Position numbers and translations under genes: made by a program. Shown here piece by piece: positions 1 through 46,636 of a DNA stretch of 46,636 nucleotides; positions within the stretch are counted from its first letter, which is position 1; each line of letters begins with the position of its first letter. The DNA is taken from NCBI GenBank assembly GCA_030378015.1, contig JAUCGG010000017.1, positions 1 to 46,636 of the forward strand. Direction: 5' to 3'. The DNA comes from Desulfococcaceae bacterium HSG8. Its GTDB lineage: Bacteria; Desulfobacterota; Desulfobacteria; Desulfobacterales; 4be13. The notes under the pieces are model-generated. The model worked only from the letters and a program-made list of their open reading frames with translations, was not told the origin of the DNA and searched no databases.

Positions 1-24
1 AAAAGGGGGACTCAGAACGGGTGT

Positions 25-187
25 AATTAAAAGTGTTAGATACCCAGTCCTCGTTCCCAAACTCCGTTTGGGAACGCAATTGCACGCAAAACTCCGTTTT
101 GCATGTATGGCAAACAGAGTTTGCCTGGCAAGTGTGTTCCCAAACGGAGTTTGGGAACAAGGACTTCCTAACACTTTTAATTGCGCC
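25..187. mobile_element. MITE-like palindromic element, family A copy 1. Terminal inverted repeats aattaaaagtgttag / ctaacacttttaatt; internal hairpins gttcccaaactccgtttgggaac and gcaaaactccgttttgc.
   Basis: Read directly in the sequence. The same ~160-bp architecture recurs at 2261-2438 and 2476-2602. Confidence 0.7.
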
Positions 188-204
188 CGGGATAATGCGC
201 TGAT

Positions 205-290
205 ATTATTAAAATTGAATTTGGGCAGGAGCAAGATTAAGATTAAGAGCAAGATACCGGGTATATTAATTTGGGGGAAATCCCTAATGA
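205..290. repeat. Family H element: (agcaag/agattaag)n microsatellite-like stretch followed by ataccgggtatattaattt-gggg-aaat-ccc. A second copy lies at 11835-11912.
   Basis: Near-identical 45-bp core gagcaagataccgggtatattaattt.ggggaaat at both sites. Confidence 0.6.
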
Positions 291-417
291 CCCGAAAAAT
301 AATATACACGGTGCGGATTTGCCGTCTATGAACATAAGCCGGAGTTGTGCCAAAGTCAGAGTGGTTCAGGGTTCAGGTCGGACACAGAGAAGTTATCATG
401 TCCCTTTGAAAAAGGGG

Positions 418-2181
418 CTACGAATGCCTCACGATCAGCGACCAGCAAATGGTGATCATTCCCGCTAGTATAAAATGGGTTTCAACCAGAAACTCCAGCC
501 GCATACCGGCTAACAGATAGCCCTGCTCATGCGCCAGAATGATAATGAATAAAAAGATGGGACATATGACAAGAAAAAAGCCCAGCCCCGAGGTAAAGCC
601 CAGCGCGCCTGACAGGAAGAGGATGACGGTAATGGCAATCAGTACGGACTTCAGGAATCCCATAGTTCGTTTTTCACCCAGCAATATGGGAATGGTATCT
701 TTTCCTACAATCCTGTCTCCCTGCATGTCGAGAATGTCGAAAAACGCTGTTCTGACAAATGCCATACCCGCGGCCCATATAAATACCGGTAATGTGCCCA
801 GCTTCACCTGAGCTGATACTGACAGAGGCGGAAATACCGAGGTGACAACGCCCCAGGCCAAGGCAATCAGGAGAGTTTTTGAGCCTGGTATATCCCTTAT
901 CCTCCGGTATTTTCCCCCCATAAGTCCCTCCGGAACCAGCCTCAGGTTATATGAAAGCCCCGTAATGCTCATGACAAGAAGAATCAGGAAAGGGAGCAGC
1001 CCCATCGAATATGCTTTGGTCAGTCCCATTGCACCGGAAAAAAAAGCAAGGACTGCAAGAATTACCTTATATTTATCATAAAATATAGCGCGGTCAGGGT
1101 CATTATAATGATCCGATTCTGTTCCTGTCAGATTATTGAAAATATGCATGGACTGAACATACAGCATGGATATGAGTACATATGACCGGTAATCTGAAAT
1201 TCCTTGCAGCTTGCTGCATGCATAACACAGGCACCCGGCTCCCAGGGATACATAGATGTTGGTAAGCAGGAGGGTGCGTTGGAGCGTAAAAAGCATCCTG
1301 CGGGAGAAGTGATCCCTGTGAGAAGGCAATGTCTCAATGGTTCTGTAAATTCTTTTGATAATCCAGTTCGGGGTGGAAGCCCCTGCTGTTATAGCGATGG
1401 AACGGGCAGATGAAAGGCTTTCCGGATCCAGTTCCGATCCTGTTTCAATATGATACGCGGGTTTACCGGTCTGTCTTGCAATCTCGGCAAGTCTCTGGGT
1501 GTTACCGCTGTTATAGCCCCCCACAACAATCAGGGCATCTACGGATGCTGCCAGATGTTTTACTTCTGCCTGACGTTTTTCAGTGGAATCACATATAGTG
1601 TCAAAAATTTTATAATGAGGAAATTTTTCAACGACCCGCTGCTTCACTTTTTCAAAAAAGATGGTGTTCTGAGTGGTCTGGGCAACAATGATGGCCCTGT
1701 CAAATCCCGGAAGGCTCTCAAGGTCTTCCAGCGTACCTGCCACATGCCCCTTGTCTCCTGCATATCCCAGTAAACCGATGACCTCCGGATGATCCCTGTC
1801 CCCGATAATGATGATTTCGTACCCCTTGCCCGCATGTTTCCTGATGATGGTCTGAACCTTGATCACCCGGGGACAGGTGGCGTCTATGACTGTAAAGCCC
1901 CTTTCCCTGAGTTCGTCTTTTGCACGGGGCGGCACACCGTGTGCCCGAATCAGTACCGTACCCCGTCCTCCTTTTCCGTTCTGTCCGTTTTCAAGGGCAG
2001 GGATATCATTGATGACTGATATCCCTTTTTTTTTCAAAAGCTTCAATACCTGGGGATTATGAATCAGGGGGCCGTAAGTGAAAATAGGGCCTTCATGTTT
2101 ATCCGGCGCATCCAGAACCATTTCAACAGCCCTGCGCACCCCCATACAGAATCCAGCGGTTTTGGCAATTAATATCTTCAT
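418..2181 (-). CDS. ispH: 4-hydroxy-3-methylbut-2-enyl diphosphate reductase (IspH/LytB) fused to a C-terminal UbiA-superfamily integral-membrane prenyltransferase domain.
   Basis: N-terminal ~290 aa: MKILIAKTAGFCMGVRRAVEMVLDA...TYGPLIHNPQV...ATCPRV...IVVGGYNSGNTQRL, the hallmark IspH fold motifs. C-terminal ~300 aa: multiple TM helices with Asp-rich motifs SDHYNDPDRA and DILDMQGDRIVGKDTIPILLG, which match the second UbiA-family motif DxxDxxxGDxxxGxxT(L/I)P(V/I)xxG. First ATG at 2181; the ORF track starts at an upstream TTG that lies inside a repeat element. Confidence 0.75.
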   Translation of the reverse strand: MKILIAKTAGFCMGVRRAVEMVLDAPDKHEGPIFTYGPLIHNPQVLKLLKKKGISVINDIPALENGQNGKGGRGTVLIRAHGVPPRAKDELRERGFTVIDATCPRVIKVQTIIRKHAGKGYEIIIIGDRDHPEVIGLLGYAGDKGHVAGTLEDLESLPGFDRAIIVAQTTQNTIFFEKVKQRVVEKFPHYKIFDTICDSTEKRQAEVKHLAASVDALIVVGGYNSGNTQRLAEIARQTGKPAYHIETGSELDPESLSSARSIAITAGASTPNWIIKRIYRTIETLPSHRDHFSRRMLFTLQRTLLLTNIYVSLGAGCLCYACSKLQGISDYRSYVLISMLYVQSMHIFNNLTGTESDHYNDPDRAIFYDKYKVILAVLAFFSGAMGLTKAYSMGLLPFLILLVMSITGLSYNLRLVPEGLMGGKYRRIRDIPGSKTLLIALAWGVVTSVFPPLSVSAQVKLGTLPVFIWAAGMAFVRTAFFDILDMQGDRIVGKDTIPILLGEKRTMGFLKSVLIAITVILFLSGALGFTSGLGFFLVICPIFLFIIILAHEQGYLLAGMRLEFLVETHFILAGMITICWSLIVRHS

Positions 2182-2260
2182 ATAGCACAGATTACATATA
2201 AATTCGGGGTTAGTAGTTCCGCCTTCAGGCGGCTGATGCCCGGGATTGTCAACCGGGTGC

Positions 2261-2438
2261 AATTAAAAGTGTTAGGTACTCGGGCCCCTTGTTCCCAAAC
2301 TCCGTTTGGGAACACACCTGCATGCAAACTCTGTTTGCATATGTAGCTACCTGATATTTCATGCAAAACCGGAGTTTTGCGGGCAATCGCGTTCCCAAAC
2401 GGAGTTTGGGAACGAGGACTTACCTAACACTTTTAATT
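2261..2438. mobile_element. MITE-like palindromic element, family A copy 2 (complete, both TIRs).
   Basis: aattaaaagtgttag at 2261-2275 and ctaacacttttaatt at 2424-2438, with internal gttcccaaac...gtttgggaac hairpins. Confidence 0.7.
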
Positions 2439-2475
2439 ACACCCGTTTCATACCATAAGGCAGACGATTTTTGTC

Positions 2476-2602
2476 CTTGTTCCCAAACTCCGTTTGGGAA
2501 CCTGCCCATGCAAAACGGAGTTTTGCCTGCAATCGCGTTCCCAAACGGAGTTTGGGAACGAGGATGGCTCACCTGGCTCACCCTGACACTTTTAATTGCA
2601 CC
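2476..2602. mobile_element. Family A copy 3 (left TIR missing, right TIR present).
   Basis: Same internal hairpins; right end ctgacacttttaattgcacc. Flanked on both sides by gcaRgacgattttt. Confidence 0.6.
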
Positions 2603-2621
2603 GTAAGAGCAAGACGATTTT

Positions 2622-2706
2622 TTACCCTGAAGGGGTTACATAATATAGCCCAGGGTAAACACCCAGGGGAAAGGCAACCAAAATTTTATACCCTGAAGGG
2701 GTTACA
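2622..2706. repeat. Direct repeat of accctgaaggggttacataa (2 copies) just downstream of the stop of the sensor kinase at 2749.
   Basis: Two identical 20-mers at about 2625 and 2686. Confidence 0.5.
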
Positions 2707-2748
2707 TAAACTCATGGTTATGGTTCCAAAGTCAGTACAGGAGAATCC

Positions 2749-4665
2749 TTAACCCTTACCCCTGTCCAACGCCCTCCGAACAGCCTGCGCGATATTCTGA
2801 ATAGAAGGAGGTTTCATGAGAAATTCCCGAATGCCCATATCCCTGGCTTTTTCTTTCGTGATCTGATTACTATAGCCGGTCCATAGGATAACCGGAATAT
2901 CGGGTCTGATGTGCATGAGTGCCAGGGCCAGCTTGTCGCCGGTCAGAACCGGCATGGTCATGTCGGTGATAACCAGATCAAAAGCTTCCGGACGCGACCT
3001 GAAATCCTCCAAAGCTGCGACGCTGTCGGTTCTTGCGGAGACTTTGTATCCGAGATTTTTCAGCATCCGTTTTCCCATACTAAGCAAGCGTTCCTCATCA
3101 TCTACGAGCAGGATATGCTCATTATTACCCATGGGAACGGGTGCGGAGGTTTTAATTTCTGATCCCCCGGCCTCGGTGCTTATCGGAAAAAACACGTCAA
3201 AGGTGGTTCCCTCTCCTGGTTTGCTGCGTACGCGAATCGTCCCTCCAAAGCTTGTGACGACCCCGTGAGTCACAGCAAGTCCCAGGCCGGTTCCCTCTCC
3301 CCGGGGTTTGGTCGTAAAATATGGTTCAAAGATATGTTCCATAGCAGAGGGTTCTATGCCATGACCCGTATCGCTTACACTCAGCAGTAGGTAATGCCCC
3401 GGGTTCAGGTCCGGACAGGAGTTAACTTCAGCATCAGTCACGCATACTTCCAAGGCACCTGATTCGCCGCCCATAGCATGAGAGGCATTGGTACAAAGAT
3501 TCATCAATACCTGATAGAACTGGGACGGATCCCCCAGTATCGTATCGCATTTGGCTGTTAATTTCTGACGAATTTCAATGGTTGCCGGCAAAGACGCCCG
3601 AAGCAGTTTGAGAGTTTCTTTGACAACAGGCGAGACTTTAACCTGCACCATTTCCTGTTCCTCCTGCCGACTGAAGGCAAGGATCTGCTGCACCAGGTCA
3701 GTGGCCCGGCACGCGGCTTTGTGTACTTCTTCCATGCTGTGCCTGGCAGGGTGATCATCAAGAAGTTCATGCCCCAAGGCAATTTCCGTGTAGCCGTTTA
3801 TAATCATCAGGATATTATTGAAGTCGTGAGCGATTCCGCCTGCCAGTGTGCCCAGAGCTTCCATTCTCTGTGTCTGCTGCAACTGGGTTCGGAGTTCTGC
3901 TTTTTCCTTTTCGGCTTTCCTGCGTTCGGCAATGTCCCGGACGATGGCCACGAAACGGGCGTGTTCGTCTGGCGGCGCGACCGACTGCAAAAATATCTCC
4001 ACGGGAATCACGGCACCATCCTTGTGGCAGAGAGCCGTTTCAAAGATGGTGGTCTCTTTATTACCGTCTAAGAGGGGTTCGACCAGTTTATAGAAGCTGT
4101 TTTCATCGAATTCCGGCATGAGATCGGCCAGCGTCATCTCCAATAGTTCGTCCCGAGTATAGCCCGTCTGACTGATCGCCCCGTGATTAACATAAAAAAA
4201 ACAGAAGCTTATTGTGTCAAATATGAAAATACAGTCCAGCGTGGCGTCAAGTGTGGTTTTAAGCTGCCTCACTTCATCTTCTGCCCTCTTCTCCTTTATG
4301 GCCCGCTCCACCGCATGGGGAAGCTGGTTCAGCTTATTTTTGAATACATAATCTGTTGCACCATGTTTGAAAGCCTGAACTGCAAGCTCCTCCCCGATCT
4401 GTCCTGAAACAAAGACAAAGGGAACTGACGGATGCTTTTTCCTCAGTTCGGATAAAGCGGAAAGACCGTCATAGTCGGGCAGTGAGTAGTCAGCCAGAAC
4501 GATGTCAAAGTCCTGATTGTTAATCGCATCAATATAATCATATTTTTTCATGACATCTGTGCTGGTGAATTTCAATCCGGCTTTCTTCAGTTCCAGTTTG
4601 TTCAATTCTATATCGGTTTTATTATCCTCAAGAATTAAAATCCTTATTTTTTCTTCAATGTTCAT
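2749..4665 (-). CDS. Hybrid sensor histidine kinase/response regulator: N-terminal REC, PAS, HisKA, HATPase_c, C-terminal REC.
   Basis: N-terminal REC (DIVLADYSLPDYDG). HisKA H-box GGIAHDFNNILMIINGY. HATPase G-boxes DTGHGI and GTGLGLAV. C-terminal REC (ILLVDDEE...DLVITDMTMPVLTGDKLA). First ATG (MNIEEK) at 4665 with aagggg 8 nt upstream; the ORF track begins at TTG 4680. Confidence 0.85.
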   Translation of the reverse strand: MNIEEKIRILILEDNKTDIELNKLELKKAGLKFTSTDVMKKYDYIDAINNQDFDIVLADYSLPDYDGLSALSELRKKHPSVPFVFVSGQIGEELAVQAFKHGATDYVFKNKLNQLPHAVERAIKEKRAEDEVRQLKTTLDATLDCIFIFDTISFCFFYVNHGAISQTGYTRDELLEMTLADLMPEFDENSFYKLVEPLLDGNKETTIFETALCHKDGAVIPVEIFLQSVAPPDEHARFVAIVRDIAERRKAEKEKAELRTQLQQTQRMEALGTLAGGIAHDFNNILMIINGYTEIALGHELLDDHPARHSMEEVHKAACRATDLVQQILAFSRQEEQEMVQVKVSPVVKETLKLLRASLPATIEIRQKLTAKCDTILGDPSQFYQVLMNLCTNASHAMGGESGALEVCVTDAEVNSCPDLNPGHYLLLSVSDTGHGIEPSAMEHIFEPYFTTKPRGEGTGLGLAVTHGVVTSFGGTIRVRSKPGEGTTFDVFFPISTEAGGSEIKTSAPVPMGNNEHILLVDDEERLLSMGKRMLKNLGYKVSARTDSVAALEDFRSRPEAFDLVITDMTMPVLTGDKLALALMHIRPDIPVILWTGYSNQITKEKARDMGIREFLMKPPSIQNIAQAVRRALDRGKG

Positions 4666-4736
4666 GGGAACCCCTTGCAAGAAGTTTGTTTATAATTGCC
4701 CAGTAAAGCCCGAGCCTGAGATTGTTTTGACAAATT

Positions 4737-4938
4737 CAGCAGATCGAAAACTTCTGCAAACAGTGGATTCCGGGTTAAAACCGAAAAACATCCGTTTTCA
4801 GATTTTCCCCGGAATGACAGTACGTTAAGATGTCATTCCGGGAAAAGTTAAAAAACGGATGTTTTTTACCTGATCTTAAATTGGTAACCCGGAATCCGCT
4901 GCCTGCAACGGTTTAGCGGAAACTTTTCGATCTGCTGA
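4737..4938. mobile_element. MITE-like element family E, full copy. TIR cagcagatcgaaaactt / aagttttcgatctgctg; internal hairpin ccccggaatgaca...tgtcattccggg.
   Basis: Terminal inverted repeats and internal palindrome read directly. At least 8 full or partial copies in the window. Confidence 0.7.
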
Positions 4939-4961
4939 AATTCATCAAATCGGACAGCTTT

Positions 4962-5050
4962 GGTGATTTCCGGAAAAGAATATAAATATACCAAGTGCAG
5001 TTTGTAGTTCCGCCTTCAGGCGGTGTTATGCCGCCTGAAGGCGGAACTAC
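4962..5050. repeat. Family B hairpin gtagttccgccttcaggcgg-tgttatg-ccgcctgaaggcggaactac, preceded by ggtgatttccggaaaagaata...taccaagtgcagtttg.
   Basis: Perfect 20-bp stem. Same unit at 8995-9135 (3 copies) and partial at 2207-2240. Confidence 0.7.
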
Positions 5051-5052
5051 TA

Positions 5053-5190
5053 CAGCACTTTTTAAGTTCGTCCCCCCCTTTTTTAAAGGTGGCCGGGGGG
5101 ATTTTTCATTGACAGAAAAGTGAGTTATGCCAGAAATCCCCCCCGGCCCCCCTTTAAAAAAGGGGGGAGGAACTTAAAAAGTGCTGTACT
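5053..5190. mobile_element. Family C palindromic element. Outer arms agcactttttaagttc / gaacttaaaaagtgct; inner cccccttttttaaagg..ccgggggg...ccccccggccccctttaaaaaagggggg.
   Basis: Read directly. Related copies at 9284-9370, 27395-27495 and a tandem array at 30085-30415. Confidence 0.65.
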
Positions 5191-5209
5191 ACAAACTTTG
5201 ATCCGGTAG

Positions 5210-5410
5210 GGCGCATTTACAACTTGGGGGAGTCCCGGAGGGACGACTGAAAATAGCCCGGCAATTTATTGCCTGGGCGGATATCCCCCGTTTTTTTCAG
5301 TCCCGGAGGGACTGAATGATCCGGAATACTCACCCGGCAATGAATTGCCGGCTATTTTCAGAAGTCCCTCCGGGGACTGAAAATCACTCCCCCGACTTAT
5401 AAATACGCCC
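5210..5410. mobile_element. Family D MITE (~200 bp). TIR gggcgcatttacaactt / aagtYataaatacgccc; internal gagtcccggagggacgactgaaaatagcccggcaat palindromes.
   Basis: Second copy at 27612-27845 is flanked by a 9-bp duplication, atccgtttt. Confidence 0.7.
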
Positions 5411-5560
5411 CTCTGCAATCAGGATATCTGTTCTTTGCATACACATCGTTTTCCTTTTTAGCTGTTAGCTTTTTTCAAATTTTGCATCAGGATGTGTGAA
5501 GGTACTTCTGGCGGCGTTACCGTTCCCTTCGACAGGCTCAGGGAACGGAACCCGAATTCC

Positions 5561-5639
5561 GTAGTACAACAACTTGGAAATTCGTCCCCCTTTTATCTAT
5601 TATAAGAGAGGGGGACGAATTTCCAAGTTGTTGTAGTAG
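5561..5639 (-). terminator. Long perfect palindrome (gtagtacaacaacttggaaattcgtccccc...gggggacgaatttccaagttgttgtagtag) immediately downstream of the stop of the kinase gene at 5661. Candidate terminator or REP element.
   Basis: ~35-bp stem read directly. Position 22 bp after the stop of a minus-strand gene. No strong U-tract. Confidence 0.35.
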
Positions 5640-5660
5640 TGGGATGTTCTTTCTTGGAAA

Positions 5661-8600
5661 TCACCTAAATTCTCCTTCCGATGGCTGAGGGGAGAGGTAA
5701 AAATAAAAGGTTGCCCCCTTGCCAGACTCACTTTCTGCCCATACCCGGCCGCGGTGTCTTTGTATAATCCGTTTCACAATTGCCAGCCCGATACCCATGC
5801 CCGGAAAATCATCCGGGCTGTGAATCCGCTGGAAAACACCGAAAAGTTTGTCATAGTATTTCATATTGAAACCTGCGCCGTTATCCCTGACAAAATACAC
5901 CACCCGGTTTTCATCATCTGTATAACAGCCTGTTTCAACCAGAGGTTCCTGATTATGAGCAGAATATTTGACCGCGTTTGACAGCAGGTTCACCCATACC
6001 TGCCTCAGCATGGATAAATCACCGGTACAGGAAGGCAGATTGCAATTCATTTCAAATCTGACCTTTTCTATACCATCCTCGGAAAATTGCAAGCTTTTAG
6101 TAACTTCATCAACCAACTCATTCATATTGACCTCCCCTGTCCGAATATCCTGCCTGCTCAGTCTTGAAAAAGCAAGCAGATCATCAATCAGTTGCCCCAT
6201 CCGGACTGCCTCGCTCCTCACAACCTCCAGATAATGCCTGCCATCCCCGTCAAATTTATCCGCATATTCTTCATAAAGAACCTGGGCAAATCCGTTCACC
6301 GCTCTCAGGGGCGCTCTTAAATCATGAGACACAGAGTAACTGAACGATTTCAGTTCATCAATCATTTCTTCAAGTTGTACGGTCCGCTCTTTCACCCGCT
6401 TTTCCAGCGTCAGGTTCAGTTCTTCCAGGGCTTTTTTTGCCTGTTCGCGCTCAATAATGCGTCCCAGGCGTTCGATAATTGCTTCCATCAGGTCTCTTTC
6501 TTCTTTTGAAAAGGGACATTCATTATCTTCAGATTGTTCCCCCAGGTAACAGATATCCAGCGTACCGATTTCTTCACCATCAAGAACGATCACACCTGAT
6601 TGTTTCCATAAAGTTTCTTTGAAATTTCCTGTCTTGAACTCCTCTCCTTCCACAACCAATCTGACGCCAGTGATCTCAGGGTATTGCCAGCCCCCGGGAA
6701 TAATATCCGCAATTTTCTGAAAAATCTCTTTCAGTATAATTCCGGGTGTTTCAACAATATCCGCAATACCATAGAGACATTGCAGTTCCTTGACACGCTC
6801 TCTTAGGTCGCGGCTTTGTTTCTCCAGGGCCTTTTCACTCATTATCCTTCCCGTTACGTTTCTGGCAATCTCAATAATACCGGTTACATTTCCTTTATCA
6901 TTTTTCAGAGGTACTGCAATATCCTCCCAATAGCTTTCATCCCGGATATCTTTTACAAAGGAGTGATATATGGTAGCTGCCTCAATTTGCCATGTTTCCA
7001 GGGATTTTACAACAGGGCAGCCATCGCAGGGTTTTCTTTTGCCAGGATAGGCTTCATAACAAATCTTACCGATCTCAACAGCAGGATTCATATCAAGTGC
7101 TGTCTTATTTGCCCACAGGATATTTGAATTCGTATCAAGTTGGAGTATCACATCAGGCATACTGTTGAGGATGAGTTTCATTCGCTCTTCACTTTCGCGC
7201 AGTGCTTCTTCTGCCTGTTTCTGAAGCGTGATATCGGTCGCAATGCCGCCTATCTGGACAGGACGGCCTGTTTCATCAGATGAGATTCGTTTCCTGTCAT
7301 AAACCCAGCGCACTTCACCATCAGGACGAACAATGCGATACTCCGACTCGCTCTGTCCTTTATCGAATAACTCCCGCGCATGTTCGATCACAGGTCCCCG
7401 GTCATCGGGATGAATCACATCAAGCCACAGGTTGGAATTTTCAAGAAATTCCGCAGGGGGCCTGCCATAGATCCGGTTAGCTGCCGCGTTGATATACAGC
7501 ATTTCTGACCCGTCCGCGGTCGCTGCCCAGACCACATCATTGAGAGAGCGTAGCAGATTCCGGAAGCGGGCCTCGCTCACACGCAAGGCTTTCTTAGCTT
7601 GCCTGTACTCAGTGACGTCACGATGAGTGCCGATCATTCTCAGCGGGTGACCTGAATCATCGTATGACACGCATATACCCCGGGCCCAGATCCATCTCCA
7701 TTCCCCGGATTTATTCCGAGTCTGATACTCTAATTCATAATATTTTGCCCTGCCGTTTAAATAATCATTCAACGCGGTTTTAAAAACAGGTTTGCTGTCC
7801 GGATGAACATTTTGTTCCCACCAGTCAAAATCAAATTCCCGCTCTCCCAAAACATATCCCAATACTTTGATCCAATTATCATCAAAAAAAATATCTCCTC
7901 CGACCATATCCCAATCCCACAACCCCTGATCTGTTCCTTCCAAGGCGAGTTTCATGCGCTTCTCGCTCTCTTTCAGGGCTTCTTCCGCCTCACGGCGCTT
8001 CCGGCGCGTCCTTAATGCCATGATTCCATGTGTCAGATCATCGGCCAATCCTTCCAGCATCTCCAGTTCATCGGTGTCAAACGCGTCCGGTTCGGCCGCA
8101 TAAATATTTAAAGATCCGAGGCAACTGCCATCATGGCGAAGAGGCAGGGCAAGGCCTGAAGAATATCCCCGCTTTAAGGCTTCGGCCCGCCAGGGGGCGA
8201 AATCGGGATCTGTCATGATATGCCTGACAGATATCGGTCGGCAGGTGCGGATGGCGGTCCCGATGGGACCCCTCCCGTGTTCCGTATCTGACCAAGTAAT
8301 ATGGATTGTATCAATATACCCGTCATCATATCCGTACCTGGCCGCGGGGCGCACGGTTTTCATTTCGTCATTTTCCGCATAACCGATCCATGCCAGGCAG
8401 TATCCCCCGATTTCCACGACAATTCGGCATACCCGCTTCAGGAGGTCTGTCTCATTGCTGGTATGAGCAACTGCCCGGTTGCATTCACTGCGTGTTTTAA
8501 GTGCCCGGTTCACCCTGCGCAGGTCTTTGACCCTTTCCCGCACAGTATCTTCCAACCGCTCCTTTTCAGACCTTAATCTGTCTTCTGATTTTTTAATCCG

Positions 8601-8966
8601 CAGCATCACATTGATCTGGGCTGCCAGCTCGGATTTATCAATAGGTTTGGTCAGGAAGGCATCCGCGCCGGATTCCAGCCCTTTGACGCGGCTTTCGGAA
8701 TCTGTCCGAATCGCCGTGACCAGGATCACCGGAATATGGGCAGTCTTTCTGCCGGATTTTAATCTCTCACAGGCTTCATAACCATCCATCTCCGGCATAA
8801 AGATATCCAGGAGAATTGTATCGGGCTGCCAGTCCTCGGCGATACAGATGCCACTGCTCCCTGATGGTGCAGTGACAATCGAACAGTCCGGTATTAAATG
8901 TTCCAATAATGCCGATAATGCGATCAGATTGTCCTTATGATCGTCTATGAGCAATAATTTATTCAT
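5661..8966 (-). CDS. Multidomain hybrid sensor histidine kinase: N-terminal REC, GAF, PAS/PAC (several), HisKA, HATPase_c.
   Basis: REC (LLLIDDHKDN...ILLDIFMPEMDGYEACERLK). H-box SYSVSHDLRAPLRAVNGFAQVL. HATPase (DNGAGFN, GMGIGLAIVKRII). ATG at 8964-8966 with aaggaaat RBS. Confidence 0.88.
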   Translation of the reverse strand: MNKLLLIDDHKDNLIALSALLEHLIPDCSIVTAPSGSSGICIAEDWQPDTILLDIFMPEMDGYEACERLKSGRKTAHIPVILVTAIRTDSESRVKGLESGADAFLTKPIDKSELAAQINVMLRIKKSEDRLRSEKERLEDTVRERVKDLRRVNRALKTRSECNRAVAHTSNETDLLKRVCRIVVEIGGYCLAWIGYAENDEMKTVRPAARYGYDDGYIDTIHITWSDTEHGRGPIGTAIRTCRPISVRHIMTDPDFAPWRAEALKRGYSSGLALPLRHDGSCLGSLNIYAAEPDAFDTDELEMLEGLADDLTHGIMALRTRRKRREAEEALKESEKRMKLALEGTDQGLWDWDMVGGDIFFDDNWIKVLGYVLGEREFDFDWWEQNVHPDSKPVFKTALNDYLNGRAKYYELEYQTRNKSGEWRWIWARGICVSYDDSGHPLRMIGTHRDVTEYRQAKKALRVSEARFRNLLRSLNDVVWAATADGSEMLYINAAANRIYGRPPAEFLENSNLWLDVIHPDDRGPVIEHARELFDKGQSESEYRIVRPDGEVRWVYDRKRISSDETGRPVQIGGIATDITLQKQAEEALRESEERMKLILNSMPDVILQLDTNSNILWANKTALDMNPAVEIGKICYEAYPGKRKPCDGCPVVKSLETWQIEAATIYHSFVKDIRDESYWEDIAVPLKNDKGNVTGIIEIARNVTGRIMSEKALEKQSRDLRERVKELQCLYGIADIVETPGIILKEIFQKIADIIPGGWQYPEITGVRLVVEGEEFKTGNFKETLWKQSGVIVLDGEEIGTLDICYLGEQSEDNECPFSKEERDLMEAIIERLGRIIEREQAKKALEELNLTLEKRVKERTVQLEEMIDELKSFSYSVSHDLRAPLRAVNGFAQVLYEEYADKFDGDGRHYLEVVRSEAVRMGQLIDDLLAFSRLSRQDIRTGEVNMNELVDEVTKSLQFSEDGIEKVRFEMNCNLPSCTGDLSMLRQVWVNLLSNAVKYSAHNQEPLVETGCYTDDENRVVYFVRDNGAGFNMKYYDKLFGVFQRIHSPDDFPGMGIGLAIVKRIIQRHRGRVWAESESGKGATFYFYLSPQPSEGEFR

Positions 8967-8974
8967 GAATATTT

Positions 8975-9135
8975 CCTTTTGAAAGTGTTTAGTGTTCGGT
9001 GTTTAGGTGATTTCCGGAAAAGAATATACCAAGTGCAGTTTGTAGTTCCGCCTTCAGGCGGTGTTATGCCGCAGTTTGTAGTTCCGCCTTTAGGCGGTGT
9101 TATGCCGCCTGAAGGCGGAACTACAAACTTTGATC
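8975..9135. repeat. Cluster of family B hairpins (3 copies) plus the ggtgatttccggaaaagaata leader. Contains gtgtttagtgtt, the reverse complement of the aacactaaacac motif.
   Basis: Read directly; ccgccttcaggcgg / ccgcctgaaggcgg stems. Confidence 0.7.
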
Positions 9136-9212
9136 TGGTATGTTTTTTATTGGAAATCACCTTAATGCTCTGTTTCATAAATAATGTCCGGGTTAAAACG
9201 GAGGAGTGCAAA

Positions 9213-9500
9213 GCTTGCTTTGCGCCACTGCGGGATTCCCAATTCTCGTTCCCAGGCTCTGCCTCACTGCCATTAAGTTAAGAGAAACTCCCCCTTTGAA
9301 GGGGGATTCAGGGGGATGTTTTTTCAACACGTTACACCCCCCTGCCCCCCCTCAAGGGGGGAATTGATTCCTTAACTTAATGGCAGTGAGGCTCTGCCTG
9401 GGAATGCATCATGAGAGGCTCTGCCTCGTGTTTCACTGTAAAATAGAAGTGTTAAAACAGATACATCGCAAGGCGGAGCCTGGGAACGAGTAAACACCAA
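9213..9500. mobile_element. Family F element (ctcgttcccaggctctgcc...gcctgggaacgag) carrying a nested family-C-like insert. The insert is bounded by the inverted repeat ctcactgccattaagttaag / cttaacttaatggcagtgag.
   Basis: Nested palindromes read directly. Family F copies also at 27945-28108 and 28445-28615. Confidence 0.6.
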
Positions 9501-9575
9501 ATACCAAACACTAAACATAAACACTAAACACCAAACAGCAAACACTAAACACTAAACACCAAAGATAAAGCATCA
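9490..9575. repeat. Imperfect microsatellite (aaacacYaa)n, about 9 units. It overlaps the stop codon and C-terminus of the kinase ending at 9545.
   Basis: aaacaccaaataccaaacactaaacataaacactaaacaccaaacagcaaacactaaacactaaacaccaaag. Confidence 0.7.
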
Positions 9576-11548
9576 GTCAGGTCTTCTATTGTATAAGGCT
9601 TGGCGAGTGCCCCTGCGAAAGCGTATTTCCTGAAATCAGTTATTACCGGATCATTTGAATATCCGCTTGAAACAATGGCCCTGACATGAGGATCTGTTTT
9701 CGTAAGCGACCTGACAGTTTCCACGCCTCCGATCCCTTTTTTTATCGTCAGATCCAGTATGACAGCATCAAAAGGCTTTTCGGAGTCCGCGGCTCTTTTA
9801 TATAGTTCAATCGCCTCGGCACCGTCACAGGCAAGTTCGGTATCATATCCGATCATATCTAACATATGACTGGCAATATCCCTTATCATCTCCTCGTCAT
9901 CCATCACAAGAATTTTTCCCCTGTGTGCTGCCGGCTCTTCCCCGGGTTTCTTTTCGTGTTCCTGCTCTTTTTTCTCTTCAGTTTCTTTTTCATAAGAAGG
10001 AAGATATATGGTAAAGACAGTTCCGCTTCCCGCCTCGGATTCCACAGTTATGTGCCCCTCGTGTTTTCTGATAACTGACCAGGTTATTGTAAGTCCTAGT
10101 CCCATTCCTTTCTGTGTTCCCCTGTCCCCGGTCGAGAAATACGGATCAAAAATTCTGGTAAGATTTTCTTCCGAAATTCCGACACCCTGATCCCGGATGA
10201 TTATCTTCACATAATTCCCCTCTAAAAGCGGCAGACCTGTTCCCGATCCTATTTCCGTGTTTTCCGCGATCACAACAAGTGATCCGCACCCGGGCATAGA
10301 TTCAGACGCGTTGATAATCAGATTCCTGAGAGCCTGCCTTATCTGTACTTCGTCAAATTCGACACGCCGGAGATCAGGCTGTATGGAAAACTCACATTTG
10401 ACATCTGATCCCGACAGAACAACCTTTGTCGTTTCTCTTACTATATCAACGAGTGATCCGGCTTTTTTTACGGGTGTGCCGCCCATTGAAAATGTGATCA
10501 GTTGGCTGGTAAGGTCTTTTGCCTTCAAAGAGGCTGCTTCAGCCTTTTTCAGAAATCCGGGGCCTCTCGAATCAGGTTCCATATCCATTTCCGCCAGATT
10601 GATATAGCCCAGGATTGCAGATAAAAGATTGTTGAAATCATGTGCAATGCCGCCCGCGAGAATGCCCAGTGATTCAAGTTTCCTGGCCCTGATAACTTCC
10701 TCCTGCATTCTCTTTTTCCCGGTAATATCCCGCACGATGCCGGCTACATGCCATTTATCATTCATTTTTAAGGCTGAAACGGAAACTTCGACAGGGAACA
10801 CTGTCCCGTTCTTTCTGACAGCCTTCAGTTCAGTTGTATTTCCGGATGGAGGAATCTGCCCGGTTCTCTGGAATTCCTCAGACAATTTTCTGTAGGATTC
10901 ATGAAGTTCTGCCGGGATAAGAAGGGAATGCATCTCCTTTCCTTTTAATTCTTCAACATTGTAACCGAATATCTTTTCCGAGGCAGGATTCGAATATATG
11001 ACTTTCCCTTGGTCATCCAAAAGAATAATTGCATCGGCCGCTGCATTCATAATTGTTCCCAGCTTTTCCTCACTCTCACGCAGGGCCAGCTCTGTCTGTT
11101 TTCGCTCATGGATTTCCTGCTGAAGCCTCTGATTCTGTGTCTGCAACTGCATCTGCATTTTGCGCAGACTCAGATGGGTTCTGACACGAGCGAGAACTTC
11201 TTCTTCCTGGAACGGCTTGGTAATATAGTCCACCCCGCCAAGCTCGAAGGCCCTGACTTTGTCCCCGGTCTCATCAAGCGCGCTGATAAATATTATCGGA
11301 ATATCACGCGTGCGCTCTCCGGCTTTCAGACGGCGGCAGACTTCATAGCCGTCTGTTCCCGGCATCAGGATATCGAGCAGTATGAGATCAGGCAGCGATT
11401 TCTGAGCAACCTGGAATGCCAGTTCTCCGTTCAGCACCGGACGCACCTGATAGCCTTGCTCCGTCAATATCTGCATCAGTATATGCAGGTTTTCAGGGGT
11501 GTCATCCGCAATTAAAATATCGCTCTGTTCCGTGTCAGACTGAATCAT
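9545..11548 (-). CDS. Hybrid sensor histidine kinase/response regulator: N-terminal REC, coiled coil, PAS, HisKA, HATPase_c, C-terminal REC.
   Basis: REC (ILIADDTPEN...LILLDILMPGTDGYEVCRRLK). H-box GGIAHDFNNLLSAILGYINLA. HATPase (DQGVGI, GMGLGLTI). C-terminal REC (ILVMDDEEMIRD...AVILDLTI). First ATG at 11548 with aaaggaga RBS; the track start 11620 is TTG inside a repeat. Confidence 0.85.
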   Translation of the reverse strand: MIQSDTEQSDILIADDTPENLHILMQILTEQGYQVRPVLNGELAFQVAQKSLPDLILLDILMPGTDGYEVCRRLKAGERTRDIPIIFISALDETGDKVRAFELGGVDYITKPFQEEEVLARVRTHLSLRKMQMQLQTQNQRLQQEIHERKQTELALRESEEKLGTIMNAAADAIILLDDQGKVIYSNPASEKIFGYNVEELKGKEMHSLLIPAELHESYRKLSEEFQRTGQIPPSGNTTELKAVRKNGTVFPVEVSVSALKMNDKWHVAGIVRDITGKKRMQEEVIRARKLESLGILAGGIAHDFNNLLSAILGYINLAEMDMEPDSRGPGFLKKAEAASLKAKDLTSQLITFSMGGTPVKKAGSLVDIVRETTKVVLSGSDVKCEFSIQPDLRRVEFDEVQIRQALRNLIINASESMPGCGSLVVIAENTEIGSGTGLPLLEGNYVKIIIRDQGVGISEENLTRIFDPYFSTGDRGTQKGMGLGLTITWSVIRKHEGHITVESEAGSGTVFTIYLPSYEKETEEKKEQEHEKKPGEEPAAHRGKILVMDDEEMIRDIASHMLDMIGYDTELACDGAEAIELYKRAADSEKPFDAVILDLTIKKGIGGVETVRSLTKTDPHVRAIVSSGYSNDPVITDFRKYAFAGALAKPYTIEDLTDALSLVFSV

Positions 11549-11655
11549 TGTGTTATTCTCCTTTTCCGAGTAATTCGGACAGGGATTGACAAATCCGGCG
11601 GTATGGCTCGGATTTGCCAATCATAACCGAACCGGATGGCCTGAATAAAGACCAT

Positions 11656-11740
11656 CAGCAGGTCGAAAACTTTCCGATAACCCTTTGTGAACATCGGATT
11701 TCGGGTTAAAATTAAAAACATCCGTTTTTAATTTTTATGT
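11656..11740. repeat. Partial family E element (left arm).
   Basis: cagcaggtcgaaaactttccg...ggatttcgggttaaaattaaaaacatccgttttt. Confidence 0.55.
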
Positions 11741-11834
11741 GGAAGTATTTTGTGTTTAGGGATTTCTCAATAAATAATCTGCCCCGTCTGACCTTAATTT
11801 TAATCTTGCTCTTTATCTTTATCAAGCAGGAGAA

Positions 11835-11912
11835 GGAGCGAGAGCACAAGAGCAAGGGCAGGAGCAAGAGTAAGAGCAAGATACCGGGTATATTAATTTT
11901 GGGGAAATACCT
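11835..11912. repeat. Family H element, copy 2 (agcaag microsatellite + ataccgggtatattaattttggggaaatacc).
   Basis: Matches 205-290. Confidence 0.6.
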
Positions 11913-12024
11913 TACTTAAAGGTTTCCCGAAATTTTAGTTCTGATACGGAAAGCCTTGCTTATAAGGGATTTGCAGATCCGTCACTCCGCAGGAGCCGGT
12001 TTTAATTTATTTTCACAGCCTTTC

Positions 12025-12185
12025 TTATTTTAACCACGAAAGACACGAATTATATTCTTTTTCCGGTATCTTTCATATCAGCATAAAGGCAACTGACACT
12101 CCGGTTCGCAGTTCCGCCTTCGGCAACCGCGAACCGGAAAATGAAGGACGCTCTCTTTTTTTCGTGTGTTTCGTGGTTAAAAGGC
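12025..12185. mobile_element. MITE-like element with TIR ttttaaccacgaaagacacgaa / ttcgtgtgtttcgtggttaaaa and central hairpin ggttcgcagttccgccttcggcaaccgcgaacc.
   Basis: Inverted termini and central stem read directly. Confidence 0.6.
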
Positions 12186-12465
12186 ACTGGTTCAGTTCAA
12201 TGGAATTTTTCAGGAAATTTCCCGGATTTGCCTAAAAAAAACAGCCAGTTGCCGTATTTTCGGTGTACATATCTAACATGCTGATTTTACATGATTGCCA
12301 CTGTTTGCGAAAGTTTTCGATCTACTGACCATGATCATTTTGTGATTCTGACGTATTACATCTCATCGTTAAAATATAGCCGTCATCTGTTCAGAATGCT
12401 AAATATAACCAAGCTTAATATTCAATAAGTTAATATTCAATAAGTTAACGCACGTTCATTTAGTA

Positions 12466-12640
12466 TCAGCAGATCGAAAACTTTCTGTCCGACAGTGAAT
12501 TCCGGGTTAAAATCGGAAGATATTCATCTTCCGGTTTTCCCGGAATGACAATTTAACATACTGTTATTCCAGAAAAAATCAAAAAAAGATATTTTCAGAT
12601 TTAACCTGGAATCCACTGCTTGCGAAAGTTTCCAATTTTG
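12466..12640. mobile_element. Family E MITE copy (degenerate right end). Solo right-end fragments at 12295-12330 and 28680-28720.
   Basis: tcagcagatcgaaaactttctg...ccggaatgaca...ctgcttgcgaaagtttcc. Confidence 0.6.
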
Positions 12641-13032
12641 AGTATATAATATTCAATTGCCAGATGCAACACTATCATCAATATCTCTTGAAATACTCTT
12701 TCAATCCTATTTCAGGCAGATTGAAAGTATCCCGAAAAGCTTGATTTGGGATTGGCAAATCCCAAGCATTTCCGGCGGATTTGCCAATCGTTCGACGACT
12801 CGACAGAGCTCGCCGAAGTCTGATCTCACGCCGAATCCGCCGGGAGCGGTTCGGAGCATTTTTCATCTGCTGATAATCTGTTATACCCGAATTGTATCCG
12901 TCTCCTGTTGTTGCTTTCAGCCGAAAAAACTGATAAAGAGGTGATGAAGTCTGTTTGGGATCATGCTGTGAAGCAATTAAGAATTACGGAATAAGGGCAT
13001 TCCAAATACCCGATTCGGGTAAACAGGCACCT

Positions 13033-13103
13033 CTCCTGCTCGGTTCGGATTGACAAATCCGAACCCGCGGCGGGGGATTTGTCAATCCCCCGCGAGCAAC
13101 AGA
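13033..13103. repeat. Family G unit (solo). ctgctcggttcggattgacaaatccgaacc hairpin + cgggggatttgYcaatcccccg hairpin.
   Basis: Same unit forms a 4-copy tandem array at 29720-30085. Carries ttgaca motifs. Lies ~90 bp upstream of the MVP-like gene. Confidence 0.65.
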
Positions 13104-13191
13104 CGGGTATTTTATTTTCCGGAAATCCCTAAAGTCCGAAAGCCTGACTAAACCTGTAACCAGTAACCCTGAAAACTACAAGGAGAGCAAA

Positions 13192-15681
13192 ATGCCGGAA
13201 GAAAGAAGGGAAAGGGATCTGATACTGGCCCCCAATGAATACGCGTTCATCCTGGATGAAACCAAGGGAAATATTGTCAACTACGTGGGGCCGCATAAAA
13301 CAAGTCTGGCGAACACAGATCAGCCGGTTCTGTTCAATGATCAGACAAAGCGGTTTGACCGGTGTAACCTTGAAAAAGCCATCAAGCCCCACGCCATATC
13401 ACCCGAAGGATGGTATGTGGTGCTGAAAAATCCGGCCAGGGACGGAAAGCCCCCTACTTCCGGCACGGCAAACAGCCTCCCGGAACTGGATATCGGGCGA
13501 AAGGTCAATATTCCGGGCCCCGTATCCCTTGCGCCCTGGCCCGGACAGATGATCCGTGTCATCCAGGGACATAATTTACGTTCCAATCAGTATCTTATTG
13601 CACGGGTCTATGAGGAAGAGGCTGCAAGGATTAACTGGAAGAAAGCGGTGATCAAACCCCAGACAAGCTCAGTGGGCGAAGTATCGGACGGACCCGAGGA
13701 CGGCGTGAAGCCGGACAGGGATACACCGGATCTGACCATGGGAAAACTGCTGGTGATCCGAGGAATAGATGTCTCCTTTTATATTCCGCCCACAGGCATC
13801 GAGGTGGTTCCGGATCAGAACGGGCGTTATGCCAGGAATGCGGTAACCCTGGAGCGTCTGGAATACTGTATCCTGCTTGACGAGGATGGTAACAAACGCT
13901 ACATCCGGGGCCCCGCGGTGGTATTCCCGAGACCCACGGAGACCTTTGTGGAGAAGAACCGCTCCCGGAAATTCAAGGCTGTGGAACTGAACGAGATCAG
14001 CGGGTTGTACGTCAAAGTCATCGCTGCTTACGAAGAAGATGGCAGGGAATATAAGGAAGGCGAAGAGCTTTTTATCACCGGCAAAGAGCAGATGATCTAT
14101 TTCCCCCGTTCCGAACATGCGATTATCCGATACGGGGATCAGGAAGTCAACTACTCGGTGGCAATTCCCGCTGGCGAAGCCAGGTATGTGCTGAACAGGA
14201 TGTCAGGGCAGATCACGCTCCGAAAGGGGCCATGTATGCTCCTGCCAGACCCCCGCAAAGAAGTGATTGCCCGGCGGGTGATTGATCCCGGACTCGTGAA
14301 GCTCTGGTTCCCGGGAAATCATGAGGCACTGGAATATAACAGCCGGCTGATGAACATCACCCGGAAAGAAAAATCCGGGGAATTCGTCGAGGATCAGCAG
14401 GTCAAGAAAATGCTCAGGGATGAAGATGCTCAGACACAGGAGGGGCAGCGGACAACAGAGTTCTCGGGCGATCAGTTCACACGGAAACAGACCTTTTCCC
14501 GTCCCCGTACCGTTACCCTGGATACCAAATATGAAGGCGCGGTCTCCATCAATGTGTGGACAGGCTACGCGGTGCTGGTGATCAGCAAAACCGGGAACCG
14601 CAAGGTAATCGCAGGTCCCCAGACCTGCCTTCTCGAATATGATGAAACCCTGGAAACCGTCGAACTGTCAACCGGAACCCCGAAAACAGAGGATCATCTG
14701 ATTCAGACAGTATATCTGCGGGTGCTGCACAATAAGGTCTCGGATATTGTGGAAGCTGAAACCCGGGATCTGTGCCAGGTTCAGTTTGATGTGTCTTACC
14801 GGGTAAATTTCGAAGGCGAACCTGAGAAATGGTTCAATGTTGAGAATTACGTCAAATTCCTCACGGATCACATCCGTTCCATGCTGCGCCATGCCATCCG
14901 CCAGTATGGTATTGAAGAATTTTATACCAAAGCCATCAGCATTGTCCGGGATACTGTTCTGGGCCTGCCCGGGGAGGATGGAAAACGTCCCGGTGCATTG
15001 TTTGAAGAGAACAATATGCGTATCTACGATGTCGAAGTTCTGGATGTCATCATCGGAGATGAGGTTATTGATCAGCTTCTTGTCAGTTCCCAGCACACGA
15101 CAGTCAGGCAGACCCTGGAAATTGCATCAGAAAAGAAAAAGCTGGAAGTCACCGAGCAGAGGGAAAACATCCGGCAGGAGATCGCCAAAATCGAGGCTGC
15201 GACATCACAACTCATGATCCGCTTGGAGGAGGAAGACGTCCGGAACCGGATGGCCCCGGAGATGGCAAAAATAGAATCCGCGGCAGAGGCACAGAAAAGA
15301 AAGCTCGGGGCAAAACTGGCAGACCAGAAGACACTGGATCAGATTTATTCCTCGGAACTTGCCCGCGAAAAGGCCAAATATGATATGGGCCTGGATGTGA
15401 CCCGCCAGGAAATGGTTCAGCGGCTTGAGGAACTGAAAGCCGAGGTTCAGGCAGTAGTCAGCAAGGCAAAAGCTGTTTCTCCCCAGTTGGTGGCCGCGCT
15501 TCAGGATTTTTCGGATAAGGCCCTCGCGGAACGGATGGCTGAGGCAATGTCTCCCCTGGCAATCTTAGGGGGAAAGAGTGTTGCCGAAGTGTTCGGGAAT
15601 CTGCTCCGGGGAACGGTGCTGGAGAATGTTCTTGCCCTGTCTGAAACACATACTGCGCATGAAGATGACGCGTCTGAATAA
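13192..15681 (+). CDS. Major vault protein (MVP)-like protein, 829 aa.
   Basis: ATG with strong RBS (aaggagagcaaaATG). N-terminus ILAPNEYAFILDETKGNIVNYVGPHKTSLANTDQPVLF aligns by eye with the start of vertebrate MVP ([38 protein letters not shown], recalled from memory). Total length is close to MVP (~860-890 aa). The C-terminal ~180 aa are a Glu/Lys/Ala-rich coiled coil (IAKIEAATSQLMIRLEEEDV...AEAQKRKLGAKLADQKTLDQIY...LEELKAEVQAVVSKAKA), like the MVP cap-helix. Confidence 0.7.
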   Translation: MPEERRERDLILAPNEYAFILDETKGNIVNYVGPHKTSLANTDQPVLFNDQTKRFDRCNLEKAIKPHAISPEGWYVVLKNPARDGKPPTSGTANSLPELDIGRKVNIPGPVSLAPWPGQMIRVIQGHNLRSNQYLIARVYEEEAARINWKKAVIKPQTSSVGEVSDGPEDGVKPDRDTPDLTMGKLLVIRGIDVSFYIPPTGIEVVPDQNGRYARNAVTLERLEYCILLDEDGNKRYIRGPAVVFPRPTETFVEKNRSRKFKAVELNEISGLYVKVIAAYEEDGREYKEGEELFITGKEQMIYFPRSEHAIIRYGDQEVNYSVAIPAGEARYVLNRMSGQITLRKGPCMLLPDPRKEVIARRVIDPGLVKLWFPGNHEALEYNSRLMNITRKEKSGEFVEDQQVKKMLRDEDAQTQEGQRTTEFSGDQFTRKQTFSRPRTVTLDTKYEGAVSINVWTGYAVLVISKTGNRKVIAGPQTCLLEYDETLETVELSTGTPKTEDHLIQTVYLRVLHNKVSDIVEAETRDLCQVQFDVSYRVNFEGEPEKWFNVENYVKFLTDHIRSMLRHAIRQYGIEEFYTKAISIVRDTVLGLPGEDGKRPGALFEENNMRIYDVEVLDVIIGDEVIDQLLVSSQHTTVRQTLEIASEKKKLEVTEQRENIRQEIAKIEAATSQLMIRLEEEDVRNRMAPEMAKIESAAEAQKRKLGAKLADQKTLDQIYSSELAREKAKYDMGLDVTRQEMVQRLEELKAEVQAVVSKAKAVSPQLVAALQDFSDKALAERMAEAMSPLAILGGKSVAEVFGNLLRGTVLENVLALSETHTAHEDDASE

Positions 15682-15804
15682 TCCGCTATGCGAAGACCTG
15701 CGAGGTTTTGAAAACGACTCGACAGAGCTCGCCGAAGTCCTCGCAGGTCTGGAACTCTCAGGATAACTTGCACATCGTGTTAAGGTAAGAAAGGAAAGAA
15801 TAAA

Positions 15805-16011
15805 ATGAAATGGCAGGAAATTCGTACATATTATCCGCAACAGTGGCTCCTTATAGAACTGGAGCAGATCGCTGTTGTTGACACTTTTGCGGATTCCCTA
15901 TCCATTACGAACCTCAATGTATATGTCGGCGGGAAGGATTTGCAGAACACAGAAGGAGAGGAATTCATATCATTTCCTATAAATATCATCCCTTTGAAAT
16001 TCTTTCGCTGA
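15805..16011 (+). CDS. Small hypothetical protein (68 aa) immediately downstream of the MVP-like gene.
   Basis: ATG preceded by gaaaggaaagaataaaATG. No recognisable motifs. Could be co-transcribed with the MVP-like gene. Confidence 0.3.
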   Translation: MKWQEIRTYYPQQWLLIELEQIAVVDTFADSLSITNLNVYVGGKDLQNTEGEEFISFPINIIPLKFFR

Positions 16012-16059
16012 TAGAAAGATGCTTTGCTTGGTGCGCTTCAGCGTTCAGCGTACTTTGGC

Positions 16060-16290
16060 TTTCAGCCGGCGCAAACCGATATAAAAAATATCAGATTTCG
16101 CTTGACAACAAACCCTGGTTATGTCAGGGAAACAGAAACAGCTATCAGGAAATACACGGAATTATGAATTAAGTAAAAAAATAACTGAAGTTATCAGATA
16201 AAATTCAGATCAGAACAGTTTGCGTTAATATTACATGCTGTTCCGGTATATTATAGGTTCGGTTCGGATTTTCCGATAAAAGATTAAGGT
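16060..16290 (+). promoter_or_regulatory. Conserved ~165-bp noncoding leader upstream of DUF2887 paralog 1. Contains ttgacaac and an aatacacggaattatgaat core. Duplicated at 17265-17440.
   Basis: ~85% identity between the two copies by eye (gatataaaaaatatcagatttYgcttgacaac...agctatcaggaaatacacggaattatgaat.aagtaaaaa.ataactgaRgttatcagata). Confidence 0.45.
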
Positions 16291-17093
16291 TATGAAAACA
16301 GATGCCTTATTTTACATGCTTTTCCGACTCTCCCCGGAGCCTGTTCCGGCTTGTTAAGCTGAATCTGCAGGGAAAGTATGCTTTCGAGAGCATCACCGTC
16401 AAAACCACCGGAAAACGGTTCGACGGTTTTATGAAACGGACAGACGGCGAAGGACCGAACGTGTTCGTCGAAATTCAGGGCTACGACGATAACACGATTT
16501 ACTGGCGGTCTTTCCGTGAAGTATGTATGTGGTACGAGGAGAATGACAGCAGCAGACCGTTTATCCTGGTTATTCTTTTCACTGATGAAAAATATGATCC
16601 CGACAACCGTATGCTGTCTTGCAGACCTCCGTGCCGGCTGATCCGGAAAAATCTCGCAGACTGTCTGAAAGGGATAGGAAAGAAGGCGGGCGTGCTGACC
16701 GTTCTGAAACCGTTACTTCTTTCGGACAGCAAAAAAGACAGGGAGAAGCTGCCGAAGCTTGTTCCGCAGTGGGAGGAAGAAATCCGCTCCCCTGAACTGT
16801 CGGAACATGAAACAAAGGAAATGACAGAACTACTGATTTATGCGATTATGCAAAGATTCTCAGATCTTAATTTGGAAGAGGTACAGAAAATGATACAATT
16901 AACACCGCTTGACCAGACCGTTGCCGGTCAGGAGCTTATTCAGATAGGGATGGATAAAGGCGAAAAGAAGACTCAGGAAAAAACTGCCCGGAGCCTGCTT
17001 TCAATGGGATTGCTGACCCCGGCCCAGATTTCTCAGGCTACCGGGTTAAGCATAAAGGAAGTTAAAGGCCTTAAAAATTCGATAAAGCAATAA
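16291..17093 (+). pseudogene. DUF2887/Rpn-family (PD-(D/E)XK nuclease-like) protein, paralog 1. A 1-nt deletion near codon 16 shifts the frame relative to paralog 2.
   Basis: atgaaaacagatgcc... encodes MKTDALFYMLFRLSPEPVPAC-stop. The conserved body (KLNLQGKYAFESITVKTTGKRFDGFMKRTDGEGPNVFVEIQGYDD...) continues in the +1 frame from the internal ATG at 16302. Compare ctctccccgg here with ctctcgccccgg in copy 2. Could be a sequencing error. Confidence 0.55.
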
Positions 17094-17264
17094 AATCTGC
17101 TGGTTAATAATCTGATGCCCGAAAATGCCTTAAACAGAAAGGCTGGTGATGAGATAAATTCTAAAATAGCTGAAAATAAATAAAGTTTCGCGTTAAAGTA
17201 GTTATCGTCCAAACTAAAAACCGCCAATTTTCAAATCGCAGGACGATACTGACGGAGGCGCACC

Positions 17265-17473
17265 GAAGAGCGGGCGCGCAAACGGATATAAAAAATATCA
17301 GATTTTGCTTGACAACAGACTCTGTCTGTGTCAGGGGAATCGGGAACAGCTATCAGGAAATACACGGAATTATGAATCAAGTAAAAATAACTGAGGTTAT
17401 CAGATAGATAAAATTCGGATCAGAGCAGTTTGCCTGAGTGAAAACCCCGATATTTAATACCCGGCAGCAAATT
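17265..17473 (+). promoter_or_regulatory. Second copy of the conserved leader upstream of DUF2887 paralog 2.
   Basis: See 16060-16290. Confidence 0.45.
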
Positions 17474-18277
17474 ATGAAAACAGATGCGTTATTTTACAGA
17501 CTGTTCCGACTCTCGCCCCGGAGCCTGTTCCGGCTTGTTAAGCTGAATCTGCAGGGGAAGTATGCTTTCGAGAGCATCACCGTCAAAACCACCGAAAAAC
17601 GGTTCGACGGTTTTATGAAACGCACGGACGGCGAGGGACCGAACGTGTTCGTCGAAATCCAGGGCTATGATGACGACACGATTTACTGGCGTTCATTCCG
17701 CGAGGTATGCATATGGTACGAGGAAAACAAAAGCAACAGACCGTTCATATTGATCGTTCTTTTTGTTGACGGTAAATATGATCCCGACAACCGTATGCTT
17801 TCGCCCAGACCTCCGTGCCGGCTGATCCGTAAGAATCTTGCAGACTGTCTGAAAGGGATAGGAAAAAAGGCTGGCGTACTGACCGTGCTGAAGCCGCTGC
17901 TTCTTTCGGACAGCAAAAAAGACAGGGAGAAGCTGCCGGAGCTTGTGCCCCGATGGGAGGAAGAAGTCCGCGCCCTTGAACTGCCGGAACATGAGACAGA
18001 CGAACTGACAGAACTGCTGCTATATGCCATTGTGCAGCGGTTCCGGAAACTTACCATGGAAGAGGTGAAAAAAATGATACAGTTGACACCGATAGATCAG
18101 ACTGTTGTCGGTCAGGAGCTTATTCAGATAGGGATGGATAAAGGCGAAAAGAAGACTCAGAAAAAAACTGCCCGAAGCCTGCTTTCAATGGGATTGCTGA
18201 CCCCGGCCCAGATTTCTCAGGCTACCGGGTTAAGCATAAAGGAAGTTAAAGGTCTTAAAAATTCGATAAAACAATAA
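17474..18277 (+). CDS. DUF2887/Rpn-family (PD-(D/E)XK nuclease-like, putative transposase/recombination-promoting nuclease) protein, paralog 2, intact (267 aa).
   Basis: MKTDALFYRLFRLSPRSLFRLVKLNLQGKYAFESITVKTTEKRFDGFMKRTDGEGPNVFVEIQGYDDDTIYWRSFREVCIWY matches the cyanobacterial-type DUF2887 N-terminal pattern (TDKLFYRLF...FQSVEVKQTAFRIDGVF...PVYFVEVQFQKD...). C-terminal IQLTPIDQTVVGQELIQIGMDKGEKKTQKK...LLSMGLLTPAQISQATGLSIKEVKGL resembles the DUF4351 tail. The track start 17438 is upstream; the conserved Met is at 17474. Confidence 0.7.
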   Translation: MKTDALFYRLFRLSPRSLFRLVKLNLQGKYAFESITVKTTEKRFDGFMKRTDGEGPNVFVEIQGYDDDTIYWRSFREVCIWYEENKSNRPFILIVLFVDGKYDPDNRMLSPRPPCRLIRKNLADCLKGIGKKAGVLTVLKPLLLSDSKKDREKLPELVPRWEEEVRALELPEHETDELTELLLYAIVQRFRKLTMEEVKKMIQLTPIDQTVVGQELIQIGMDKGEKKTQKKTARSLLSMGLLTPAQISQATGLSIKEVKGLKNSIKQ

Positions 18278-18289
18278 AGCCGGATATCT

Positions 18290-18440
18290 TTCCTCCGCTC
18301 GTTCGGACTCTCGGAACATCAGACGAACTGACAGAACTGCTATTATATGCTGTTGTGCAGCGGTTTCGGAAACTTTTGCTGGAGGAGAAAATGATACAGT
18401 TAATCCCGATAGACCAGACTGTTGTCGGTCAGCATGTAGT
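18290..18440 (+). pseudogene. Orphan fragment of a DUF2887 paralog C-terminal region (ELTELLLYAVVQRFRKL...MIQLIPIDQTVVGQ).
   Basis: DNA matches 17995-18125 with an internal deletion. No start codon. Confidence 0.6.
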
Positions 18441-18562
18441 AGGTTGGGGTTCTTTCCTCAACAACCTGCATGCTACATGCTGTATGAAAAAATTCTTGCA
18501 TATTACATGCTGTTCCGGTATATCATAGGTTCGGTTCGGATTTTCTGATAAAAGATAAGATT

Positions 18563-19364
18563 ATGAAAACAGATGCGTTATTTTACAGACTGTTCCGACT
18601 CTCTCCCCGGAGCCTGTTCCGGCTTGTTAAGCTGAATCTGCAGGGGAAGTATGCTTTTGAGAGCATAACCGTCAAAACAACAGAAAAACGATTCGACGGT
18701 TTTATGAAACGGACGGACGGCGAAGGACCGAACGTGTTCGTCGAAATCCAGGGCTACGATTTACTGGCGGTCTTTCCGCGAAGTATGCATGTGGTACGAG
18801 GAGAATGACAGCAGCAGACCGTTTGTCCTGGTTGTTCTTTTCACTGATGAAAAATATGATCCCGACAACCGTATGCTGTCATGCAGACCTCCGTGCCGGC
18901 TGATCCGTAAAAATCTCGCAGACTGTCTGAAAGGAATAGGAAAACACGCTGGTGTGCTGGCCGTCCTGAAGCCGCTGATTCTTTCGGACAGCAAAAAAGA
19001 CCGGGCAAGGTTGCCGGAGCTTGCGCCGCAGTGGGAGGAAGAAGTCCGATCCCTTGATCTGCCGGAACATGAAACAAAGGAAGTGACAGAACTGCTCGTT
19101 TATGCAGTTATGCAAAGATTCTCAGACCTTAGTTTGGAAGAGGTGAAAAAAATGATACAGTTAACCCCCCTTGATAAGACCGTCGCCGGCCAGGAGCTTA
19201 TTCTGATAGGGGTAGAAAAGGGAGAGATGATTGGGAAAATTCAGACAATACAGCATGTTTTGAAACGCCCGGTCTCTTCCAGAGAAAAGCTTCTGCCAAA
19301 AGATATTTATGAACTGAAAACAATACTTGGAAAATTGGAATCTGCAATGGACATGATGAGATAA
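18563..19364 (+). pseudogene. DUF2887/Rpn-family paralog 3, disrupted by an 11-nt deletion (frameshift at ~18768), with a divergent C-terminal extension.
   Basis: ggctacgat|ttactggcgg here versus ggctacgacgataacacgatttactggcgg in copy 1. The track splits it into 18563..18808 and 18789..19364. Confidence 0.7.
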
Positions 19365-19637
19365 ATTCTGAAATAGCTGAAAATAAATAAAGTTTCGCGT
19401 TAAAGTAGTTATCGTCCAAACTAAAAACCGCCAATTTTTAACCATAGGACGATGCTGACAGAGACGCGCCCGTCCGGGCGCGGCTCTTGTTTGCGTTCTA
19501 TGGGGGGTGCTTGGCGGTACCTTAGTTTGGGCGCAGATACAGGGTCTGCGCCCTTTTTTTGTGCTTTTTTTCAGGTATCACTTTCCGTTTTTATATTAAC
19601 CGAAATCTTTTTAACCCAAAAAGGAGAAAACAGAAAA

Positions 19638-22600
19638 ATGACAAGAACAGCCAAAACCGTAACCATTTTAACCATTATGATTCTGTGTCTGTGCGGAATA
19701 CCCCTTCGGCAAGCTCAGGACAAGGCTTTCGCAGGTACACTGCCGGACACCGGGCAGACCAAATGCTACAACAACACCTCGGAAATCGCCTGCCCCGCAT
19801 CCGGCGAGGATTTCTACGGGCAGGATGCTCAGTACAGCACCAATCCCCGCTCATACACCAAGCTTCAGGGCGGCATAGTGGTACAGGATAACGTGACCGG
19901 GCTGATCTGGGAGGTGAAGACCGATGACGGATCTGTGCATGACAAGGACAACACCTACAATTGGGACGATGCACAGAGTGTGTTCATCGCCGCATTGAAC
20001 TCGGAGAAGTTCGGTGGGTATTCAGATTGGCGGTTACCCACGATTAAGGAATTGGGTTCCATTGTAAATTTGGAGCGGTATAACCCTACTATAGATACTA
20101 ATTATTTTCCTCATACGATATCCTCCCCTGATCCTAACACCCTAACTTCTGCTCAATATTGGTCATCGACTGATCGCCTCGGTACTTCTGATTCAGCATG
20201 GTCGATTACGTTTATTGATGGCAGTCGGGGGAATGTTGGTTCTAAGAAATATAAAGAAAATTATGTACGTGCTGTGCGAGGAACTAATAATTCGTCATTT
20301 AATTTTGTTGATAACGGCGATGGAACGGTTACTGATATCGGAACTGGCTTGATGTGGCAACAAGAGGCTTCTGGTTTAGTAGTAAGTTGGAAAGATGCTT
20401 TGGCTTACTGTGAGAACCTTTCTTATGCTGGGTACAATGACTGGCGATTGCCAAACAGAGGAGAACTCCTTTCTATAATGAACTACGGGAAATATGATTT
20501 AGCTATTGACGACAATTATTTTCCTAATATGATAGCACATTGGTATTGTTCTTCTACCAGTAATGTTAGTCAAACTGAAGACTATTGGAACGTCCACTCC
20601 AGTAATGGTGGAGATAGCTGTTATTACCCTAAAGCAGGAATCGGCTGTGTCCCGATTGCTGTCCGAGGCGGAGTAACGCCGCAGACTCATACACTGACCA
20701 CCAATATCGCCCCCGCAGTTGGCGGCAACACAATTTCCCGTTCTTCCGACAAATCCGCTTATGACCACAACGAAAGCGTAACCCTAACCGCAACCCCTGA
20801 CGACTGCTACAATTTCACCAACTGGTCAGGCGATTGCTCCGGGACATCTCCCACCTGCACCCTCACGATGGATTCGGACAAATCGGCCACGGCAAACTTC
20901 GCCATAAAAACATATTCGCTCACCGTCACTGCAAGCAACGGCAGCGTCACCAAAAGCCCCTCCGCATCAACCTACGACTGCGGAACCACTGTATCCCTTA
21001 CTGCCAACCCGAACACAGGTTACCACTTTGTCCGCTGGGAAGGCGATGTCTCCGGCACAAGCACATCCGCGTCCCTCACTATGACCGCAAACCGCAGTGT
21101 CACCGCCATATTCGAGGAAAATATCCCGGACACTTACACGCTTACAAAAACCGTTTCTCCCGCATCCGGAGGCTCGGTTTCCGCATCCCCCGACAAATCC
21201 GCCTATACTTCAGGCGAATCCGTAACCCTCACCGCCACCCCCGAAGCCTGTTATGACTTCACCGGATGGTCCGGCGCGTGTTCCGGAACGTCTTCCGCCT
21301 GTACCCTCACGATGGATTCGGACAAATCAGTCACGGCAAATTTTGCCATTAAAACCTGTTCCCTCAGTATCACCGCAGAAAACGGCACCGTGAGCAAAAG
21401 CCCGGATCAGGTATCTTATGACTGCGGAACAACAGTGCTGCTCACCGCATCCCCGAATTCAGGCTACAACTTCGATCATTGGGAAGGAGATGCCACAGGA
21501 ACGCAGACCACCGCCAGCCTCACCATGACAGAAGATATGAGCATCACAGCGGTGTTCGTATCAGGCAGTTATACAATTTCCGGGTATGTCAGGGATTCGG
21601 AGAATCAGGGCATCAGCGGTGTTACGCTGAATTTCAGCAATGACGGCGGCTCTGCAATCACGGACAGTTCGGGATTTTATACCCGACCCGTGAACAGCAA
21701 CTGGAGCGGCACGGTTACGCCGGACAAAACCTGCCATACCTTTGCGCCCTCGGACACGCCCTACAGCAATATCACTTCAAGCCAGTCCGATCAGAATTAT
21801 ACAGCAGCAACAGAAACTTACACCATTTCGGGATACATCAGGGATTCCTCGGCAAACAGCGGTGTCAGCGGCGTTACCCTGGATTTCAGCAACAGCGGCG
21901 GTTCAAGCAGCACGGACAGTTCCGGATTCTATTCGCATTCAGTGGATTGCGGCTGGAACGGCACGGTTACACCGAGTGCCAGTGCTTATACGTTTTCTCC
22001 CTCCAATCTTTCCTACGGCAGTGTCACGTCGGATATGTCCGGGCAGGATTATACGGCAGCACAGCAGGCCGTACCCAAAATCAGCTCGGACCCGGAATCC
22101 CTGACATTTTTTCAGTCCCGGTTCAGGAAAAAACGGACGGACATATTTGCAAAGCCGGAAGACAGTGCCAGACAAAAGACAAAACCGGAGAATCTGTTCA
22201 GCACCTTTTCCCGGAAAAATCTGCGCCTGTCCGAGAGGCAAAGCGATCTGCTTTTCAATTATGAGGCACTGGACACCACAGAAGATTCGGGAATCGTCAG
22301 GGTGAATGCAGACCTCCTGGAAACCGCGGACGTGCTGAATCTGAATCTGTCCGAAGATGCGGCTTACCCGGTTTTCAGAACCAGGACTGATGAACGATAT
22401 GACGGAAATTTCACATGGTACGGAAAAACTGAGGACAAAGCTTTCGGAAATGCGATTTTTGTGGTACAGAACAAGGAAGTGACCGGAACGATCCGAACAG
22501 GAGGAGAACTTTACGCGCTGAGACCTTTGGGACAGGGCCTTCACGCGCTCATCCGCCAGAACCCGGACAGCTTTCCCCCGGAACATCCGCCCGAATATGC

Positions 22601-24089
22601 GGAAGGAATGATCCCCGCGTCTTCCACGGGTTCCGAAAAACGCCATTCTGTTCGTTCCGACGACGGCTCCGTGATCACGGTTCTGGTTGCATACACCCCG
22701 GCTGCCGCAGGGTCATCGGGCAACATAAACGCGCTGATTCAGTTGGCGGTTGATGAGTCAAATCAGTCATACGAAAACAGCGGCATTTCCCCGAGACTGG
22801 AACTCGTGCATACCTACGAGGTAAATTACACCGAGTCCGGGGACTTCGGTATTGATCTGAATCGTTTCAGCGGAACCGGTGACGGGTACATGGAGGATGT
22901 TCATGACCTGCGGGACAACTACGCAGCGGACATAGCTGTGCTGATTATAAACCATACCCAGTATTGCGGGCTTGCATATCTCAATCTTTCCCTGAATCCC
23001 GCGCACGGCTTCGGCGTTGTATATTGGAACTGCGCCACAGGATATTACTCCTTCGCTCACGAAATCGGGCATATACAGAATGCCCGGCACAATCCCGAAA
23101 GAGATTCCTCCGTCTATCCCTATCCTTACGGACACGGTTATCTGAACGCGCCGCGAGACTGGAGAACCATCATGGCATACAACAGTTCCGCATGTCCGGG
23201 CGGATACTGTGAGAGAATCCGGTATTGGTCAAATCCTGATGTGAGATACGGCGGCGAAGTCACGGGAACCGCTTCCACCCATGATAATGCCCGTGTGCTG
23301 GATGAAACAGCAGTGGCTGTCTCGAATTTCCGGGTATCCGAATCCGGAACCACGCTCACAATTCGTAATATCGGCGGCGCGACACTCACCGTAAGCGCGG
23401 TGAGCGATGATCGGGACTGGCTCTCCGTGAGCGGCTATCCCGATACGCCATTCACCATTTCCCCAAGCGGCGACCAGACCGTAAACGCGGAGGTAAACTG
23501 GGGTTCGCTCGGCAGTTCCCAGCAGGAAGGGAGCATTACTATAGACTCGGACGATCCGGACACGCCCTCGCTCGTGATTCCGGTAACAGTGATCCCGGTT
23601 TCCGGGGATGAAATCGCGGTGCTGTCCGTGATACCGGATTACCGAAACATTGAGCCTTCAGGCGGCACAGGCACATTTATCACGGACAATATCGGAACCG
23701 GGAGCATGAGTTGGACAGCGGAAAGCAATGTCTCGTGGGTGACGATCACAGAAGGAAGCTCCGGCAGCAACTCCGGGACCGTGAAATTCGCCTGTCAGGC
23801 CAACAGCGGGTCCCAGGCACGGACCGGCAATATCACGATTACCACTCCCTCCGGGGAAAACAGCCCCCGGAGCGTGGAAATCATACAGAGCGTGATCGGA
23901 GATGTTGACTACAACGGAACCGTTGAACTGCGGGATGCCGTGCTGGCATTGAAAGTATCAGCAGGAAAGCAAGTTTACATCCTGTCCGCCTCGGAGTCAG
24001 GCTATGCCGCGATGGGTGTTGACGTGAACGGGGATGAGAAAATAGGGCAGGAAGAAGCGATTTATGTTTTGCAGATTATTGCAGAATAG
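19638..24089 (+). CDS. Secreted multidomain surface protein (1483 aa). Order: signal peptide, 2x DUF1566 (Lcl-C-terminal-like), 4x divergent InlB B-repeat-like domains, 2x carboxypeptidase-regulatory-like domains, metzincin-type zinc metalloprotease (Reprolysin_4/5-like), 2x BACON-like beta domains, C-terminal dockerin-like module.
   Basis: Start MTRTAKTVTILTIMILCLCGIPL with RBS aaaggagaaaacagaaaaATG. DUF1566 signatures (TGLIWEVKT...YSDWRLPTIKEL; TGLMWQQE...YNDWRLPNRGEL). Repeats of TLT..PA.GG.VS.SPDKSAY..GESVTLTATP..CY.FTGWSG. HEIGHIQNARHN at ~23064-23096 (HExxHxxxxxH). C-terminus GDVDYNGTVELRDAVLALKV...GVDVNGDEKIGQEEAIYVLQ is a duplicated Ca-binding dockerin-type segment. Confidence 0.8.
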   Translation: MTRTAKTVTILTIMILCLCGIPLRQAQDKAFAGTLPDTGQTKCYNNTSEIACPASGEDFYGQDAQYSTNPRSYTKLQGGIVVQDNVTGLIWEVKTDDGSVHDKDNTYNWDDAQSVFIAALNSEKFGGYSDWRLPTIKELGSIVNLERYNPTIDTNYFPHTISSPDPNTLTSAQYWSSTDRLGTSDSAWSITFIDGSRGNVGSKKYKENYVRAVRGTNNSSFNFVDNGDGTVTDIGTGLMWQQEASGLVVSWKDALAYCENLSYAGYNDWRLPNRGELLSIMNYGKYDLAIDDNYFPNMIAHWYCSSTSNVSQTEDYWNVHSSNGGDSCYYPKAGIGCVPIAVRGGVTPQTHTLTTNIAPAVGGNTISRSSDKSAYDHNESVTLTATPDDCYNFTNWSGDCSGTSPTCTLTMDSDKSATANFAIKTYSLTVTASNGSVTKSPSASTYDCGTTVSLTANPNTGYHFVRWEGDVSGTSTSASLTMTANRSVTAIFEENIPDTYTLTKTVSPASGGSVSASPDKSAYTSGESVTLTATPEACYDFTGWSGACSGTSSACTLTMDSDKSVTANFAIKTCSLSITAENGTVSKSPDQVSYDCGTTVLLTASPNSGYNFDHWEGDATGTQTTASLTMTEDMSITAVFVSGSYTISGYVRDSENQGISGVTLNFSNDGGSAITDSSGFYTRPVNSNWSGTVTPDKTCHTFAPSDTPYSNITSSQSDQNYTAATETYTISGYIRDSSANSGVSGVTLDFSNSGGSSSTDSSGFYSHSVDCGWNGTVTPSASAYTFSPSNLSYGSVTSDMSGQDYTAAQQAVPKISSDPESLTFFQSRFRKKRTDIFAKPEDSARQKTKPENLFSTFSRKNLRLSERQSDLLFNYEALDTTEDSGIVRVNADLLETADVLNLNLSEDAAYPVFRTRTDERYDGNFTWYGKTEDKAFGNAIFVVQNKEVTGTIRTGGELYALRPLGQGLHALIRQNPDSFPPEHPPEYAEGMIPASSTGSEKRHSVRSDDGSVITVLVAYTPAAAGSSGNINALIQLAVDESNQSYENSGISPRLELVHTYEVNYTESGDFGIDLNRFSGTGDGYMEDVHDLRDNYAADIAVLIINHTQYCGLAYLNLSLNPAHGFGVVYWNCATGYYSFAHEIGHIQNARHNPERDSSVYPYPYGHGYLNAPRDWRTIMAYNSSACPGGYCERIRYWSNPDVRYGGEVTGTASTHDNARVLDETAVAVSNFRVSESGTTLTIRNIGGATLTVSAVSDDRDWLSVSGYPDTPFTISPSGDQTVNAEVNWGSLGSSQQEGSITIDSDDPDTPSLVIPVTVIPVSGDEIAVLSVIPDYRNIEPSGGTGTFITDNIGTGSMSWTAESNVSWVTITEGSSGSNSGTVKFACQANSGSQARTGNITITTPSGENSPRSVEIIQSVIGDVDYNGTVELRDAVLALKVSAGKQVYILSASESGYAAMGVDVNGDEKIGQEEAIYVLQIIAE

Positions 24090-24212
24090 TTTTTTGTGAG
24101 AACCGGGTACCGATGCATATTCAGTAAAAAAGCAAAATTGATGTGAAAGACGCTGTGTATATCTTACGGATGATTGCAAAATAGTCGGTTTTTTTCCTGA
24201 GCCAGCAAAAGG

Positions 24213-24285
24213 GAGTGCGGAAATGGAGCCGCCAGGCGGAATTTTCGCACTCCGACGTATGACTGGTCTCGGGTTTTTTGTTTGC
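24213..24285. terminator. Hairpin gggagtgcggaaat...attttcgcactcc with nested ccgcc-agg-cgg, followed by gggttttttg. Candidate terminator between convergent genes.
   Basis: Stems read directly. Lies between the stop at 24089 (+) and the stop at 24308 (-). Confidence 0.35.
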
Positions 24286-24307
24286 AAACCGGGTTTTTTA
24301 CAAAACT

Positions 24308-27259
24308 CTATCCGCTCTGCAAAACCTCCCTCAGAATAGAGATCAGATCCTCAAATCCGATCTTTCCGTCGCCGCTGATATCTGGACTCAGCTCCGTGTT
24401 ATCGGTGTTCATGCCAGTCAGCATCCGCAGAATCCGTATGGCATCGCCCAGGTCAGCATTATCGTAAACTGTATTTGTCCTGATTTTCACTTCCGATTCT
24501 GTTGTCGTATCAGGATCAGAGAGAGAAGCGGCGGTAATCATGACAGTATTCTCTGCTCCCGGTTCGGAAGGCACTGTGATCTCCAAAGAAAGATTTTCCC
24601 GTGTGAGAGATCCGACTTCGACGGAAGACGGCAGACCGTTCATCTCCCAGTCTTCAGCATCGCTCACTTCCAACGTGTAAGTATCGTCAGCCGGACTGTT
24701 ATTGACAATAAAAAGTTCGGCAGTGACAGTCTCCCCGCCTTCCGCGCTTACATGCAGAGGTGCGATCAGGATAACATCATAAAGAATCTTTGCAGGGCCG
24801 GTTACAACATTAGGTGCATCAACTATTTCGGAAAGGTTTTCATTATCATCCAGCAGGATTGTGTCCGCGAAAATTTTGACCTGATTTCCTGCCTGAAGCG
24901 CATTCCCCGATGTTCCCCGGAGATCAATCACACCTCCGGTTCCGACTGCGAGGGTGATCATATCTGTTGCGGAAATGGCTTGGCTGCTGAGATTCGTGAG
25001 ATCAAGGGTCAGGTTATCCCCCCCGAAGATAGTGATATCTTCGGCATCGTAAATCCGTGCGCTGTCGCCTGTCACCGCTATGCTCGGATCTATCATGACC
25101 CGACTGCCGCTGCCGCCAAGGCCGACTTCCCCGTTCTGACTGACAGATTTGGCGACAAGATGCACATTCCCACCGCTTCCCGGTGTTGCCCCGTCTGCTG
25201 ATTCCCGCAAAATCTTTTCAGCATCCCCTCCTCTCCCGCTGTAAATTCTGCCGGTATTTGTGTTTAGCAAGGCATTTGCGGCATGGAGTACGGTATCACC
25301 TCCGTTGCCTCCGGTCGCATTGCCGTAACTCCCATGATGGGTTCCCATTCCGCCGTTACCTTTTTCACTATCACTGGCGGGACCTATAACCCCTTCGTTA
25401 GTAATGTCTTCCCCGGATATGAAGATTACGCCTCCGTGACCTCCTTCGGCATAATCGTTGTCGTGTCTTATTATTTCATCTCCCCCGCGGCCAGCCTGGA
25501 TATTGCCGGTCTCCCCGTTATATATCTCAGGGGCTTCCAGTATTACGCTGCTTCCCGGTCTGGCGCGGATATAGTCTGACAGGCTGGTTCCTCTTCCGTT
25601 TGCCCCGTCTGCCCCGACAATATATCCCTCGTTACGGATGAGGGTATCTGCTGTCAGCCTTAAATCTTTTCCCGCCGGGGTTTCCAACGTGCCATAATTG
25701 TAAAACCCGCTGACCCTGATCGGAGTGGCGCAGATAAGCGTATGCCCGGGATTAATCTGTGCCACATCCCCGGGGCCGGGAATATCACCTGTCCCTGTAA
25801 CTCTTGACCAGGTATTCGGATCATTCCATGACCCGCCGGAGCGGGATGCAATTATCGGATCTGTGGTTTCCGGGAGAATTGTCGTAGTCGTTGTTGTTGT
25901 TGTTGTCGTAGTAGTCGTTGTCGTTGTTGACGCAGGAAGAGTTGTAGTAGTTTCAGGCAGGGGGATTGTCGTTGTTGTGGTCGTCAGTGTTGTAGAAATA
26001 ACTGTGGTGGTTGTCGTGCTTGTGGTTGCGCTGGTAGTAGTCGTTGAAGCCGCGGGTTTTGTCGTCGTTGTGGTCGTATTTGCCGAACCGGTTGTCGTTG
26101 TTATCGAACCAGTTGTCGTTGTTACCGGAACAGTTGTCGTTGTTGACGGAACAGTTGTCGTTGTCGTCGGGATAGTTGTCGTTGTTGACGGAACAGTTGT
26201 TGTCGTTACCGTGAGAATATCGAAATTGTACCGGATGGTCAGGCCTGCCGAAACATTGCTGCTGCTCCAACAGTAATCTGCGTACCCGATTACTTCCCCC
26301 TCATAAGATACCACGTTTCTTCTTCCGTCGCCGGTTGTCTCAATGATGAAAGCTACAGAACTGCCAGGTATCCATCCTGGCCTTTTAACAATCTGACCAA
26401 GCAGTCCTCTGATATCTATCTGAGGTATTGCATTCAGACCGGGGGATACACATACAGTGACAGGGCCGTATGCACCGAAAAGTCTGCCGGATATATTATT
26501 CTGGCCTGATGTGAATTCCGAAGCATTATCAACAGCCTGTGCATATATGTTGAGCGTGATTTCACCTTCCTTGACCCCGGGCCATTCAGGCGCGACATGC
26601 GTGGCCCCGGGATTCGGGGATGAATCAGGGCATACATAACCCGACTCCGGGGGGTTTTTAAAAGTTAATTTCGCTACCTGGACCGTGCAGTCCTTGGGAG
26701 CAGTGACGTCATTGAAACGAAAGCCCGCGGTTGTAGCCGCCTCCAGCATGATGGCTCTGTTCTCATCAGGGTACGGCTCCTCTTCTGTCCCCTTTACATT
26801 GCCTGACGCATCTTCTTCAGCATCATCCGGAGCGGCTTTGTAGGACTCTGTGACGATAAATTTTACATCAATTGTACAGTCTTTCGTAACAGTCAGGGTA
26901 TATTCCGCATCTTTGCTGCTCTGTCCGTCGTCAAATACCAAGTCATAATATACGGATACCGGTTCAGGATCACCTTCGCAGGTCAGGATTACGTCGTAAA
27001 TCTTGTAAATCTGGTTAGCCGTCTGGGGAGCGCGAACCAGCCTGAATGTCAGGTCGGTTCCTGCGGTTATGCCTGAAACCCCGACGGGTGACAGGATATC
27101 CGGCGGATCAATCAGCTTCGCCCCTTCATACTCGACACTTCCGCCGAAATCATCTGTAACATTGACCGTTACCGTGAATTGTGCCTGGGCACCGGCGACG
27201 TTAAATATACCTCCGAATAGCAGGAAAACAAATATTATTACTGTGCTTTTTCTTAACAT
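24308..27259 (-). CDS. Secreted Thr-rich surface protein (983 aa). Order: signal peptide, ~330-aa N-terminal domain, ~130-aa poly-Thr/Pro linker, Gly-rich beta-helix-like region, C-terminal dockerin-like module.
   Basis: MLRKSTVIIFVFLLFGGIFNVAGAQA signal. TTTTVPSTTTTIPTTTTT...TTTTTTTTTTTTTTTTT linker (DNA 25850-26250). GG/GNGG-rich repeats. C-terminus DISGDGKIGFEDLISILREV (dockerin-type Ca loop). Confidence 0.75.
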   Translation of the reverse strand: MLRKSTVIIFVFLLFGGIFNVAGAQAQFTVTVNVTDDFGGSVEYEGAKLIDPPDILSPVGVSGITAGTDLTFRLVRAPQTANQIYKIYDVILTCEGDPEPVSVYYDLVFDDGQSSKDAEYTLTVTKDCTIDVKFIVTESYKAAPDDAEEDASGNVKGTEEEPYPDENRAIMLEAATTAGFRFNDVTAPKDCTVQVAKLTFKNPPESGYVCPDSSPNPGATHVAPEWPGVKEGEITLNIYAQAVDNASEFTSGQNNISGRLFGAYGPVTVCVSPGLNAIPQIDIRGLLGQIVKRPGWIPGSSVAFIIETTGDGRRNVVSYEGEVIGYADYCWSSSNVSAGLTIRYNFDILTVTTTTVPSTTTTIPTTTTTVPSTTTTVPVTTTTGSITTTTGSANTTTTTTKPAASTTTTSATTSTTTTTVISTTLTTTTTTIPLPETTTTLPASTTTTTTTTTTTTTTTTILPETTDPIIASRSGGSWNDPNTWSRVTGTGDIPGPGDVAQINPGHTLICATPIRVSGFYNYGTLETPAGKDLRLTADTLIRNEGYIVGADGANGRGTSLSDYIRARPGSSVILEAPEIYNGETGNIQAGRGGDEIIRHDNDYAEGGHGGVIFISGEDITNEGVIGPASDSEKGNGGMGTHHGSYGNATGGNGGDTVLHAANALLNTNTGRIYSGRGGDAEKILRESADGATPGSGGNVHLVAKSVSQNGEVGLGGSGSRVMIDPSIAVTGDSARIYDAEDITIFGGDNLTLDLTNLSSQAISATDMITLAVGTGGVIDLRGTSGNALQAGNQVKIFADTILLDDNENLSEIVDAPNVVTGPAKILYDVILIAPLHVSAEGGETVTAELFIVNNSPADDTYTLEVSDAEDWEMNGLPSSVEVGSLTRENLSLEITVPSEPGAENTVMITAASLSDPDTTTESEVKIRTNTVYDNADLGDAIRILRMLTGMNTDNTELSPDISGDGKIGFEDLISILREVLQSG

Positions 27260-27287
27260 TTTATTGACCTCCTTTTTAAATTGTTTA

Positions 27288-27335
27288 ACAAATAAAATAC
27301 CTGAAGATGTAGGGTGGGTGGAGCGAAGCGTAACC
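27288..27335. repeat. Hairpin element gtagggtgggtggagcgaagcgtaacccacc. An inverted copy lies at 28975-29012.
   Basis: The two copies are reverse complements and bracket the 1.7-kb MITE-filled spacer. Confidence 0.6.
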
Positions 27336-27543
27336 CACCTTTTGCTGTTATTATTTATTATTTATTATCTCGACAGTCATAAGTTCTCTGAAGCCGCTGT
27401 TCTGAGTCCCCCTTTTTTAAAGGGGGATTCAGGGGGATTTCAGCAGGTTGGGGGAAATCCCCCCCGGCCCCCTTTAAAAAAGGGGGGAGTTTCCTGGTGA
27501 GCCATTTCAGCTATTTATGAGAACTTACGACTCACGAGTTATT

Positions 27544-28275
27544 ATCAGCAGATCGAAAAATTTCCGGTTAAACAGTGGATTCCGGGTTAAAATTAAAAAA
27601 CATCCGTTTTGGGCGCATTTACAACTTGAGGGAGTCCCGGAGGGACGACTGAAAATAGCCCGGCAATTTATTGCCGGGGGCGAATGTCCCCGTTTTTCAG
27701 TCCCGCAGGACGAATGAAAAGCTTTTTTTCAGCCGTCCCTACGGGACGTGATGATCCGGAATACTCACCCGGCAATGAATTGCCGGGCTATTTTCAGTCG
27801 TCCTCCGGGACTGAAAATCACTCCCCTGACTTGTAAATACGCCCATCCGTTTTTTAATTAATTTTCCCCGGAATGACAGCTTTAAACTATTGTCATTCCG
27901 GGGAAAATCGGAAAACGGATGTTTTCCGATTTTAACGGGCGCATTCCCAAAAAGTAGGAAATTCTCGTTCCCAAGCTCCGTCCGCCTGGAATGCATCCTG
28001 AGAGGCTCTGCCTCGTTTTTTGTTTTAAAACAGACAAGTTAAGCGAAATATCCTGCAAGGCAGAGCCTTGCGGAATGCATTCCCAGGCAGAGCCTGGGAA
28101 CGAGTAAAAAATATCCGTTTTTTAATTTTCCCCGGAATGACAGCTTTAACCTATTGTCATTCCGGGGAAAATCGGAAAACGGATGTTTTCCGATTTTAAC
28201 CCGGAATCCACATTCCGGAAAAGCATCCTGATTTTCCCCGGAATGACAATTCGGGTAAACCACAAAATCCGTTAG
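27544..28275. mobile_element. Nested MITE cluster. A family E element is interrupted by a family D element (27612-27845) and a family F element (27945-28108), followed by more family E hairpins.
   Basis: Family E reads ...aaaaaacatccgtttt | family D | catccgttttttaattaattttccccggaatgaca. The 9-bp atccgtttt is duplicated on both sides of family D. Family F is inserted after ...ccgattttaac. Confidence 0.65.
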
Positions 28276-28294
28276 AACCAGTATTATTTATTAT

Positions 28295-28615
28295 CAGCAG
28301 ATCGAAAAATTTCCGGTAAACCCTTTTAAACAGTGGATTCCGGGTTAAAATGTTAAAAACATCCGTTTTTTTATTTTCCCCGGAATGACAGTTTTAAACT
28401 ATTGTCATTCCGGGGAAAATCGGAAAACGGATGTTTTCCGATTTTAACGGGCGCATTCCCAAAAAGTAGGAAATTCTCGTTCCCAGGCTCCGCCTGGGAA
28501 TGCATCCTGAGAGGCTCTGCCTCGTTTTTTGTTTTAAAACAGATAAGTTAAGCGAAATGTCCTGTAAAACAGAGCCTTGCGGAATGCATTCCCAGGCAGA
28601 GCCTGGGAACGAGTA
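28295..28615. mobile_element. Second family E copy (28295-28445) with a family F element (28445-28615) inserted at the same relative site.
   Basis: ...ggaaaacggatgttttccgattttaac|gggcgcattcccaaaaagtaggaaattctcgttcccagg... is identical to the junction at 27940. Confidence 0.6.
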
Positions 28616-28737
28616 ATATTTTGAATTTTATGGTAATCTGTATGCAGCCTACTTTTGGGGAATGCTCCCATTTTAACCCGGGGTCCACTGTTTGCAGAAG
28701 TTTTCGATCTGCTGATTATCAGTAGGCATCCTTCATT

Positions 28738-28800
28738 TATCAGTTTACACTTCACTGTAGAACAATCTTTCAAATTGTTTTAAACAATTTGAAAAATTGT
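28738..28800. repeat. Near-perfect 60-bp palindrome ctgtagaacaatctttcaaattgttttaaacaatttgaaaaattgttctacag.
   Basis: Read directly. Nested inner palindrome caaattgttttaaacaatttg. AT-rich, unlike the GC-rich REP families. Confidence 0.6.
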
Positions 28801-29056
28801 TCTACAGCCGGAAAAAGTGCAAACTACTTTTCAGCTTTTTATCAGTAGATGGAAATGCCCTTAAACCGCTCCGGGCAGACTGATAAATCCGCCTGAAATG
28901 CCTGGGCATTTGTTAATCCCAAGCGAGCATTTCGGGAGCACTTTCCATCTACTGATTATCTTATTATCAGTTATACGGTGGGTTACGCTTCGCTCCACCC
29001 ACCCTACATCTCCGTTTGGGAGTACACTTCGTGTACGCAAAACCGAAGTTTCGCGT

Positions 29057-29641
29057 TCAGCAGCGTTTCTTAAACTTTCTCCTGATTCCCGCAAGAGCGG
29101 CCAATCCGGAACCCAGCAGCCACAGTGATCCGGGAATGGGAATGACACTGATGTTCCCGCTTTCCGGATTTGCGGAAAGAGAATCTCCTGAGAAGTCGCC
29201 GAGAATCGGATCTTCGGGAAATGACAGCGGGCTGTTTCCCATGCCGATGCCTGTAAAGGAAAGCGTCGCCAGGGCAAAGGAGTCAGACTGGAAGCTTAAA
29301 TCATCAAGCAGGGAAAGCTCCCTGAGGTGTATTGTACCGCCGAGATTGCCGTCGCCCCAGTTCAGCGCATCATAATCCGAGATATCGCCCAGTCCGGTTC
29401 CCAGGGTGTAATCGTTAAAATCCAGGACGCTATTGTCGTAGTTCACATTGAAATCAAATGTGCCCAGGTCATCATTTTCCAAACCTGAGACAACAATATC
29501 CACGTCAGTCATCCCGCCGATCCCAATCACCGAGTCGGACGGATCGAAGGAGAGGTTTGCCGCCCATGCCTGATCACTGACAAACATGGCAATAAACATC
29601 GCAAATAAACATGTTAGAAATTTTTTCCCCAGTTTTTTCAT
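29057..29641 (-). CDS. Small secreted protein (194 aa): signal peptide, cohesin-like beta-sandwich domain, PEP-CTERM-type C-terminal sorting signal (PIP variant).
   Basis: MKKLGKKFLTCLFAMFIAMFVSDQAWA signal. GGMTDVDIVVSGLENDDLGTFDFNVNYDNSVLDFNDYTLG follows the type-I cohesin pattern (G.TV.VPV.LS.V...I...DF.L.YD.NVLE.....G). C-terminus VIPIPGSLWLLGSGLAALAGIRRKFKKRC is a Pro motif + hydrophobic helix + Arg/Lys tail. Confidence 0.6.
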   Translation of the reverse strand: MKKLGKKFLTCLFAMFIAMFVSDQAWAANLSFDPSDSVIGIGGMTDVDIVVSGLENDDLGTFDFNVNYDNSVLDFNDYTLGTGLGDISDYDALNWGDGNLGGTIHLRELSLLDDLSFQSDSFALATLSFTGIGMGNSPLSFPEDPILGDFSGDSLSANPESGNISVIPIPGSLWLLGSGLAALAGIRRKFKKRC

Positions 29642-29719
29642 GATAATACCCTCCTTTCTTTAAAATGTTTGAGTGTAAAGGAACTCCGAATAAGATACCC
29701 GGTTCGGGGAGACGACCCC

Positions 29720-30085
29720 TCCTGCTCGGTTCGGATTGACAAATCCGAACCCCGGCGGGGGATTTGCCAATCCCCCGCGAGCAACAACGGGCAATCCTCC
29801 GCGAGCAGCGCCCATCTTGCTCGGTTCGGATTGACAAATCCGAACCCCGGCGGGGGATTTGCCAATCCCCCGCGAGCAACAACGGGCAATCCTCCGCGAG
29901 CAGCGCCCATCTTGCTCGGCTCGGATTGACAAATCCGAACCCCCGGCGGAGATTTGCCAATCCCCCGCGAGCAACAACGGGCAATCCTCCGCGAGCAGCG
30001 CCCATCTTGCTCGGTTCGGATTGACAAATCCGAACCCCGCGGCGGGGGATTTGTCAATCCCCCGCGAGCAGCAGCGGGCAAAATA
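29720..30085. repeat. Tandem array of 4 copies (period 95 bp) of family G: ctgctcggttcggattgacaaatccgaaccccggcgggggatttgccaatcccccgcgagcaacaacgggcaatcctccgcgagcagcgcccatcttg.
   Basis: Period measured between successive ctcggttcggattgac. Each unit has two hairpins and ttgaca/ttgcca motifs. A solo copy lies at 13033-13103. Confidence 0.75.
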
Positions 30086-30415
30086 AAGCCTTTTCCTGCA
30101 ACGGAAAATCCCCCCGGCCCCCTTTACGAAAGGGGGAGGAATTCTACTATTATCAATTCGTAAATTAAATTCTCCCCCCTTTTTTAAAGGGGGGCCGGGG
30201 GGGATTTCCGCCGTAACAGCCTTTTCCTGCAACGAAAAATCCCCCCGGCCCCCTTTACAAAAAGGGGAGGAATTCTACTATTATCAATTCGTAAATTAAA
30301 TTCTCCCTCCTTTTTTAAAGGGGGCCGAGGGAGATTTCTGCCGTAACAGCCTTTTCCTGCAACGAAAAATCCCCCCGGCCCCCTTTACGAAAGGGGGAGG
30401 AATTCTACTAATTCC
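30085..30415. repeat. Tandem array of about 2.7 copies (period ~125 bp) of a family C variant (cttttcctgcaacgRaaaatccccccggccccctttacRaaaggggg aggaattctactattatcaattcgtaaattaaattctccc..ttttttaaaggggggccgRggg.gatttc.gccgtaacag). The last unit is truncated exactly at the stop codon of the 5059-aa gene.
   Basis: Units start at 30090, 30222 and 30343. The stop TAG of the giant gene (complement of cta 30408-30410) lies within the ctacta of the repeat. Confidence 0.7.
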
Positions 30416-33400
30416 CATCACAGGTACATTCCGGACAGTCGCACAGCAGCACGAGCTTTCTCGCGTCCAGGACTGTGATTGTCCCGTCCCCGTCAATGTC
30501 GCATTCCATGCAGATACCGGCATCCTCATTCAGATGAATCCCGATAATGTCAACATCATCAAGGTCTATGACGCAGTCATCGTTGAGATCACCGGCTCTG
30601 TCATCGGGAACACCGCATCCGCAGTCACCCGTTTCGATTTTATACGGATCATCGGGGCATCCGTCGCAGGCATTTCCCTGGCCGTCGCTGTCCGTGTCAG
30701 TCTGATCCGGGTTCGAAGCACTGGCGCAGTTGTCACAGGCATCTCCCACATCGTCGCTGTCCCTGTCCTCCTGATTGTAATTGGCATCGCCGGAGCAGTT
30801 GTCACAGGCATTTCCCACGCCGTCTTTATCTGCATCTGCCTGGCCCGGGTTGGGAGTGCCGACACAGTTGTCAACTCCGTCACAGACCGTGTCCTGATCT
30901 GCATCAAGACAGTCATCGCAAGCGTCACCCAGCCCGTCGCTGTCCGTGTCAGTCTGATCCGGGTTGAAAGTGCCGGGGCAGTTGTCATCTTCATCACAGA
31001 CATTGTCATTATCCATATCAACGCACGCATCACAGATATCGCCTATGCCGTCGCTGTCCGCGTCTGTCTGATCCGAATTGGAGGTGCTGGCGCAGTTGTC
31101 ACAGGTATCTCCGACTTCGTCCCCGTCCCCGTCTTCCTGGTCCGGGTTGGCATCATCGGGACAGTTGTCACAGGTATCCCCGACTTCGTCCCCGTCCGCG
31201 TCTTCCTGATCCGGGTTTTCAATGTCGGGACAGTTATCGCACGCGTCTCCGAGTTCATCGCCATCCGCATTTTCCTGATCCGGATTTTCAATGTCAGGAC
31301 AATTATCGCAGACATCTCCCAGGGCATCGCCGTCCGTATCAGTCTGATCCGGGTCGGGATCACTGACACAATTATCACACGCGTCGCCGAGACCGTCGTT
31401 GTCAGTGTCCATCTGATTAATGTTTCGGGTGCCAAGGCAATTATCCACGTCATCGCAAACACTGTCCTGATCAGCATCCGCTACTGTACCGCCCCAGTCG
31501 CCGTTGCAGTCCTGGGAACAGGCAACTTTCCCGGTGTTTCCGCCGACACATTCTCTGCAGTTATCAACGGTGGCAGTTCCGCCCCAGTCATTGTTGCAGT
31601 CCTGAGAACAGGCAATTTTCCCGGTATTTCCGCCGACACATTCTCCGCAGTTGTCAACGGTGGCAGTTCCGCCCCAGTCATCGTTGCAGTCCTGAGAACA
31701 GGCAACTTCCCCGGTGTTTCCGCCGACACATTCGCCGCAGTTATCAACGGTGGCAGTACCGCCCCAGTCATCGTTGCAGTCCTGGGAACAGGCAACTTCC
31801 CCGGTGTTTCCGCCGACACATTCTCCGCAGTTATCAACGGTGGCAGTTCCGCCCCAGTCGCCATTGCAGTCCTGAGAACAGGCAACTTCCCCGGTGTTTC
31901 CGCCGACACATTCTCCGCAGTTATCAACGGTGGCAGTTCCGCCCCAGTCGCCATTGCAGTCCTGAGAACAGGCAACTTCCCCGGTGTTTCCGCCGACACA
32001 TTCTCCGCAGTTATCAACGGCGGCAGTTCCGCCCCAGTCGCCATTGCAGTCCTGGGTGCATGTGCTGGTGTTGCCGGTATTGCCGCCGACACATTCGCCA
32101 CATTCGTCAGTATATGCAGTGCCGCCCCAGTCTTCGTTGCAGTCCTGAGAACAGGCAGGCAATCCCTCATCAGCGATGCCGTCGCAGTTGTCATCGGTGC
32201 CGTTGCAGATTTCTGTCGCATCAGGATTCACATCTTCGTCCTCATCGTCACAGTCACAGACATCGCCCCATCCGTCTCCGTCAGTATCGGTCTGATCCGG
32301 GTTGGAATCATCCGGGCAGTTGTCATTGCTGCCGCAGAGACCGTCACCGTCAGCATCGGCCAGAGTGGTCATGGGTTCATCTTCATAGAAAGGACAGTAC
32401 GCCACATTTTCGGAAATGGCATCACCGCTGCCGCATCCCGCTTCTGACGGGCCATCCGCAGCTTCCCAATAATTATACCTGGCGTTAATTGGGGAGGCAT
32501 AATCTCCGTCAACTGTGACGGCAAGCTCGTTGCTGATAAATCTGTTTTCACGGACAAGGTGTTCGGGATACGTCATATCCGTGTCCATGCTGAATTTTAT
32601 GGCCGTGTCATTATCTTCAAACAGATTGCCTTCGATAATGCTTGGCAGATGTGTTCCGCCTCCTGCGCCATAGTATTTCCAGTCAATGGCAGGTTCGTCA
32701 TCCGGGTCAGGCTGAAAACCGTTTGTCGCATTTCTGAAGACATTGTCGTAAATGCGATGATCACCGAAAGTCTGGCCAGCCGCGTCAGGACATCCGTGTC
32801 CGTTATAAATGGCGTCGCTGCACCCGTCAAAAACATTGTTATAAATGTCGTACCCCTGACTGTTGGACATGGTCATACCGCCCAGGGTTTCATCTGTATT
32901 ATTATAGATATGCACCGGGGCATTGCCGGAACCGTCCCGCGGGGCAAACCGGTTATGGCACAGGAACATGGAGGTTGCCCAGTGGCCGGCATCCCCGGAT
33001 GCTCTGTCCTCAACAAAGCGATTGTCGTGGATGCTCAGGCTCAGAGGGCCGCTGCGGGCTTTGTATATCATTACACCCGCGCCCCATTCGGCACCCGGAT
33101 CACTGCGGCCGTTAAAGGTGAAGCCGGAAATCTCGTAATTCATGTTCCCGGTGTACCCGTCCATGTTGCCGACAAGACATTTTCCCTCAGCAGGAGCGAT
33201 CCAGGTCACATCATCCTGTCCCTCTCCGAGGATTGCAAGGTTTTTCCCCGGCGTCAGAGTGACTTGCTCGGTATATGTCCCTGCTGCAACGTGGACAGTG
33301 CCGCCGGAGTTCACCTGATCAACCGCCGCCTGGATGGTCTTCTTGGCGTCAGTCCATGAGGTGCCGCCGTTGCTGTCATCGCCGTTGTCGTCAGCGTAGC

Positions 33401-36400
33401 AGTCATCGGTGCATTGCAGTCTTTCGATCTCCACCAGGTAGTCCTCAACCTCGCCGTCAGGGACAAAACCCGTGGGCTGTAATCCGCCACTCATGCTCAG
33501 GCGGAAGCGGGCGTAGGTGGGTCCTATAACAGCATCGGACGGAACCACGAAAGTGAGATTGTTGACGGGGTTAGGCTGACCGTTCAACAACTGGCTCACA
33601 CCACCCCACAGATGCTCGGCTTGGTGATCAAAAACGCCGTTGCCGTTAAAGTCGATCCAGGCATCCAGCATCCCGCCAGAAGGTCCGCCATCCACGATAA
33701 CTGTGGAACTCGTTCCCGCTGTCAGCACCGGCGGCAGGGTCACGCCGTCCTCGTCGTCGGGCATGCCGGGGGGATTCAGGTCGTCGCCGTCTGCCAGCGG
33801 TGAAGGCTGGCCGTCCGGCTCCGCGTCCACTATCGGTCCCAGGCTGTGTCCCCGGACGATGGCGTGGCGGGCGCCGTTGCCGGCCAGCAGTGTGCCGTAG
33901 CTGTCCGGAGCGTCGCCGTAGTCCAACGGCAGGCGGTTGTGGAAGGTACATTTGACCGTCTCACCGGCTTCGACCTGGAAGTTGGCTCTGAAGTCGGCCA
34001 GACTGACGGTGCTGTTGCCGTCGTCACATACGATGCTGGTCAGTTCCCAGCCTGCCGGCACTGTTTCCTGGGAGGTGTAGCTTCCCGGAAGCAGGTCTGA
34101 CACCACGATCTGCCCGCCGTCCGAGATGGTTCCGGAGGCGTCATCGCCGAAGGTGAAGCTGTCAGGTGCGCCATCGGGGTCGGTCTGCTTTTCAACGATG
34201 ATGGTTCCCCGCTTCTGAGTGTTGGTAAAGACACATCTGACTGTCTCACCCGCTTCAACCTTGAAGGTGGCGGTTTTCGTGTTCACGTCGCCGCTGCTGT
34301 CCCCGGTGGGGTCGTAACACCGGATGGAGGTCAGGTTCCAGCCTGCGGGCACGATTTCTTGCGAGGTGTAGGTTCCCGGCAGCAAGTTGCTGGACACGAG
34401 CGACGCGTCGTCCGTGATGCTTCCGTCAGCGTCGCCGCTGAAGGTGAAGCTGTCAGGTGCGCCATCGGGATCGGTCTGCTTTTCGACGATAATTGTGCCT
34501 CGCTGCTGAATGTTGGTAAAGATGCAGGTTACCGTCTCACCAGCCCCGAGGCCGATTACACTCGGGTCACTGCCGTCGTCGCAGGTGGCGCTGGCCAGGT
34601 TCCAACCGGCCGGGAGGTTGATCTCGTCCACCGAGTAGGTGCCGGGAGTGAGAGGGCCGGAGTTGTTCGTCCCGTCATCAACCAGGGAAAAGTTGGGACC
34701 ATAGTCAGTGCCAAACTCAAAGCTCTCGGCCGAGCCGTCAGGGTCGGTCTGCTTCTCAACGATGATCGTTCCCCGCTTCTGAGTGTTGGTAAACACACAT
34801 CTGACCGTCTCACCAGCGTCGAGTCCGATCGCACCCGGGTCGCTGCCGTCGCTACAGGTGGCGCCGGTCAGGCTCCAACCGACCGGGACGCTCTCGATCA
34901 CCGAGTAGGTGCCCGGAGTGAGAGGGCCGGAGCTGTTCGTCCCGTTATCGCTCAGGGAAAAGCCGGAACCGTAGCTGGGGCTGAAATCAAAGCTCTGATC
35001 CGAGCCGTCAGGGTCGGTCTGCTTTTCAATGATGATCGTGCCGGGGTGGGTATTGCTGAAGGTACAGACCACATCCTCACCCGCACCGACCGCCACCGAC
35101 AAGGTTTCACCGGTCAGACTGCCGCCGGCCCCGGTACAGGTGGCATTGTCCAACTGCCAGCCGCCGGGCAGGCTTTCGATGATCTCATAAGTGCCGGCGG
35201 GCAGGCCATTGAAGGTGACACTTGAGCTGACGCCGTCGCCATCATCCGGGTTGGCGTCATCCAGGGTGAAGCTGGCCATGACCGGCAACGCCTCCACCTT
35301 GCGAATACGATGGTTAGACCTGTCAGAAATTAAGAGGTTGCCGGCGTTATCAAACACGACACCAGTGGGGTTATGCAGGTTGGCACTGGTCGCCGGGCCA
35401 CCGTCGCCGCCAACCCCCCCTGTGTCATTGCCAGCCACCGTGCTGATGTTGCCCGTGGTGGCGTCCACCTTACGAATACGATGGTTCCACTGGTCAGCAA
35501 TGAAGAGGTTGCCGGCGTTATCAAACACGACACCAGTGGGGTAATACAGGCTGGCACTGGTCGCCGGGCCGCCGTCGCCACCAGAGCCACCCGTGCTGAT
35601 GTTGCCCGTGGTGGCGTCCACCTTGCGAATACGATTGTTTTTATAGTCAGCAATGAAGAGGTTGCCGGCGCTATCGAACGTAACACCAATGGGCTCATTC
35701 AGGTTGGCACTGGTCGCCGGGCCACCGTCGCCACCAGAGCCACCCGTACCATTGCCGGCCACCGTGCTGATGTTGCCCGTGGTCGCGTCCACCTTGCGAA
35801 TACGATGGTTATACCAGTCAGCAATGAAGAGGTTGCCGGCGCTATCGAACGCGACACCAATGGGGTAATACAGGCTGGCACTGGTCGCCGGGCCACCGTC
35901 GCCGCCAAAGCCCCTTGTGCCATCGCCGGCCACCGTGCTGATGTTGCCCGTGGTGGCGTCCAGCTTGCGAATACGATGGTTCGACAGGTCAGCAATGAAG
36001 AGGTTGCCGGCGCTATCGAACGCGACACCATAGGGACCATTCAGGCTGGCGTTAGTCGCCGGGCCACCGTCGCCGCCAAAGCCGCTCGTACCATTGCCGG
36101 CCGCCGTGCTGATGTTGCCCGTGATGGCGTCCACCTTGCGAATACGATGGTTCCACTGGTCAGCAATGAAGAGGTTGCCGGCGCTATCGAACGCGACACC
36201 ACCGGGGTAATTCAGGCTGGCGTTAGTCGCCGGGCCACCGTCGCCGCCAAAGCCCCCTGTGCCATCGCCGGCCACAGTGCTGATGTTGCCGCCAAGCACA
36301 CTCACTGGAATGTTGCTGGTAAAGTCAAAGTCGGCACCGTCCTGAGGGGTGGCTTGTTTGATGATAGTGAGAGTTCCCCGTTCCTGGCTGTTGGTGAAGA

Positions 36401-39400
36401 CGCAGGTGACTGTCTCGCCCGGATCAAGGCCGATGGCGCCCGGGTCGCTGCCGTCGCTACAGGCGACGCCGGTCAGGTTCCAACCGGCCGGGAGGTTGAT
36501 CTCGTTCACCGAGTAGGTGCCGGGAGTGAGAAGAGGGCCGGAGTTGTTCGTCCCGTCATCAGCCAGGGAAAAGTTGGGACCATAGTCAGTGCTGAACTCA
36601 AAGCTCTCGGTCGAGCCGTCAGGGTCGGTCTGCTTTTCGACGATGATGATGCCTGGCTCCGGTTCTTCAATCTCCACCATGTAGTCCTCGACCTCGCCGT
36701 CTTCGGCCGGACCGCCGCACGGAGTCAGTGGCCCAAGGGTATTAATTCGGAAGCGGGCGAATGTTTGCCCGGGCACTATATCCGGGGGCACGCTGACCAC
36801 TGGCGCATTCACACCGGTCGTATAGACTCCGGGAGAATAGTTTCCGGAAACAACATGCTCCCGGCCGCCCATATCACCCCAGACGCCACTGCCGTTAAAG
36901 TCAATCCAGCCGTCAACATAAGCCGGACCATTATTAACCTCAAATGTAATGGCAGCTTGTTGCCCTTGATACAATACAGGTATTGACACCCCGTCTTCAT
37001 CATCAGGATCAGTACCGGCGTTATCATCACCCATTGCGGCTGGGTCTGGCTGGCCGTCAGCTTCCGCATCGGGATCATCTGAAGGATCACCGATACCCAG
37101 AAAGGGAGCGCCGGGGACGATGATATGGCTTGCCCCATTACTGGCAGCCAGAGTGCAGTATGGCGTATCCGGCGCATCGCTATAGTCCAGGCCATGCGGG
37201 CTCGGATCGCAGGCATCGCCCAGGCTGTCGCCGTCCGTGTCTGTCTGACCCATATTGGGAACGTCCGGGCAGTTGTCCTGACCATCGGGTACGCCGTCCT
37301 CATCGGTGTCTGTAAAACAGTCCATTTCATATATGTACGCAGAGCCGGAACCGAGAGCTTTCTCATCATCGCTGGTCCCTACGAGGACATAATTGCCGGA
37401 CATGAAGACAGAATAGCCAAAGTAATCATAGTTATTACCCTGTCCGTCATAGGCGGTGAACTTTGCCTGCTGTACCCAGGAGGTTCCGTCATAATGAAAA
37501 ACATAAGCAGCGCCAAAATCGGCTCCGTTATCACCATCCCCGATGGCCCCGACGACGGCATAATCGCCGGAAACGGAAACAGATTGGCCAAATCTGTCAT
37601 CCTGCGCCCCGTCGTCAGCAGTGAGCTTTGCCTGCTGTGTCCAGGAGGTTCCGTCATAATGAAAAATGTATGCGGACCCGGAATCGCTCCCCCTGTCATC
37701 ATCATAGATAGCCCCGACGACGGCATGATCACCGGACACGGAGACAGATCTGCCAAAGCGATCACCCTGCGCCCCGTCGGCGGCCGTGAGCTTTGCCTGC
37801 TGCACCCAGGAGGTTCCGTCATAATGAAAAACATAAGCAGAGCCGGAATCGCTCCCCTTGTCATCATCATAGCGGGCCCCCACGAGGGCATAATCACCGG
37901 ACACGAAGACAGATATGCCAAAGTGATCACCCTGCGCCCCGTCGTCTGCGGTGAGCTTTGCCTGTTGCATCCAGGAGGTTCCGTCATAATGAAAAATGTA
38001 TGCAGACCCGGAGTCAACCCCTTTGTCATCATCATAAAAAGCCCCCACGAGGGCATAATCGTCGGACACGGAGACAGGGACGCCAAAATGATCACCCTGC
38101 GCCCCGTCGTGGGCGGTGAGTTTTGCCTGCTGTGTCCAGAAGGTTCCGTCATAATGAAAGACATAAGCAGAATCCTGGTAAGCCCCCACGACGGCATAAT
38201 CGCCGGACACGGAGACTGACTGTCCAAAGCTGTCACCCTGGGTCCTGTCGTTTGCGGTGAGCTTTGCCTCCTGTGTCCAGGAGGTTCCGTCATAATGAAA
38301 AATGTATGCGGCACCGGTATAGTCATCGGGGGAACCGGAATCGCTCCCGTTGTAATCATCCCCGGGAGACCCAACGACGGCATAACCGCCGGATACGGAG
38401 ACAGAATGGCCAAAATTATCATAGGCCGCCCCGTCGTCTGCGGTGATCTTGAATTCGGTCGCATCGGCAAAACTGCAGTTGTCCGGGTCAAGCGGGAAGG
38501 CGTCATGCTCATCGTTCACGCCGTCATTGTCGTCGTCCGGGTCGGCATTGTCGCCGATGCCGTCCTCATCATTGTCAGACTGTTCGGTCGCATCAAGCGG
38601 GAATGCGTCATCCGCATCGTTCACGCCGTCATTGTCGTCGTCCTCATCGCAGACATCACCTAGATTGTCACCGTCCGTGTCTTCCTGATCCGCATTGGAG
38701 ATGTCCGGGCAATTGTCCTGAGCATCAGGTACGCCGTCCTCATCGCTGTCTGCAAAGCAGCCAATTCCGTATATATACGCGGAGCCGGAACCGCCATCGT
38801 CCCCGTAAGCCCCCGCGATGGCATAATTGCCGGACATGGACACAGCGTAGCCAAAATAATCATCCGCCGCCCCATCGGGAGCAGTGAGTTTGCCCTGCTC
38901 TGTCCAGGATTCCCCGTTATAATGAAAAACGTACGCAGAGCCGGAATCGCTTTCACTGTCATCATTCCAGCGAGTCCCGACGAAGGCAGAACCGCCGGAC
39001 ACGGACACAGCGTGGCCAAAGCGATCACCCGGCGCCCCGTCGGAAGCGGTGAGTTTGGCCTGCTCGATCCAGGATTCTCCGTCATAATGAAAAACATAGG
39101 CCGAGCCTGAGGAACTGCCCCTGTCATCATCTCTGTAAGCTCCTACGATGACAGAATCGTCGGACACGGATACAGATACCCCGAAAGAATCGTACGCCGC
39201 CCCGTCAGAAGCGGTGAGTTTGGCCTGTTTGGTCCAGGCTTCCCCGTCATAATGAAAAACGTAGGCTGAACCTGAACCGCTGCCCCTGTCATCATCTCTG
39301 TCAGCCCCGACGACGGCAAAATCGTCGGACATGAACACAGAGATGCCGAAGGAATCATCCGCCGCCCCGTCGGAAGCGGTGAGTTTGGCCTGCTCTGTCC

Positions 39401-42400
39401 AGGATTCCCCGTCATAATGAAAAACGTAGGCCGAGCCTGAAGTGCTGCCCCTGTCATCATCTCCCACAGCCCCGACGAAGGCAAAATCGCCGGACACGGA
39501 CACAGAGATGCCGAAATAATCATCCGCCGCCCCGTCGGAAGCGTTGAGTTTGGCCTGCTCTGTCCAGGATTCCCCGTCATAATGGAAAACGTAGGCCGAG
39601 CCTGAAGAACTGCCCTTGTCATCATCTGCGTAAGCCCCGACGATGGCAGAACCGCCGGACATGGACACAGCGTAGCCGAACCGATCACCCGCTGCCCCGT
39701 CGGAAGCGTTGAGTTTGGCCTGCTCGGTCCAGGATTCCCCGTCATAATGGAAAACGTAGGCCGAACCTGAATTGCTGCCCCTGTCATCATCTCCCTCAGC
39801 CCCCACGATGGCAAAATCGCCGGACACGGAGACAGAATTGCCAAAATTATCATAGGCAGCCCCGTCGTCTGCGGTGAGCTTGGATTCGATTGCATGGGCA
39901 AAATCGCAGTTGTCCGGGTCGAGCGGGAATGCGTCATCCGCATCATTCACGCCGTCATTGTCGTCGTCCTCATCGCAGGCATCGCCCATGTTGTCGTTGT
40001 CCGTGTCTGTCTGATCCGCATTGGGTATGTCCGGGCAGTTGTCCGTGTCGCCGCATACGCCGTCACCGTCCGCATCATTGCAGGGCACAATGCAGTCGTT
40101 GTAAATCCCCATAACCTCTGATTCGGAGAGTTCACGGTTCCAAAATCCCACATCGTCAATAAGGCCTTCATAATAACTGTTGTAATCCCAGTTATGAACT
40201 CTGCCGATTCCTGTTTCAGGCCCGGTGGCCCAGCCGACAAAACTGCCGGTTTCGACATACTGGTCAGCAAGCACTCCGTCCTGATAAAGTCTGAGGGTTC
40301 TGTCAGCATATCCCTGATATCCCGCGATATGATGCCATTCATTATCGGCCACGTTATTTCCGGTCAGGGTGACAAAGCCTCCGACATTGGTTTTGTAATC
40401 CTGATAATAAATCTCGCCGTTGCTGTTGATTCCGAATACCCAGGTATGATAGCGTCCGCCAGTCGGTCCCATAACCAACTGGTTCACCTTTGAAGTCCTG
40501 ATCCAGAAGGAGAAGAAATTTTTATGCCCGGCTTCAAAGTCTGTCCGGATGTAGCTGTTCCCGTCAAAGCTGTATGCGCTGTCAGTATCTCCGCATCTGC
40601 CGGATGTCAGTGAGGCTCCGCCGACCGCCGTGCCGTGATGACCGTTGCCGGATTCGTCGTCCGCGTCGCCGTCAAAGGGATAGTATGCTACGAGACCGTC
40701 ATCCGGGCAGTTGTCACACACATCTCCGACACCATCACCGTCCGTGTCAGACTGATCGGAATTGGCCAGATCGGGACAGTTATCTCCGTTGTCGCCGATG
40801 CCGTCCTGATCGTTGTCAGCCTGCTCGGCCGCATCAAGGGGGAATGCGTCATCCGCATCGTTCACGCCGTCATTGTCGTCGTCCAGATCGCCGTTGTCGC
40901 CGATGCCGTCCTGGTCGTTGTCAGACTGCTCGGCCGCATCAAGGGGGAATGCGTCATCCGCATCGTTCACGCCGTCATTGTCGTCGTCCTCATCGCAGGC
41001 GTCGCCCAGGTTGTCGCCGTCTGTGTCTTCCTGACCTGCATTGGAAACATCCGGGCAGTTATCCTGACGGTCAAAAATACCATCATCATCCGTGTCCGCA
41101 CAGACCGTTTCGTAAGCCCCTATATCAAACCCGTCACATCGGGGTCTGGGATTTCCCTCGATATCTTCATCGGGCGATCCTGCTGATGTGCCTGTGTCAA
41201 TACAGGGAGAGAGGGAAGTCAGATGATAATTGCCATTTGCCGCATCCAGGAACAGCGGATCAGCGTTGATGTTGCCTTCACCAGCATATCCGCCCTGTAT
41301 GTCGGAATAGCTCACAACAGGGGAACTGCTCTCGGATACGATCTGATTCTGCATATTTCCCCAAATGATACAGTTGGTAACGATTGCGGAGGATTTGAAC
41401 CAGTAAATTCCGCCGGTGCCGTAGTTGGCCGAATTCCCGCTGACAGTGCTGTTGGTTATGGTCGGAGAAGAATTATACCAATAAATCCCGCCGCCGTCAT
41501 AGCCTGCCGAATTTCCGCTGATAATGCAATTGATAAGTTTCGGGGAGGAGTAACCGAAAGAAAGCATTCCGCCGCCGCTGTGGCCTACCGAATTCCCGCT
41601 AATGATGGAACTGGTAATGGTCGGAGAAGAGCGATAGTCACAATAAATTCCACCTCCCCCACCACCTATATCATGTTCACTAATGGTGCAATTCGTAATG
41701 ATCGGCGAGGAGTTGGTGCAATAAATCCCACCGCCAGTGCAGAATTCGTCCGAATTCTCGCTAATGGTGCAGTTGGTGATGATCGGAGAGGCGTAAGCAC
41801 AATAAATTCCTCCGCCACGGCCCCAAACCTCATCGTCGCCGCCGTTTACCGAATTCCTGCCAATAGTGCAGTTGATAATGCTCGGAGAGGAGTAACTACA
41901 GTAAATCCCTCCGCCATGATCTGCCGAACCATTGGTAATCGTAAAACCGGACACTACAGAATCACCGCCTTCTCCGCTATGAAAATTAAATCCCCGCCCA
42001 TTATTCTCACAATCTATAATGCAGTTTCCAGGGCCGTTTTCTGATCTGAGGGTAATGGCTTTTCCCTTGAAATCCAAATCTTTGTTTCCCGTCCCTGTGT
42101 AAGTGCCGTCGGCAACCAGGACAGTGTCACCATCTGAGGCTGCGTCAATAGCGGCCTGAATTGTGGGGTATTCACCGGGAAAACGGAGCGAATATCTGAA
42201 TTCATAAGCTCCCATGTCAGCCATGTTATTCTGAGGTCTCGGAAGACCGTCAAGGTCTTGACCCGGCGCTCCTGCTGATGTGCCTGCATCAATACAGGGT
42301 GAGACGGATGTGAGATGATAATCGCCGTTGGCAGCATCCACAAACATCGGGTCGGTATTGATGTTGCCTTCACCTGTGTATCCGCCCTGTATATTGGAGT

Positions 42401-45400
42401 ATGTGACAACAGGATTGCTTTGGTCTCTGAAAATTTCGCTTGGTGCGTCATTCCAGAAAACAGAGTTGGCAATGCTCGGATTAGACGCGATATAACAGGA
42501 AATTCCACTGCCATACGTTGCTGAATTATTGGTGACAGTGCAGTTGGTAATAGATGGAGAAGAGTGATTGCAATGAATCCCGCCGCCATGCGATGATGCC
42601 TGATTGCCATAAATGAGACAGTTGGTAACGGACGGAGCAGAGTAATAGCACCAGATTCCGCCACCGTAGGTTGTCCTGTTGTCATAAATAACGCTGTTGC
42701 TAATGACCGGAGAGGATGCGTTGCAATGAATCCCGCCTCCATGAGATGATGCTGAATTACCAGAAACGAGGCAACCGGTAATGGTCGGAGAAGATTGGTA
42801 GCACCAAATCCCGCCACCGTAAGTCGCCTGATTATTACGGACAACACAGCCGCTAACAGTCGGAGAGGAATACTTGTAGAGATAAACTCCACCGCCTTTT
42901 ATTGTTGCTGAATTACCGCTGACAGTGCTATTGGTGATAATCGGGTAGCAGTACCAGTTGCAGTAAATTCCGCCCCCGAATTCAGTTGCCTCATTATCGC
43001 TAATAGTACAGTCGCTAATAATCGGAGAGGATTGATTAAGATGAATTCCTCCGCCGTAAGTCGCTGAACTTTCTCTGATGACACAGTTGCTAATGGTCGG
43101 GGAAGAATTGTTGAAAAAAATCCCGCCGCCGTGCTTGCTTACTGAACCATTGATAATGCTGAATCCGGAAAGCACCGAGTCTTCACCTTCCCCGCTATGA
43201 AAATGAAATCCCCGCCCGTCATTCTCACAGTCTATAATGCAGTTTTCAGGCCCGTTTTCCGATCTGACGGTGATGGCTTTTCCATTGAAGTCCAGATTCT
43301 TATTTCCTTCACCTGTGTAAGTACCATCGCTGACCAGAACCGTGTCACCGTCTGAGGCTGCGTCAATAGCGGCCTGGATGGTGGAATAATCGCCGGGAAC
43401 AGCCAAGGTCTCAGAACAGCCGTTTTCGTCAGGCTCGGTCTTACTCGGATCACCGGGGCAACCGTCAACGCAGTCCGGGGTTCCGTCATTGTCCGTGTCC
43501 GTATCCTGGTCGTAGGGGCAGGAGAGTTTGGTTATGTAGGCATCTCCCCAGTTACCACCGTAAGTACCCTGGAACGGATTCGCGAGGGGAAAATCTCCGA
43601 GAGACTGACCCACAACATAAGCACTGCCTTCGCTATCCACAGCAATGCCGAAGCTGACATCAGTGGCTGATCCGCCCAGATAGGTGCTGTAAATCAGCCC
43701 GTCTCCCACTGCGTTCATCTTGGTCACGAAGGTATCTCCGGGGCCGCCGCCGTAGGTGTTATCAAATGCATTTTTTACTGGAAAATCTGAGGAATGCGTG
43801 TTGCTGGTGACATAAGCATGACCGCCACTGTCCACGGCGATATCCATGGCATGATCCATTTCCAGGGAGCTTCCGCCCAGGTAAGTGCTGTAAATCAGAC
43901 GATCACCGGCCGGATTCAGTTTGCTTACGAAAGCATCATTGGAACCGCCGTAAGTGTCCTGGAATGCATTTTTCAATGGAAAATCAGGAGACCGGGTCGC
44001 TCCGATAATATAGGCGTTACCGGTGTCATCCGCGGCAATATCATAACCGTCATCCCGATTGTTCCCGCCCAGGTATGTGCTGTAAATCAGCTCATTGCCG
44101 GCCGCATTCAGTTTTGTTATGAAGGCATCATAATCACCGCCGTAAGTGCTTTGGAATGCATTCACGAGTGGAAAATCAGCCGAGGACTGAGTTGTCCCGG
44201 CAATGTATGCGTTGCCCTCGGTATCCACAACTATGCCCCTCCCCTCATCATACTTGTCTCCACCCAGGTAGGTGCTGTAAACGAGTTCCTTTCCTGCCGC
44301 ATTCAGTTTGGTCACAAAAGCATCTTGCTTACCTCCGCCGTAAGTATCCTGAAACGGGTTTACCAACGGGAAATCACCGGAGCGAGTGTATCCGCTAATG
44401 TGTGCGTTGCCGTCATTATCCACAGCAATGCCGCTGGCAGATTCCCAGTCGGCATCTCCCCCCAGATATGTGCTGTAAATCAGTTCATCTCCGTCCGCGT
44501 TCAGTTTGACCACAAAGGCATCATGAGTGCCTCCGAGTCCGATATCCAATGAACCCGGGGTCACAGGGAAGTCCGGAGATTTGGTGTATCCTGCGATATA
44601 TGCGCTGCCCTCACTGTCCACAGTGATGCTCAGACCACGATCTTTGTTCCCCCCGGCCAGATATGTGCTGTAAATCAGCCTGTCTCCGGCCGCATTCAAC
44701 TTGCTCACAAAGGCATCTTCAGACCCGCCGCCGAAACTGTTCTGACTGGGAAAGTCGGAGGATTGGGTCATGCCGGTGATGTATGCATTGCCATCGCTGT
44801 CCACGGCAATGTCAAAACCCCAGTCTGTGGCACTCCCGCCCAGATAGGTGCTGTAAACCAGCGTGACCGGATCAATCACCAGCGGGTAAGCCGGATCATA
44901 ATCATCAACCTCAAAGCCGATCTCCCCGTTATCGGCAAGCGCGAAGCAGGCTCTGACCGGAACATCCTGGCCTCCGATGACCTGCCACGCAACCGGGGCC
45001 TGTTCCCGCAGGATACGGCCGGCCGCTTCGATCAGCAGATCGCCGGTGTCGGGATCAATGCTGACATCCTCAGCCCCGTCATAGCACCAGCGAATCAGGG
45101 AGGGATCTCCGCCCGGAGCGACGGTGAATGTGCTTTTGAGATAGCCTTCCTGCCCGTCATAGCGCAGGTCAGTATCCGGCCAGAGATCAGTGTAAAGGAT
45201 ACTGTGATGGATGGGAACACCGGTATGCCATCGGGCCGGGTCATCGCCGGTGAAATAATTGAAAGTTCCCGGCAGGGTTTCACCCGCGGTGATCTGTGCA
45301 TCCGGATCATTGCCGTCAAAGTGAATCCGAAGCACTCCCGGGGGATCGGAGCCTGTTCCGGGCAGTGAAATAATCACCTCCCCGGGAGTGAAAAACATTG

Positions 45401-45587
45401 TTCCCCCGAAGCTTCTGACCAGGAACCGGGCCTCTTCATCCGTCTGCCCCGCATTGGGTACAAAAGAGAGGGGCAGTCTGCCGTAATCATCAATGATGAG
45501 GGAACCGGCATACGCGGCAGTTCCGAAACCCAGCATCAGTGCCATAAACAGTGCTGCAAATCTGAAAGTCCGTTCTGAAATTTTCAT
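30408..45587 (-). CDS. Giant secreted mosaic cell-surface protein (5059 aa). Order: signal peptide; SBBP beta-propeller repeats; two parallel beta-helix blocks; TSP3-type Ca-binding repeats; LamG/ConA-like domain; two blocks of FG-GAP-like repeats; GEVED domains (x2); SdrD-B/DUF11-like beta-sandwich repeats (x5-6); NHL repeats (x6-7); a third beta-helix; 9 tandem 30-aa Cys-rich repeats; about 12 TSP3 repeats; C-terminal dockerin-like module.
   Basis: Signal MKISERTFRFAALFMALMLGFGTAAYAGS. SBBP DAFVSKLNAAGDRLIYSTYLGG (DNA ~43550-44900). Beta-helix GGGIYC...NCTISEN (41230-43500). TSP3 DTDGDGVGDVCDNCP. FG-GAP-like SGSAYVFHYDGESWTEQAKLTASDGAADDxFGxSVSVSGDxAVVGA (37380-39900). GEVED DGEVEDYMVEIE / DGEVEDYLVEIE. 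NHL GVAFDSAGNLFIADxxNHRIRKVD (35290-36300). Cys repeat CSQDCNGDWGGTATVDNCGECVGGNTGEVA (31490-32300). Dockerin-like GDLNDDCVIDLDDVDIIGIHL...DIDGDGTITVLDARKLVLL. ATG at 45587. Confidence 0.85.
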   Translation of the reverse strand: MKISERTFRFAALFMALMLGFGTAAYAGSLIIDDYGRLPLSFVPNAGQTDEEARFLVRSFGGTMFFTPGEVIISLPGTGSDPPGVLRIHFDGNDPDAQITAGETLPGTFNYFTGDDPARWHTGVPIHHSILYTDLWPDTDLRYDGQEGYLKSTFTVAPGGDPSLIRWCYDGAEDVSIDPDTGDLLIEAAGRILREQAPVAWQVIGGQDVPVRACFALADNGEIGFEVDDYDPAYPLVIDPVTLVYSTYLGGSATDWGFDIAVDSDGNAYITGMTQSSDFPSQNSFGGGSEDAFVSKLNAAGDRLIYSTYLAGGNKDRGLSITVDSEGSAYIAGYTKSPDFPVTPGSLDIGLGGTHDAFVVKLNADGDELIYSTYLGGDADWESASGIAVDNDGNAHISGYTRSGDFPLVNPFQDTYGGGKQDAFVTKLNAAGKELVYSTYLGGDKYDEGRGIVVDTEGNAYIAGTTQSSADFPLVNAFQSTYGGDYDAFITKLNAAGNELIYSTYLGGNNRDDGYDIAADDTGNAYIIGATRSPDFPLKNAFQDTYGGSNDAFVSKLNPAGDRLIYSTYLGGSSLEMDHAMDIAVDSGGHAYVTSNTHSSDFPVKNAFDNTYGGGPGDTFVTKMNAVGDGLIYSTYLGGSATDVSFGIAVDSEGSAYVVGQSLGDFPLANPFQGTYGGNWGDAYITKLSCPYDQDTDTDNDGTPDCVDGCPGDPSKTEPDENGCSETLAVPGDYSTIQAAIDAASDGDTVLVSDGTYTGEGNKNLDFNGKAITVRSENGPENCIIDCENDGRGFHFHSGEGEDSVLSGFSIINGSVSKHGGGIFFNNSSPTISNCVIRESSATYGGGIHLNQSSPIISDCTISDNEATEFGGGIYCNWYCYPIITNSTVSGNSATIKGGGVYLYKYSSPTVSGCVVRNNQATYGGGIWCYQSSPTITGCLVSGNSASSHGGGIHCNASSPVISNSVIYDNRTTYGGGIWCYYSAPSVTNCLIYGNQASSHGGGIHCNHSSPSITNCTVTNNSATYGSGISCYIASNPSIANSVFWNDAPSEIFRDQSNPVVTYSNIQGGYTGEGNINTDPMFVDAANGDYHLTSVSPCIDAGTSAGAPGQDLDGLPRPQNNMADMGAYEFRYSLRFPGEYPTIQAAIDAASDGDTVLVADGTYTGTGNKDLDFKGKAITLRSENGPGNCIIDCENNGRGFNFHSGEGGDSVVSGFTITNGSADHGGGIYCSYSSPSIINCTIGRNSVNGGDDEVWGRGGGIYCAYASPIITNCTISENSDEFCTGGGIYCTNSSPIITNCTISEHDIGGGGGGIYCDYRSSPTITSSIISGNSVGHSGGGMLSFGYSSPKLINCIISGNSAGYDGGGIYWYNSSPTITNSTVSGNSANYGTGGIYWFKSSAIVTNCIIWGNMQNQIVSESSSPVVSYSDIQGGYAGEGNINADPLFLDAANGNYHLTSLSPCIDTGTSAGSPDEDIEGNPRPRCDGFDIGAYETVCADTDDDGIFDRQDNCPDVSNAGQEDTDGDNLGDACDEDDDNDGVNDADDAFPLDAAEQSDNDQDGIGDNGDLDDDNDGVNDADDAFPLDAAEQADNDQDGIGDNGDNCPDLANSDQSDTDGDGVGDVCDNCPDDGLVAYYPFDGDADDESGNGHHGTAVGGASLTSGRCGDTDSAYSFDGNSYIRTDFEAGHKNFFSFWIRTSKVNQLVMGPTGGRYHTWVFGINSNGEIYYQDYKTNVGGFVTLTGNNVADNEWHHIAGYQGYADRTLRLYQDGVLADQYVETGSFVGWATGPETGIGRVHNWDYNSYYEGLIDDVGFWNRELSESEVMGIYNDCIVPCNDADGDGVCGDTDNCPDIPNADQTDTDNDNMGDACDEDDDNDGVNDADDAFPLDPDNCDFAHAIESKLTADDGAAYDNFGNSVSVSGDFAIVGAEGDDDRGSNSGSAYVFHYDGESWTEQAKLNASDGAAGDRFGYAVSMSGGSAIVGAYADDDKGSSSGSAYVFHYDGESWTEQAKLNASDGAADDYFGISVSVSGDFAFVGAVGDDDRGSTSGSAYVFHYDGESWTEQAKLTASDGAADDSFGISVFMSDDFAVVGADRDDDRGSGSGSAYVFHYDGEAWTKQAKLTASDGAAYDSFGVSVSVSDDSVIVGAYRDDDRGSSSGSAYVFHYDGESWIEQAKLTASDGAPGDRFGHAVSVSGGSAFVGTRWNDDSESDSGSAYVFHYNGESWTEQGKLTAPDGAADDYFGYAVSMSGNYAIAGAYGDDGGSGSAYIYGIGCFADSDEDGVPDAQDNCPDISNADQEDTDGDNLGDVCDEDDDNDGVNDADDAFPLDATEQSDNDEDGIGDNADPDDDNDGVNDEHDAFPLDPDNCSFADATEFKITADDGAAYDNFGHSVSVSGGYAVVGSPGDDYNGSDSGSPDDYTGAAYIFHYDGTSWTQEAKLTANDRTQGDSFGQSVSVSGDYAVVGAYQDSAYVFHYDGTFWTQQAKLTAHDGAQGDHFGVPVSVSDDYALVGAFYDDDKGVDSGSAYIFHYDGTSWMQQAKLTADDGAQGDHFGISVFVSGDYALVGARYDDDKGSDSGSAYVFHYDGTSWVQQAKLTAADGAQGDRFGRSVSVSGDHAVVGAIYDDDRGSDSGSAYIFHYDGTSWTQQAKLTADDGAQDDRFGQSVSVSGDYAVVGAIGDGDNGADFGAAYVFHYDGTSWVQQAKFTAYDGQGNNYDYFGYSVFMSGNYVLVGTSDDEKALGSGSAYIYEMDCFTDTDEDGVPDGQDNCPDVPNMGQTDTDGDSLGDACDPSPHGLDYSDAPDTPYCTLAASNGASHIIVPGAPFLGIGDPSDDPDAEADGQPDPAAMGDDNAGTDPDDEDGVSIPVLYQGQQAAITFEVNNGPAYVDGWIDFNGSGVWGDMGGREHVVSGNYSPGVYTTGVNAPVVSVPPDIVPGQTFARFRINTLGPLTPCGGPAEDGEVEDYMVEIEEPEPGIIIVEKQTDPDGSTESFEFSTDYGPNFSLADDGTNNSGPLLTPGTYSVNEINLPAGWNLTGVACSDGSDPGAIGLDPGETVTCVFTNSQERGTLTIIKQATPQDGADFDFTSNIPVSVLGGNISTVAGDGTGGFGGDGGPATNASLNYPGGVAFDSAGNLFIADQWNHRIRKVDAITGNISTAAGNGTSGFGGDGGPATNASLNGPYGVAFDSAGNLFIADLSNHRIRKLDATTGNISTVAGDGTRGFGGDGGPATSASLYYPIGVAFDSAGNLFIADWYNHRIRKVDATTGNISTVAGNGTGGSGGDGGPATSANLNEPIGVTFDSAGNLFIADYKNNRIRKVDATTGNISTGGSGGDGGPATSASLYYPTGVVFDNAGNLFIADQWNHRIRKVDATTGNISTVAGNDTGGVGGDGGPATSANLHNPTGVVFDNAGNLLISDRSNHRIRKVEALPVMASFTLDDANPDDGDGVSSSVTFNGLPAGTYEIIESLPGGWQLDNATCTGAGGSLTGETLSVAVGAGEDVVCTFSNTHPGTIIIEKQTDPDGSDQSFDFSPSYGSGFSLSDNGTNSSGPLTPGTYSVIESVPVGWSLTGATCSDGSDPGAIGLDAGETVRCVFTNTQKRGTIIVEKQTDPDGSAESFEFGTDYGPNFSLVDDGTNNSGPLTPGTYSVDEINLPAGWNLASATCDDGSDPSVIGLGAGETVTCIFTNIQQRGTIIVEKQTDPDGAPDSFTFSGDADGSITDDASLVSSNLLPGTYTSQEIVPAGWNLTSIRCYDPTGDSSGDVNTKTATFKVEAGETVRCVFTNTQKRGTIIVEKQTDPDGAPDSFTFGDDASGTISDGGQIVVSDLLPGSYTSQETVPAGWELTSIVCDDGNSTVSLADFRANFQVEAGETVKCTFHNRLPLDYGDAPDSYGTLLAGNGARHAIVRGHSLGPIVDAEPDGQPSPLADGDDLNPPGMPDDEDGVTLPPVLTAGTSSTVIVDGGPSGGMLDAWIDFNGNGVFDHQAEHLWGGVSQLLNGQPNPVNNLTFVVPSDAVIGPTYARFRLSMSGGLQPTGFVPDGEVEDYLVEIERLQCTDDCYADDNGDDSNGGTSWTDAKKTIQAAVDQVNSGGTVHVAAGTYTEQVTLTPGKNLAILGEGQDDVTWIAPAEGKCLVGNMDGYTGNMNYEISGFTFNGRSDPGAEWGAGVMIYKARSGPLSLSIHDNRFVEDRASGDAGHWATSMFLCHNRFAPRDGSGNAPVHIYNNTDETLGGMTMSNSQGYDIYNNVFDGCSDAIYNGHGCPDAAGQTFGDHRIYDNVFRNATNGFQPDPDDEPAIDWKYYGAGGGTHLPSIIEGNLFEDNDTAIKFSMDTDMTYPEHLVRENRFISNELAVTVDGDYASPINARYNYWEAADGPSEAGCGSGDAISENVAYCPFYEDEPMTTLADADGDGLCGSNDNCPDDSNPDQTDTDGDGWGDVCDCDDEDEDVNPDATEICNGTDDNCDGIADEGLPACSQDCNEDWGGTAYTDECGECVGGNTGNTSTCTQDCNGDWGGTAAVDNCGECVGGNTGEVACSQDCNGDWGGTATVDNCGECVGGNTGEVACSQDCNGDWGGTATVDNCGECVGGNTGEVACSQDCNDDWGGTATVDNCGECVGGNTGEVACSQDCNDDWGGTATVDNCGECVGGNTGKIACSQDCNNDWGGTATVDNCRECVGGNTGKVACSQDCNGDWGGTVADADQDSVCDDVDNCLGTRNINQMDTDNDGLGDACDNCVSDPDPDQTDTDGDALGDVCDNCPDIENPDQENADGDELGDACDNCPDIENPDQEDADGDEVGDTCDNCPDDANPDQEDGDGDEVGDTCDNCASTSNSDQTDADSDGIGDICDACVDMDNDNVCDEDDNCPGTFNPDQTDTDSDGLGDACDDCLDADQDTVCDGVDNCVGTPNPGQADADKDGVGNACDNCSGDANYNQEDRDSDDVGDACDNCASASNPDQTDTDSDGQGNACDGCPDDPYKIETGDCGCGVPDDRAGDLNDDCVIDLDDVDIIGIHLNEDAGICMECDIDGDGTITVLDARKLVLLCDCPECTCDGN
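31490..32300 (-). repeat. Intragenic tandem repeat, period 90 bp, 9 copies, near-identical at the DNA level (encodes the Cys-rich 30-aa module).
   Basis: ccgccccagtcgccattgcagtcctgagaacaggcaacttccccggtgtttccgccgacacattctccgcagttatcaacggtggcagtt repeated with only a few substitutions per unit. Confidence 0.8.
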
Positions 45588-45654
45588 TTTCTGTCCTCCT
45601 TACATTACATCTGATGGTTAAAAGGATTCTTGCAGTGCGAAAAAGGATTTTTAC

Positions 45655-45706
45655 AATAAAAAAAGCCGGTTTGCCTTTTTCTCAGGCAACCCGGCTTTCT
45701 CAATGA
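45655..45706 (-). terminator. Hairpin aaagccggtttgcc-tttttctca-ggcaacccggcttt preceded on the plus strand by aaaaaaa. Candidate rho-independent terminator for minus-strand transcription coming from the right.
   Basis: 13-bp stem with one mismatch. The plus-strand A-run gives a U-tract on the minus strand. If real, it insulates the giant gene's promoter region (45588-45650). Confidence 0.45.
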
Positions 45707-46269
45707 GACCCGTGGCTTTCCGTCCCTGCCTCACGGCAGGTTTGGCTTTATCAGGGAAAATATCTTCAATCCCCCGAAGGATGCACTATCCTCCGGGGAT
45801 TGCAGCGGAATTTTCAAATTTATCCTTTTCATAATAAATTCCCTCCCGAAAAATAATATACCCGGTGTATGCGGCTCTCCGGGTCTTTAAAAACCGCGGG
45901 TTATTGGGACACGGATAAACACGGATTTCATTACAAAATGATCCGTGTTCATCCGTGTCCTGAAAAATCGCGGGTTCTTTTTTGAGAATTCCTAAAATAA
46001 AATACAACTTCCGAACACTGAGTTGGAATTTCTGGATGCAGGGCTGAAAAGTAAGCGCACAGGGCGATTGCGAGAACCGATGCTTTTGTATTATACCGGT
46101 TGCGATTCGATGCGTATAAGAAATGGTATTCCGTGTGAATCCGAGCCGTTTGTTTATCCGAATCTTTCTGGCCGAAGATGACTATAATATAACTGAATCA
46201 CAATTCTATTGTGTATCATATGGGTTTGAATGTCAAGTTTTTTTATTTTTCACTTTTAAAACATAAGAA

Positions 46270-46508
46270 ATTTTGTGAAACTTCAAGCCTTTGTGACATT
46301 TTTTTTGCAGGTATGCCACAAAGACACGAAGGCACAAAGAAACACAAAGAGACTTTGTGAAACTTCGCGTCTTTGTGCCTTTGTGGCATTTTTTTTTGCA
46401 GGTATGCCACAAAGACACGAAGGCACAAAGAAACACAAAGAAACTTTGTGAAACTTCGTGCCTTTGTGCCTTTGTGACATTTTTTTTGCGGATATGCCAC
46501 AAAGACAC
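46270..46508. repeat. Tandem array (3 units of about 65-90 bp, truncated by the window edge?) built from inverted ctttgtg / cacaaag heptamers. Unit: tttgtgaaacttcg.gYctttgtgcctttgtgRcattttttttgcaggtatgccacaaagacacgaaggcacaaagaaacacaaagaRac.
   Basis: Units begin at 46270, 46352 and 46443. Each unit is self-complementary (ctttgtgcctttgtggcat vs atgccacaaagRcacaaag). Confidence 0.65.
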
Positions 46509-46636
46509 CCAGTGATTCAGAAACAAAATTAATAAAAAGACAAAGAAAAAAAATAGCTATGACAAGAAACAGTTACTCTTTCTTCCGGCTCGGAACTGAT
46601 TTTTTCCGGTCCGGGATTTTTTTTCATACCGGTCTG

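What the first reader, a model, noticed from the sequence alone, without database searches (positions are those of the whole stretch)
13192..15681. Bacterial homolog of the eukaryotic major vault protein
The 829-aa product has an N-terminus, overall length and C-terminal coiled coil that fit MVP, the shell protein of the 13-MDa eukaryotic vault particle. MVP is considered essentially eukaryotic, with only sporadic bacterial homologs of unknown function. This one has a canonical bacterial RBS and a small co-oriented downstream ORF (15805-16011). It sits next to a nuclease/transposase-like paralog array, hinting at horizontal acquisition. If it assembles into a vault-like shell in a bacterium, that would be a new type of proteinaceous compartment.
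Basis: partly seen in the sequence, partly recalled or inferred. Interest (0 to 1): 0.9.

Follow-up and report, generated by a model that had tools for sequence, protein, structure and literature searches.

The report
Bacterial major vault protein homolog
This gene encodes a full-length bacterial relative of the protein that builds the eukaryotic "vault" particle; it belongs to a large bacterial and phage family that is already described but has never been studied experimentally, so it is a good test candidate and not a new discovery.

Summary
The ORF at 13192-15681 (+) is real: 829 aa, AAGGAG ribosome-binding site, NCBI MDM8522459.1 "SPFH domain-containing protein", Desulfococcaceae bacterium HSG8. 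It is a genuine full-length MVP homolog. Pfam MVP_shoulder scores 96 bits. A family profile hits only MVP chains in the PDB (E 1e-40). A confident AlphaFold model (pLDDT 83.5) matches whole vault MVP (E 6e-33) and the isolated R1-R7 repeat crystals (E 6e-15). SPFH cages score far lower (about 1e-6). The protein has tandem beta repeats, an SPFH shoulder, a 136-residue helix with the same 160-degree hydrophobic periodicity as the human cap helix, and no membrane segment.

The homologs are not sporadic. There are more than 6,700 90%-identity clusters, 652 50%-identity clusters at E<=1e-30, at least 238 GTDB species across many phyla, 310 IMG/VR viral contigs and three 462-735 kb phages. The clade (Enhygromyxa, Microscillaceae) was described in silico in 2013 and 2019.

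No neighbour is conserved; the 68-aa ORF and the DUF2887 paralogs are local. Cage assembly is likely but untested. Verdict: new member of a known, uncharacterised kind; moderate interest.

The parts
13180..13185 (+). Shine-Dalgarno sequence AAGGAG, 6 nt upstream of the ATG
   Evidence: Read directly from the sequence.
13192..15681 (+). MVP-homolog gene, 829 aa plus stop (NCBI MDM8522459.1)
   Evidence: ORF list and translation; exact match in the protein collection.
13207..14283 (+). N-terminal tandem vault-type beta repeats (residues ~6-364), six of them with a conserved G-x6-G hairpin signature
   Evidence: AF2 pLDDT above 90 with all-beta elements. Foldseek to murine MVP R1-R7 crystals E 6e-15, TM 0.52. 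hhalign repeat-to-repeat similarity: S1~S7 E 1.4e-6, S4~S6 E 7e-5. G-x6-G pairs at G26/33, G102/109, G184/191, G233/240, G290/297 and G339/346.
14284..14532 (+). Variable helical/disordered insert (residues ~365-447) between the last two repeats
   Evidence: Helices 366-372, 377-393 and 401-413, then pLDDT below 50 at 417-432. Lowest conservation and most gaps in the family alignment.
14533..14721 (+). Last vault repeat (residues ~448-510), matches Pfam Vault_3; carries G468/G475 and the conserved S493-G495-P497-K498 loop
   Evidence: Vault_3 32.4 bits for residues 466-509, found in 51 of 52 family members. Aligns to rat MVP 457-520.
14728..15057 (+). SPFH-type MVP shoulder domain (residues 513-622)
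   Evidence: MVP_shoulder 96.4 bits and Band_7 25 bits. pLDDT ~95.
15061..15468 (+). Cap-helix-like single long alpha helix (residues 624-759)
   Evidence: AF2 helix 624-759. Aligns to the MVP cap helix. Hydrophobic periodicity peak at 160 degrees, reached by 0 of 2000 shuffles, versus 162 degrees for the human cap helix.
15469..15678 (+). C-terminal cap-ring-like tail (residues 760-829), conserved motif P-L-A-I-L-G-G-x-S-V, low model confidence
   Evidence: Conservation in A1/A2. pLDDT below 50.
15694..15750 (+). Stable stem-loop 13 nt after the stop codon (12-bp perfect arms); its loop holds a 26-nt element also present at 12795-12820; no T-run follows
   Evidence: RNA fold -34.6 kcal/mol, z -3.6, reached by 0 of 200 shuffles. 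Direct repeat D3.

Best explanation
The gene encodes a soluble cytoplasmic member of the bacterial major-vault-protein family. Shown here: it is colinear with eukaryotic MVP from end to end, with about eight vault-type beta repeats, an SPFH shoulder, a ~136-residue cap helix and a conserved C-terminal tail. It is under strong constraint along its whole length. It has no membrane anchor. It is a stand-alone gene with no conserved partner. Inferred: like eukaryotic MVP, which self-assembles without other factors, many copies pack side by side through the repeats, shoulder and cap helix into a cup. Two cups probably join through the highly conserved N-terminal repeat to form a closed vault-like shell in the bacterial cytoplasm. 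What it encloses is unknown. The eukaryotic NAD+/ADP-ribose pocket is only partly kept, and no TEP1, PARP or vault RNA partner is encoded nearby, so any clients must be recruited in trans. The best available hint, from phage-encoded relatives, points to RNA or RNA-repair factors.
For: Identity as an MVP homolog: Pfam MVP_shoulder 96 bits and Vault_3 above cut-off, found in 52/52 and 51/52 family members. A profile of 102 members hits only MVP chains in the PDB, E 1.2e-40. The AF2 model (pLDDT 83.5, pTM 0.63) gives MVP as the top 12 Foldseek hits at E 6e-33 to 1e-26, then four R1-R7 repeat crystal chains at E ~1e-14. SPFH cages follow only at about 1e-6. Repeats: hhalign self-similarity and seven conserved G-x6-G hairpins, four of which align to the same motif in rat R6-R9. 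Cage-type packing: the helix at 624-759 has a 160-degree hydrophobic periodicity (0 of 2000 shuffles reach it; 82 of 102 members show it), matching the human cap helix at 162 degrees. Soluble: the maximum 19-residue Kyte-Doolittle mean is 1.25 and the N-terminus is charged. Constraint: more than 60% identity across phyla, with 181-380 and the N-terminal block as conserved as the shoulder. Stand-alone gene: no conserved neighbour in 80 loci by clustering or by Pfam tally of 105 nearest neighbours in 56 lineages. Background knowledge: MVP alone self-assembles into vaults (cited in bioRxiv 10.1101/2023.11.10.566534 and PMC13100048).
Against: No oligomer was modelled or observed; everything about assembly is inferred from a monomer model and from sequence. 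The 160-degree helix signature would also fit an SPFH-type half cage. The repeat count is probably eight, not nine, with a ~55-residue longer insert before the last repeat (offsets, spacing), so size and symmetry could differ from D39. Of the human NAD+/ADP-ribose pocket residues (PMC12280208), only K506 (K498 here) and the S-G-P of the keyhole loop are kept. R504, R507, R511, W545, P565 and K573 are T, T, I, V, E and D (mapping from the alignment). The human waist residues R9, N22, D39 and N40 map to I11, T24, T42 and D43, so they are not the same chemistry, and that alignment is weak on its own. No minor vault component or vault RNA was found in the window.
Confidence: 0.55

Rival explanations
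1. It forms a membrane-associated SPFH-type half cage, like HflK/C, flotillin or QmcA, that encloses a patch of inner membrane. The vault repeats would act as an extended wall, and no closed two-cup vault would form.
For: The shoulder also matches Band_7 just above its cut-off (25 vs 23.6 bits). SPFH cages are the next-best structural matches after MVP. PGAP names it 'SPFH domain-containing protein'. Eukaryotic vaults were recently seen bound to membranes through the shoulder region (PMC13100048).
Against: There is no transmembrane or hydrophobic segment anywhere, whereas permanent membrane anchoring upstream of the SPFH domain is the unifying feature of canonical SPFH proteins (PMC13100048). 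MVP matches are about 26 orders of magnitude better than SPFH cage matches and cover the whole length. No family, and so no NfeD- or FtsH-type partner, occurs in more than 3 of the 105 nearest bacterial neighbours.
Confidence: 0.15
2. It is a conflict-related scaffold of phage origin or phage use. The shell or scaffold would organise RNA-repair or RNA-handling enzymes during phage-host conflict, in parallel with the eukaryotic vault (MVP + TEP1 + vault RNA). The bacterial copies would be domesticated or host versions of it.
For: 310 IMG/VR viral stretches and three 462-735 kb phage genomes encode full-length relatives at 42-52% identity. In one viral lineage (16 loci) the gene sits next to a DUF2828+vWA 'RNA-binding protein' (PHROG 850, 449 bits), cREC, an RlaP nucleotidyltransferase, a metallophosphoesterase and an RNA ligase. 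In phage LR756500 it follows an RNA ligase (98 bits) and an HD/P-loop kinase, and precedes a weak Macro domain. RtcB and Thg1 each appear once among nearest neighbours in other lineages.
Against: No Pfam family occurs in more than 2 of 150 nearest neighbours across ~38 viral lineages. The 735-kb phage shows no such genes. RNA-repair genes are common in jumbo phages (PMC7824862) and no background rate was computed. None of these genes is near the window's gene or any of the 80 bacterial homologs. There is no PADLOC hit. A DUF2828-Ro60/TROVE relationship could not be shown.
Confidence: 0.15
3. It does not build a cage at all. It would be a soluble elongated scaffold or cytoskeletal element linked to gliding or filamentous lifestyle, as suggested in 2019.
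For: Sokolskyi 2019 (bioRxiv 10.1101/872010) noted that all carriers known then glide. The host family and many carriers here are filamentous or gliding groups: Desulfonema, Anaerolineae, Caldilinea, Cytophagales, Myxococcota.
Against: Carriers now include Riflebacteria, Vulcanimicrobiota, Gemmatimonadaceae, Bacillota, Synergistia, Schekmanbacteria and phages, which weakens the lifestyle link. No motility genes recur next to it. A 136-residue exposed helix with two-sided hydrophobic periodicity is hard to explain without lateral self-association.
Confidence: 0.1
4. It is a recent, possibly decaying, transfer of a eukaryotic MVP gene into this bacterium, with no bacterial function.
For: It is adjacent to DUF2887 paralogs and repeat-rich intergenic DNA. 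Gene order is not shared even with the closest relative at 80% identity.
Against: It is only ~17% identical to animal MVP in structural alignment but 58-80% identical to hundreds of bacterial proteins. The ORF is intact with a good RBS. The family has 652 50%-identity clusters at E<=1e-30. GC3 is not an outlier.
Confidence: 0.02

Closest known systems
Bacterial MVP-like proteins of Myxococcota, Cytophagales and Chloroflexota (e.g. Enhygromyxa salina A0A0C2D5V5, Microscilla marina A1ZGE7, Saprospira grandis H6L4P8, Herpetosiphon A9AUD4; Daly 2013 PMC3762200, Sokolskyi 2019 bioRxiv 10.1101/872010)
   Same: Same family. The window protein is 58-60% identical over its full length to the Enhygromyxa salina and Microscillaceae/Thermoflexibacter proteins, with the same Pfam architecture. 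JGI already labels many members 'major vault protein'.
   Different: The host is new (Desulfococcaceae). The family is far larger and taxonomically broader than the papers describe. No member has been studied experimentally.
Eukaryotic major vault protein (rat, human, rabbit vault; PDB 4V60, 9BW5, 9Z4W)
   Same: Colinear architecture: N-terminal beta repeats with the G-x6-G hairpin, SPFH shoulder, long cap helix with the same 160-degree periodicity, C-terminal tail, similar length, no membrane anchor.
   Different: About 17% identity. Probably eight repeats plus a longer insert instead of nine. The basic NAD+/ADP-ribose pocket is mostly not conserved (mapping against PMC12280208). No TEP1, PARP4 or vault RNA nearby. 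Assembly is unproven.
Phage-encoded MVPs (Caudoviricetes ctOa11 and ct2Ri15; Santos 2023, bioRxiv 10.1101/2023.11.10.566534)
   Same: Same bacterial-type family. Here, 310 IMG/VR stretches and three huge-phage genomes carry full-length relatives at 42-52% identity.
   Different: The window's gene lies in a chromosomal-looking context with no phage genes. Some phage copies sit in RNA-repair cassettes; the window's copy does not.
Canonical SPFH/Band-7 cages (HflK/C, flotillin, prohibitin, stomatin, QmcA)
   Same: Homologous SPFH domain followed by a long helix that forms a helical barrel.
   Different: Those are membrane-anchored and lack vault repeats. This protein has the repeats and no anchor.
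Asgard archaeal MVP homologs (PMC12962969)
   Same: Prokaryotic proteins with cap helix, shoulder and vault repeats, known only from predictions.
   Different: The Asgard proteins have five repeats and were modelled as ~10-mers. This family is full-length (about eight repeats) and much more widespread. The two were not compared directly here.

Membership tests
Major vault protein (MVP) family | MVP shoulder (SPFH-type) domain scoring above the Pfam gathering threshold | tested here: met
   PF11978 96.4 bits against a cut-off of 25, residues 513-622 covering 116 of 118 profile positions. Present in 52 of 52 family members.
Major vault protein (MVP) family | Tandem N-terminal vault beta repeats preceding the shoulder | tested here: met
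   Vault_3 32.4 bits against a cut-off of 28.8. PF01505 Vault is detected in 5 of 52 members. Foldseek to the R1-R7 crystals gives E 6e-15, TM 0.52. Internal repeat similarity. Seven conserved G-x6-G hairpins.
Major vault protein (MVP) family | Nine repeats (R1-R9), as in animal MVP | tested here: inconclusive
   The alignment offsets to rat MVP (0, +60, -6) and the motif spacing suggest eight repeats plus a ~55-residue longer insert. Model coordinates could not be inspected.
Major vault protein (MVP) family | Long cap-helix domain directly after the shoulder | tested here: met
   Single helix 624-759. It aligns to MVP 647-802. Its 160-degree periodicity matches the human cap helix.
Major vault protein (MVP) family | C-terminal cap-ring region | tested here: inconclusive
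   A conserved tail motif is present, but the model confidence is below 50 and there is no significant alignment beyond ~residue 783.
Major vault protein (MVP) family | Self-assembly into a closed two-cup cage (78-mer in animals) | not testable with these tools
Eukaryotic vault ribonucleoprotein (whole particle) | Co-occurring minor components (TEP1/TROVE, PARP4, vault RNA) | tested here: not met
   No vault RNA or Y RNA in the Rfam scan of the window. No TROVE, PARP or NACHT domains among the window ORFs scanned. The DUF2828/vWA phage neighbour is absent from the window and from the 80 bacterial loci. Only 46 kb of the genome is available.
Eukaryotic vault ribonucleoprotein (whole particle) | Basic NAD+/ADP-ribose pocket between adjacent shoulders | tested here: not met
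   Only K506 (K498 here) and the S/G/P of the keyhole loop are conserved. R504, R507, R511, W545, P565 and K573 are replaced by T, T, I, V, E and D (alignment, residues from PMC12280208).
Canonical SPFH/Band-7 membrane scaffolds | Membrane anchor (TM helix, hairpin or lipidation region) N-terminal to the SPFH domain | tested here: not met
   The maximum 19-residue hydropathy is 1.25. The N-terminal 510 residues are vault repeats.
Canonical SPFH/Band-7 membrane scaffolds | SPFH domain above the Band_7 threshold | tested here: met
   PF01145 25.0 bits against a cut-off of 23.6, but far weaker than MVP_shoulder. Found in only 20 of 52 members.
Operon-encoded protein compartments (encapsulin- or BMC-like logic) | Conserved adjacent cargo or partner gene | tested here: not met
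   No conserved neighbour by sequence clustering in 80 loci or by Pfam tally. The 68-aa ORF is not conserved.

The most novel reading that the evidence does not exclude
Vault-like cages are not a eukaryotic invention. This stand-alone, highly conserved protein and its thousands of relatives in many bacterial phyla and in huge phages would assemble into genuine closed vault particles in prokaryotic cytoplasm. Their original role would be to sequester or organise RNA or RNA-repair factors in virus-host conflict, which would finally give a tractable system for working out what vaults do.
Probability: 0.3. Interest if true: 0.8.

Novelty: new member of a known kind. Interest (0 to 1): 0.4.

Why it matters
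The function of the vault, the largest eukaryotic ribonucleoprotein particle, has been open since 1986. A 2026 paper still states that prokaryotic MVP homologs are known from 'only a few Bacteria' (PMC12962969). This locus adds one more carrier. The searches it prompted show that the bacterial-type family is large, extremely conserved, stand-alone, and also carried by huge phages. If a member such as this one forms cages when expressed in E. coli, it would add a new class of bacterial protein compartment. It would also give a genetically tractable route to vault function and origin. The idea itself is already published, and nothing in this window (neighbours, regulation, partners) gives a new functional handle.

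Tried and rejected
1. NCBIfam, PADLOC and PHROGs gave no hit for the protein.
2. The first AlphaFold run, with 44 close homologs, gave a poor N-terminal half (pLDDT 57). It was replaced by a run with 102 diverse sequences.
3. The AFDB50 fold library was unavailable.
4. A conserved partner was sought by all-vs-all clustering of ORFs in 80 bacterial loci and by Pfam tallies of nearest neighbours. None was found.
5. The 68-aa downstream ORF and the three DUF2887 proteins were searched by tblastn in all bacterial loci. There were no meaningful hits, so they are rejected as partners.
6. The phage neighbour DUF2828+vWA was tested for a Ro60/TROVE relationship by phmmer and by profile search against the PDB. 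Nothing was found, so 'TROVE-like' remains only a recollection.
7. Simple amphipathic periodicity (100 degrees) in the long helix was absent (z = 0.4). The real signal is at 160 degrees.
8. Compositional evidence for recent transfer was not found; GC3 is within the window's range.
9. A phylogeny against eukaryotic, cyanobacterial and Asgard MVPs was not built. No eukaryotic sequences were fetched, so placement rests on identities and on the published trees.
10. Two tool calls failed on input limits or reading frame and were rerun.
Full report
OBSERVATION. The window carries an ATG-to-stop ORF of 829 codons at exactly 13192-15681 on the + strand. AAGGAG lies at 13180-13185, six bases upstream of the ATG. 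The product is identical to NCBI MDM8522459.1, 'SPFH domain-containing protein [Desulfococcaceae bacterium HSG8]', on a contig the same length as the window. The start codon is supported because homologs align from residues 1-6 and M1 is invariant among close relatives. A stable stem-loop (15694-15750; -34.6 kcal/mol, z = -3.6) follows the stop codon. It has no T-run, so it is not a canonical intrinsic terminator. The array is three DUF2887 proteins, the third truncated. I recall that DUF2887 belongs to the PD-(D/E)XK/Rpn-like group; that was not tested here.

WHAT IT IS. Pfam gives MVP_shoulder at 96.4 bits (cut-off 25), Vault_3 at 32.4 bits (cut-off 28.8) and Band_7 at 25.0 bits (cut-off 23.6). 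The single sequence finds human and rabbit MVP chains in the PDB at E 7e-9. A profile of 102 family members finds seven distinct PDB sequences, all MVP, at E down to 1.2e-40. That profile also gives weaker colinear matches of residues 234-356 to rat 294-409 and of the N-terminus to rat 10-45.

An AlphaFold2 model built on the diverse alignment is confident: mean pLDDT 83.5, pTM 0.63, and residues 10-410 and 450-620 mostly above 90. Foldseek ranks twelve full-length vault MVP structures first (E 6e-33 to 1e-26). Four chains of the isolated murine R1-R7 repeat fragment follow (E ~1e-14, TM 0.52). Only then come the SPFH cages flotillin, prohibitin, HflK/C, erlin and stomatin, at about 1e-6.

ANATOMY. 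Residues ~6-364 and ~448-510 are beta repeats.
- Profile-profile comparison detects repeat-to-repeat similarity: S1~S7 E 1.4e-6, S4~S6 E 7e-5, several others near 1e-3.
- Seven G-x6-G hairpin signatures are conserved in at least 85% of 102 sequences. Four of them align with the same motif in rat R6-R9.
- The alignment offsets to rat MVP (0, +60, -6) suggest one repeat fewer in the N-terminal part. A ~55-residue longer helical/disordered insert (365-447) compensates. This gives about eight repeats; it is an inference.
- The shoulder spans 513-622.
- One uninterrupted helix spans 624-759.
- A conserved but poorly modelled tail follows.
- No segment is hydrophobic enough for a membrane helix (maximum 19-residue mean 1.25) and the N-terminus is highly charged. 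The protein is therefore cytoplasmic and soluble.

The long helix lacks ordinary 100-degree amphipathic periodicity. It does have a very strong 160-degree signal: 0 of 2000 shuffles reach it, and 82 of 102 members show it individually. The authentic human cap helix, taken from the alignment text, peaks at 162 degrees. I interpret 160 degrees as the aliased second harmonic of helical periodicity. That would mean two opposite hydrophobic stripes, as expected for a helix contacting a neighbour on each side in a barrel wall. That interpretation is inference; the match to the positive control is a result.

HOW WIDESPREAD.
- In the 5.8-billion-protein collection, 6,790 of the 8,000 scored candidates pass E<=1e-3. 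The best 120 are full-length at 61-100% identity. They come from Desulfobacterales, Anaerolineae, Polyangia, Gemmatimonadota, Eremiobacterota, Riflebacteria, a large sulfur bacterium and others, and many are already labelled 'major vault protein' by JGI.
- An exhaustive HMMER scan of 50%-identity representatives finds 652 clusters at E<=1e-30 and 1,345 at E<=1e-3.
- Two short N-terminal peptide patterns alone recover 238 species-representative genomes. These include Enhygromyxa salina DSM 15201, Thermoflexibacter ruber, Microscillaceae, Desulfonema, Caldilinea, Sericytochromatia and Bacillota MAGs.

The window protein is 70% identical to an Anaerolineae protein but 67% to Desulfonema, which is in its own order. 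Similarity therefore does not follow taxonomy closely, which suggests exchange between phyla. 'Sporadic' is not an accurate description of these homologs.

LITERATURE. Daly et al. 2013 (PMC3762200) listed bacterial MVP-like proteins from Corallococcus, Plesiocystis, Microscilla, Saprospira, Flexibacter and Herpetosiphon at ~25% identity to eukaryotic MVP, and predicted that they fold and dock like MVP. Sokolskyi 2019 (bioRxiv 10.1101/872010) analysed Enhygromyxa, Saprospira, Microscilla and Moorea proteins and linked them with gliding. Santos et al. 2023 (bioRxiv 10.1101/2023.11.10.566534) reported two gut-phage MVPs. [quoted passage not shown] I found no experimental study of any bacterial MVP, and the PDB holds none. 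The window protein belongs to the Enhygromyxa/Microscilla clade, at 58-60% identity.

CONTEXT. Upstream, on the opposite strand, are three hybrid histidine kinases. A 1.57-kb AT-rich, repeat-laden spacer separates them from the gene. Downstream are the 68-aa ORF, the DUF2887 paralogs, a large secreted Lcl_C/Reprolysin/BACON protein, and further on a 5,059-aa adhesin-like ORF.

Nothing is conserved next to the gene. Clustering all ORFs from 80 bacterial loci yields only generic histidine kinases, in 15 loci. A Pfam tally of the 105 nearest neighbours in 56 dereplicated lineages finds no family in more than three. The 68-aa ORF and the DUF2887 proteins have no counterpart in any of the loci. Even the closest relative (80% identity, Desulfobacterales HSG2) shares no synteny. 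The gene's GC3 (0.60) is within the window's range of 0.48-0.61. There is thus no co-encoded cargo, no operon partner, and no specific sign of recent acquisition at this locus.

PHAGE RELATIVES AND A FUNCTIONAL HINT. The family profile finds 310 stretches on IMG/VR viral contigs that encode full-length relatives at 42-52% identity; many are on contigs of 100-436 kb. GenBank's phage set has three: LR756500 (462 kb) and LR756501/LR756503 (735 kb). The 735-kb size matches the largest genome reported in the huge-phage study PMC7162821, which I believe is their source.

- In one viral lineage (16 loci, partner proteins 65-99% identical) the MVP gene is flanked by five RNA-related genes. They are a DUF2828 + vWA-like protein (PHROG 850 'RNA-binding protein', 449 bits), a cREC domain protein, an RlaP nucleotidyltransferase, a metallophosphoesterase and an RNA ligase.
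- In LR756500 it follows an RNA ligase (98 bits) and an HD + P-loop kinase, and precedes a borderline Macro-domain protein.
- LR756501 shows nothing similar.
- Across ~38 dereplicated viral lineages no family recurs in more than two of 150 nearest neighbours; RtcB and Thg1 appear once each.

RNA-repair genes are common in jumbo phages (PMC7824862) and I computed no background rate. I therefore treat this as a lead and not as evidence. My recollection that DUF2828 is TROVE-like could not be confirmed. None of these genes is near the window's gene.

MECHANISM. Shown: full-length MVP architecture, strong constraint along the whole length (the N-terminal block and residues 181-380 are as conserved as the shoulder), solubility, a cap-helix packing signature, and stand-alone genetics. 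Inferred: lateral self-assembly into a cup and N-terminal dimerisation into a closed vault-like shell, as in eukaryotes where MVP alone suffices.

Cautions:
- The human NAD+/ADP-ribose pocket (PMC12280208) is largely not conserved. Only K498 (human K506) and the S-G-P of the keyhole loop remain. R504, R507, R511, W545, P565 and K573 are replaced by T, T, I, V, E and D (mapping).
- The human waist residues R9, N22, D39 and N40 map to I11, T24, T42 and D43. These are invariant within the close family but chemically different, and the mapping rests on a weak alignment.
- The repeat number, and therefore the particle size and symmetry, may differ from animal vaults.

I put cage formation at roughly 0.55. 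The alternatives are a membrane-associated half cage (0.15), a conflict/RNA-repair scaffold role (0.15, not exclusive of a cage), a non-cage scaffold (0.1) and a decaying eukaryotic import (0.02).

VERDICT. This is a new member of a known, already published and database-annotated family whose function is unknown. The locus itself offers no new functional handle. The useful by-products are the true size and breadth of the family, its stand-alone genetics, the cap-helix periodicity shared with human MVP, and its presence in huge phages, sometimes beside RNA-repair genes. Interest 0.4.

Noticed in passing
window 45681-45755 (-) and 30408-45587 (-): A c-di-GMP-I-GGC riboswitch (72.7 bits against a gathering score of 59) sits directly upstream of a 5,059-aa ORF. 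That ORF is full of FG-GAP, SBBP, NHL, thrombospondin-3, SpaA-like and GEVED repeats. It looks like a giant surface adhesin under c-di-GMP control.
   Followed up: partly
window 5231-5276 (-), 27633-27678 (-), 27768-27812 (+): Three matches to the Acido-Lenti-1 small RNA family score above the gathering score (40.9-51.7 bits). This is unexpected for a Desulfobacterota host.
   Followed up: no
window 29716-30081 and 30087-30410; single units at 11584-11622, 12750-12789 and 13032-13103: A palindromic REP-like element recurs 14 times against 0.16 expected; it is built of GGATTTGCCAATC inverted pairs about 26 nt apart. It forms a 95-bp x 3.8 tandem array, followed by a 131-bp x 2.5 array, just 3' of the giant ORF. 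Three single copies lie in the spacer upstream of the MVP-like gene, one about 90 bp before its start codon.
   Followed up: partly
window 12795-12820 and 15714-15739 (+): An exact 26-nt direct repeat (ACGACTCGACAGAGCTCGCCGAAGTC) brackets the MVP-like gene. The downstream copy forms the loop of the post-stop hairpin. Its meaning is unknown; a mobile-element footprint or a regulatory motif are possibilities.
   Followed up: partly
window 15805-16011 (+): The 68-aa ORF has no Pfam hit and no conservation. Its first 20 residues match the start of the PADLOC candidate-defence model PDC-M08A (E 1.6e-6, profile positions 1-20 of 86). This suggests a truncated remnant.
   Followed up: partly
window 16302-17093, 17438-18277, 18789-19364 (+): Three tandem DUF2887 paralogs score 92, 104 and 23.5 bits. 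[quoted passage not shown] They are not linked to MVP homologs elsewhere.
   Followed up: partly
L134, L140, L142, L143, L145-L152, L154, L155, L157, L161 (IMG/VR); for example L145 4319-5884 next to the MVP gene at 6001-8466: One lineage of large viral contigs places a full-length MVP homolog inside an RNA-repair-type cassette. The cassette holds a DUF2828+vWA 'RNA-binding protein', cREC, an RlaP nucleotidyltransferase, a metallophosphoesterase and an RNA ligase. The 2023 phage-MVP preprint, which looked only for TEP1 and vPARP by BLAST, does not report this.
   Followed up: partly
L166 (LR756500.1, 462-kb phage) 6298-16459; L165 (LR756501.1, 735-kb phage) 11998-14427: Huge-phage genomes encode full-length MVP homologs at 44-46% identity. 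In LR756500 the gene follows an ATP-grasp protein, an AAA ATPase, an RNA ligase and an HD/P-loop kinase. It precedes a borderline Macro-domain protein and a sigma factor.
   Followed up: partly
window 418-2262 (-): A single 614-aa ORF fuses a LytB/IspH domain (314 bits) to a UbiA prenyltransferase domain (44.5 bits). This is an unusual fusion of the last isoprenoid-precursor step with a prenyltransferase.
   Followed up: no
window 24308-27259 (-): A 983-aa ORF has no Pfam or PADLOC hit. It contains 21-, 24- and 42-nt tandem repeats at 25879-26211, which implies a repetitive low-complexity protein segment.
   Followed up: no
window 2749-11620 (-): Three consecutive hybrid histidine kinase/response-regulator genes with PAS and GAF domains lie divergently upstream of the MVP-like gene. 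Histidine kinases were also the only, weakly, recurrent neighbours of homologs (15 of 80 loci), which probably reflects their sheer abundance in these genomes.
   Followed up: partly

Follow-up and report, generated by a model that had tools for sequence, protein, structure and literature searches.

Organisation of a tandem DUF2887 gene array resembling Rpn genes-within-genes loci, and an adjoining leader-type RNA, in Desulfococcaceae bacterium HSG8

Introduction

What does a tandem array of related genes represent when only one of its three members is intact: a gene in the course of decay, or a locus whose broken copies are still partly under constraint? This question is raised by three head-to-tail DUF2887 genes at 16292-19364 in contig JAUCGG010000017.1 of Desulfococcaceae bacterium HSG8. 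The window is the whole stretch of DNA that was analysed (46,636 nt), and all coordinates are positions in it unless another contig is named. An earlier note on this DNA had described a triplicated Rpn-like nuclease unit in different stages of decay.

Rpn proteins are recombination-promoting nucleases (YhgA-like); Zhong et al. (2023, PMC10327210) describe them as toxin-antitoxin and anti-phage systems of the genes-within-genes type. According to the same study, their genes contain an internal start with four-residue repeats beginning 8-20 residues downstream, are accompanied by separate downstream S genes, and form arrays through tandem direct duplication. For DUF2887, no functional study was found in the searchable literature, where the family is mentioned in fold classifications only.

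Results

The homologous units span 16069-19470 (Table 1), and pairwise BLAST comparison confirmed that they are tandem and head-to-tail, with nucleotide identities of 84.5% (units 1 and 2), 88.7% (1 and 3) and 85.0% (2 and 3), all at E = 0. The Pfam search likewise agreed with the proposed family: all three ORFs match PF11103 (DUF2887; gathering threshold 24.1 bits), with 104.6 bits for copy 2, 92.0 for copy 1, and 53.3 and 23.5 for the two halves of copy 3. Copy 2, rightly described as intact, aligns with the profile over its full length (1-200/200). The lesion of copy 1 had been read as a 1-nt deletion at codon 16; it is a deletion of 2 nt (CTCTC[GC]CCCGG). An ATG in the shifted frame at 16302 opens an ORF of 263 aa (NCBI protein P0002), from which copy 1 might still yield a near full-length protein. 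This ORF is devoid of the conserved N-terminal MKTDALFY..P motif; the N-terminal residues D4 and P15 are invariant across the family. Copy 3 carries the 11-nt deletion assigned to it, a 191-aa ORF remains open 3' of the frameshift, and its C-terminus diverges from those of the other copies from 19222 onwards. The headless fragment, also correctly recognised, is cut at the VGQ junction and contains indels; it keeps a GGAGGAG-N4-ATG with its ATG at 18391, and this truncated remnant is the only separate small module in the window.

Table 1. Features of the DUF2887 array and its surroundings (window positions)
Feature	Position	Strand	Description
Leader A, unit 1	16069..16227	+	88-92% identical to 17276-17440
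Leader B, unit 1	16228..16291	+	directly 5' of the copy 1 ATG; 96% identical to 18500-18556
DUF2887 copy 1	16292..17093	+	2-nt deletion near 16332 (codons 15-16), frameshift; C-terminus type A (HTH-like)
Internal ORF, copy 1	16890..17093	+	67 aa, RpnS-like type A; starts at the invariant Met after GAAGAGGT
Tail after copy 1	17147..17273	+	leader RNA truncated to its 5' half; contains the upstream region, the 5' hairpin and segments a to d
Leader A, unit 2	17276..17440	+	counterpart of 16069..16227
DUF2887 copy 2	17474..18277	+	intact, 267 aa; predicted PD-(D/E)XK nuclease domain and type A helical/HTH-like C-terminus
Internal ORF, copy 2	18074..18277	+	67 aa, RpnS-like; GAGGTG-N6-ATG
Headless fragment	18294..18432	+	lies between copies 2 and 3; covers about codons 165-213; 79% identity with copy 2
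Imperfect 31-nt inverted repeat	18409..18503	.	junction of fragment and unit 3; right arm is the start of leader B again (ACATGCTG)
Leader B, unit 3	18500..18562	+	5' of copy 3
DUF2887 copy 3	18563..19364	+	11-nt deletion near 18757, frameshift; C-terminus type B (GEMIGKIQ...)
Internal ORF, copy 3	19152..19364	+	70 aa, RpnS-like type B; GAGGTG-N6-ATG
Complete leader-type RNA	19382..19567	+	about 185 nt; family profile E 1.3e-36; fold z-score -5.7
Secreted multidomain protein gene	19638..24089	+	Lcl_C, Flg_new_2, M12 metallopeptidase, BACON; 3' of the full RNA, same strand

The flanks of the units proved less uniform than the earlier note had assumed, and no leader or tail occurs in every unit. 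Its single conserved 5' leader resolves into leader A, restricted to units 1 and 2, and leader B, restricted to units 1 and 3. Leader A contains a GATAT-N5-ATATC palindrome, TTGACAAC, a short hairpin and four TATCAG-like motifs; only a 45-nt core (L049 1339-1383) and the short hairpin after TTGACAAC are conserved in one related metagenome contig. The suggestion that the leader encodes a small RNA was not upheld: leader A matches no Rfam family, its folding z-score is -0.72, and there is no evidence that it is a structured RNA. In unit 1, leader B carries a weak sigma-70-like promoter match (16225-16254). The inverted repeat at the junction of the fragment and unit 3 gave a hairpin-like, sub-threshold match in the Rfam search.

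We then compared the array proteins with nucleases of the Rpn type. Their predicted fold, an alpha-beta-beta-beta-alpha-beta core with conserved acidic residues (D ... E-x-K/Q), places them among the PD-(D/E)XK proteins, and D45, E61, Q63 and M201 are invariant in 114 of 114 homologues. The Rpn model TIGR01784 is matched at E 1.4e-11 with a score of 44.8 bits, below the curated cut-off of 52.1. Array proteins gave no match to PF04754 (Transposase_31), for which the E. coli RpnA control scored 305.9 bits; a profile comparison with E. coli RpnA (hhalign) was not significant (E 0.22), and no PADLOC model matched. Homologues carry the source names "Rpn family", "predicted transposase YdaD" (COG5464) or "putative transposase". 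The TIGR01784 match and these names support a relationship of the array proteins to Rpn, short of membership in Rpn proper.

The invariant Met201 has the surroundings of a candidate translation start. A canonical Shine-Dalgarno (SD) sequence (AAGGAGGTG-N4-6-ATG) precedes it in 38 of 39 full-length genes, and the codon of Glu-197 is GAG in 37 of 37, compared with 42% GAG over all Glu codons in the same ORFs. The window copies have a weaker SD, GAAGAGGT; all three nevertheless keep this SD and the internal ATG intact and the C-terminal module open, the module being of type A in copies 1 and 2 and of type B in copy 3. An invariant Met in a GAG-GTG context could in principle reflect constraint on the protein or its codons instead of an internal start. 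Four-residue repeats (GKxE, EKKG, GEKR, GIEQ, REEG) begin about 20 residues past Met201 and differ in number among tandem paralogues (D. magnum L003 2, 6 and 4; L005 3 versus 4); those of the window copies are short and degenerate (MDKG-EKKT-QKKT).

The small module also exists on its own. In HSG2, L010, L020 and L023, full-length genes have stand-alone S-type ORFs behind them, and one in HSG2 L001 lies at 11686-11928; the type B module recurs in that contig as stand-alone ORFs at 10802-11029, 12015-12176 and 16704-16919. Several of the headless pieces in HSG2 form intact ORFs, beginning at the Met201 equivalent and retaining an SD of their own. By analogy, the DUF2887 family appears to carry the published hallmarks of Rpn genes-within-genes, and toxin and antitoxin activities would be expected of its products. 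Polymorphic toxin loci (Rhs/CdiA-CT) hold arrays of orphan C-terminal modules, and the arrangement seen here is similar: behind a full-length gene come headless fragments, which run from a conserved hinge to alternative C-termini, as would be expected if recombination at that hinge had displaced them. In contrast to those loci, the variable module here would be a putative antitoxin or oligomerisation domain and not the toxin tip, and the array has neither secretion genes nor immunity genes.

The most serious alternative is neutral birth and death, in which segments of a decaying gene were duplicated and the internal Met, the SD and the C-terminal fragments are unrelated to any toxin-antitoxin function. 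Frameshifts do affect two of the three copies and one fragment is truncated, HSG2 and L049 also hold many broken copies, and neither the literature nor PADLOC offers functional support for DUF2887. However, dN/dS among the copies is about 0.15 at dS 0.3-0.5, indicating strong purifying selection through most of their history; each damaged copy thus bears one recent lesion, and its ORF is constrained otherwise. Also difficult to reconcile with decay are the conservation of the SD before Met201 at synonymous sites, the intact HSG2 headless ORFs that begin exactly at that Met, and the point-by-point agreement with published Rpn features (Zhong et al. 2023, PMC10327210). We therefore consider neutral decay unlikely. 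"Different stages of decay" overstates the case, given the low dN/dS and the open S frames; the "decayed" copies can be read, as these data suggest, as a dead long frame combined with an open small frame.

The lesions, and possibly the copy number, might instead have been introduced by sequencing or assembly, all copies being intact in the organism. The contig belongs to a draft assembly of a genome from an uncultured organism or an enrichment, and assembly is difficult for tandem repeats that are 85-89% identical; nevertheless, the copies differ by 11-15%, enough for unique assembly. Neither lesion lies in a homopolymer run, and the 11-nt deletion of copy 3 sits between two ACGA repeats, a microhomology expected of a real slippage deletion. 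Comparable arrays with other frameshifts and truncations are present in two independent assemblies of relatives (HSG2 and DOMB18), and an artefact of this kind is improbable.

The claim that duplication and recombination built the array was well founded. One duplication junction, read from the sequence, lies inside an RNA-encoding region at a GGCGC microhomology, and identity along the copies is a mosaic: over its last ~120 nt copy 1 shows 97-98% identity with copy 2, a conversion-like patch, compared with 84.5% for the two as a whole. L049, an independent metagenome assembly, has a frameshifted copy, a half RNA, an intact copy, a fragment and a full RNA in the same order, and the HSG2 arrays also carry half and full RNAs. 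Repeated transposition of an insertion sequence into one site, which the transposase names of the homologues and the many family copies per genome might suggest, is very improbable, given that the units have no terminal inverted repeats or target duplications (the sole inverted repeat is at the fragment junction), their boundaries differ as mosaics of leader A, leader B and tail, and one junction falls inside the neighbouring RNA gene at a 5-nt microhomology; the same verdict was reached for rpn genes (Zhong et al. 2023, PMC10327210).

The tail had been taken for a conserved 3' part of the unit. It is found behind copies 1 and 3 and not behind copy 2 (17147-17264 versus 19354-19470, 91.5% identical by BLAST), and is half of an independent RNA whose complete form occurs only after copy 3. 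After copy 1, the RNA portion covers 17176-17273 (model positions 3-98 of the family profile) and stops at the duplication junction, where CGGGCGCG meets CAAACGG. The complete RNA is laid out as a 5' hairpin, segment a, helix b, an invariant helix c (ACCGCCAA/UUGGCGGU) with invariant loops on its flanks, helix d and an apical hairpin, and has an intrinsic terminator at 19529-19560. Compensatory changes were found in 23 of 41 pairs, with 92.7% of cells paired compared with 80.2% after shuffling, and the helices include mutually exclusive alternatives. At the gathering threshold, Rfam 15 matched no family anywhere in the window; searches of 15700-19700 and of 19375-19575 at E<=10, and of two sets of homologous loci (14 and 4), returned terminator-like chance matches only. 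Reading through the RNA sequences revealed no leader peptide. A comparison with Bacteroides 6S RNA was also made, and that identity was rejected.

Contigs bearing the RNA were retrieved with a 22-nt signature from the window. The RNA occurs in at least 120 metagenome contigs, with hosts from Bacteroidaceae to Desulfobacterales and contig GC contents of 27-57%; a -10-like box lies 5' of it, it has its own terminator, and the downstream ORF is on the same strand at 106 of 109 loci (97%). DUF2887 is encoded at 0 of 120 RNA loci (772 kb). Conversely, within 451 kb of DUF2887 loci the family profile matches in three lineages only and is absent from 41 other loci. The tail is therefore independent of the DUF2887 unit and represents half of a widespread leader-type RNA. 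A functional partnership with the nuclease, whether as RNA antitoxin or guide, attC-like recombination site or 3' UTR element, has been largely refuted by this distribution, by the unrelated genes that follow the RNA elsewhere and by the truncation of the copy after copy 1, and we give it hardly any weight despite the overlap with the copy 3 stop codon, the long hairpin into which the tail folds, and the 98% identity (over 88 nt) between its occurrences after two of the three copies, above that of the ORFs.

Discussion

We judge it probable that the array comprises PD-(D/E)XK nuclease genes organised like Rpn genes-within-genes toxin-antitoxin loci, which grew by direct duplication and took up the tail RNA as a bystander. 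The likeness to Rpn (RpnL/RpnS; COG5464, TIGR01784, PF04754) extends over an N-terminal PD-(D/E)XK domain with a D...ExQ core, a small helical/HTH-like C-terminal domain (the RpnA_S crystal structure is 7TH0), an internal SD and ATG conserved where that domain begins, four-residue repeats of variable copy number shortly after the internal Met, additional downstream genes for the small module by itself, tandem arrays formed by direct duplication without terminal inverted repeats or target duplications, and homologues annotated as COG5464 (YdaD) or Rpn family. The array differs in that PF11103 is another Pfam family than PF04754 and that two alternative C-terminal module types occur inside a single array. 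Furthermore, the locus lies outside any obvious defence island, none being recognisable among the surrounding genes.

In the scheme that we propose, each DUF2887 gene would encode a long nuclease (L), and the internal SD and ATG at Met201 would yield a small C-terminal protein S (67-70 aa) which, on the model of RpnS, would bind its cognate L and hold it in check. The array grew by direct duplication. At one junction CGGGCGCG, which belongs to the neighbouring leader-RNA gene, was fused to CCGGCGCA 5' of leader A, so that about 1.2 kb was copied, comprising the leaders, the ORF and the RNA's 5' half. Later, C-terminal modules were probably exchanged or cut short by recombination at the conserved ...TPLDQTVAGQELI... 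hinge (copies 1 and 2 have type A, copy 3 has type B, and the fragment is cut at VGQ), and there was patchy gene conversion. Two small deletions recently disrupted the L frame in copies 1 and 3, and the S frame is still open in every copy. The tail is the promoter-proximal half of an attenuator-like RNA whose full copy precedes the secreted-protease gene.

As a duplication array the locus is ordinary, and its family is of a known toxin-antitoxin type. Its analysis would extend the genes-within-genes logic of Rpn to the separate DUF2887 family, including the internal start, the variable repeat hinge, the detachable small modules and the duplication arrays, and it yields concrete coordinates for a candidate internal start. 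If truly undescribed, the tail RNA would be a candidate for a new class of cis-regulatory RNA.

Trp-type attenuators switch between 1:2, 2:3 and 3:4 alternative helices, and c-di-GMP-type riboswitches precede diverse genes. The tail RNA resembles such platforms in its -10-like box, conserved core, covarying and mutually exclusive helices, terminator and adjoining same-strand gene, and differs in lying outside the Rfam 15 families and in that its downstream genes share no function: 82 downstream proteins fall into 43 unrelated clusters, with Pfam domains including LRR, EcoRI methylase, MORN, EcsC/TerB, GIY-YIG and secreted protease. We tentatively suggest that it is an attenuator- or riboswitch-like leader RNA 5' of hypervariable same-strand genes, a half-copy of which was duplicated into the Rpn-like array in the HSG8/HSG2/DOMB18 lineage, where, free of its terminator, it may drive the sole intact nuclease copy; the truncated RNA would then supply a promoter towards copy 2. 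Homologues of the secreted multidomain protein gene also come after the RNA in HSG2 and DOMB18, and about half of the representative downstream proteins have signal-peptide-like N-termini, as judged by eye.

Architecture of the DUF2887 array

Self-comparison of the window resolved three homologous units lying head-to-tail, with a headless fragment between copies 2 and 3, and every array ORF matched the Pfam family DUF2887. Identity is 84.5% between units 1 and 2 (1033 nt), 88.7% between units 1 and 3 (735 nt) and 85.0% between units 2 and 3 (674 nt). The earlier note, which had described such a triplication, was thus essentially correct: the units and fragment, the intact copy 2, the 11-nt deletion in copy 3 and the family assignment were all borne out. 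The lesion in copy 1, given there as 1 nt, is a 2-nt deletion, and an out-of-frame ATG opens an ORF annotated as a protein by NCBI. Nor are a leader and a tail conserved in all three units, since the flanks form a mosaic without a single common unit: units 1 and 2 share leader A, units 1 and 3 share leader B, and the tail is found after copies 1 and 3. The C-terminus of copy 3 diverges from position 19222 on.

Upstream, a short ORF and the sequence after it border the array, and their match to the syntenic locus of HSG2 (Desulfobacterales; L001) indicates a conserved left border. The gene before it encodes a bacterial MVP-like protein that combines the shoulder and repeat domains of major vault protein with an SPFH/Band 7 domain (PF11978, PF17795, PF01145). 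HSG8 carries a second array (P0003/P0009) on a 34-kb contig.

Coordinates of the array, its relatives and other features of the window
Feature	Sequence	Position (strand)	Remarks
MVP-like protein	window	13192-15681 (+)	829 aa; directly upstream of array
Left border	window	15805-16069 (+)	68-aa ORF and downstream sequence
Left-border match	HSG2 L001	14365-14514	74% identical to window 15914-16069; upstream of second HSG2 cluster
Three units	window	16069-19470	head-to-tail
Copy 1	window	ATG at 16292	2-nt deletion CTCTC[GC]CCCGG, codons 15-16
Copy 1, out-of-frame ATG	window	16302	open 263-aa ORF
Copy 2	window	17474-18277	intact
Headless fragment	window	18294-18432	139 nt
Copy 3	window	18563-19364	11-nt deletion flanked by two ACGA repeats
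Internal-start motif	window	16890, 18074, 19152	GAAGAGGT(G/A)-N6-ATG
Putative internal start of fragment	window	18391	GGAGGAG-N4-ATG
C-terminal module type A	copies 1, 2		...KTARxLLSMGLLTPAQISQATGLSIKEVKxL; HTH-like
C-terminal module type B	copy 3		GELIGxIQxxQxxLKR...LESxL
Inverted repeat	window	18409-18503	31 nt, imperfect
Tail, half copy	window	17176-17273	after copy 1
Tail, full RNA	window	19382-19567 (+)	after copy 3
Intrinsic terminator	window	19529-19560	
Open frame through RNA	window	19452-19637 (+)	from ATG 19452, in frame with gene start 19638
HSG2 array	HSG2 L001	9088-12176, 15381-16919	syntenic
Stand-alone small ORFs	HSG2 L001	10802-11029, 11686-11928, 12015-12176, 16704-16919	
Leader RNA, half copy	HSG2 L001	13689-13775	
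Leader RNA, full copy	HSG2 L001	17950-18150	
Tandem paralogues	D. magnum L003	4737-7906	
Tandem paralogues	D. magnum L005	6001-8072	
Giant ORF	window	30408-45587 (-)	5059 aa
c-di-GMP-I-GGC aptamer	window	45681-45755 (-)	72.7 bits; gathering score 59
Acido-Lenti-1 motif	window	5231-5276 (-), 27633-27678 (-), 27768-27812 (+)	all above gathering score

A putative internal start and small C-terminal modules

An internal methionine, Met201, is invariant in 114/114 homologues. The DNA before it reads AAGGAGGTG-N4-6-ATG, a canonical Shine-Dalgarno arrangement present in 38 of 39 full-length genes from independent loci, and the Glu-197 codon is GAG in 37/37, against 42% GAG among all Glu codons of the same ORFs. 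The window keeps such a motif at three positions and, in a variant form, in the headless fragment. Four-residue repeats (GKxE, EKKG, GEKR, GIEQ, REEG) follow immediately on a conserved hinge, ...MIQLTPLDQTVAGQELIQIG, and their number varies among tandem paralogues: 2, 6 and 4 in three Desulfonema magnum copies at L003, and 3 versus 4 EKKG repeats at L005. These paralogues, tandem on the D. magnum chromosome, differ chiefly in post-Met repeat number, with repeats of REEG/EKKG type at L003.

The C-terminal modules are of two types. Each type also occurs in HSG2 as intact, free-standing small ORFs located after full-length genes; these ORFs begin at the equivalent of Met201, some retaining their own Shine-Dalgarno sequence, and similar downstream pieces occur in relatives (L007, L010, L020, L022, L023). 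The HSG2 array is far larger than that of HSG8: it comprises at least three complete or nearly complete genes, several headless pieces and the four stand-alone small ORFs.

An internal start, four-residue repeats and a separate small gene are all features published for Rpn. In Rpn systems, an internal initiation site yields RpnS, four-residue repeats beginning 8-20 residues after the start tune specificity between the small and long forms, RpnS is also encoded by a separate downstream gene, and the arrays, 'generated by tandem direct duplications', lack both terminal inverted repeats and target-site duplications; the role assigned to Rpn is toxin-antitoxin and anti-phage (Zhong et al. 2023, PMC10327210). 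On the basis of this match, we file the DUF2887 array as one that would work like an Rpn L/S system, pairing a long predicted nuclease (L) with a small C-terminal protein (S), every functional step being taken over by analogy. Biology of this kind was already described in 2023, so the array would not surprise a specialist; what it adds is that the DUF2887 family appears, from its sequences, to share the internal-start and small-module design of Rpn.

By the curated models, the array proteins fall outside the strict Rpn family. D45, E61 and Q63, invariant in the 114 homologues, form a D...ExQ core that aligns with SYSD...LIEHQ of E. coli RpnA, in a profile comparison (hhalign) that was non-significant (E 0.22). 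The NCBIfam Rpn model TIGR01784 was matched with E 1.4e-11 at 44.8 bits, below its curated cut-off of 52.1, and PF04754, the Pfam family of RpnA, was not matched by any array protein. In the sources, homologues go under the names 'Rpn family ... nuclease/putative transposase', 'predicted transposase YdaD' or 'TIGR01784 family'. A sequence-profile search found no relative in the PDB, and Foldseek against the PDB gave weak matches only.

History of the array

Comparison of the copies over codons 1-200 gives a dN/dS of 0.145-0.19 and a dS of 0.32-0.52, which indicates that they are old and stayed under constraint through most of their history, each damaged copy bearing a single recent lesion. Identity varies along the ORFs (0.68-0.98 per 60 nt): over their final ~120 nt, copies 1 and 2 reach 97-98%, compared with 84.5% overall. 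This pattern is consistent with gene conversion. The HSG8 copies are 85-89% identical to one another and 72-78% to any HSG2 copy, so that either duplication followed the HSG8/HSG2 split or the copies have evolved in concert.

At the end of the half tail, the sequence itself shows one duplication junction, ...GAGCGGGCGCG/CAAACGGATAT, marked here by the slash. Its left side matches the full RNA (...GTCCGGGCGCGGCTC) and its right side the sequence upstream of leader A of copy 1 (...CAGCCGGCGCAAACCGATAT), which places the crossover within a GGCGC microhomology. The VGQ/GQELI hinge is the end point both of the fragment and of the change from one module type to the other, which points to this conserved stretch as a site of recombination. 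Exactly at the junction of fragment and unit 3 lies an inverted repeat whose right arm copies the first bases of leader B; it resembles a scar left when the DNA was rearranged by fold-back or template switching.

An assembly artefact is argued against by the independent metagenome contig DOMB18 (L049), which shares the layout: a frameshifted copy, a small fragment, the leader-A core and a half RNA are followed by an intact copy, a type B fragment, the full RNA and the downstream gene.

Leader A as a candidate regulatory region

The earlier note had suggested that the leader could encode a small RNA or serve as a regulatory site. The first suggestion found no support, leader A having no Rfam match and an ordinary fold stability (z -0.72). 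The second is possible: leader A contains a GATAT-N5-ATATC palindrome and four TATCAG motifs, which make it a candidate region for binding a regulatory protein. Its 45-nt core (AAAAAATATCAGATTT-GCTTGACAACAGA and a short hairpin) recurs in DOMB18, the hairpin keeping its pairing despite changes on both sides. A sigma-70 promoter was rejected, as TTGACA is not followed by an acceptable -10 box at 16-18 nt.

The tail belongs to a separate leader RNA

After copy 3, the tail runs on into a long hairpin and then an intrinsic terminator, with a fold energy of -85.5 kcal/mol (z-score -5.7) for the full RNA of ~185 nt; after copy 1, only its left half is present (z -0.8). The RNA occupies the equivalent position in HSG2 and DOMB18, where two of its stems show compensatory changes; the array of each also contains a left-half copy.

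A gapped pattern drawn from the invariant parts, AACCGCCAATTT-N55-85-TTGGCGGTAC, matched at least 120 metagenome contigs, whose habitats are varied and include human gut, and one close match came from Phocaeicola massiliensis; phages gave none. The loci listed (L050-L169) span 27-57% GC and hold exactly one copy each. An exact 23-mer of the apical region had no metagenome match. No Rfam 15 family matched the RNA at the gathering threshold or at E<=10, and a literature search with its invariant strings returned unrelated papers only. Identity with Bacteroides thetaiotaomicron 6S RNA was rejected on comparison, and the invariant strings are absent among the entries examined of the sRNA table in the same 6S paper. 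A leader peptide was likewise dismissed, since reading through the sequences revealed no conserved start codon or frame. One frame through the HSG8 RNA is open and joins the downstream gene; this continuity, probably a coincidence, leads ORF finders to predict an ORF of 1545 aa.

Covariation supports the structure. Among 75 non-redundant sequences, helix c (ACCGCCAA/UUGGCGGU) is invariant, and compensatory changes mark 7 of the 8 positions of helix b, the eighth, adjoining helix c, varying almost only from A-U to G-U. For the HSG8-like clade of 20 sequences, the nested fold made up of helices b, c and d, the apical hairpin and the terminator reaches 92.7% pairing (shuffles, 80.2%). Double-sided changes occur in 23 of its 41 pairs, and its covariation score is 0.448, compared with 0.211 when shuffled and ~0.1 with partners slid. 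Three mutually exclusive alternative pairings covary too: a with a' (77.9% paired versus 68.6% shuffled; 0/500 shuffles as high), the 3' part of the hairpin with the terminator 5' strand (82% paired), and the apical 3' strand with the terminator 3' strand (88.7% versus 32-70% slid). Cross-sequence permutation over the 75 sequences supported the 1:2, 2:3 and 3:4 pairings and gave no support to 1:3, 2:4 or 1:4. In prefix folding, a-a' forms first and is displaced afterwards.

The next ORF lies on the same strand in 106 of the 109 RNA loci listed, within 150 nt in 82. Among the matches listed, the downstream proteins are mutually unrelated (82 proteins in 43 clusters) and include LRR, EcoRI methylase, MORN, EcsC/TerB and GIY-YIG proteins and many with signal-peptide-like N-termini.

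That the tail is a partner of DUF2887 can be rejected: across 451 kb of sampled DUF2887 loci, a family profile detected the RNA in just 3 lineages, and DUF2887 occurs in none of 120 RNA loci among the matches listed. Given this independence, the tail, which the earlier note took as part of the nuclease unit, is instead a segment duplicated from a neighbouring leader RNA of attenuator-like type. Since the half copies have no terminator, they may be promoters into the next unit, so that a truncated RNA copy may drive the gene behind it; in DOMB18, the half copy ends ~40 nt before the ATG of the intact gene. A widespread, strongly covarying leader RNA without an Rfam match raises the interest of the locus.

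Other features of the window

A c-di-GMP-I-GGC riboswitch aptamer lies immediately upstream of a giant ORF. The Acido-Lenti-1 RNA motif has three matches, and the two near 27.7 kb face each other, ~90 nt apart.

Follow-up and report, generated by a model that had tools for sequence, protein, structure and literature searches.

A candidate two-gene display cassette joining a cohesin/PEP-CTERM protein to a giant dockerin protein in a Desulfococcaceae bacterium

Our analysis concerned a window of 46,636 nt (the whole stretch of DNA that was analysed, contig JAUCGG010000017.1 of Desulfococcaceae bacterium HSG8), in which the four ORFs that an earlier note had read from the letters, encoding proteins of 1483, 983, 194 and 5059 aa, were all recovered with exact coordinates. 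Each encoded protein begins with a Sec-type signal peptide, as judged from its sequence, and three of them are the large secreted proteins that the note had taken to be encoded consecutively; the large genes are in fact not strictly consecutive, since the gene of the small cohesin-like protein, along with 2.5 kb of repeats, separates them. The features of the locus are as follows:

19638-24089, plus strand: gene of a 1483-aa secreted protein with two copies of Lcl_C/DUF1566, InlB-B repeats, a reprolysin-like M12 metalloprotease and BACON
23892-24086, plus strand: type-B dockerin-like tail of the 1483-aa protein (79.7 bits on the type-B HMM)
24308-27259, minus strand: gene of a 983-aa secreted protein with a Thr-rich linker and no Pfam domain
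24323-24460, minus strand: degenerate type-B dockerin-like tail of the 983-aa protein (25.6 bits on the type-B HMM)
29057-29641, minus strand: gene of the 194-aa putative anchor protein, an ORF read from the sequence
residues 1-27 of the 194-aa protein: signal peptide
29144-29560, minus strand: cohesin-fold domain of the 194-aa protein (residues ~28-166)
residues 167-194 of the 194-aa protein: VPLPA/PEP-CTERM sorting tail, IPIPGSLWLLGSGLAALAGIRRKFKKRC
29716-30410, unstranded: two tandem-repeat arrays in the gap between the giant and cohesin genes (95 nt x 3.8 and 131 nt x 2.5)
30408-45587, minus strand: gene of the giant 5059-aa secreted protein, the putative cargo (NCBI 'SBBP repeat-containing protein', MDM8522467.1)
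30420-30617, minus strand: partner-type Cys-rich dockerin of the giant (residues ~4991-5056)
45654-45699, minus strand: expression platform, a terminator hairpin with a U7 tract
45681-45755, minus strand: c-di-GMP-I-type aptamer, GGC variant (RF03167), ~94 nt upstream of the giant's ATG

The 194-aa protein had been called cohesin-like in the earlier note, and its predicted fold bears this out. When we searched the PDB by Foldseek with an AF2 model of the domain (pLDDT 88.1), all 50 of the top 50 matches were cohesins (best E-value 2.5e-11, with target TM values of 0.74–0.83 for the best matches), and the model has the nine-stranded beta-sandwich characteristic of this fold. Against the Pfam Cohesin model (PF00963) the protein itself scored 22.9–23.7 bits, just under the cut-off of 24.1, over a match spanning residues 46–84 only; 13 of 17 homologues match the same model (best E-value 2.7e-9), and a PDB sequence search with a profile of the cohesin family gave only cohesins as top matches (E-values of ~2e-3), those of NagJ being among the best. 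The PEP-CTERM-type tail that had been read at its C-terminus likewise held up: it scored 27.0 bits against the NCBIfam VPLPA-CTERM model, a PEP-CTERM variant with a cut-off of 25.35, and it combines the motif, a TM helix and a basic cluster, which together with the N-terminal signal peptide make up a sorting signal of the TIGR02595/TIGR03370 type. The match to the Pfam PEP-CTERM model fell below threshold (15.6 versus 20.7 bits), with 12 of 17 homologues matching that model and seven of ten anchor homologues from the fetched loci passing TIGR02595. NCBI names the protein a 'VPLPA-CTERM sorting domain-containing protein', and the weak matches of its family include floc_PepA and other small PEP-CTERM families. 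Every member of the family is ~190–230 aa long and has a single cohesin, and we found no NCBIfam family that spans the cohesin plus PEP-CTERM architecture of the window protein and its homologues from the other loci. We found no exosortase gene on the 46.6-kb contig, nor one among the ORFs with several TM segments in the fetched flanks, and a hydropathy screen of all fetched loci gave no candidate beside the gene pair.

The giant protein is a composite of many domains, its N-terminal part comprising a signal peptide, DUF7948, an SBBP propeller and two parallel beta-helix/choice-of-anchor-Q regions, and the remainder comprising TSP3 repeats, LamG, two FG-GAP blocks, GEVED, SpaA-like and NHL ahead of the C-terminal dockerin. 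Read from the sequence, this tail holds two tandem segments, each a 12-residue EF-hand-like calcium loop with a helix; in the loops, DLNDDCVIDLDD and DIDGDGTITVLD, positions 1, 3 and 5 are D or N and position 12 is D, a hydrophobic helix-like stretch comes after each, and DARKLVLLCDCPECTC follows; the tail contains nine Cys. Against an HMM built from 28 cohesin-adjacent tails of other loci (the partner-type tails), with the window sequences left out, it scored 61.2 bits over the full model length. Its match to Pfam Dockerin_1 (PF00404) reached 15.7–16 bits for a cut-off of 22.9; all ten partner-type tails tested, the window's own included, matched this model at E-values of 1 or less (best 7.2e-10), and five of ten full-length neighbouring cargos reached the cut-off. 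A profile of ten tails, again with the window's own, ranked PDB dockerins first (2y3n_B at 9e-10), and an AF2 model of the giant's dockerin alone, made from a 4-sequence alignment, was unusable (pLDDT 37.8). The Pfam Cohesin and Dockerin_1 searches that the earlier note had proposed left the window proteins all below the cut-offs, and the family-level matches were good. Searches with the tail itself served just as entry points for context look-ups, e.g., a word-index search with the 73-aa tail returned four short fragments and missed the protein of Desulfonema magnum, and a profile search returned proteins of 127 aa or less only.

The gene context was compared in 36 related loci, gathered in part by a genome scan with a 9-sequence alignment of the cohesin family; all of them carry a cohesin-gene homologue, and their sources are Desulfobacterota, Agaribacter, soils and sediments. 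In 31 of these a partner-type dockerin ends the same-strand neighbour of the cohesin gene. The loci lacking such a tail include one, L016, that is possibly the only informative negative, the others lying at contig ends; in the reverse test, with loci picked by their dockerin, the cohesin pairing was found in three of four. Carriers include the cultured Desulfonema magnum, with its pair in the 3.27 Mb region of CP061800, and, with a variant, Agaribacter marinus. The intergenic gap of the pair is 3–40 nt in many loci and gives way to a 4-nt overlap in L040. In the window it is 766 nt, as against ~0–130 nt in those other loci where the dockerin gene precedes the cohesin gene, and this repeat-filled gap could uncouple transcription of the giant and cohesin genes. 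The tail stays constant as the body of the cargo changes, from a trypsin-like protease with beta-helix, a PGAP1-like (lipase-like) hydrolase with TIG and a multicopper oxidase to proteins with PKD/REJ, FG-GAP, LamG, Lectin_C or peptidase C1. We found no GH or CBM domains in the window proteins or in ten neighbouring cargos, and a cellulosome-like system, having neither these nor a scaffoldin here, was ruled out.

This constancy of dockerin and cohesin alongside changing cargo, across unrelated Gram-negative bacteria, strongly suggests that the two genes are functionally linked. As adjacent genes share ancestry, conserved adjacency speaks for such a link and not for direct binding as such, and we considered whether the small protein might instead bind carbohydrate or matrix, with the tail acting as a calcium-dependent stabilising or folding module and the genes being neighbours through co-regulation as matrix components. 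UniRef names the D. magnum homologue a 'Carbohydrate-binding domain-containing protein', the tail profiles match EF-hand proteins almost as strongly as they match dockerins, and the role of these modules outside cellulosomes has been described as unknown (PMC5244752). However, a specific dockerin subtype tracks a specific cohesin subtype over varied cargos and phyla, a pattern not easily accounted for unless the two interact, and the fold matches of the small protein are dockerin-binding cohesins, some of them solved in complex; we regard this explanation as very unlikely.

Upstream of the giant gene, the aptamer matched RF03167, a model of clan CL00126, at 72.7 bits over the full model length, above the gathering score of 59. 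A terminator hairpin follows (-24.2 kcal/mol, z = -6.2 versus shuffles), and the overlap of its 5' arm with the aptamer's 3' end suggests that ligand probably turns the switch ON. Three other loci (L001, L002 and L006) also have a riboswitch of this class before the gene pair, and Rfam searches of 20 further loci, most of them on contigs that end short of the cargo gene's 5' part, added none. The ligand of c-di-GMP-I-GGC is not stated in those papers of the literature searched that name this variant; in the Geobacteraceae, to which L006 belongs, related aptamers are known to sense cGAMP instead. The arrangement resembles that of c-di-GMP-I (GEMM-I) riboswitches before adhesin, pilus and matrix genes, which likewise consist of an aptamer, a terminator platform and a large surface-protein gene, and differs in that the window aptamer is the GGC variant.

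Taken with the gene context, we consider it fairly probable that the 5059-aa and 194-aa genes form a conserved two-gene anchor/cargo cassette, in which predicted docking of the dockerin into the cohesin displays the giant. For the 5059-aa protein the conserved adjacency strongly favours the scaffold-free arrangement of a single PEP-CTERM cohesin and dockerin cargo that the earlier note had put forward. Under this model, ligand would act through the riboswitch and its terminator platform to turn on transcription of the giant gene, and probably, if the two are co-transcribed, also of the cohesin gene, which follows on that strand after 766 nt. Both proteins would be exported via Sec, and an exosortase-type system would be expected to process the VPLPA/PEP-CTERM signal of the 194-aa protein, leaving it fixed to the cell envelope or the exopolysaccharide matrix. 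The giant adhesin, which appears to have no anchor of its own, would then plug its C-terminal dockerin, calcium-binding and of the subtype that goes with this cohesin family, into the cohesin, presumably in a calcium-dependent manner, and so be kept at the cell surface or within the matrix, with the sorting signal in effect supplied in trans. A point against this model is that the cohesin and dockerin of the window are both under the Pfam gathering scores. A related scheme would have the cohesin/PEP-CTERM protein bind the dockerin in the periplasm and carry the cargo through the exosortase-linked route as an export adaptor, after which the complex may dissociate or be cleaved. The adjacency and the fold support it just as they support display by anchoring, the 1:1 operonic layout with tiny or overlapping gaps resembles that of chaperone or usher pairings, and the cargos have no outer-membrane targeting signal of their own; the sequences do not separate it from stable anchoring. 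We know of no cohesin–dockerin pair that acts as an export adaptor, and we judge this scheme unlikely.

The two other large proteins stand apart from this pair. The earlier note had all three ending in a duplicated calcium-binding dockerin segment, and two loops are indeed seen in the tails of the 5059-aa protein and of the 1483-aa protein, where both are intact, but the 983-aa protein has lost the first calcium loop and kept the second. It had further read the three tails as alike, which is correct at the level of the dockerin superfamily, the type-B and partner-type profiles aligning at 94.5% probability in hhalign; the tails nevertheless fall into two classes. On the partner-tail HMM those of the 1483-aa and 983-aa proteins scored ~2 bits each, compared with 61.2 for that of the giant, and these scores set against those on the type-B HMM ruled out that all three are the same module. 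By such comparisons the type-B tails are a separate, widespread dockerin-like subfamily, distinct from the giant's Cys-rich dockerin. This family has 488 representatives, often as tandem copies; 20 of 22 type-B tails matched Dockerin_1 at E-values of 1 or less (best 2.8e-8), and EF-hand proteins score equally well against the family profile. Within the window, the tail of the 1483-aa protein reached 16.1 bits on Dockerin_1 (cut-off 22.9), and that of the 983-aa protein matched EF-hand models only, with no match to Dockerin_1.

These results bear on the claim that a single PEP-CTERM cohesin docks the 1483-, 983- and 5059-aa proteins as interchangeable cargos. The likeness of the three tails at the superfamily level would allow it, the cohesin gene is followed on its own strand by the 983-aa gene, and one anchor with several cargos, as the earlier note had imagined, does occur: in each of L019, L029, L036 and L039, two or three partner-type dockerin genes accompany a single cohesin. 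In these multi-cargo loci, however, every cargo has a partner-type tail, and the ~2-bit scores of the two other window tails speak against docking of all three. The type-B module was seen once only in the 38 other loci scanned and did not adjoin the cohesin gene there, and we found no evidence in the window or in those 38 loci for pairing of type-B tails with this cohesin. The type-B family is large, independent and often tandem, which suggests that it has partners of its own; sharing of one cohesin by the three proteins seems to us quite unlikely, and for the 1483-aa and 983-aa proteins the likeliest partner is a different one, with its gene outside this locus.

Among characterized systems, the giant and its putative anchor resemble the single-cohesin anchors OlpA and OlpC of C. 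thermocellum (PDB 3ul4, 4dh2), which likewise pair a single surface cohesin with a C-terminal dockerin of duplicated calcium loops; our cohesin model superposes on structures of the 3ul4/4dh2 type and the tail profile matches their dockerins. Unlike cellulosomal type I modules, those described here belong to Gram-negative hosts, and the putative anchor is a PEP-CTERM/VPLPA-CTERM signal in place of SLH or sortase. Multi-cohesin scaffoldins, CBMs and glycoside hydrolases are lacking, and the cargos comprise adhesins, proteases, oxidases and lectins. The dockerin has two unlike repeats with a Cys-rich extension at the end, and its gene mostly stands beside that of the cohesin in a 1:1 ratio. In the C. 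perfringens NagJ/NagH toxin complex (PDB 2jh2/2ozn) a cohesin and dockerin likewise join secreted proteins with no role in cellulose degradation, and the Archaeoglobus fulgidus cohesin (PDB 2xdh), also non-cellulosomal, is among the fold matches of the window protein; in contrast to the present pair, neither system is exosortase-anchored, forms a conserved two-gene cassette or is under riboswitch control. With PEP-CTERM/exosortase sorting, reportedly set out by Haft et al. in 2006 and 2012 and said to be exemplified by the Zoogloea flocculation protein PepA, the 194-aa protein shares the N-terminal signal peptide and the C-terminal VPEP/VPLPA motif, TM helix and basic cluster. PEP-CTERM proteins are associated with exopolysaccharide and biofilm functions. 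In those known to us the signal is in cis on the functional protein, whereas here a small adaptor carries it, with the cohesin as its sole further domain.

A display cassette of cohesin anchor and dockerin cargo is apparently undescribed, as we found no paper on this architecture in the literature searched. PEP-CTERM was found together with cohesin or dockerin in no paper of that literature, and dockerin with exosortase only in an ANME review, on archaea. The 2009 survey of non-cellulosomal cohesin–dockerin modules by Peer et al., which lay outside the literature searched, may list single examples of the present architecture. Sorting by PEP-CTERM and exosortase is predicted in thousands of genomes, but little has been worked out about what becomes of its substrates. 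As for the modules themselves, they are common outside cellulolytic clostridia, where their function has been described as unknown (PMC5244752, PMC9012536).

More tentatively, and with a little more doubt than confidence, we propose that the gene pair represents a widespread Gram-negative two-component display system, in which a cohesin adaptor with the PEP-CTERM signal in trans may take any secreted protein with a dedicated Cys-rich dockerin at its end, be it an adhesin, protease, lipase-like enzyme, multicopper oxidase or lectin, the cassette as a whole being turned on by a cyclic-dinucleotide riboswitch in the Desulfobacterota. If true, this would assign a definite function to the non-cellulosomal cohesin–dockerin pairs of diderm bacteria and provide a tractable reporter of exosortase action on substrates. 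The compact, conserved cassette makes both the cohesin–dockerin and the exosortase questions testable with two small recombinant domains; it would also offer a ready-made tag for orthogonal display in Gram-negative hosts, and the riboswitch would link it to cyclic-dinucleotide control of adhesion. In one of the related loci (L003), Wzz and tyrosine-kinase EPS genes lie close to the cassette.

The four open reading frames reported in the earlier note are present in the window sequence at the positions claimed, and a Sec-type signal peptide could be read from the sequence at the N-terminus of each (4/4):

19638-24089 (+), 1483 aa: two Lcl_C/DUF1566 domains, InlB-B repeats, a reprolysin-like metalloprotease domain and BACON (NCBI name 'DUF1566 domain-containing')
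24308-27259 (-), 983 aa: no Pfam domain; a long Thr-rich linker
29057-29641 (-), 194 aa: the cohesin/PEP-CTERM protein (NCBI name 'VPLPA-CTERM sorting domain-containing protein', nothing more)
30408-45587 (-), 5059 aa, the giant: DUF7948, SBBP, two beta-helix regions with choice-of-anchor Q, and TSP3, LamG, FG-GAP, GEVED, SpaA-like and NHL modules (NCBI name 'SBBP repeat-containing')

Neither cohesin nor dockerin is mentioned for this locus in the public record. Searched singly, the 194-aa protein scored 22.9–23.7 bits against Pfam Cohesin (cut-off 24.1), over residues 46-84 only; its ~20 homologues group closely and share a layout of signal peptide, ~135-aa domain and PEP-CTERM tail, and among them Pfam Cohesin matched 13/17 (best 2.7e-9) and PEP-CTERM 12/17. 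The best PDB sequence matches of the family profile were cohesins throughout (R. flavefaciens ScaC, C. perfringens NagJ and A. cellulolyticus ScaB), and a Foldseek search of the PDB with an AF2 model of the 194-aa protein (pLDDT 88) returned 50 cohesins as its top 50 matches (best E 2.5e-11, target TM ≤0.83). Its C-terminus, IPIPGSLWLLGSGLAALAGIRRKFKKRC, scored 27.0 against the NCBIfam model VPLPA-CTERM, a PEP-CTERM variant (cut-off 25.35). The description of this protein as a cohesin plus a PEP-CTERM-type anchor is therefore correct. NCBIfam has no model covering this architecture, and no paper in the literature searched, which did not include that of Peer et al. (2009), mentions PEP-CTERM together with cohesin or dockerin. 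An exosortase was not found on the 46.6-kb contig or in the flanks of related loci examined. The cohesin protein of Agaribacter marinus (locus L007, 9869-10576) has a non-PEP hydrophobic tail, PPQVNSPTLWSATILLILCLLMVRRVQ, matching none of the NCBIfam sorting models.

We compared homologues of the cohesin gene in Desulfonema magnum, three other genomes (Desulfohalobiaceae, Geobacteraceae and the gammaproteobacterium Agaribacter marinus) and 27 soil/sediment metagenome contigs. In nearly every locus one dockerin subtype, which we call partner-type (consensus GDLNxDGxVDRxD...RNxPA...DxDGDGxITxxDARxL/C...C..P.C), ends a same-strand gene directly adjoining the cohesin gene, mostly upstream of it with a gap of ~0–130 nt. 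With three later-found loci included, such a gene is present in 31/36 cohesin-bearing loci; four of the remaining five lie at contig ends, and only locus L016 may be a true negative for this adjacency. All ten partner-type tails tested, including the window's own, matched Dockerin_1 (E ≤ 1, best 7e-10), and 5/10 of the full-length neighbour proteins scored at or above its gathering score. A partner-tail profile that included the window's own tail ranked dockerins first in the PDB (2y3n_B, 9e-10), with calmodulins after them. As judged from these sequence matches, the tail of the cohesin gene's neighbour is a real dockerin; an AF2 model of the giant's dockerin alone was unusable. In the Desulfobacterota subgroup the partner dockerin (window 30420-30640 (-)) carries nine Cys within ~73 residues in conserved motifs, CxxC immediately ahead of the second Ca loop and CxCPxCxC at the extreme end, which might serve as a disulfide clasp or metal site; soil-subgroup partner dockerins have a simpler C...C...C pattern.

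The earlier note held that the anchored cohesin docks all three large proteins through dockerin tails. Against Pfam Dockerin_1 (cut-off 22.9) the 1483-aa and giant tails scored 16.1 and 15.7, both below, and the 983-aa tail, which is without the first Ca loop, matched EF-hand models only. The decisive evidence was that of the related loci; neither of the two HMMs used here contains window sequences. The partner HMM, built from 28 cohesin-adjacent tails, matched the 5059-aa tail at full length with 61.2 bits and the 1483-aa and 983-aa tails with ~2 bits each; the HMM for a second module, type B (consensus GDIxxDGxVDLxDAILALKVxAG...DVNGDxKIGxEExIYILQ), gave 79.7 bits for the 1483-aa tail and 25.6 bits for the 983-aa tail and left the 5059-aa tail unmatched (E ≤ 0.01). 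The 1483-aa and 983-aa tails are members of this second, different module. Dockerin_1 matched 20/22 type-B tails (E ≤ 1, best 2.8e-8), a profile-profile comparison related type B to the partner type with 94.5% probability, and EF-hand proteins score as high as dockerins with the type-B profile. These profile results argue that all three tails are dockerin-like in a broad sense, but they fall into two classes, none reaching the Dockerin_1 cut-off, and the giant's alone is of the type found to accompany this cohesin. The earlier note's observation is confirmed in part, and its anchor-and-cargo interpretation has partial, computational support: the 5059-aa/194-aa pair bears it out (adjacency, 61.2 bits), and the 1483-aa and 983-aa proteins lend it no support.

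In a full HMMER scan type B occurred in 488 representative proteins, often C-terminally and in some as 6–10 tandem copies; within the 354 kb of window and related loci it was found just once outside the window, in a position not adjoining a cohesin gene. At least one of the proteins with type-B modules, P0029 (924 aa), has a cohesin-like start (hhalign 90.8%) and two type-B modules at its end, which hints at a separate cohesin/type-B network.

The cargo is varied, comprising a trypsin-like protease with beta-helix and TSP3 in D. magnum, a multicopper oxidase in Geobacteraceae, PKD/REJ in Agaribacter and, among related loci, a PGAP1-like hydrolase with CARDB and TIG, as well as FG-GAP, LamG, Lectin_C and peptidase C1 domains. 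A reverse test, starting from four dockerin-only matches and seeking a cohesin/PEP-CTERM gene nearby, found one in three (loci L036, L039 and L040) and none near the fourth, a Nitrospirota locus. In L039 one cohesin is followed by three partner-type dockerin ORFs, in L036 two dockerin genes precede one cohesin, and in L019 and L029 a dockerin gene flanks the cohesin on both sides; one anchor for several cargos thus does occur, in every case with partner-type tails. Within these multi-cargo clusters are ORFs of 71–89 aa with little beyond a partner-type dockerin (L036 4001-4270, L039 4001-4216), and P0186, representing such short dockerin-only ORFs, was found on 12 contigs. Such ORFs may encode free dockerins that compete or regulate, or may be plain gene fragments. 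In locus L010 (3-380) the upstream dockerin-ended protein continues past its dockerin into a C-terminal anchor of its own, hydrophobic and Arg-rich.

The giant gene is preceded by a c-di-GMP-I-type aptamer (GGC variant RF03167, 72.7 bits) at 45681-45755 (-), ~94 nt before the ATG. On the aptamer's 3' side is a hairpin (-24.2 kcal/mol, z = -6.2) followed by U7, aptamer and platform together spanning 45654-45755 (-), and the hairpin's 5' arm overlaps the aptamer's 3' end, a layout that suggests a ligand-ON transcriptional switch, the ON logic being our deduction. The same riboswitch class lies directly upstream of the cohesin/dockerin cassette in D. magnum (L001 4293-4371), the Geobacteraceae MAG (L006 7079-7158) and locus L002 (9780-9855); across the four Desulfobacterota loci the variant is GGC in the window and L002 and canonical RF01051 in L001 and L006. 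No riboswitch was found in twenty further loci, most of them truncated. Such control fits an adhesion or matrix function under a second messenger. The giant–cohesin gap is 766 nt; where other loci have the dockerin gene upstream, it measures ~0–130 nt. In the window two high-identity tandem arrays (29716-30410; 95 nt x 3.8 and 131 nt x 2.5) fill it, starting right at the giant gene's stop codon; the genes' strand of the gap has only a weak terminator-like site, and co-transcription of the two genes is a plausible prediction. In the mechanism we propose, the riboswitch would switch on the giant adhesin, probably along with the downstream cohesin gene; both proteins would pass the inner membrane via Sec, the PEP-CTERM-type signal would direct sorting of the cohesin protein, and the adhesin would plug into that protein by its dockerin. 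Cohesin-dockerin binding, its Ca dependence, processing by an exosortase and the final location are predictions.

The nearest functional analogues are the single-cohesin anchoring proteins of clostridial cellulosomes, e.g., OlpA or OlpC, and there is a likeness to the non-cellulosomal cohesin-dockerin pairs of C. perfringens and Archaeoglobus. Unlike these, the cassette has a PEP-CTERM anchor, diderm hosts, a dockerin whose repeats are not identical and whose end is Cys-rich, an operonic, mostly 1:1 arrangement and riboswitch control, and lacks scaffoldin, GH and CBM. Reviews still term non-cellulosomal cohesin/dockerin function unknown (PMC5244752, PMC9012536).

The window holds several further features:

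418-2262 (-): LytB (IspH) and UbiA prenyltransferase domains fused in a single 614-aa ORF
2749-11620 (-): after it, three large genes for hybrid histidine kinase/response regulators that contain PAS and GAF domains
5231-5276: a match to the Rfam sRNA Acido-Lenti-1 (RF01687), 42.4 bits
13192-15681 (+): 829 aa, major-vault-protein shoulder and Vault_3 repeat matches and an SPFH/Band 7 domain (NCBI name 'SPFH domain-containing protein')
16302-19364 (+): three DUF2887 genes in a row (263, 279 and 191 aa, the third truncated), just upstream of the 1483-aa gene
27260-29056: ~1.8 kb non-coding between the 983-aa and cohesin genes, with dense dispersed repeats (123-nt and 120-nt families) and the other two of three Acido-Lenti-1 matches (51.7 and 40.9 bits)

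DUF2887 is a putative transposase family of Rpn/PD-(D/E)XK type. The Acido-Lenti-1/repeat stretch resembles a repeated structured element or a small mobile element, and the 829-aa protein is a putative bacterial MVP-like protein.

Follow-up and report, generated by a model that had tools for sequence, protein, structure and literature searches.

Nested MITEs in an intergenic region of Desulfococcaceae bacterium HSG8, one of them assigned by its terminal sequences to the ISKra4 family

Results

A stack of small transposons

The intergenic region at positions 27260-29056 (~1.7-kb) of the Desulfococcaceae bacterium HSG8 contig is a pile-up of non-autonomous transposons, in which small non-coding elements are nested one inside another. 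Positions are those of the window, the whole 46,636-nucleotide stretch of DNA that was analyzed. At least five families are packed into the 1.7 kb, namely D, E, F/F', H and poly-G/C palindromes. Elements D, E and F are MITEs: D1 is 234 bp long, F2 is 221 bp and E is ~191-201 bp, and all are palindromic and too small for a transposase gene. Short non-coding length, terminal inverted repeats (TIRs), a target-site duplication (TSD) set against empty sites, dispersed copies and an autonomous element with matching TIRs were each found. It is highly probable that D is a MITE moved in trans by an ISKra4 transposase, that F is a second MITE, that an E+F composite was copied, and that E is an older MITE.

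The nested MITEs are real yet ordinary mobile-DNA debris, and the biology of nested MITEs with TSDs is already well established. The analysis now links a repeat family in a sulfate reducer related to Desulfonema to a specific transposase family, ISKra4, on which there are few studies beyond cyanobacteria and resistance plasmids.

Element D and its target-site duplication

The copies of D and the repeats flanking D1 are as follows.
27611..27844, D1, a 234-bp MITE of the ISKra4 family by its matching TIR pattern, with no coding capacity
27602..27610, left TSD copy of D1, ATCCGTTTT, a 9-mer that is single in uninterrupted E arms
27845..27853, right TSD copy of D1, ATCCGTTTT, a perfect 9-bp match to the left copy
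5209..5410, plus strand, D2, a second D copy of 202 bp, internally deleted and ~88-90% identical to D1

The TIRs of D1 lie at 27611-27635 and 27820-27844; the left end reads GGGCGCATTTACAAC, and the right end, printed as GTTGTAAATACGCCC, becomes GGGCGTATTTACAAG when reverse-complemented. The element forms one long hairpin, with a DNA fold of -83 kcal/mol (z = -13). The 25-nt D end pattern matched four times in the window, at both ends of both copies, against 0 matches expected from shuffles. No TSD was found for D2 when sought at 8-9 bp and further out.

D1 is inserted in the left arm of the palindromic E copy 1. Across the whole window, uninterrupted E units contain ATCCGTTTT once on the plus strand of the left arm and once on the minus strand of the right arm (plus/minus positions 4790/4852, 28113/28176 and 28361/28424), while the interrupted unit contains two plus copies (27602 and 27845) and one minus copy (27912). 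Deletion of D together with one repeat copy leaves AAAAAACATCCGTTTTTTAATTAATTTTCCCC, and the uninterrupted sequences AAAAAATATCCGTTTTTTAATTTTCCCC and TAAAAACATCCGTTTTTTTATTTTCCCC align with it colinearly; the predicted D-free empty site is CATCCGTTTTTTAAT. By our calculation, the probability of a chance 9/9 match between two abutting flanks is ~4e-6. The flanks and the empty-site comparison confirmed what an earlier note on this DNA had claimed, a nested MITE insertion with an intact 9-bp TSD in which D lies inside E between direct repeats that are single in uninterrupted E. The same comparison rejected the refuting possibility named there, that the duplication of ATCCGTTTT is part of the E consensus; the repeat is a TSD. 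Of the single-copy sites given there, the one at 28330-28345 was misplaced, the ATCCGTTTT of the second E copy actually lying at 28361-28369.

Similarity of D ends to autonomous ISKra4 elements

Judged by its ends, D is a MITE of the ISKra4 family, a family of Mutator-like DDE transposases. Autonomous elements were found among metagenome loci whose encoded proteins are related to an NCBI-annotated ISKra4 transposase, a full-length protein taken from a plasmid of Acaryochloris. With the 104-aa N-terminal part of the ISAcas3 transposase as the query, obtained by translating a published table, a single fragment was returned. These metagenomic elements are 1455-1487 bp long (~1.46-kb) and have ends GGGCGCATTTAYNAGTTGGGGGAG. 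A consensus for the end downstream of the transposase gene, GGGCGCATTTAnnAGTTGGGGGAG, was built from 28 metagenomic elements. The ends of D and of the MAG MITEs agreed with the ISKra4 end consensus at 19-22 of 22 specified positions over 24 nt, the four D ends of the window at 19-21 and those of D1 at 19-20. Since each D1 end departs from the IS consensus at 2-3 positions, D1 may no longer be mobilizable.

In blastn searches, D-type matches fell exactly at IS termini in L079 (25/28), L099 (23/24) and L091 (25/27), L079 providing the closest single IS end to D1. Autonomous elements with TIRs matching D comprise the metagenomic L079, L091, L098, L099 and L100, and the transposases of L079, L091 and L100 scored 293-300 bits on NF033572, "ISKra4 family transposase" (cut-off 205). 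Five distinct autonomous ISKra4 copies are directly flanked by 9-bp TSDs, and two further 9-bp TSDs were paired by eye across contigs (L039 left with L040 right, and L037 left with L039 right). A TSD on the same contig was seen for only 6 of 47 metagenomic ISs; because flanks match across contigs in those two pairs, this scarcity points to chimeric assembly across IS copies and not to TSD absence. The ISKra4-group element ISAcas3 of Acaryochloris has the end GGGCGTAGCCACTAGTTGGGGGAGTCC and a 9-bp TSD, and ISAcce1, ISCasp2 and ISCasp3 likewise have 9-bp TSDs (PMC3942029 Table S1). No description of ISKra4-derived MITEs was found in the literature searched.

No ISKra4 transposase was detected by tblastn in the window or in 24 MAG loci. 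On this sequence evidence D must be mobilized in trans, in support of the earlier proposal of a trans-acting transposase with none encoded in the window. The partner autonomous elements are on unrelated metagenome contigs, and within HSG8 the search covered only this contig.

Relatives of D in other genomes

The end pattern of D, whose ends are GGGCGCATTTA...GTTGGGGGAG, was found in at least 24 stretches of public genomes, at least 22 of them in one Desulfobacterales MAG. Scans of viral contigs with the D and F end patterns gave 0 matches each. TSDs of 8-9 bp flanked 11 of the 12 complete D-type copies outside the window, in two other MAGs (9 bp in eight copies, 8 bp in three). In the Desulfobacterales MAG, the exact 9-bp TSDs were atgaggaac, gctttcatc, ttctccacg, atctaaaag and ttcaggaag, a further 9-bp TSD had one mismatch (tccccaaac/tccccaacc), and the 8-bp TSDs were tccagata, tttcagac and ctgacaac; the D-type copy of the Chloroflexota MAG had gtctgcacg. 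The repeat was displaced by 2 nt in MAG copy L002 and matched at only 7/9 positions in L021. The TSDs of the D family are unrelated in sequence and show no sequence preference. In Desulfobacterota and Chloroflexota alike, the same ends appear to mobilize MITEs whose interiors are unrelated. For annotation it matters that D-type elements break MAG assemblies; in the related MAG, many D-type ends are found no more than ~200 bp from the end of a contig.

Acido-Lenti-1 modules inside D

Matches to the Acido-Lenti-1 family (RF01687) were found within both copies of D.
27633..27678, minus strand, two-hairpin module in the D1 left arm, adjoining the TIR, 51.7 bits
27768..27812, plus strand, module in the D1 right arm, inverted relative to the left-arm module, 40.9 bits
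5231-5276, minus strand, match in D2, 42.4 bits

All three window matches lie above the gathering score of the RF01687 covariance model (37 bits). Seven sites in the MAG loci scored 37-47.6 bits, and tandem arrays of the module have 67-68-bp units. Acido-Lenti-1 was published as what is probably a trans-acting sRNA in Acidobacteria and Lentisphaerae (Weinberg et al. 2010, PMC2864571), and the published alignment includes Lentisphaera copies separated by ~200 nt within one contig. Its presence in both orientations inside a MITE and in tandem arrays suggests that it is a module of repetitive DNA and not an RNA gene present in single copy. No ISKra4-type ends were found in the Lentisphaera flanks of the alignment, so the module and the TIRs are separable. 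Acido-Lenti-1 matches in genomes with such elements probably mark arms of transposons and not sRNA genes. A bolder version, which we hold to be rather unlikely, is that Acido-Lenti-1 is a REP-like self-amplifying tandem hairpin module and not an RNA gene, captured between ISKra4 ends in Desulfobacterota to give a chimeric MITE with outward-facing terminator-like hairpins, which would have spread through two or more genomes of Desulfobacterales. A second, HUH-type enzyme that acted on the module itself would make D mobilizable by two unrelated machineries.

Elements E and H

The E copies and parts, together with H, are as follows.
27546..27610, plus strand, left outer arm of E copy 1 as far as the point where D is inserted, with end CAGCAGATCGAAAA; aligns with four other E left arms
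27845..27936, E inner hairpin unit A (ATCCGTTTT...TTTTCCCCGGAATGACA / TGTCATTCCGGGGAAAA...AAAACGGAT...ATTTTAAC), aligned with units B and C
28108..28211, E inner hairpin unit B with 11 nt of the E right arm; reads ccgATTTTAACccggaatccac uninterrupted
28212..28289, rearranged remnant, read directly as a partial E left arm GATTTTCCCCGGAATGACA and an AT-rich tract TATTATTTATTAT
28295..28714, E copy 2 with complete ends, 191 bp without F2 and its TSD
4737..4937, uninterrupted E copy, 5-bp TSD AAATT (4732-4736, 4938-4942)
11656..12327, E copy with a large internal insertion, 5-bp TSD ACCAT
12467..12640, diverged E copy, 5-bp TSD AGTAT
27369..27538, H, palindromic element with ends CTCGACAGTCATAAGTTCTC / CTCGTGAGTCGTAAGTTCTC and flanks TTATTAT (inverted pairs I13 and I14)

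E carries CAGCAGATCGAAAA at both ends, and 5-bp repeats flank four copies, those of E copy 2 being ATTAT (28290-28294, 28715-28719). Units A and B are 98.7% identical over a 79-nt core. The left arms of E1 and E2 are mutual closest relatives among the five copies, and their upstream flanks have 7 nt in common, or 13 nt if H is removed. H encloses a poly-G/C palindrome at 27407-27488. In blastn-short comparisons with 80 ISKra4 loci and two Acaryochloris plasmid loci, the ends of E and H matched nothing at IS termini.

Element F and the E+F composite

Two copies of F lie within E sequence, and relatives (F') occur near the start of the window.
28449..28669, plus strand, F2, a complete 221-bp MITE with inverted ends, TIRs GGGCGCATTCCCAAAAAGTAGG and GGGAGCATTCCCCAAAAGTAGG (reverse complement)
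28441..28448, left TSD copy of F2, ATTTTAAC, 8-bp, with the empty site in unit B
28670..28677, right TSD copy of F2, ATTTTAAC, 8-bp, read from the sequence
27937..28107, plus strand, F1, the 5' 171 bp of the F MITE, 3'-truncated and fused to the start of unit B; aligns to F2 and diverges after GGGAACGAGTAA
19..188, F', an F-related MITE, TIRs GGGTGTAATTAAAAGTGTTAG and GGGCGCAATTAAAAGTGTTAG, with the same GTTCCCAAAC...GTTTGGGAAC core
2255-2444, a further F' copy
2472-2606, a partial F' copy

F2 contains an internal hairpin (28476-28519 / 28570-28613), and an empty F target, ATTTTAAC, is present at 28193-28200 in unit B, ~250 bp from the F2 site. F1 has no right TIR and no second TSD copy. Unit A with F1 and unit C with F2 are 93.9% identical over 264 nt, and both junctions are identical, TTTTCCGATTTTAAC meeting GGGCGCATTCCC at 27936/27937 and at 28448/28449. 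The earlier observation of F at the same position in two E copies was therefore borne out. F1 stops at 28107, and F2 runs to 28669, past the end at 28615 that had been given there.

The ends of F and F' agree with the ISKra4 consensus at 12-16 of 22 positions, mostly within the terminal GGGCGCAT of F or the first 16 nt of F', and the blastn-short comparisons described for E and H likewise gave no match to them at IS termini. With so limited an agreement, and with no matching IS in the 80 loci, the assignment of F to the ISKra4 end type is weak.

Alternative explanations

It is very improbable that D is a REP/BIME- or REPIN-like element, moved through its hairpins by a REP-associated tyrosine transposase or another IS200/IS605-type HUH enzyme, with the flanking repeat incidental. 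The D interior does consist of two inverted copies of the conserved two-hairpin Acido-Lenti-1 module, which also occurs in tandem arrays outside MITEs (L018 1326-1548), and inverted or tandem hairpin modules are the style of REP/BIME repeats. HUH-type elements, however, have no terminal inverted repeats or target duplications, whereas D-type elements have 25-nt TIRs that match DDE-type ISKra4 elements, as well as the unrelated 8-9-bp TSDs of nearly all complete copies outside the window (11/12). The Chloroflexota MITE has the same TIRs and TSD length with no Acido-Lenti-1 match, so TIRs and not hairpins are common to the D family; having both TIRs and TSDs, D inserts by a DDE-type mechanism. 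IS200/IS605 TnpA/TnpB, which the earlier note had suggested as a candidate to check, was rejected as the mover of D because those elements are without TIRs and without TSDs, and no Y1/HUH transposase was detected by Pfam among nine large ORFs of the window. The label "REP-like" used there suits the Acido-Lenti-1 hairpin module inside D, but not D, E and F themselves, which are MITEs. We give just as little credence to an origin of D from another DDE family with 8-9-bp duplications (IS256, IS1, the IS903 group of IS5, IS4 or ISL3), its likeness to ISKra4 being convergent. TSD length by itself is not diagnostic among IS256, IS1, the IS903 group, IS4, ISL3 and ISKra4 and cannot separate these families, and IS256 shares with ISKra4 a place in the prokaryotic Mutator-like superfamily (PMC3942029). 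Against this, D-type ends match 19-22 of 22 positions at the termini of elements passing the ISKra4 equivalog model, and the IS256-family ends tabulated alongside ISKra4 ends are different, GGGACTGTCAGGAATTCTGTG and GGGCGTGTCAAATGGTCTGTG being two of them (PMC3942029).

For F, the earlier note had left a choice between site-specific insertion and duplication of a composite, and copying of an E+F composite is the likeliest reason for the common position. Two independent, site-specific insertions of F at ATTTTAAC or at the E hairpin are a possibility that we consider unlikely. In its favor, both junctions agree to the base, F1 and F2 differ at ~5-6% of positions and hence are not a very recent copy, and some ISKra4-group elements are reported to insert specifically, upstream of sigma-A promoters (PMC3942029). 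Unit B, however, lies between both F copies with an identical ATTTTAAC that is empty, the three F' relatives (19-188, 2255-2444 and 2472-2606) are outside E elements, and D-family TSDs lack sequence preference. The closeness of the E1 and E2 left arms and their common upstream flank point to a larger copied unit, and F1 is without a 3' end or second TSD copy, as for a rearranged duplicate. Three models were tried for the origin of unit A, F1, unit B and the remnant: a tandem duplication arising by slippage, unequal crossing-over of inner E units, and loss of the DNA between neighboring E copies. None gave exactly the order seen.

Proposed sequence of events

We infer the following order of events and route of E+F duplication, with an ISKra4 transposase of the HSG8 genome as the putative mover of D. 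This Mutator-like DDE enzyme, encoded elsewhere, would bind the D ends and excise or copy D. Staggered cleavage of the target would insert D, and repair of the stagger would leave a 9-bp (sometimes 8-bp) duplication; one such insertion would account both for D1 within the left arm of E copy 1 and for the duplicated ATCCGTTTT. E itself would be an older ~190-bp palindromic MITE generating 5-bp duplications (A-N-N-N-T). F, the other TIR/TSD family of MITEs, resembles the end type of D over its outer ~16 nt; it would have entered an E element a single time, at ATTTTAAC, where it left an 8-bp TSD. The E+F composite would then have been duplicated, locally or by E-type transposition, and later recombination among palindromic units may have truncated one F copy.

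Comparison with known systems

Bacterial MITEs include Correia elements, ERIC/IRU, RUP, cyanobacterial Nezha and the nested MITEs of Microcystis. Like bacterial MITEs generally, D, E and F are short, non-coding, multi-copy and intergenic, carry TIRs and TSDs, fold into hairpins, are nested and would be mobilized in trans; the cognate IS family differs, and the host is a Desulfococcaceae with at least five families stacked in 1.7 kb. RAYT-mobilized REP/BIME/REPIN sequences are likewise intergenic inverted pairs of short conserved hairpins at very high copy number, but they are without the TIRs and TSDs that D carries. The window modules have the same two hairpins, conserved GGCUA linker and 3' ACU as RF01687, which differs as described in that the modules here occur in Desulfobacterota, in both orientations in transposon arms and in tandem arrays.

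With ISKra4-family ISs (p-MULT 4, ISKra4 group; Guerillot et al. 2014, PMC3942029), D has in common the terminal GGGCG(C/T)A...AGTTGGGGGAG(TCC) and the 9-bp target duplication, the D ends beginning GGG, and the ends of the metagenomic 1455-1487 bp members are almost identical to those of D. In contrast to these ISs, D is 234 bp long without a transposase gene, its unrelated interior consists of two inverted Acido-Lenti-1 modules, and each of its two ends is most like the IS terminus on the downstream side of the transposase gene.

Insertion of D into an E element

The D1 copy of the palindromic element family D interrupts the first copy of family E (E1), and its two ends are bordered directly by the same 9-mer.

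27602-27610: ATCCGTTTT, left flank
27611-27844: D1, beginning GGGCGCATTTACAAC... at the left end and GGGCGTATTTACAAG... at the right end (reverse-complemented)
27845-27853: ATCCGTTTT, right flank

Every uninterrupted E unit in the window carries ATCCGTTTT once per arm, at 4790 (plus) and 4852 (minus), 28113 and 28176, and 28361 and 28424, while the unit carrying D1 has it twice on the plus strand and once on the minus strand. Once D1 and one copy of ATCCGTTTT are excised, what remains aligns colinearly with E units that are not interrupted, and the 9-mer is therefore a real target-site duplication (TSD). The earlier note had proposed this nesting and had asked whether the repeat might instead belong to the E consensus; the empty sites show that the duplication is genuine. 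Two of its positions need slight amendment: in the second E copy (E2) the uninterrupted 9-mer lies at 28361-28369, and the second F copy ends at 28669.

Assignment of D to the ISKra4 family

ISAcas3, of the ISKra4 group of Mutator-like p-MULT 4 transposases, has the end GGGCGTAGCCACTAGTTGGGGGAGTCC and a 9-bp TSD, as do three further group members with respect to TSD length (Guerillot et al. 2014, PMC3942029, Table S1). Homologues of a full-length Acaryochloris plasmid transposase that carries the NCBI annotation 'ISKra4 family' were collected (13 aligned), and 80 metagenome loci encoding such homologues were fetched. Inverted ends were recognisable in 47 of these, with element lengths typically of 1455-1487 bp, and 28 elements gave the consensus GGGCGCATTTAnnAGTTGGGGGAG for the terminus downstream of the gene. 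Each of the window's four D ends agreed with this consensus at 19-21 of its 22 specified positions; ends of MITEs from metagenome-assembled genomes (MAGs), including Chloroflexota, matched 18-22. The best blastn matches fell exactly at IS termini (L079, 25/28 with D1; L099, 23/24, and L091, 25/27, with MAG ends), and the transposases of L079, L091 and L100 scored 293-300 bits on NCBIfam NF033572 (cut-off 205).

TSDs of 9 or 8 bp were found on their own contigs at five distinct autonomous ISKra4 copies. Pairing flanks across contigs by eye gave two further 9-bp TSDs (L039 left with L040 right; L037 left with L039 right), and it seems that assemblies connect flanks belonging to different copies, which hides TSDs. 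Among metagenome contigs L036-L040, the same ISKra4 element is present on several contigs.

A tblastn search detected no ISKra4 transposase in either the window or the 24 MAG loci with D-type ends, which bears out the earlier proposal of mobilisation in trans by an enzyme not encoded in the window. Together, the matching ends, the TSDs and the absence of a transposase from the window identify D as a non-autonomous ISKra4-family element, one that would necessarily have been moved in trans. IS200/IS605-type elements have neither terminal inverted repeats (TIRs) nor TSDs. Their transposases, suggested earlier as a partner to check, are for that reason a misfit to D-type elements, which have both.

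D-type elements in other genomes

A 25-nt D end pattern, scanned against one genome per GTDB species, matched at least 24 loci; among the 24 matches listed, 22 came from one Desulfobacterales MAG and one each from an Anaerolineales and a Chloroflexota MAG. Complete copies in these loci had direct repeats at their flanks, and the repeats of different copies were unrelated in sequence.

9 bp: atgaggaac, gctttcatc, ttctccacg, atctaaaag, ttcaggaag, gtctgcacg
9 bp, one mismatch: tccccaaac/tccccaacc
8 bp: tccagata, tttcagac, ctgacaac

Two copies were exceptions: in one the flanks agreed at 7 of 9 positions, and in the other the repeat lay 2 nt out of place. All that the Chloroflexota element has in common with D is its ends and TSD length; its interior is unrelated, so it is the ends that define the family. 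A solitary D-type end, GGGCGCATTTATAAGTTGGGGGAGTG, lies directly upstream of an ORF's start codon (ATG) in the Anaerolineales MAG (L003, 7864-7888), with GGGGGAG at the ribosome-binding-site position; the locus stops 112 nt further on.

E and F elements

E elements terminate on both sides in CAGCAGATCGAAAA, and 5-bp flanking repeats (AAATT, ACCAT, AGTAT, ATTAT) were found at all four copies with both ends; the flanks of a copy in another MAG were ACTTT/ATTTT. These features show that E is also a MITE, with A-N-N-N-T as its target pattern.

Two F copies lie among the inner hairpins of E, termed units A (adjoining F1), B (between the F copies) and C (adjoining F2).

27937-28107: F1, the first 171 bp only, passing directly into unit B after GGGAACGAGTAA
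28441-28448 and 28670-28677: ATTTTAAC, the 8-bp repeat flanking F2
28449-28669: F2, 221 bp, with inverted ends GGGCGCATTCCCAAAAAGTAGG and GGGAGCATTCCCCAAAAGTAGG

Unit B holds ccgATTTTAACccgg uninterrupted at 28193-28200, so the repeat flanking F2 is also a real TSD. Three more distant relatives (F', at 19-188, 2255-2444 and 2472-2606) all lie outside E. The terminal GGGCGCA(T/A)T is common to F, F' and ISKra4 ends, and in F' the agreement covers most of the first 16 nt; beyond these terminal bases, no IS among the fetched loci matches the F or F' ends. An ISKra4-type partner for F and F' is plausible.

The identical position of F in two E copies had been attributed in the earlier note either to site-specific insertion or to duplication of an already composite element. 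The shared position stands, and of the two explanations copying of an E+F composite is favoured and is, in our judgement, probable. Between the two F copies, unit B offers the identical target, empty, and E1 and E2, among the five E copies, are closest to each other in their left arms. TTATTAT precedes both arms and extends to TATTATTTATTAT once the H element is excised; unit A with F1 and unit C with F2 are 94% identical over 264 nt. F1 lacks its 3' end, an expected outcome of recombination among palindromic units, and no single simple event reproduced the exact present order of the E and F units.

An Acido-Lenti-1 module inside D

The interior of D contains matches to Acido-Lenti-1 (Rfam RF01687, gathering score 37) that adjoin the TIR.

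27633-27678, minus strand: Acido-Lenti-1, D1 arm, 51.7 bits
27768-27812, plus strand: Acido-Lenti-1, other D1 arm, 40.9 bits

D2 (5209-5410) has one match of 42.4 bits, and the module recurs in MITEs of the Desulfobacterales MAG (L002, L004, L021). Three tandem units with a 67-68-bp period, not inside any MITE, occur at 1326-1548 of L018 (Desulfobacterales MAG JAOZRQ010000068.1), and the module therefore also amplifies by itself; it was not found in autonomous ISKra4 ISs of the fetched loci. The first hairpin with CTATTTTCAG has a predicted terminator-like score on both strands, and folding of the whole of D is predicted to give a single extended hairpin (-83 kcal/mol, z = -13). The original description of Acido-Lenti-1 (PMC2864571) considers it an RNA that probably acts in trans in Acidobacteria and Lentisphaerae. 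The alignment of that study includes Lentisphaera copies that lie about 200 nt apart on one contig and lack ISKra4-type ends. We read the module in D as a repetitive hairpin unit, putatively captured between ISKra4 ends.

Genomic setting

The nest occupies a 1.8-kb gap (27260-29056) consisting almost wholly of direct and inverted repeats.

24308-27259, minus strand: 983-aa ORF, with the gap upstream of it
29057-29641, minus strand: ORF, with the gap downstream of it

A perfect 35-bp inverted repeat, AGATGTAGGGTGGGTGGAGCGAAGCGTAACCCACC, encloses the 1.7-kb nest (27305-27339 and 28977-29011); each arm is itself a hairpin, the window holds only these two copies, and no duplication is visible in their flanks. 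Poly-G/poly-C palindromes (TCCCCCTTTTTTAAAGGGGG...CCCCCTTTAAAAAAGGGGGG; 27407-27488, 5071-5170 and 1-18) sit nested in other palindromic elements, namely H (27369-27538) and an element at about 4998-5197. Three tandem direct repeats (29716-30046; 95-bp period, 93-95% identity) lie in a region of short overlapping ORFs beside a weak cohesin-domain match.

Elsewhere in the window, a c-di-GMP-I-GGC riboswitch (RF03167, 72.7 bits; 45681-45755, minus strand) is located about 90 nt upstream of a highly repetitive 5059-aa ORF (30408-45587, minus strand), which suggests that a giant surface or adhesin-like protein may be under c-di-GMP control. An 829-aa ORF (13192-15681, plus strand) matches Pfam MVP_shoulder, Vault_3 and Band_7, and its product is a predicted bacterial protein resembling major vault protein. 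Three tandem plus-strand ORFs (16302-17093, 17438-18277 and 18789-19364) are 85-90% identical in nucleotide sequence over stretches of 300 nt; only the first was scanned, and it matches DUF2887 (PF11103). The closest named match of the IspH-UbiA fusion protein outside HSG8 is from Desulfonema magnum (74%).

Discussion

The observation in the earlier note and its main interpretation are correct. Beyond these, the present analysis assigns D to ISKra4, shows F2 to be complete and to have a TSD of its own, favours duplication of a composite, and connects D with Acido-Lenti-1. The finding is of modest interest, because nested MITEs with TSDs are already familiar.

What the first reader, a model, noticed from the sequence alone, without database searches (positions are those of the whole stretch)
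29057..29641. Cohesin-like protein with a PIP-variant PEP-CTERM tail
The C-terminus VIPIPGSLWLLGSGLAALAGIRRKFKKRC has the tripartite architecture of exosortase/archaeosortase sorting signals, but with PIP instead of PEP. The N-terminal domain fits the cohesin beta-sandwich pattern. The gene is bracketed by dense satellite arrays on both sides (MITE nest 27288-29012 upstream of its 3' end; the G and C arrays 29720-30415 on the other side), which may influence its expression.
Basis: partly seen in the sequence, partly recalled or inferred. Interest (0 to 1): 0.6.

Follow-up and report, generated by a model that had tools for sequence, protein, structure and literature searches.

The report
Surface-anchored cohesin that docks a giant adhesin
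This small gene encodes a secreted cohesin module with an exosortase-type C-terminal anchor. It is conserved next to a giant adhesin ending in a matching dockerin, often behind a c-di-GMP riboswitch, so it looks like a Gram-negative version of the cohesin-dockerin surface tether known from cellulosomes.

Summary

The 'PIP' tail is not a new class. It passes NCBIfam VPLPA-CTERM (TIGR03370), and NCBI already names the protein that way. In this protein family P[VIL]P tails (85 of 139) outnumber PEP (42).

The upstream 5059-aa adhesin ends in a dockerin, shown by a family profile and by a fold match to solved dockerins. That dockerin subtype lies next to the cohesin gene in 8 of 11 loci examined, across at least two phyla. 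A c-di-GMP-I-class riboswitch heads the gene pair in three genomes, whichever gene comes first.

Best reading: a c-di-GMP-controlled, exosortase-sorted single-cohesin anchor that tethers a dockerin-tailed giant adhesin to the cell surface. Binding, exosortase processing and the presence of an exosortase in this genome were not testable here.

I rate it a new variant of a known kind, with moderate to good interest.

The parts
29057..29641 (-). Gene for the 194-aa single-cohesin anchor protein (stop codon included)
   Evidence: ORF list and sequence. Identical to an NCBI protein from Desulfococcaceae bacterium HSG8.
29649..29657 (-). Ribosome-binding site AAAGGAGGG, 7 nt upstream of the ATG
   Evidence: Read directly from the sequence.
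29561..29641 (-). Sec-type signal peptide, residues 1-27 (MKKLGKKF / hydrophobic core / AWA, then ANLSF)
   Evidence: Lys-rich n-region, hydrophobic h-region and an A-x-A site that is conserved in the family consensus. AF2 gives helix 2-21 and the first beta strand at residue 28. The cleavage site is inferred, not predicted with a dedicated tool.
29144..29560 (-). Type-I-like cohesin module, residues 28-166
29060..29143 (-). VPLPA-CTERM (PEP-CTERM-class) sorting tail, residues 167-194: VIPIPG + SLWLLGSGLAALAGI + RRKFKKRC
   Evidence: TIGR03370 scores 27.0 bits against a cutoff of 25.35. PF07589 scores 15.6, below 20.7. AF2 helix 171-193.
29716..30410 (.). Two tandem repeat arrays (95 nt x 3.8 at 29716-30081; 131 nt x 2.5 at 30087-30410). 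They fill most of the 766-nt spacer between the giant gene and the cohesin gene.
   Evidence: TRF and the repeat finder families D1, D3 and D5. The same spacer is only 130 nt in D. magnum.
30408..45587 (-). Gene for a 5059-aa secreted multi-domain adhesin, the proposed cargo. Domains: DUF7948, SBBP and FG-GAP beta-propeller repeats, Laminin_G_3, TSP_3, NHL, five SpaA-like prealbumin folds and GEVED.
   Evidence: ORF; Pfam.
30411..30620 (-). C-terminal 70 aa of the giant protein: a dockerin module with two Ca-loop/helix repeats (DLNDDCVIDLDD ... DIDGDGTITVLD) and a Cys-rich end (CxxC ... CxCPxCxC)
   Evidence: The tail-family profile hits dockerins 2y3n_B (E 2.8e-7) and 4fl4_A (3.8e-6) first. 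Pfam Dockerin_1 matches 5 of 5 tails, best 9e-10; the window tail itself scores only 15.7 bits. AF2 pLDDT is 85.9. Foldseek top 22 are all dockerins, best rmsd 1.3 A over 50 columns. The subtype HMM scores 92.8 bits with filters off, though this tail was a seed member.
45681..45755 (-). c-di-GMP-I-class riboswitch aptamer (Rfam RF03167, GGC variant) in the 5' leader, 93 nt upstream of the giant gene's ATG
   Evidence: 72.7 bits against a gathering score of 59, full-length match. Riboswitches of the same clan head the homologous gene pair in L001 and L002.
27518..28742 (.). Nest of dispersed direct and inverted repeats beyond the 3' end of the cohesin gene (context, not part of the module)
   Evidence: the repeat finder D2, D4 and I1-I5. 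Two arms match Rfam Acido-Lenti-1.

Best explanation
The 194-aa protein is the anchor half of a two-gene surface-display module.

Proposed steps:
1. It is exported by Sec and its signal peptide is removed after AWA (residue 27).
2. Its VPLPA-CTERM tail holds it transiently in the inner membrane, where a cognate exosortase recognises the VPIPG motif.
3. The exosortase processes the protein and passes it on for attachment at the cell surface or exopolysaccharide layer.
4. There its single type-I-like cohesin module binds, in a Ca-dependent way, the dockerin at the C-terminus of the 5059-aa multi-domain adhesin encoded just upstream. This tethers the adhesin to the cell.
5. Production of the pair is switched by a c-di-GMP-I-class riboswitch in the leader of the unit, which links display of the adhesin to the sessile/aggregating state.

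Shown here: the domain architecture, both folds, the conserved gene adjacency and the riboswitch.
Inferred: signal-peptide cleavage, exosortase processing, final location, physical cohesin-dockerin binding, co-transcription across the 766-nt repeat-filled spacer, and the ligand and polarity of the riboswitch.

For: Sorting tail: TIGR03370 is above its curated cutoff. Of 17 homologues, 10 match TIGR02595 PEP-CTERM and 4 match TIGR03370, so the family is consistently exosortase-signal-tailed.

Partner dockerin: profile-to-PDB search, Pfam Dockerin_1 in 5 of 5 tails, AF2 plus Foldseek with the top 22 all dockerins.

Conserved pairing: an HMM of this dockerin subtype hits exactly 8 of 1,071 ORFs in 197 kb. 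There is one hit per locus in 8 of 11 cohesin-bearing loci, always the adjacent or next-but-one gene. This includes Desulfonema magnum (cohesin 65% identical) and a Chitinispirillaceae MAG (40% identical). The gene order differs between loci, yet the pair stays together.

Regulation: a c-di-GMP-I-clan riboswitch sits upstream of the first gene of the pair in the window, in D. magnum and in L002. In L002 the cohesin is the first gene.

Cargo: Pfam domains are typical of giant adhesins.

Precedent: single-cohesin anchoring proteins are among the structural matches, namely OlpA 3ul4, OlpC 4dh2 and ScaE 2zf9.
Against: No binding data exist, and no complex model could be made.

The window's own sequences fall below the Pfam gathering scores for Cohesin (22.9 vs 24.1) and Dockerin_1 (15.7 vs 22.9). 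Both assignments rest on family profiles and predicted folds.

No exosortase is encoded in the window, and the rest of the genome could not be searched.

In the window the two genes are separated by 766 nt of tandem repeats, so co-transcription is uncertain. The promoter/terminator scan is uninformative.

Three short contigs (L010-L012) show no dockerin neighbour. No riboswitch was detected in L003, L004 or L006.

The riboswitch is the GGC variant. I could not confirm its ligand from the held literature.

How exosortase substrates are finally attached is not established for any system (my own knowledge).
Confidence: 0.62

Rival explanations
1. The cohesin-like beta-sandwich is an exosortase-sorted matrix or carbohydrate-binding protein, like the floc-forming PEP-CTERM protein PepA. 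On this view it binds exopolysaccharide or self-assembles rather than binding a dockerin. Its adjacency to the giant protein would reflect only shared c-di-GMP/biofilm regulation.
For: UniRef labels the D. magnum orthologue 'Carbohydrate-binding domain-containing protein'. There is a sub-threshold partial match to NCBIfam floc_PepA in 14 of 17 family members (23.1 bits against a cutoff of 80 for the window protein). PEP-CTERM proteins are generally associated with EPS loci (PMC1569441), and L003 has Wzz/GNVR genes nearby.
Against: All top structural matches are true cohesins. None are CBMs. The neighbour specifically conserves a dockerin module while the rest of its architecture differs completely between loci (478 aa to 5059 aa). 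That is expected if the dockerin is what matters to the cohesin gene. The floc_PepA score is far below its cutoff.
Confidence: 0.15
2. The tail is simply a C-terminal inner-membrane anchor and is not processed by an exosortase. The cohesin faces the periplasm and holds or chaperones the dockerin end of the giant protein during or before its secretion. That would make it a retention or secretion-docking device rather than a surface anchor.
For: The hydrophobic helix plus basic cluster gives an N-out, C-in inner-membrane topology (PMC1569441; AF2 helix 171-193). No exosortase was found in the window. The multi-cohesin relatives end in a plain TM segment plus basic region with no P-x-P motif. c-di-GMP-controlled periplasmic retention of giant adhesins has a precedent in the LapA/LapG/LapD system (my own knowledge).
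Against: The P-x-P motif at the membrane interface is invariant in the family: P168 is invariant and P170 is conserved in at least 90%. The tail passes a curated exosortase-signal model. The tail type appears to follow the genome: VPIP/VPVP throughout L002 and L003, VPEP in L005. That is expected if a genome-specific processing enzyme reads it.
Confidence: 0.13
3. The cohesin's true partner is a different dockerin-like tail, for example those of the 1545-aa metalloprotease or the 983-aa protein in the same window, or it binds many dockerin proteins genome-wide. On this view the 5059-aa neighbour is not a specific partner.
For: Two other large secreted proteins in the window end in dockerin/EF-hand-like tails. 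One family member (P0062) fuses this cohesin to that second kind of tail. Cohesins in cellulosomes typically accept many dockerins (my own knowledge).
Against: Only the Cys-rich 'DIDGDGTITVLDARKLV' subtype is syntenic with the cohesin gene across loci. The other two window tails do not match that subtype HMM even at E<1 with filters off, and they score no better than 13.3 bits on Pfam Dockerin_1.
Confidence: 0.08

Closest known systems
ScaE of Ruminococcus flavefaciens (single cohesin with an LPXTG sortase signal that anchors the cellulosome to the cell wall; PDB 2zf9)
OlpA / OlpC single-cohesin anchoring proteins of Clostridium (Acetivibrio) thermocellum (PDB 3ul4, 4dh2)
   Different: They are anchored by SLH domains to a Gram-positive cell wall, whereas this protein has an exosortase-type tail. 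Their cargos are glycoside hydrolases.
PEP-CTERM / exosortase (EpsH, XrtA) protein-sorting system (Haft 2006, PMC1569441) and its VPLPA-CTERM variant (NCBIfam TIGR03370)
   Same: An N-terminal signal peptide plus a C-terminal motif/TM/basic tail at the extreme C-terminus. The tail passes the curated TIGR03370 cutoff, and homologues match TIGR02595.
   Different: The central Glu of PEP is replaced by Ile. PEP-CTERM proteins usually lack recognisable domains (PMC1569441), whereas this one carries a defined protein-protein interaction module with an identifiable partner.
Non-cellulosomal cohesin/dockerin pairs, e.g. Clostridium perfringens NagJ-NagH (2ozn), Archaeoglobus fulgidus cohesin (2xdh), and the cohesin/dockerin 'complexes' noted in syntrophic sulfate reducers and ANME (PMC10553843, PMC5244752)
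   Same: Cohesin and dockerin modules in organisms that do not degrade cellulose, encoded near each other and proposed as adhesion devices. 2xdh and the NagJ cohesins are among the structural matches.
   Different: Those reports are domain censuses and do not assign an anchoring mechanism. The held literature mentions neither an exosortase tail nor riboswitch control. The dockerin subtype here has a conserved Cys cluster.
c-di-GMP-controlled giant adhesin display, LapA/LapG/LapD of Pseudomonas (my own knowledge)
   Same: The surface retention of a giant multi-repeat adhesin is coupled to c-di-GMP.
   Different: The mechanism is entirely different. There, a periplasmic protease and an inside-out receptor act at the protein level. 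Here, a riboswitch acts at the RNA level and a cohesin-dockerin tether is proposed.

Membership tests
PEP-CTERM-class sorting signal (VPLPA-CTERM variant, TIGR03370) | Curated HMM score above the trusted cutoff | tested here: met
   TIGR03370 scores 27.0 bits against a cutoff of 25.35, residues 167-189. NCBI names the identical protein accordingly.
PEP-CTERM (canonical, TIGR02595 / PF07589) | Near-invariant Pro-Glu-Pro motif and an HMM score above cutoff | tested here: not met
   The motif is P-I-P. PF07589 scores 15.6 bits, below 20.7, and TIGR02595 is not among the window protein's hits. Ten of 17 homologues do match TIGR02595.
PEP-CTERM-class sorting signal | Motif followed by a hydrophobic TM helix of about 14 or more residues and a basic cluster, at the extreme C-terminus | tested here: met
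   SLWLLGSGLAALAGI followed by RRKFKKRC-stop. AF2 helix 171-193. Feature definition from PMC1569441.
PEP-CTERM-class sorting signal | N-terminal signal peptide | tested here: met
   MKKLGKKF, a hydrophobic core, then AWA|AN. The AWA is conserved in the family consensus. 142 of 152 representatives have an N-terminal hydrophobic region. No dedicated predictor was available.
PEP-CTERM-class sorting signal | Several tailed proteins per genome | tested here: inconclusive
   Only one is present in the 46.6-kb window. Related loci carry two to four P-[EIV]-P tailed ORFs within 10-20 kb (L002, L003, L005).
PEP-CTERM-class sorting signal | Cognate exosortase (EpsH/Xrt family) in the same genome | not testable with these tools
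   None is among the window ORFs or among the Pfam-annotated neighbours in the related loci.
Cohesin (PF00963) | Pfam HMM at or above the gathering score | tested here: not met
   22.9 bits against 24.1, a partial match over residues 46-84. Homologues P0006, P0009 and P0011-P0013 carry precomputed PF00963 hits.
Cohesin | Nine-stranded flattened beta-sandwich (jelly-roll) fold superposable on solved cohesins | tested here: met
Cohesin | Binds a dockerin | not testable with these tools
   Only indirect evidence: a specific dockerin subtype is encoded next to the gene in 8 of 11 loci.
Dockerin (PF00404), partner tail of the 5059-aa protein | Pfam HMM at or above the gathering score | tested here: not met
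   The window tail scores 15.7 bits against 22.9. Tails 49-74% identical to it reach 9e-10, and the L003 neighbour has a confident precomputed hit.
Dockerin, partner tail | Duplicated Ca-binding loop plus helix (F-hand) and a fold superposable on solved dockerins | tested here: met
   Two loops, DLNDDCVIDLDD and DIDGDGTITVLD, each followed by a helix. Foldseek top 22 are all dockerins, with 2y3n_B at rmsd 1.3 A, TM 0.73 and probability 1.0. The profile search puts dockerins ahead of calmodulins.
c-di-GMP-I riboswitch clan (CL00126) | Covariance-model score above the Rfam gathering score, in a 5' leader | tested here: met
   RF03167 scores 72.7 bits against 59, full length, 93 nt upstream of the ATG. 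Ligand binding was not tested.

The most novel reading that the evidence does not exclude
A widespread, so far undescribed 'Gram-negative adhesosome'. In this reading a family of about 195-aa single-cohesin proteins (hundreds of 50%-identity clusters in sediment metagenomes) is sorted by exosortases via PEP/PVP/PIP-CTERM tails. Each protein specifically tethers a neighbouring giant adhesin through a Cys-stapled dockerin subtype. The pair is switched on or off by a c-di-GMP-class riboswitch. This would give non-cellulosomal cohesin-dockerin pairs a concrete function, and would give exosortase substrates a defined protein-protein role.
Probability: 0.45. Interest if true: 0.72.

Novelty: new variant of a known kind. 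Interest (0 to 1): 0.6.

Why it matters
The function of cohesin-dockerin pairs outside cellulosomes has been an open question since they were found in all three domains of life (stated in PMC5244752). Separately, most exosortase (PEP-CTERM) substrates have no recognisable domain or known role (PMC1569441).

This locus connects the two problems. It offers a defined cohesin on an exosortase tail and a defined dockerin partner on a giant adhesin. It also supplies a conserved regulatory RNA that ties the module to c-di-GMP signalling.

The hypothesis is directly testable with two small recombinant domains. One host of the orthologous module, Desulfonema magnum, has a complete genome and, to my knowledge, is cultured.

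It may also be relevant to aggregate and filament formation in Desulfococcaceae, and to the cohesin/dockerin genes reported as highly expressed in syntrophic sulfate reducers (PMC10553843).

A methodological point follows as well. HMMER's default bias filter hides the dockerin in the 5059-aa protein, so such partners are probably under-annotated.

Tried and rejected
- Whole-protein Pfam scans of the giant neighbours found no dockerin. Isolated tails gave only sub-threshold hits. Family profiles and fold prediction were needed.
- The search for related loci with alignment A1 failed because no stretch was conserved enough. No species census was therefore possible.
I repeated it with A3, built from a homology search.
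- A cohesin-dockerin complex prediction was not attempted. Chimeric sequences are not admissible, and no coordinates are returned.
- Peer et al. 2009 (PMC3035643) and Haft et al. 2012 (PMC3256604) are not held. What they say about anchored non-cellulosomal cohesins or VPLPA-CTERM could not be checked.
- No exosortase search of the HSG8 or D. magnum genomes was possible with these tools.
- The promoter/terminator scan of the spacer gave counts no higher than shuffles.
- A lipoprotein reading of Cys12 was rejected. FLTC is a poor lipobox, and the Cys is not conserved in the alignment.
- The idea that PIP marks a new sorting class was rejected on the NCBIfam hit and the family-wide tail tally.
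- The literature on the c-di-GMP-I-GGC variant was too thin to assign its ligand.

Full report
**1. The observation**

It runs from 29641 to 29057 on the minus strand and encodes 194 aa. It starts with ATG, preceded by AAAGGAGGG with a 7-nt spacer. The quoted C-terminus is present verbatim.

The identical protein is in NCBI as 'VPLPA-CTERM sorting domain-containing protein [Desulfococcaceae bacterium HSG8]', and its longest contig is 46,636 bases, the length of this window. The closest homologue is in Desulfonema magnum (65% identity).

- a 95-nt tandem array at 29716-30081 and a 131-nt array at 30087-30410, upstream of the gene;
- a nest of direct and inverted repeats at about 27.5-28.7 kb, beyond its 3' end.

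**2. The protein's three parts**

(a) Residues 1-27 look like a Sec signal peptide: a Lys-rich start, a hydrophobic core, and then A-W-A before the mature end. The AWA is in the family consensus. AF2 shows helix 2-21 and the first strand at residue 28. No dedicated signal-peptide predictor was available, so cleavage is inferred.

(b) Residues 28-166 are a cohesin.
- Pfam alone is borderline (PF00963 22.9 bits against a gathering score of 24.1, partial match).
- A profile of 17 family members finds cohesins as its seven best PDB matches.
- The AF2 model is confident (pLDDT 88.1, core mostly above 90).
- Foldseek's top 50 are all cohesins, best E 2.5e-11.

(c) Residues 167-194 are a tripartite sorting tail: VIPIPG, then a hydrophobic helix, then RRKFKKRC.
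- The tail passes the curated NCBIfam model TIGR03370 VPLPA-CTERM (27.0 bits against 25.35).
- It fails the canonical PEP-CTERM models (PF07589 15.6 bits against 20.7).

**3. The 'PIP variant' is ordinary**

In the 17-sequence alignment the central residue of P-x-P varies (E, I, V, D), while P168 is invariant and P170 is nearly so. Ten of the 17 members match TIGR02595 and four match TIGR03370.

An exhaustive profile search of 1.84 billion representatives finds 13,076 relatives at E<=1e-3, 4,329 at E<=1e-10 and 527 at E<=1e-30. Nearly all of the top 150 are proteins of about 190-210 aa that match the full profile, tail included.

Among 152 single-module-size representatives, 139 have a recognisable tail: PVP 66, PEP 42, PIP 17, PLP 2 and 12 others. 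Hydrophobic P-x-P is therefore the majority state.

In the few loci with several tailed ORFs, the tail type is uniform within a locus: VPIP/VPVP in L002 and L003, VPEP in L005. That fits a genome-specific sorting enzyme reading the motif. This last step is inference from a small sample.

**4.

The 5059-aa ORF upstream on the same strand (45587-30408) is a giant secreted multi-domain protein. Its domains are DUF7948, SBBP, many FG-GAP repeats, Laminin_G_3, TSP_3, NHL, five SpaA-like domains and GEVED.

It ends in ...GDLNDDCVIDLDDVDIIGIHLNEDAGICMECDIDGDGTITVLDARKLVLLCDCPECTCDGN.

In D. magnum the cohesin orthologue lies 130 nt downstream of a 1769-aa gene whose last 70 or so residues are clearly homologous to that tail. 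The same tail ends the large neighbour of the cohesin gene in L002, L003 and L004. In L003 the neighbour has a confident precomputed Dockerin_1 hit.

Evidence that the tail is a dockerin:
- An alignment of five tails (A2, 49-74% identical to the window's) used as a profile finds two solved dockerins first (2y3n_B at 2.8e-7, 4fl4_A at 3.8e-6, both repeats aligned), with calmodulin EF-hands behind.
- All five tails hit Pfam Dockerin_1, best 9e-10. The window's own tail is the weakest at 15.7 bits.
- An AF2 model of the window tail (pLDDT 85.9, two loop-helix units) matches only dockerins in its top 22 Foldseek hits. The best is rmsd 1.3 A over 50 columns at 34% identity, though E-values are weak (0.02) because the domain is tiny. 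EF-hand proteins fall to TM of about 0.25.

**5. How conserved is the pairing?**

I built an HMM of this dockerin subtype and searched all 1,071 ORFs of at least 60 aa in the 14 sources held (197 kb).

Exactly eight ORFs hit (E 1e-18 to 1e-30). There is one per locus in the window, L001-L006 and L013. Each is the adjacent or next-but-one gene to the cohesin gene.

- In L005 and L013 the dockerin is internal rather than terminal.
- In the Chitinispirillaceae MAG (L006) the cohesin is only 40% identical. It still carries a VPEAS+TM+RKK tail, and it follows a 584-aa protein ending in the dockerin without the Cys cluster.
- Three loci (L010-L012) show none. They are contigs of 4.5 kb or less, and two of them have truncated neighbours.
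- The neighbours share nothing else: sizes range from 478 to 5059 aa and the domain sets differ. The dockerin is the conserved element.
- The window's other two dockerin-like tails (the 1545-aa metalloprotease and the 983-aa protein) do not match this subtype.
- The window's giant ORF was found only with HMMER filters off (vs 77), and it was a seed member of the HMM. Its score therefore shows only that the default filters hide it. It is not independent evidence.

**6. Regulation**

An Rfam scan finds a full-length c-di-GMP-I-clan aptamer (RF03167, 72.7 bits against 59) at 45681-45755 (-), 93 nt upstream of the giant gene's ATG.

The same clan appears in two other genomes:
- 189 nt upstream of the dockerin gene in D. 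magnum (RF01051, 48.3 bits against 35);
- 145 nt upstream of the cohesin gene in L002 (RF03167, 73.8 bits), where the order is cohesin first and dockerin protein second.

A riboswitch that heads the pair whichever gene comes first argues that the two genes form one regulated unit.

No riboswitch was detected in L003, L004 or L006. L005 has only a sub-threshold hit, in front of a different PEP-CTERM gene.

In the window, the 766-nt spacer between the two genes is filled by the tandem arrays, so co-transcription here is uncertain. The consensus promoter/terminator scan is uninformative.

**7. Mechanism proposed**

1. Sec export and signal-peptide removal.
2. Transient inner-membrane anchoring by the tail.
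3. Recognition and processing of VPIPG by a cognate exosortase, followed by surface or EPS attachment.
4. Capture of the giant adhesin's C-terminal dockerin by the cohesin.
5. c-di-GMP-class riboswitch control of expression.

Shown here: the architecture, both folds, the synteny and the riboswitch. Everything else is inferred, by analogy with cellulosomal anchoring cohesins and with the PEP-CTERM/EpsH model (PMC1569441).

**8. Comparison with known systems**

The closest functional analogue is ScaE of R. flavefaciens (single cohesin plus an LPXTG sortase signal). OlpA and OlpC of C. thermocellum (single cohesin plus SLH) are also close. All three are among the structural matches.

Differences here:
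- an exosortase-class tail in Gram-negative hosts;
- a non-cellulolytic giant adhesin as cargo;
- a Cys-rich dockerin subtype;
- riboswitch control.

Cohesin/dockerin genes have been noted as putative, highly expressed adhesins in syntrophic sulfate reducers and ANME (PMC10553843; PMC5244752). Those papers make no link between cohesin/dockerin proteins and an exosortase-type anchor.

Full-text searches found no paper combining cohesin, dockerin and PEP-CTERM. None combined a c-di-GMP riboswitch with dockerin. One paper mentions dockerin and exosortase, but in unrelated sections. The library is incomplete, and key reviews were not held.

**9. Verdict**

- The cohesin interpretation is confirmed.
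- The 'PIP variant' is an already curated and already annotated signal class.
- The interesting part is the conserved triad of riboswitch, dockerin-tailed adhesin and exosortase-tailed cohesin. I rate it a new variant of a known kind, with interest 0.6.
- The main gaps are the unverified exosortase partner and the lack of any binding evidence.

Noticed in passing
window 45681-45755 (-): Full-length c-di-GMP-I-GGC riboswitch aptamer (RF03167, 72.7 bits) in the leader of the 5059-aa gene. Homologous positions in D. magnum (L001 4293-4371) and L002 (9780-9855) carry riboswitches of the same clan. It became part of the main model, but the ligand of the GGC variant was not established.
   Followed up: yes
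window 27633-27678 (-), 27768-27812 (+), 5231-5276 (-): Three above-threshold matches to the Rfam 'Acido-Lenti-1' RNA motif (51.7, 40.9 and 42.4 bits against 37). The first two coincide with the arms of inverted repeat I3 in the repeat nest downstream of the cohesin gene. This suggests that here the motif is part of a dispersed repeat or MITE-like element rather than an sRNA gene.
   Followed up: partly
window 19452-24089 (+) and 24308-27259 (-): Two more large secreted proteins end in a different dockerin/EF-hand-like tail (…DVNGDEKIGQEEAIYVLQ; …DISGDGKIGFEDLISILR). The 1545-aa protein is an M12 reprolysin-like metalloprotease with InlB B-repeats, Lcl_C and BACON domains. The 983-aa protein has a long Thr-rich linker and no Pfam or NCBIfam hit. 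Both tails are sub-threshold for Pfam Dockerin_1, and neither matches the syntenic subtype HMM. Their binding partner is unknown.
   Followed up: partly
P0062 (222 aa, metagenomic family representative): A member of the same cohesin family lacks the sorting tail and instead ends in the second kind of dockerin-like tail (…DVNGDDRIGLEEAIFAIQVLSG). That is an adaptor-like cohesin-plus-dockerin architecture, and it hints at multi-tier assemblies.
   Followed up: no
P0031, P0063, P0071, P0082, P0093, P0094, P0104, P0164 (786-1837 aa): Multi-cohesin relatives with 4-8 copies of this cohesin type. They end in a plain TM segment plus a basic region with no P-x-P motif, so they look like scaffoldins in unknown organisms.
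   Followed up: no
window 30411-30620 (-) and alignments A2/A3: The syntenic dockerin subtype carries conserved cysteines (CxxC between the two Ca loops; CxCPxCxC or C…C at the end; C60 and C65 are invariant in A3). This suggests disulfide stapling or a metal site, which is not a feature of the solved dockerins it matches.
   Followed up: partly
window 30408-45599 (-), methodological: HMMER's default filters drop the dockerin hit in the 5059-aa protein (absent, 92.8 bits with --max). Pfam also finds it only when the 70-aa tail is scanned alone. Dockerins on giant repetitive proteins are probably under-annotated.
   Followed up: yes
L007 3687-3776 (Methanosarcinales archaeon MAG, 4.2-kb contig): A 264-aa ORF ends in VPIPGTVWLLGSGLVGLVGIRRKFKKQ, nearly the same tail as the bacterial proteins (67% identical to the window tail). 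Either the contig is mis-binned or an archaeon uses this bacterial-type signal.
   Followed up: no
window 16302-17093, 17438-18277, 18789-19364 (+): Three tandem paralogues of DUF2887 (E 7e-26, 1e-29, 6e-5), the third apparently truncated.
   Followed up: no
window 418-2262 (-): A 614-aa ORF appears to fuse IspH (4-hydroxy-3-methylbut-2-enyl diphosphate reductase, residues 28-316) to a UbiA-type prenyltransferase-like C-terminal half (residues about 331-607).
   Followed up: no
L005 2879-3051 (+): A sub-threshold c-di-GMP-I match (32.7 bits against 35, E 0.014) upstream of a different PEP-CTERM protein gene (3343-3894). It hints that c-di-GMP riboswitch control of exosortase substrates may be more general.
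   Followed up: no
L002 10891-14124 and 14276-14800: The dockerin-tailed neighbour in this MAG is split into a 1077-aa ORF and a 174-aa ORF. Both share the same repeated 'EPGVCGCGV.DTDSDKDGTLDC' units, so this is probably a frameshift or assembly break in one gene.
   Followed up: no
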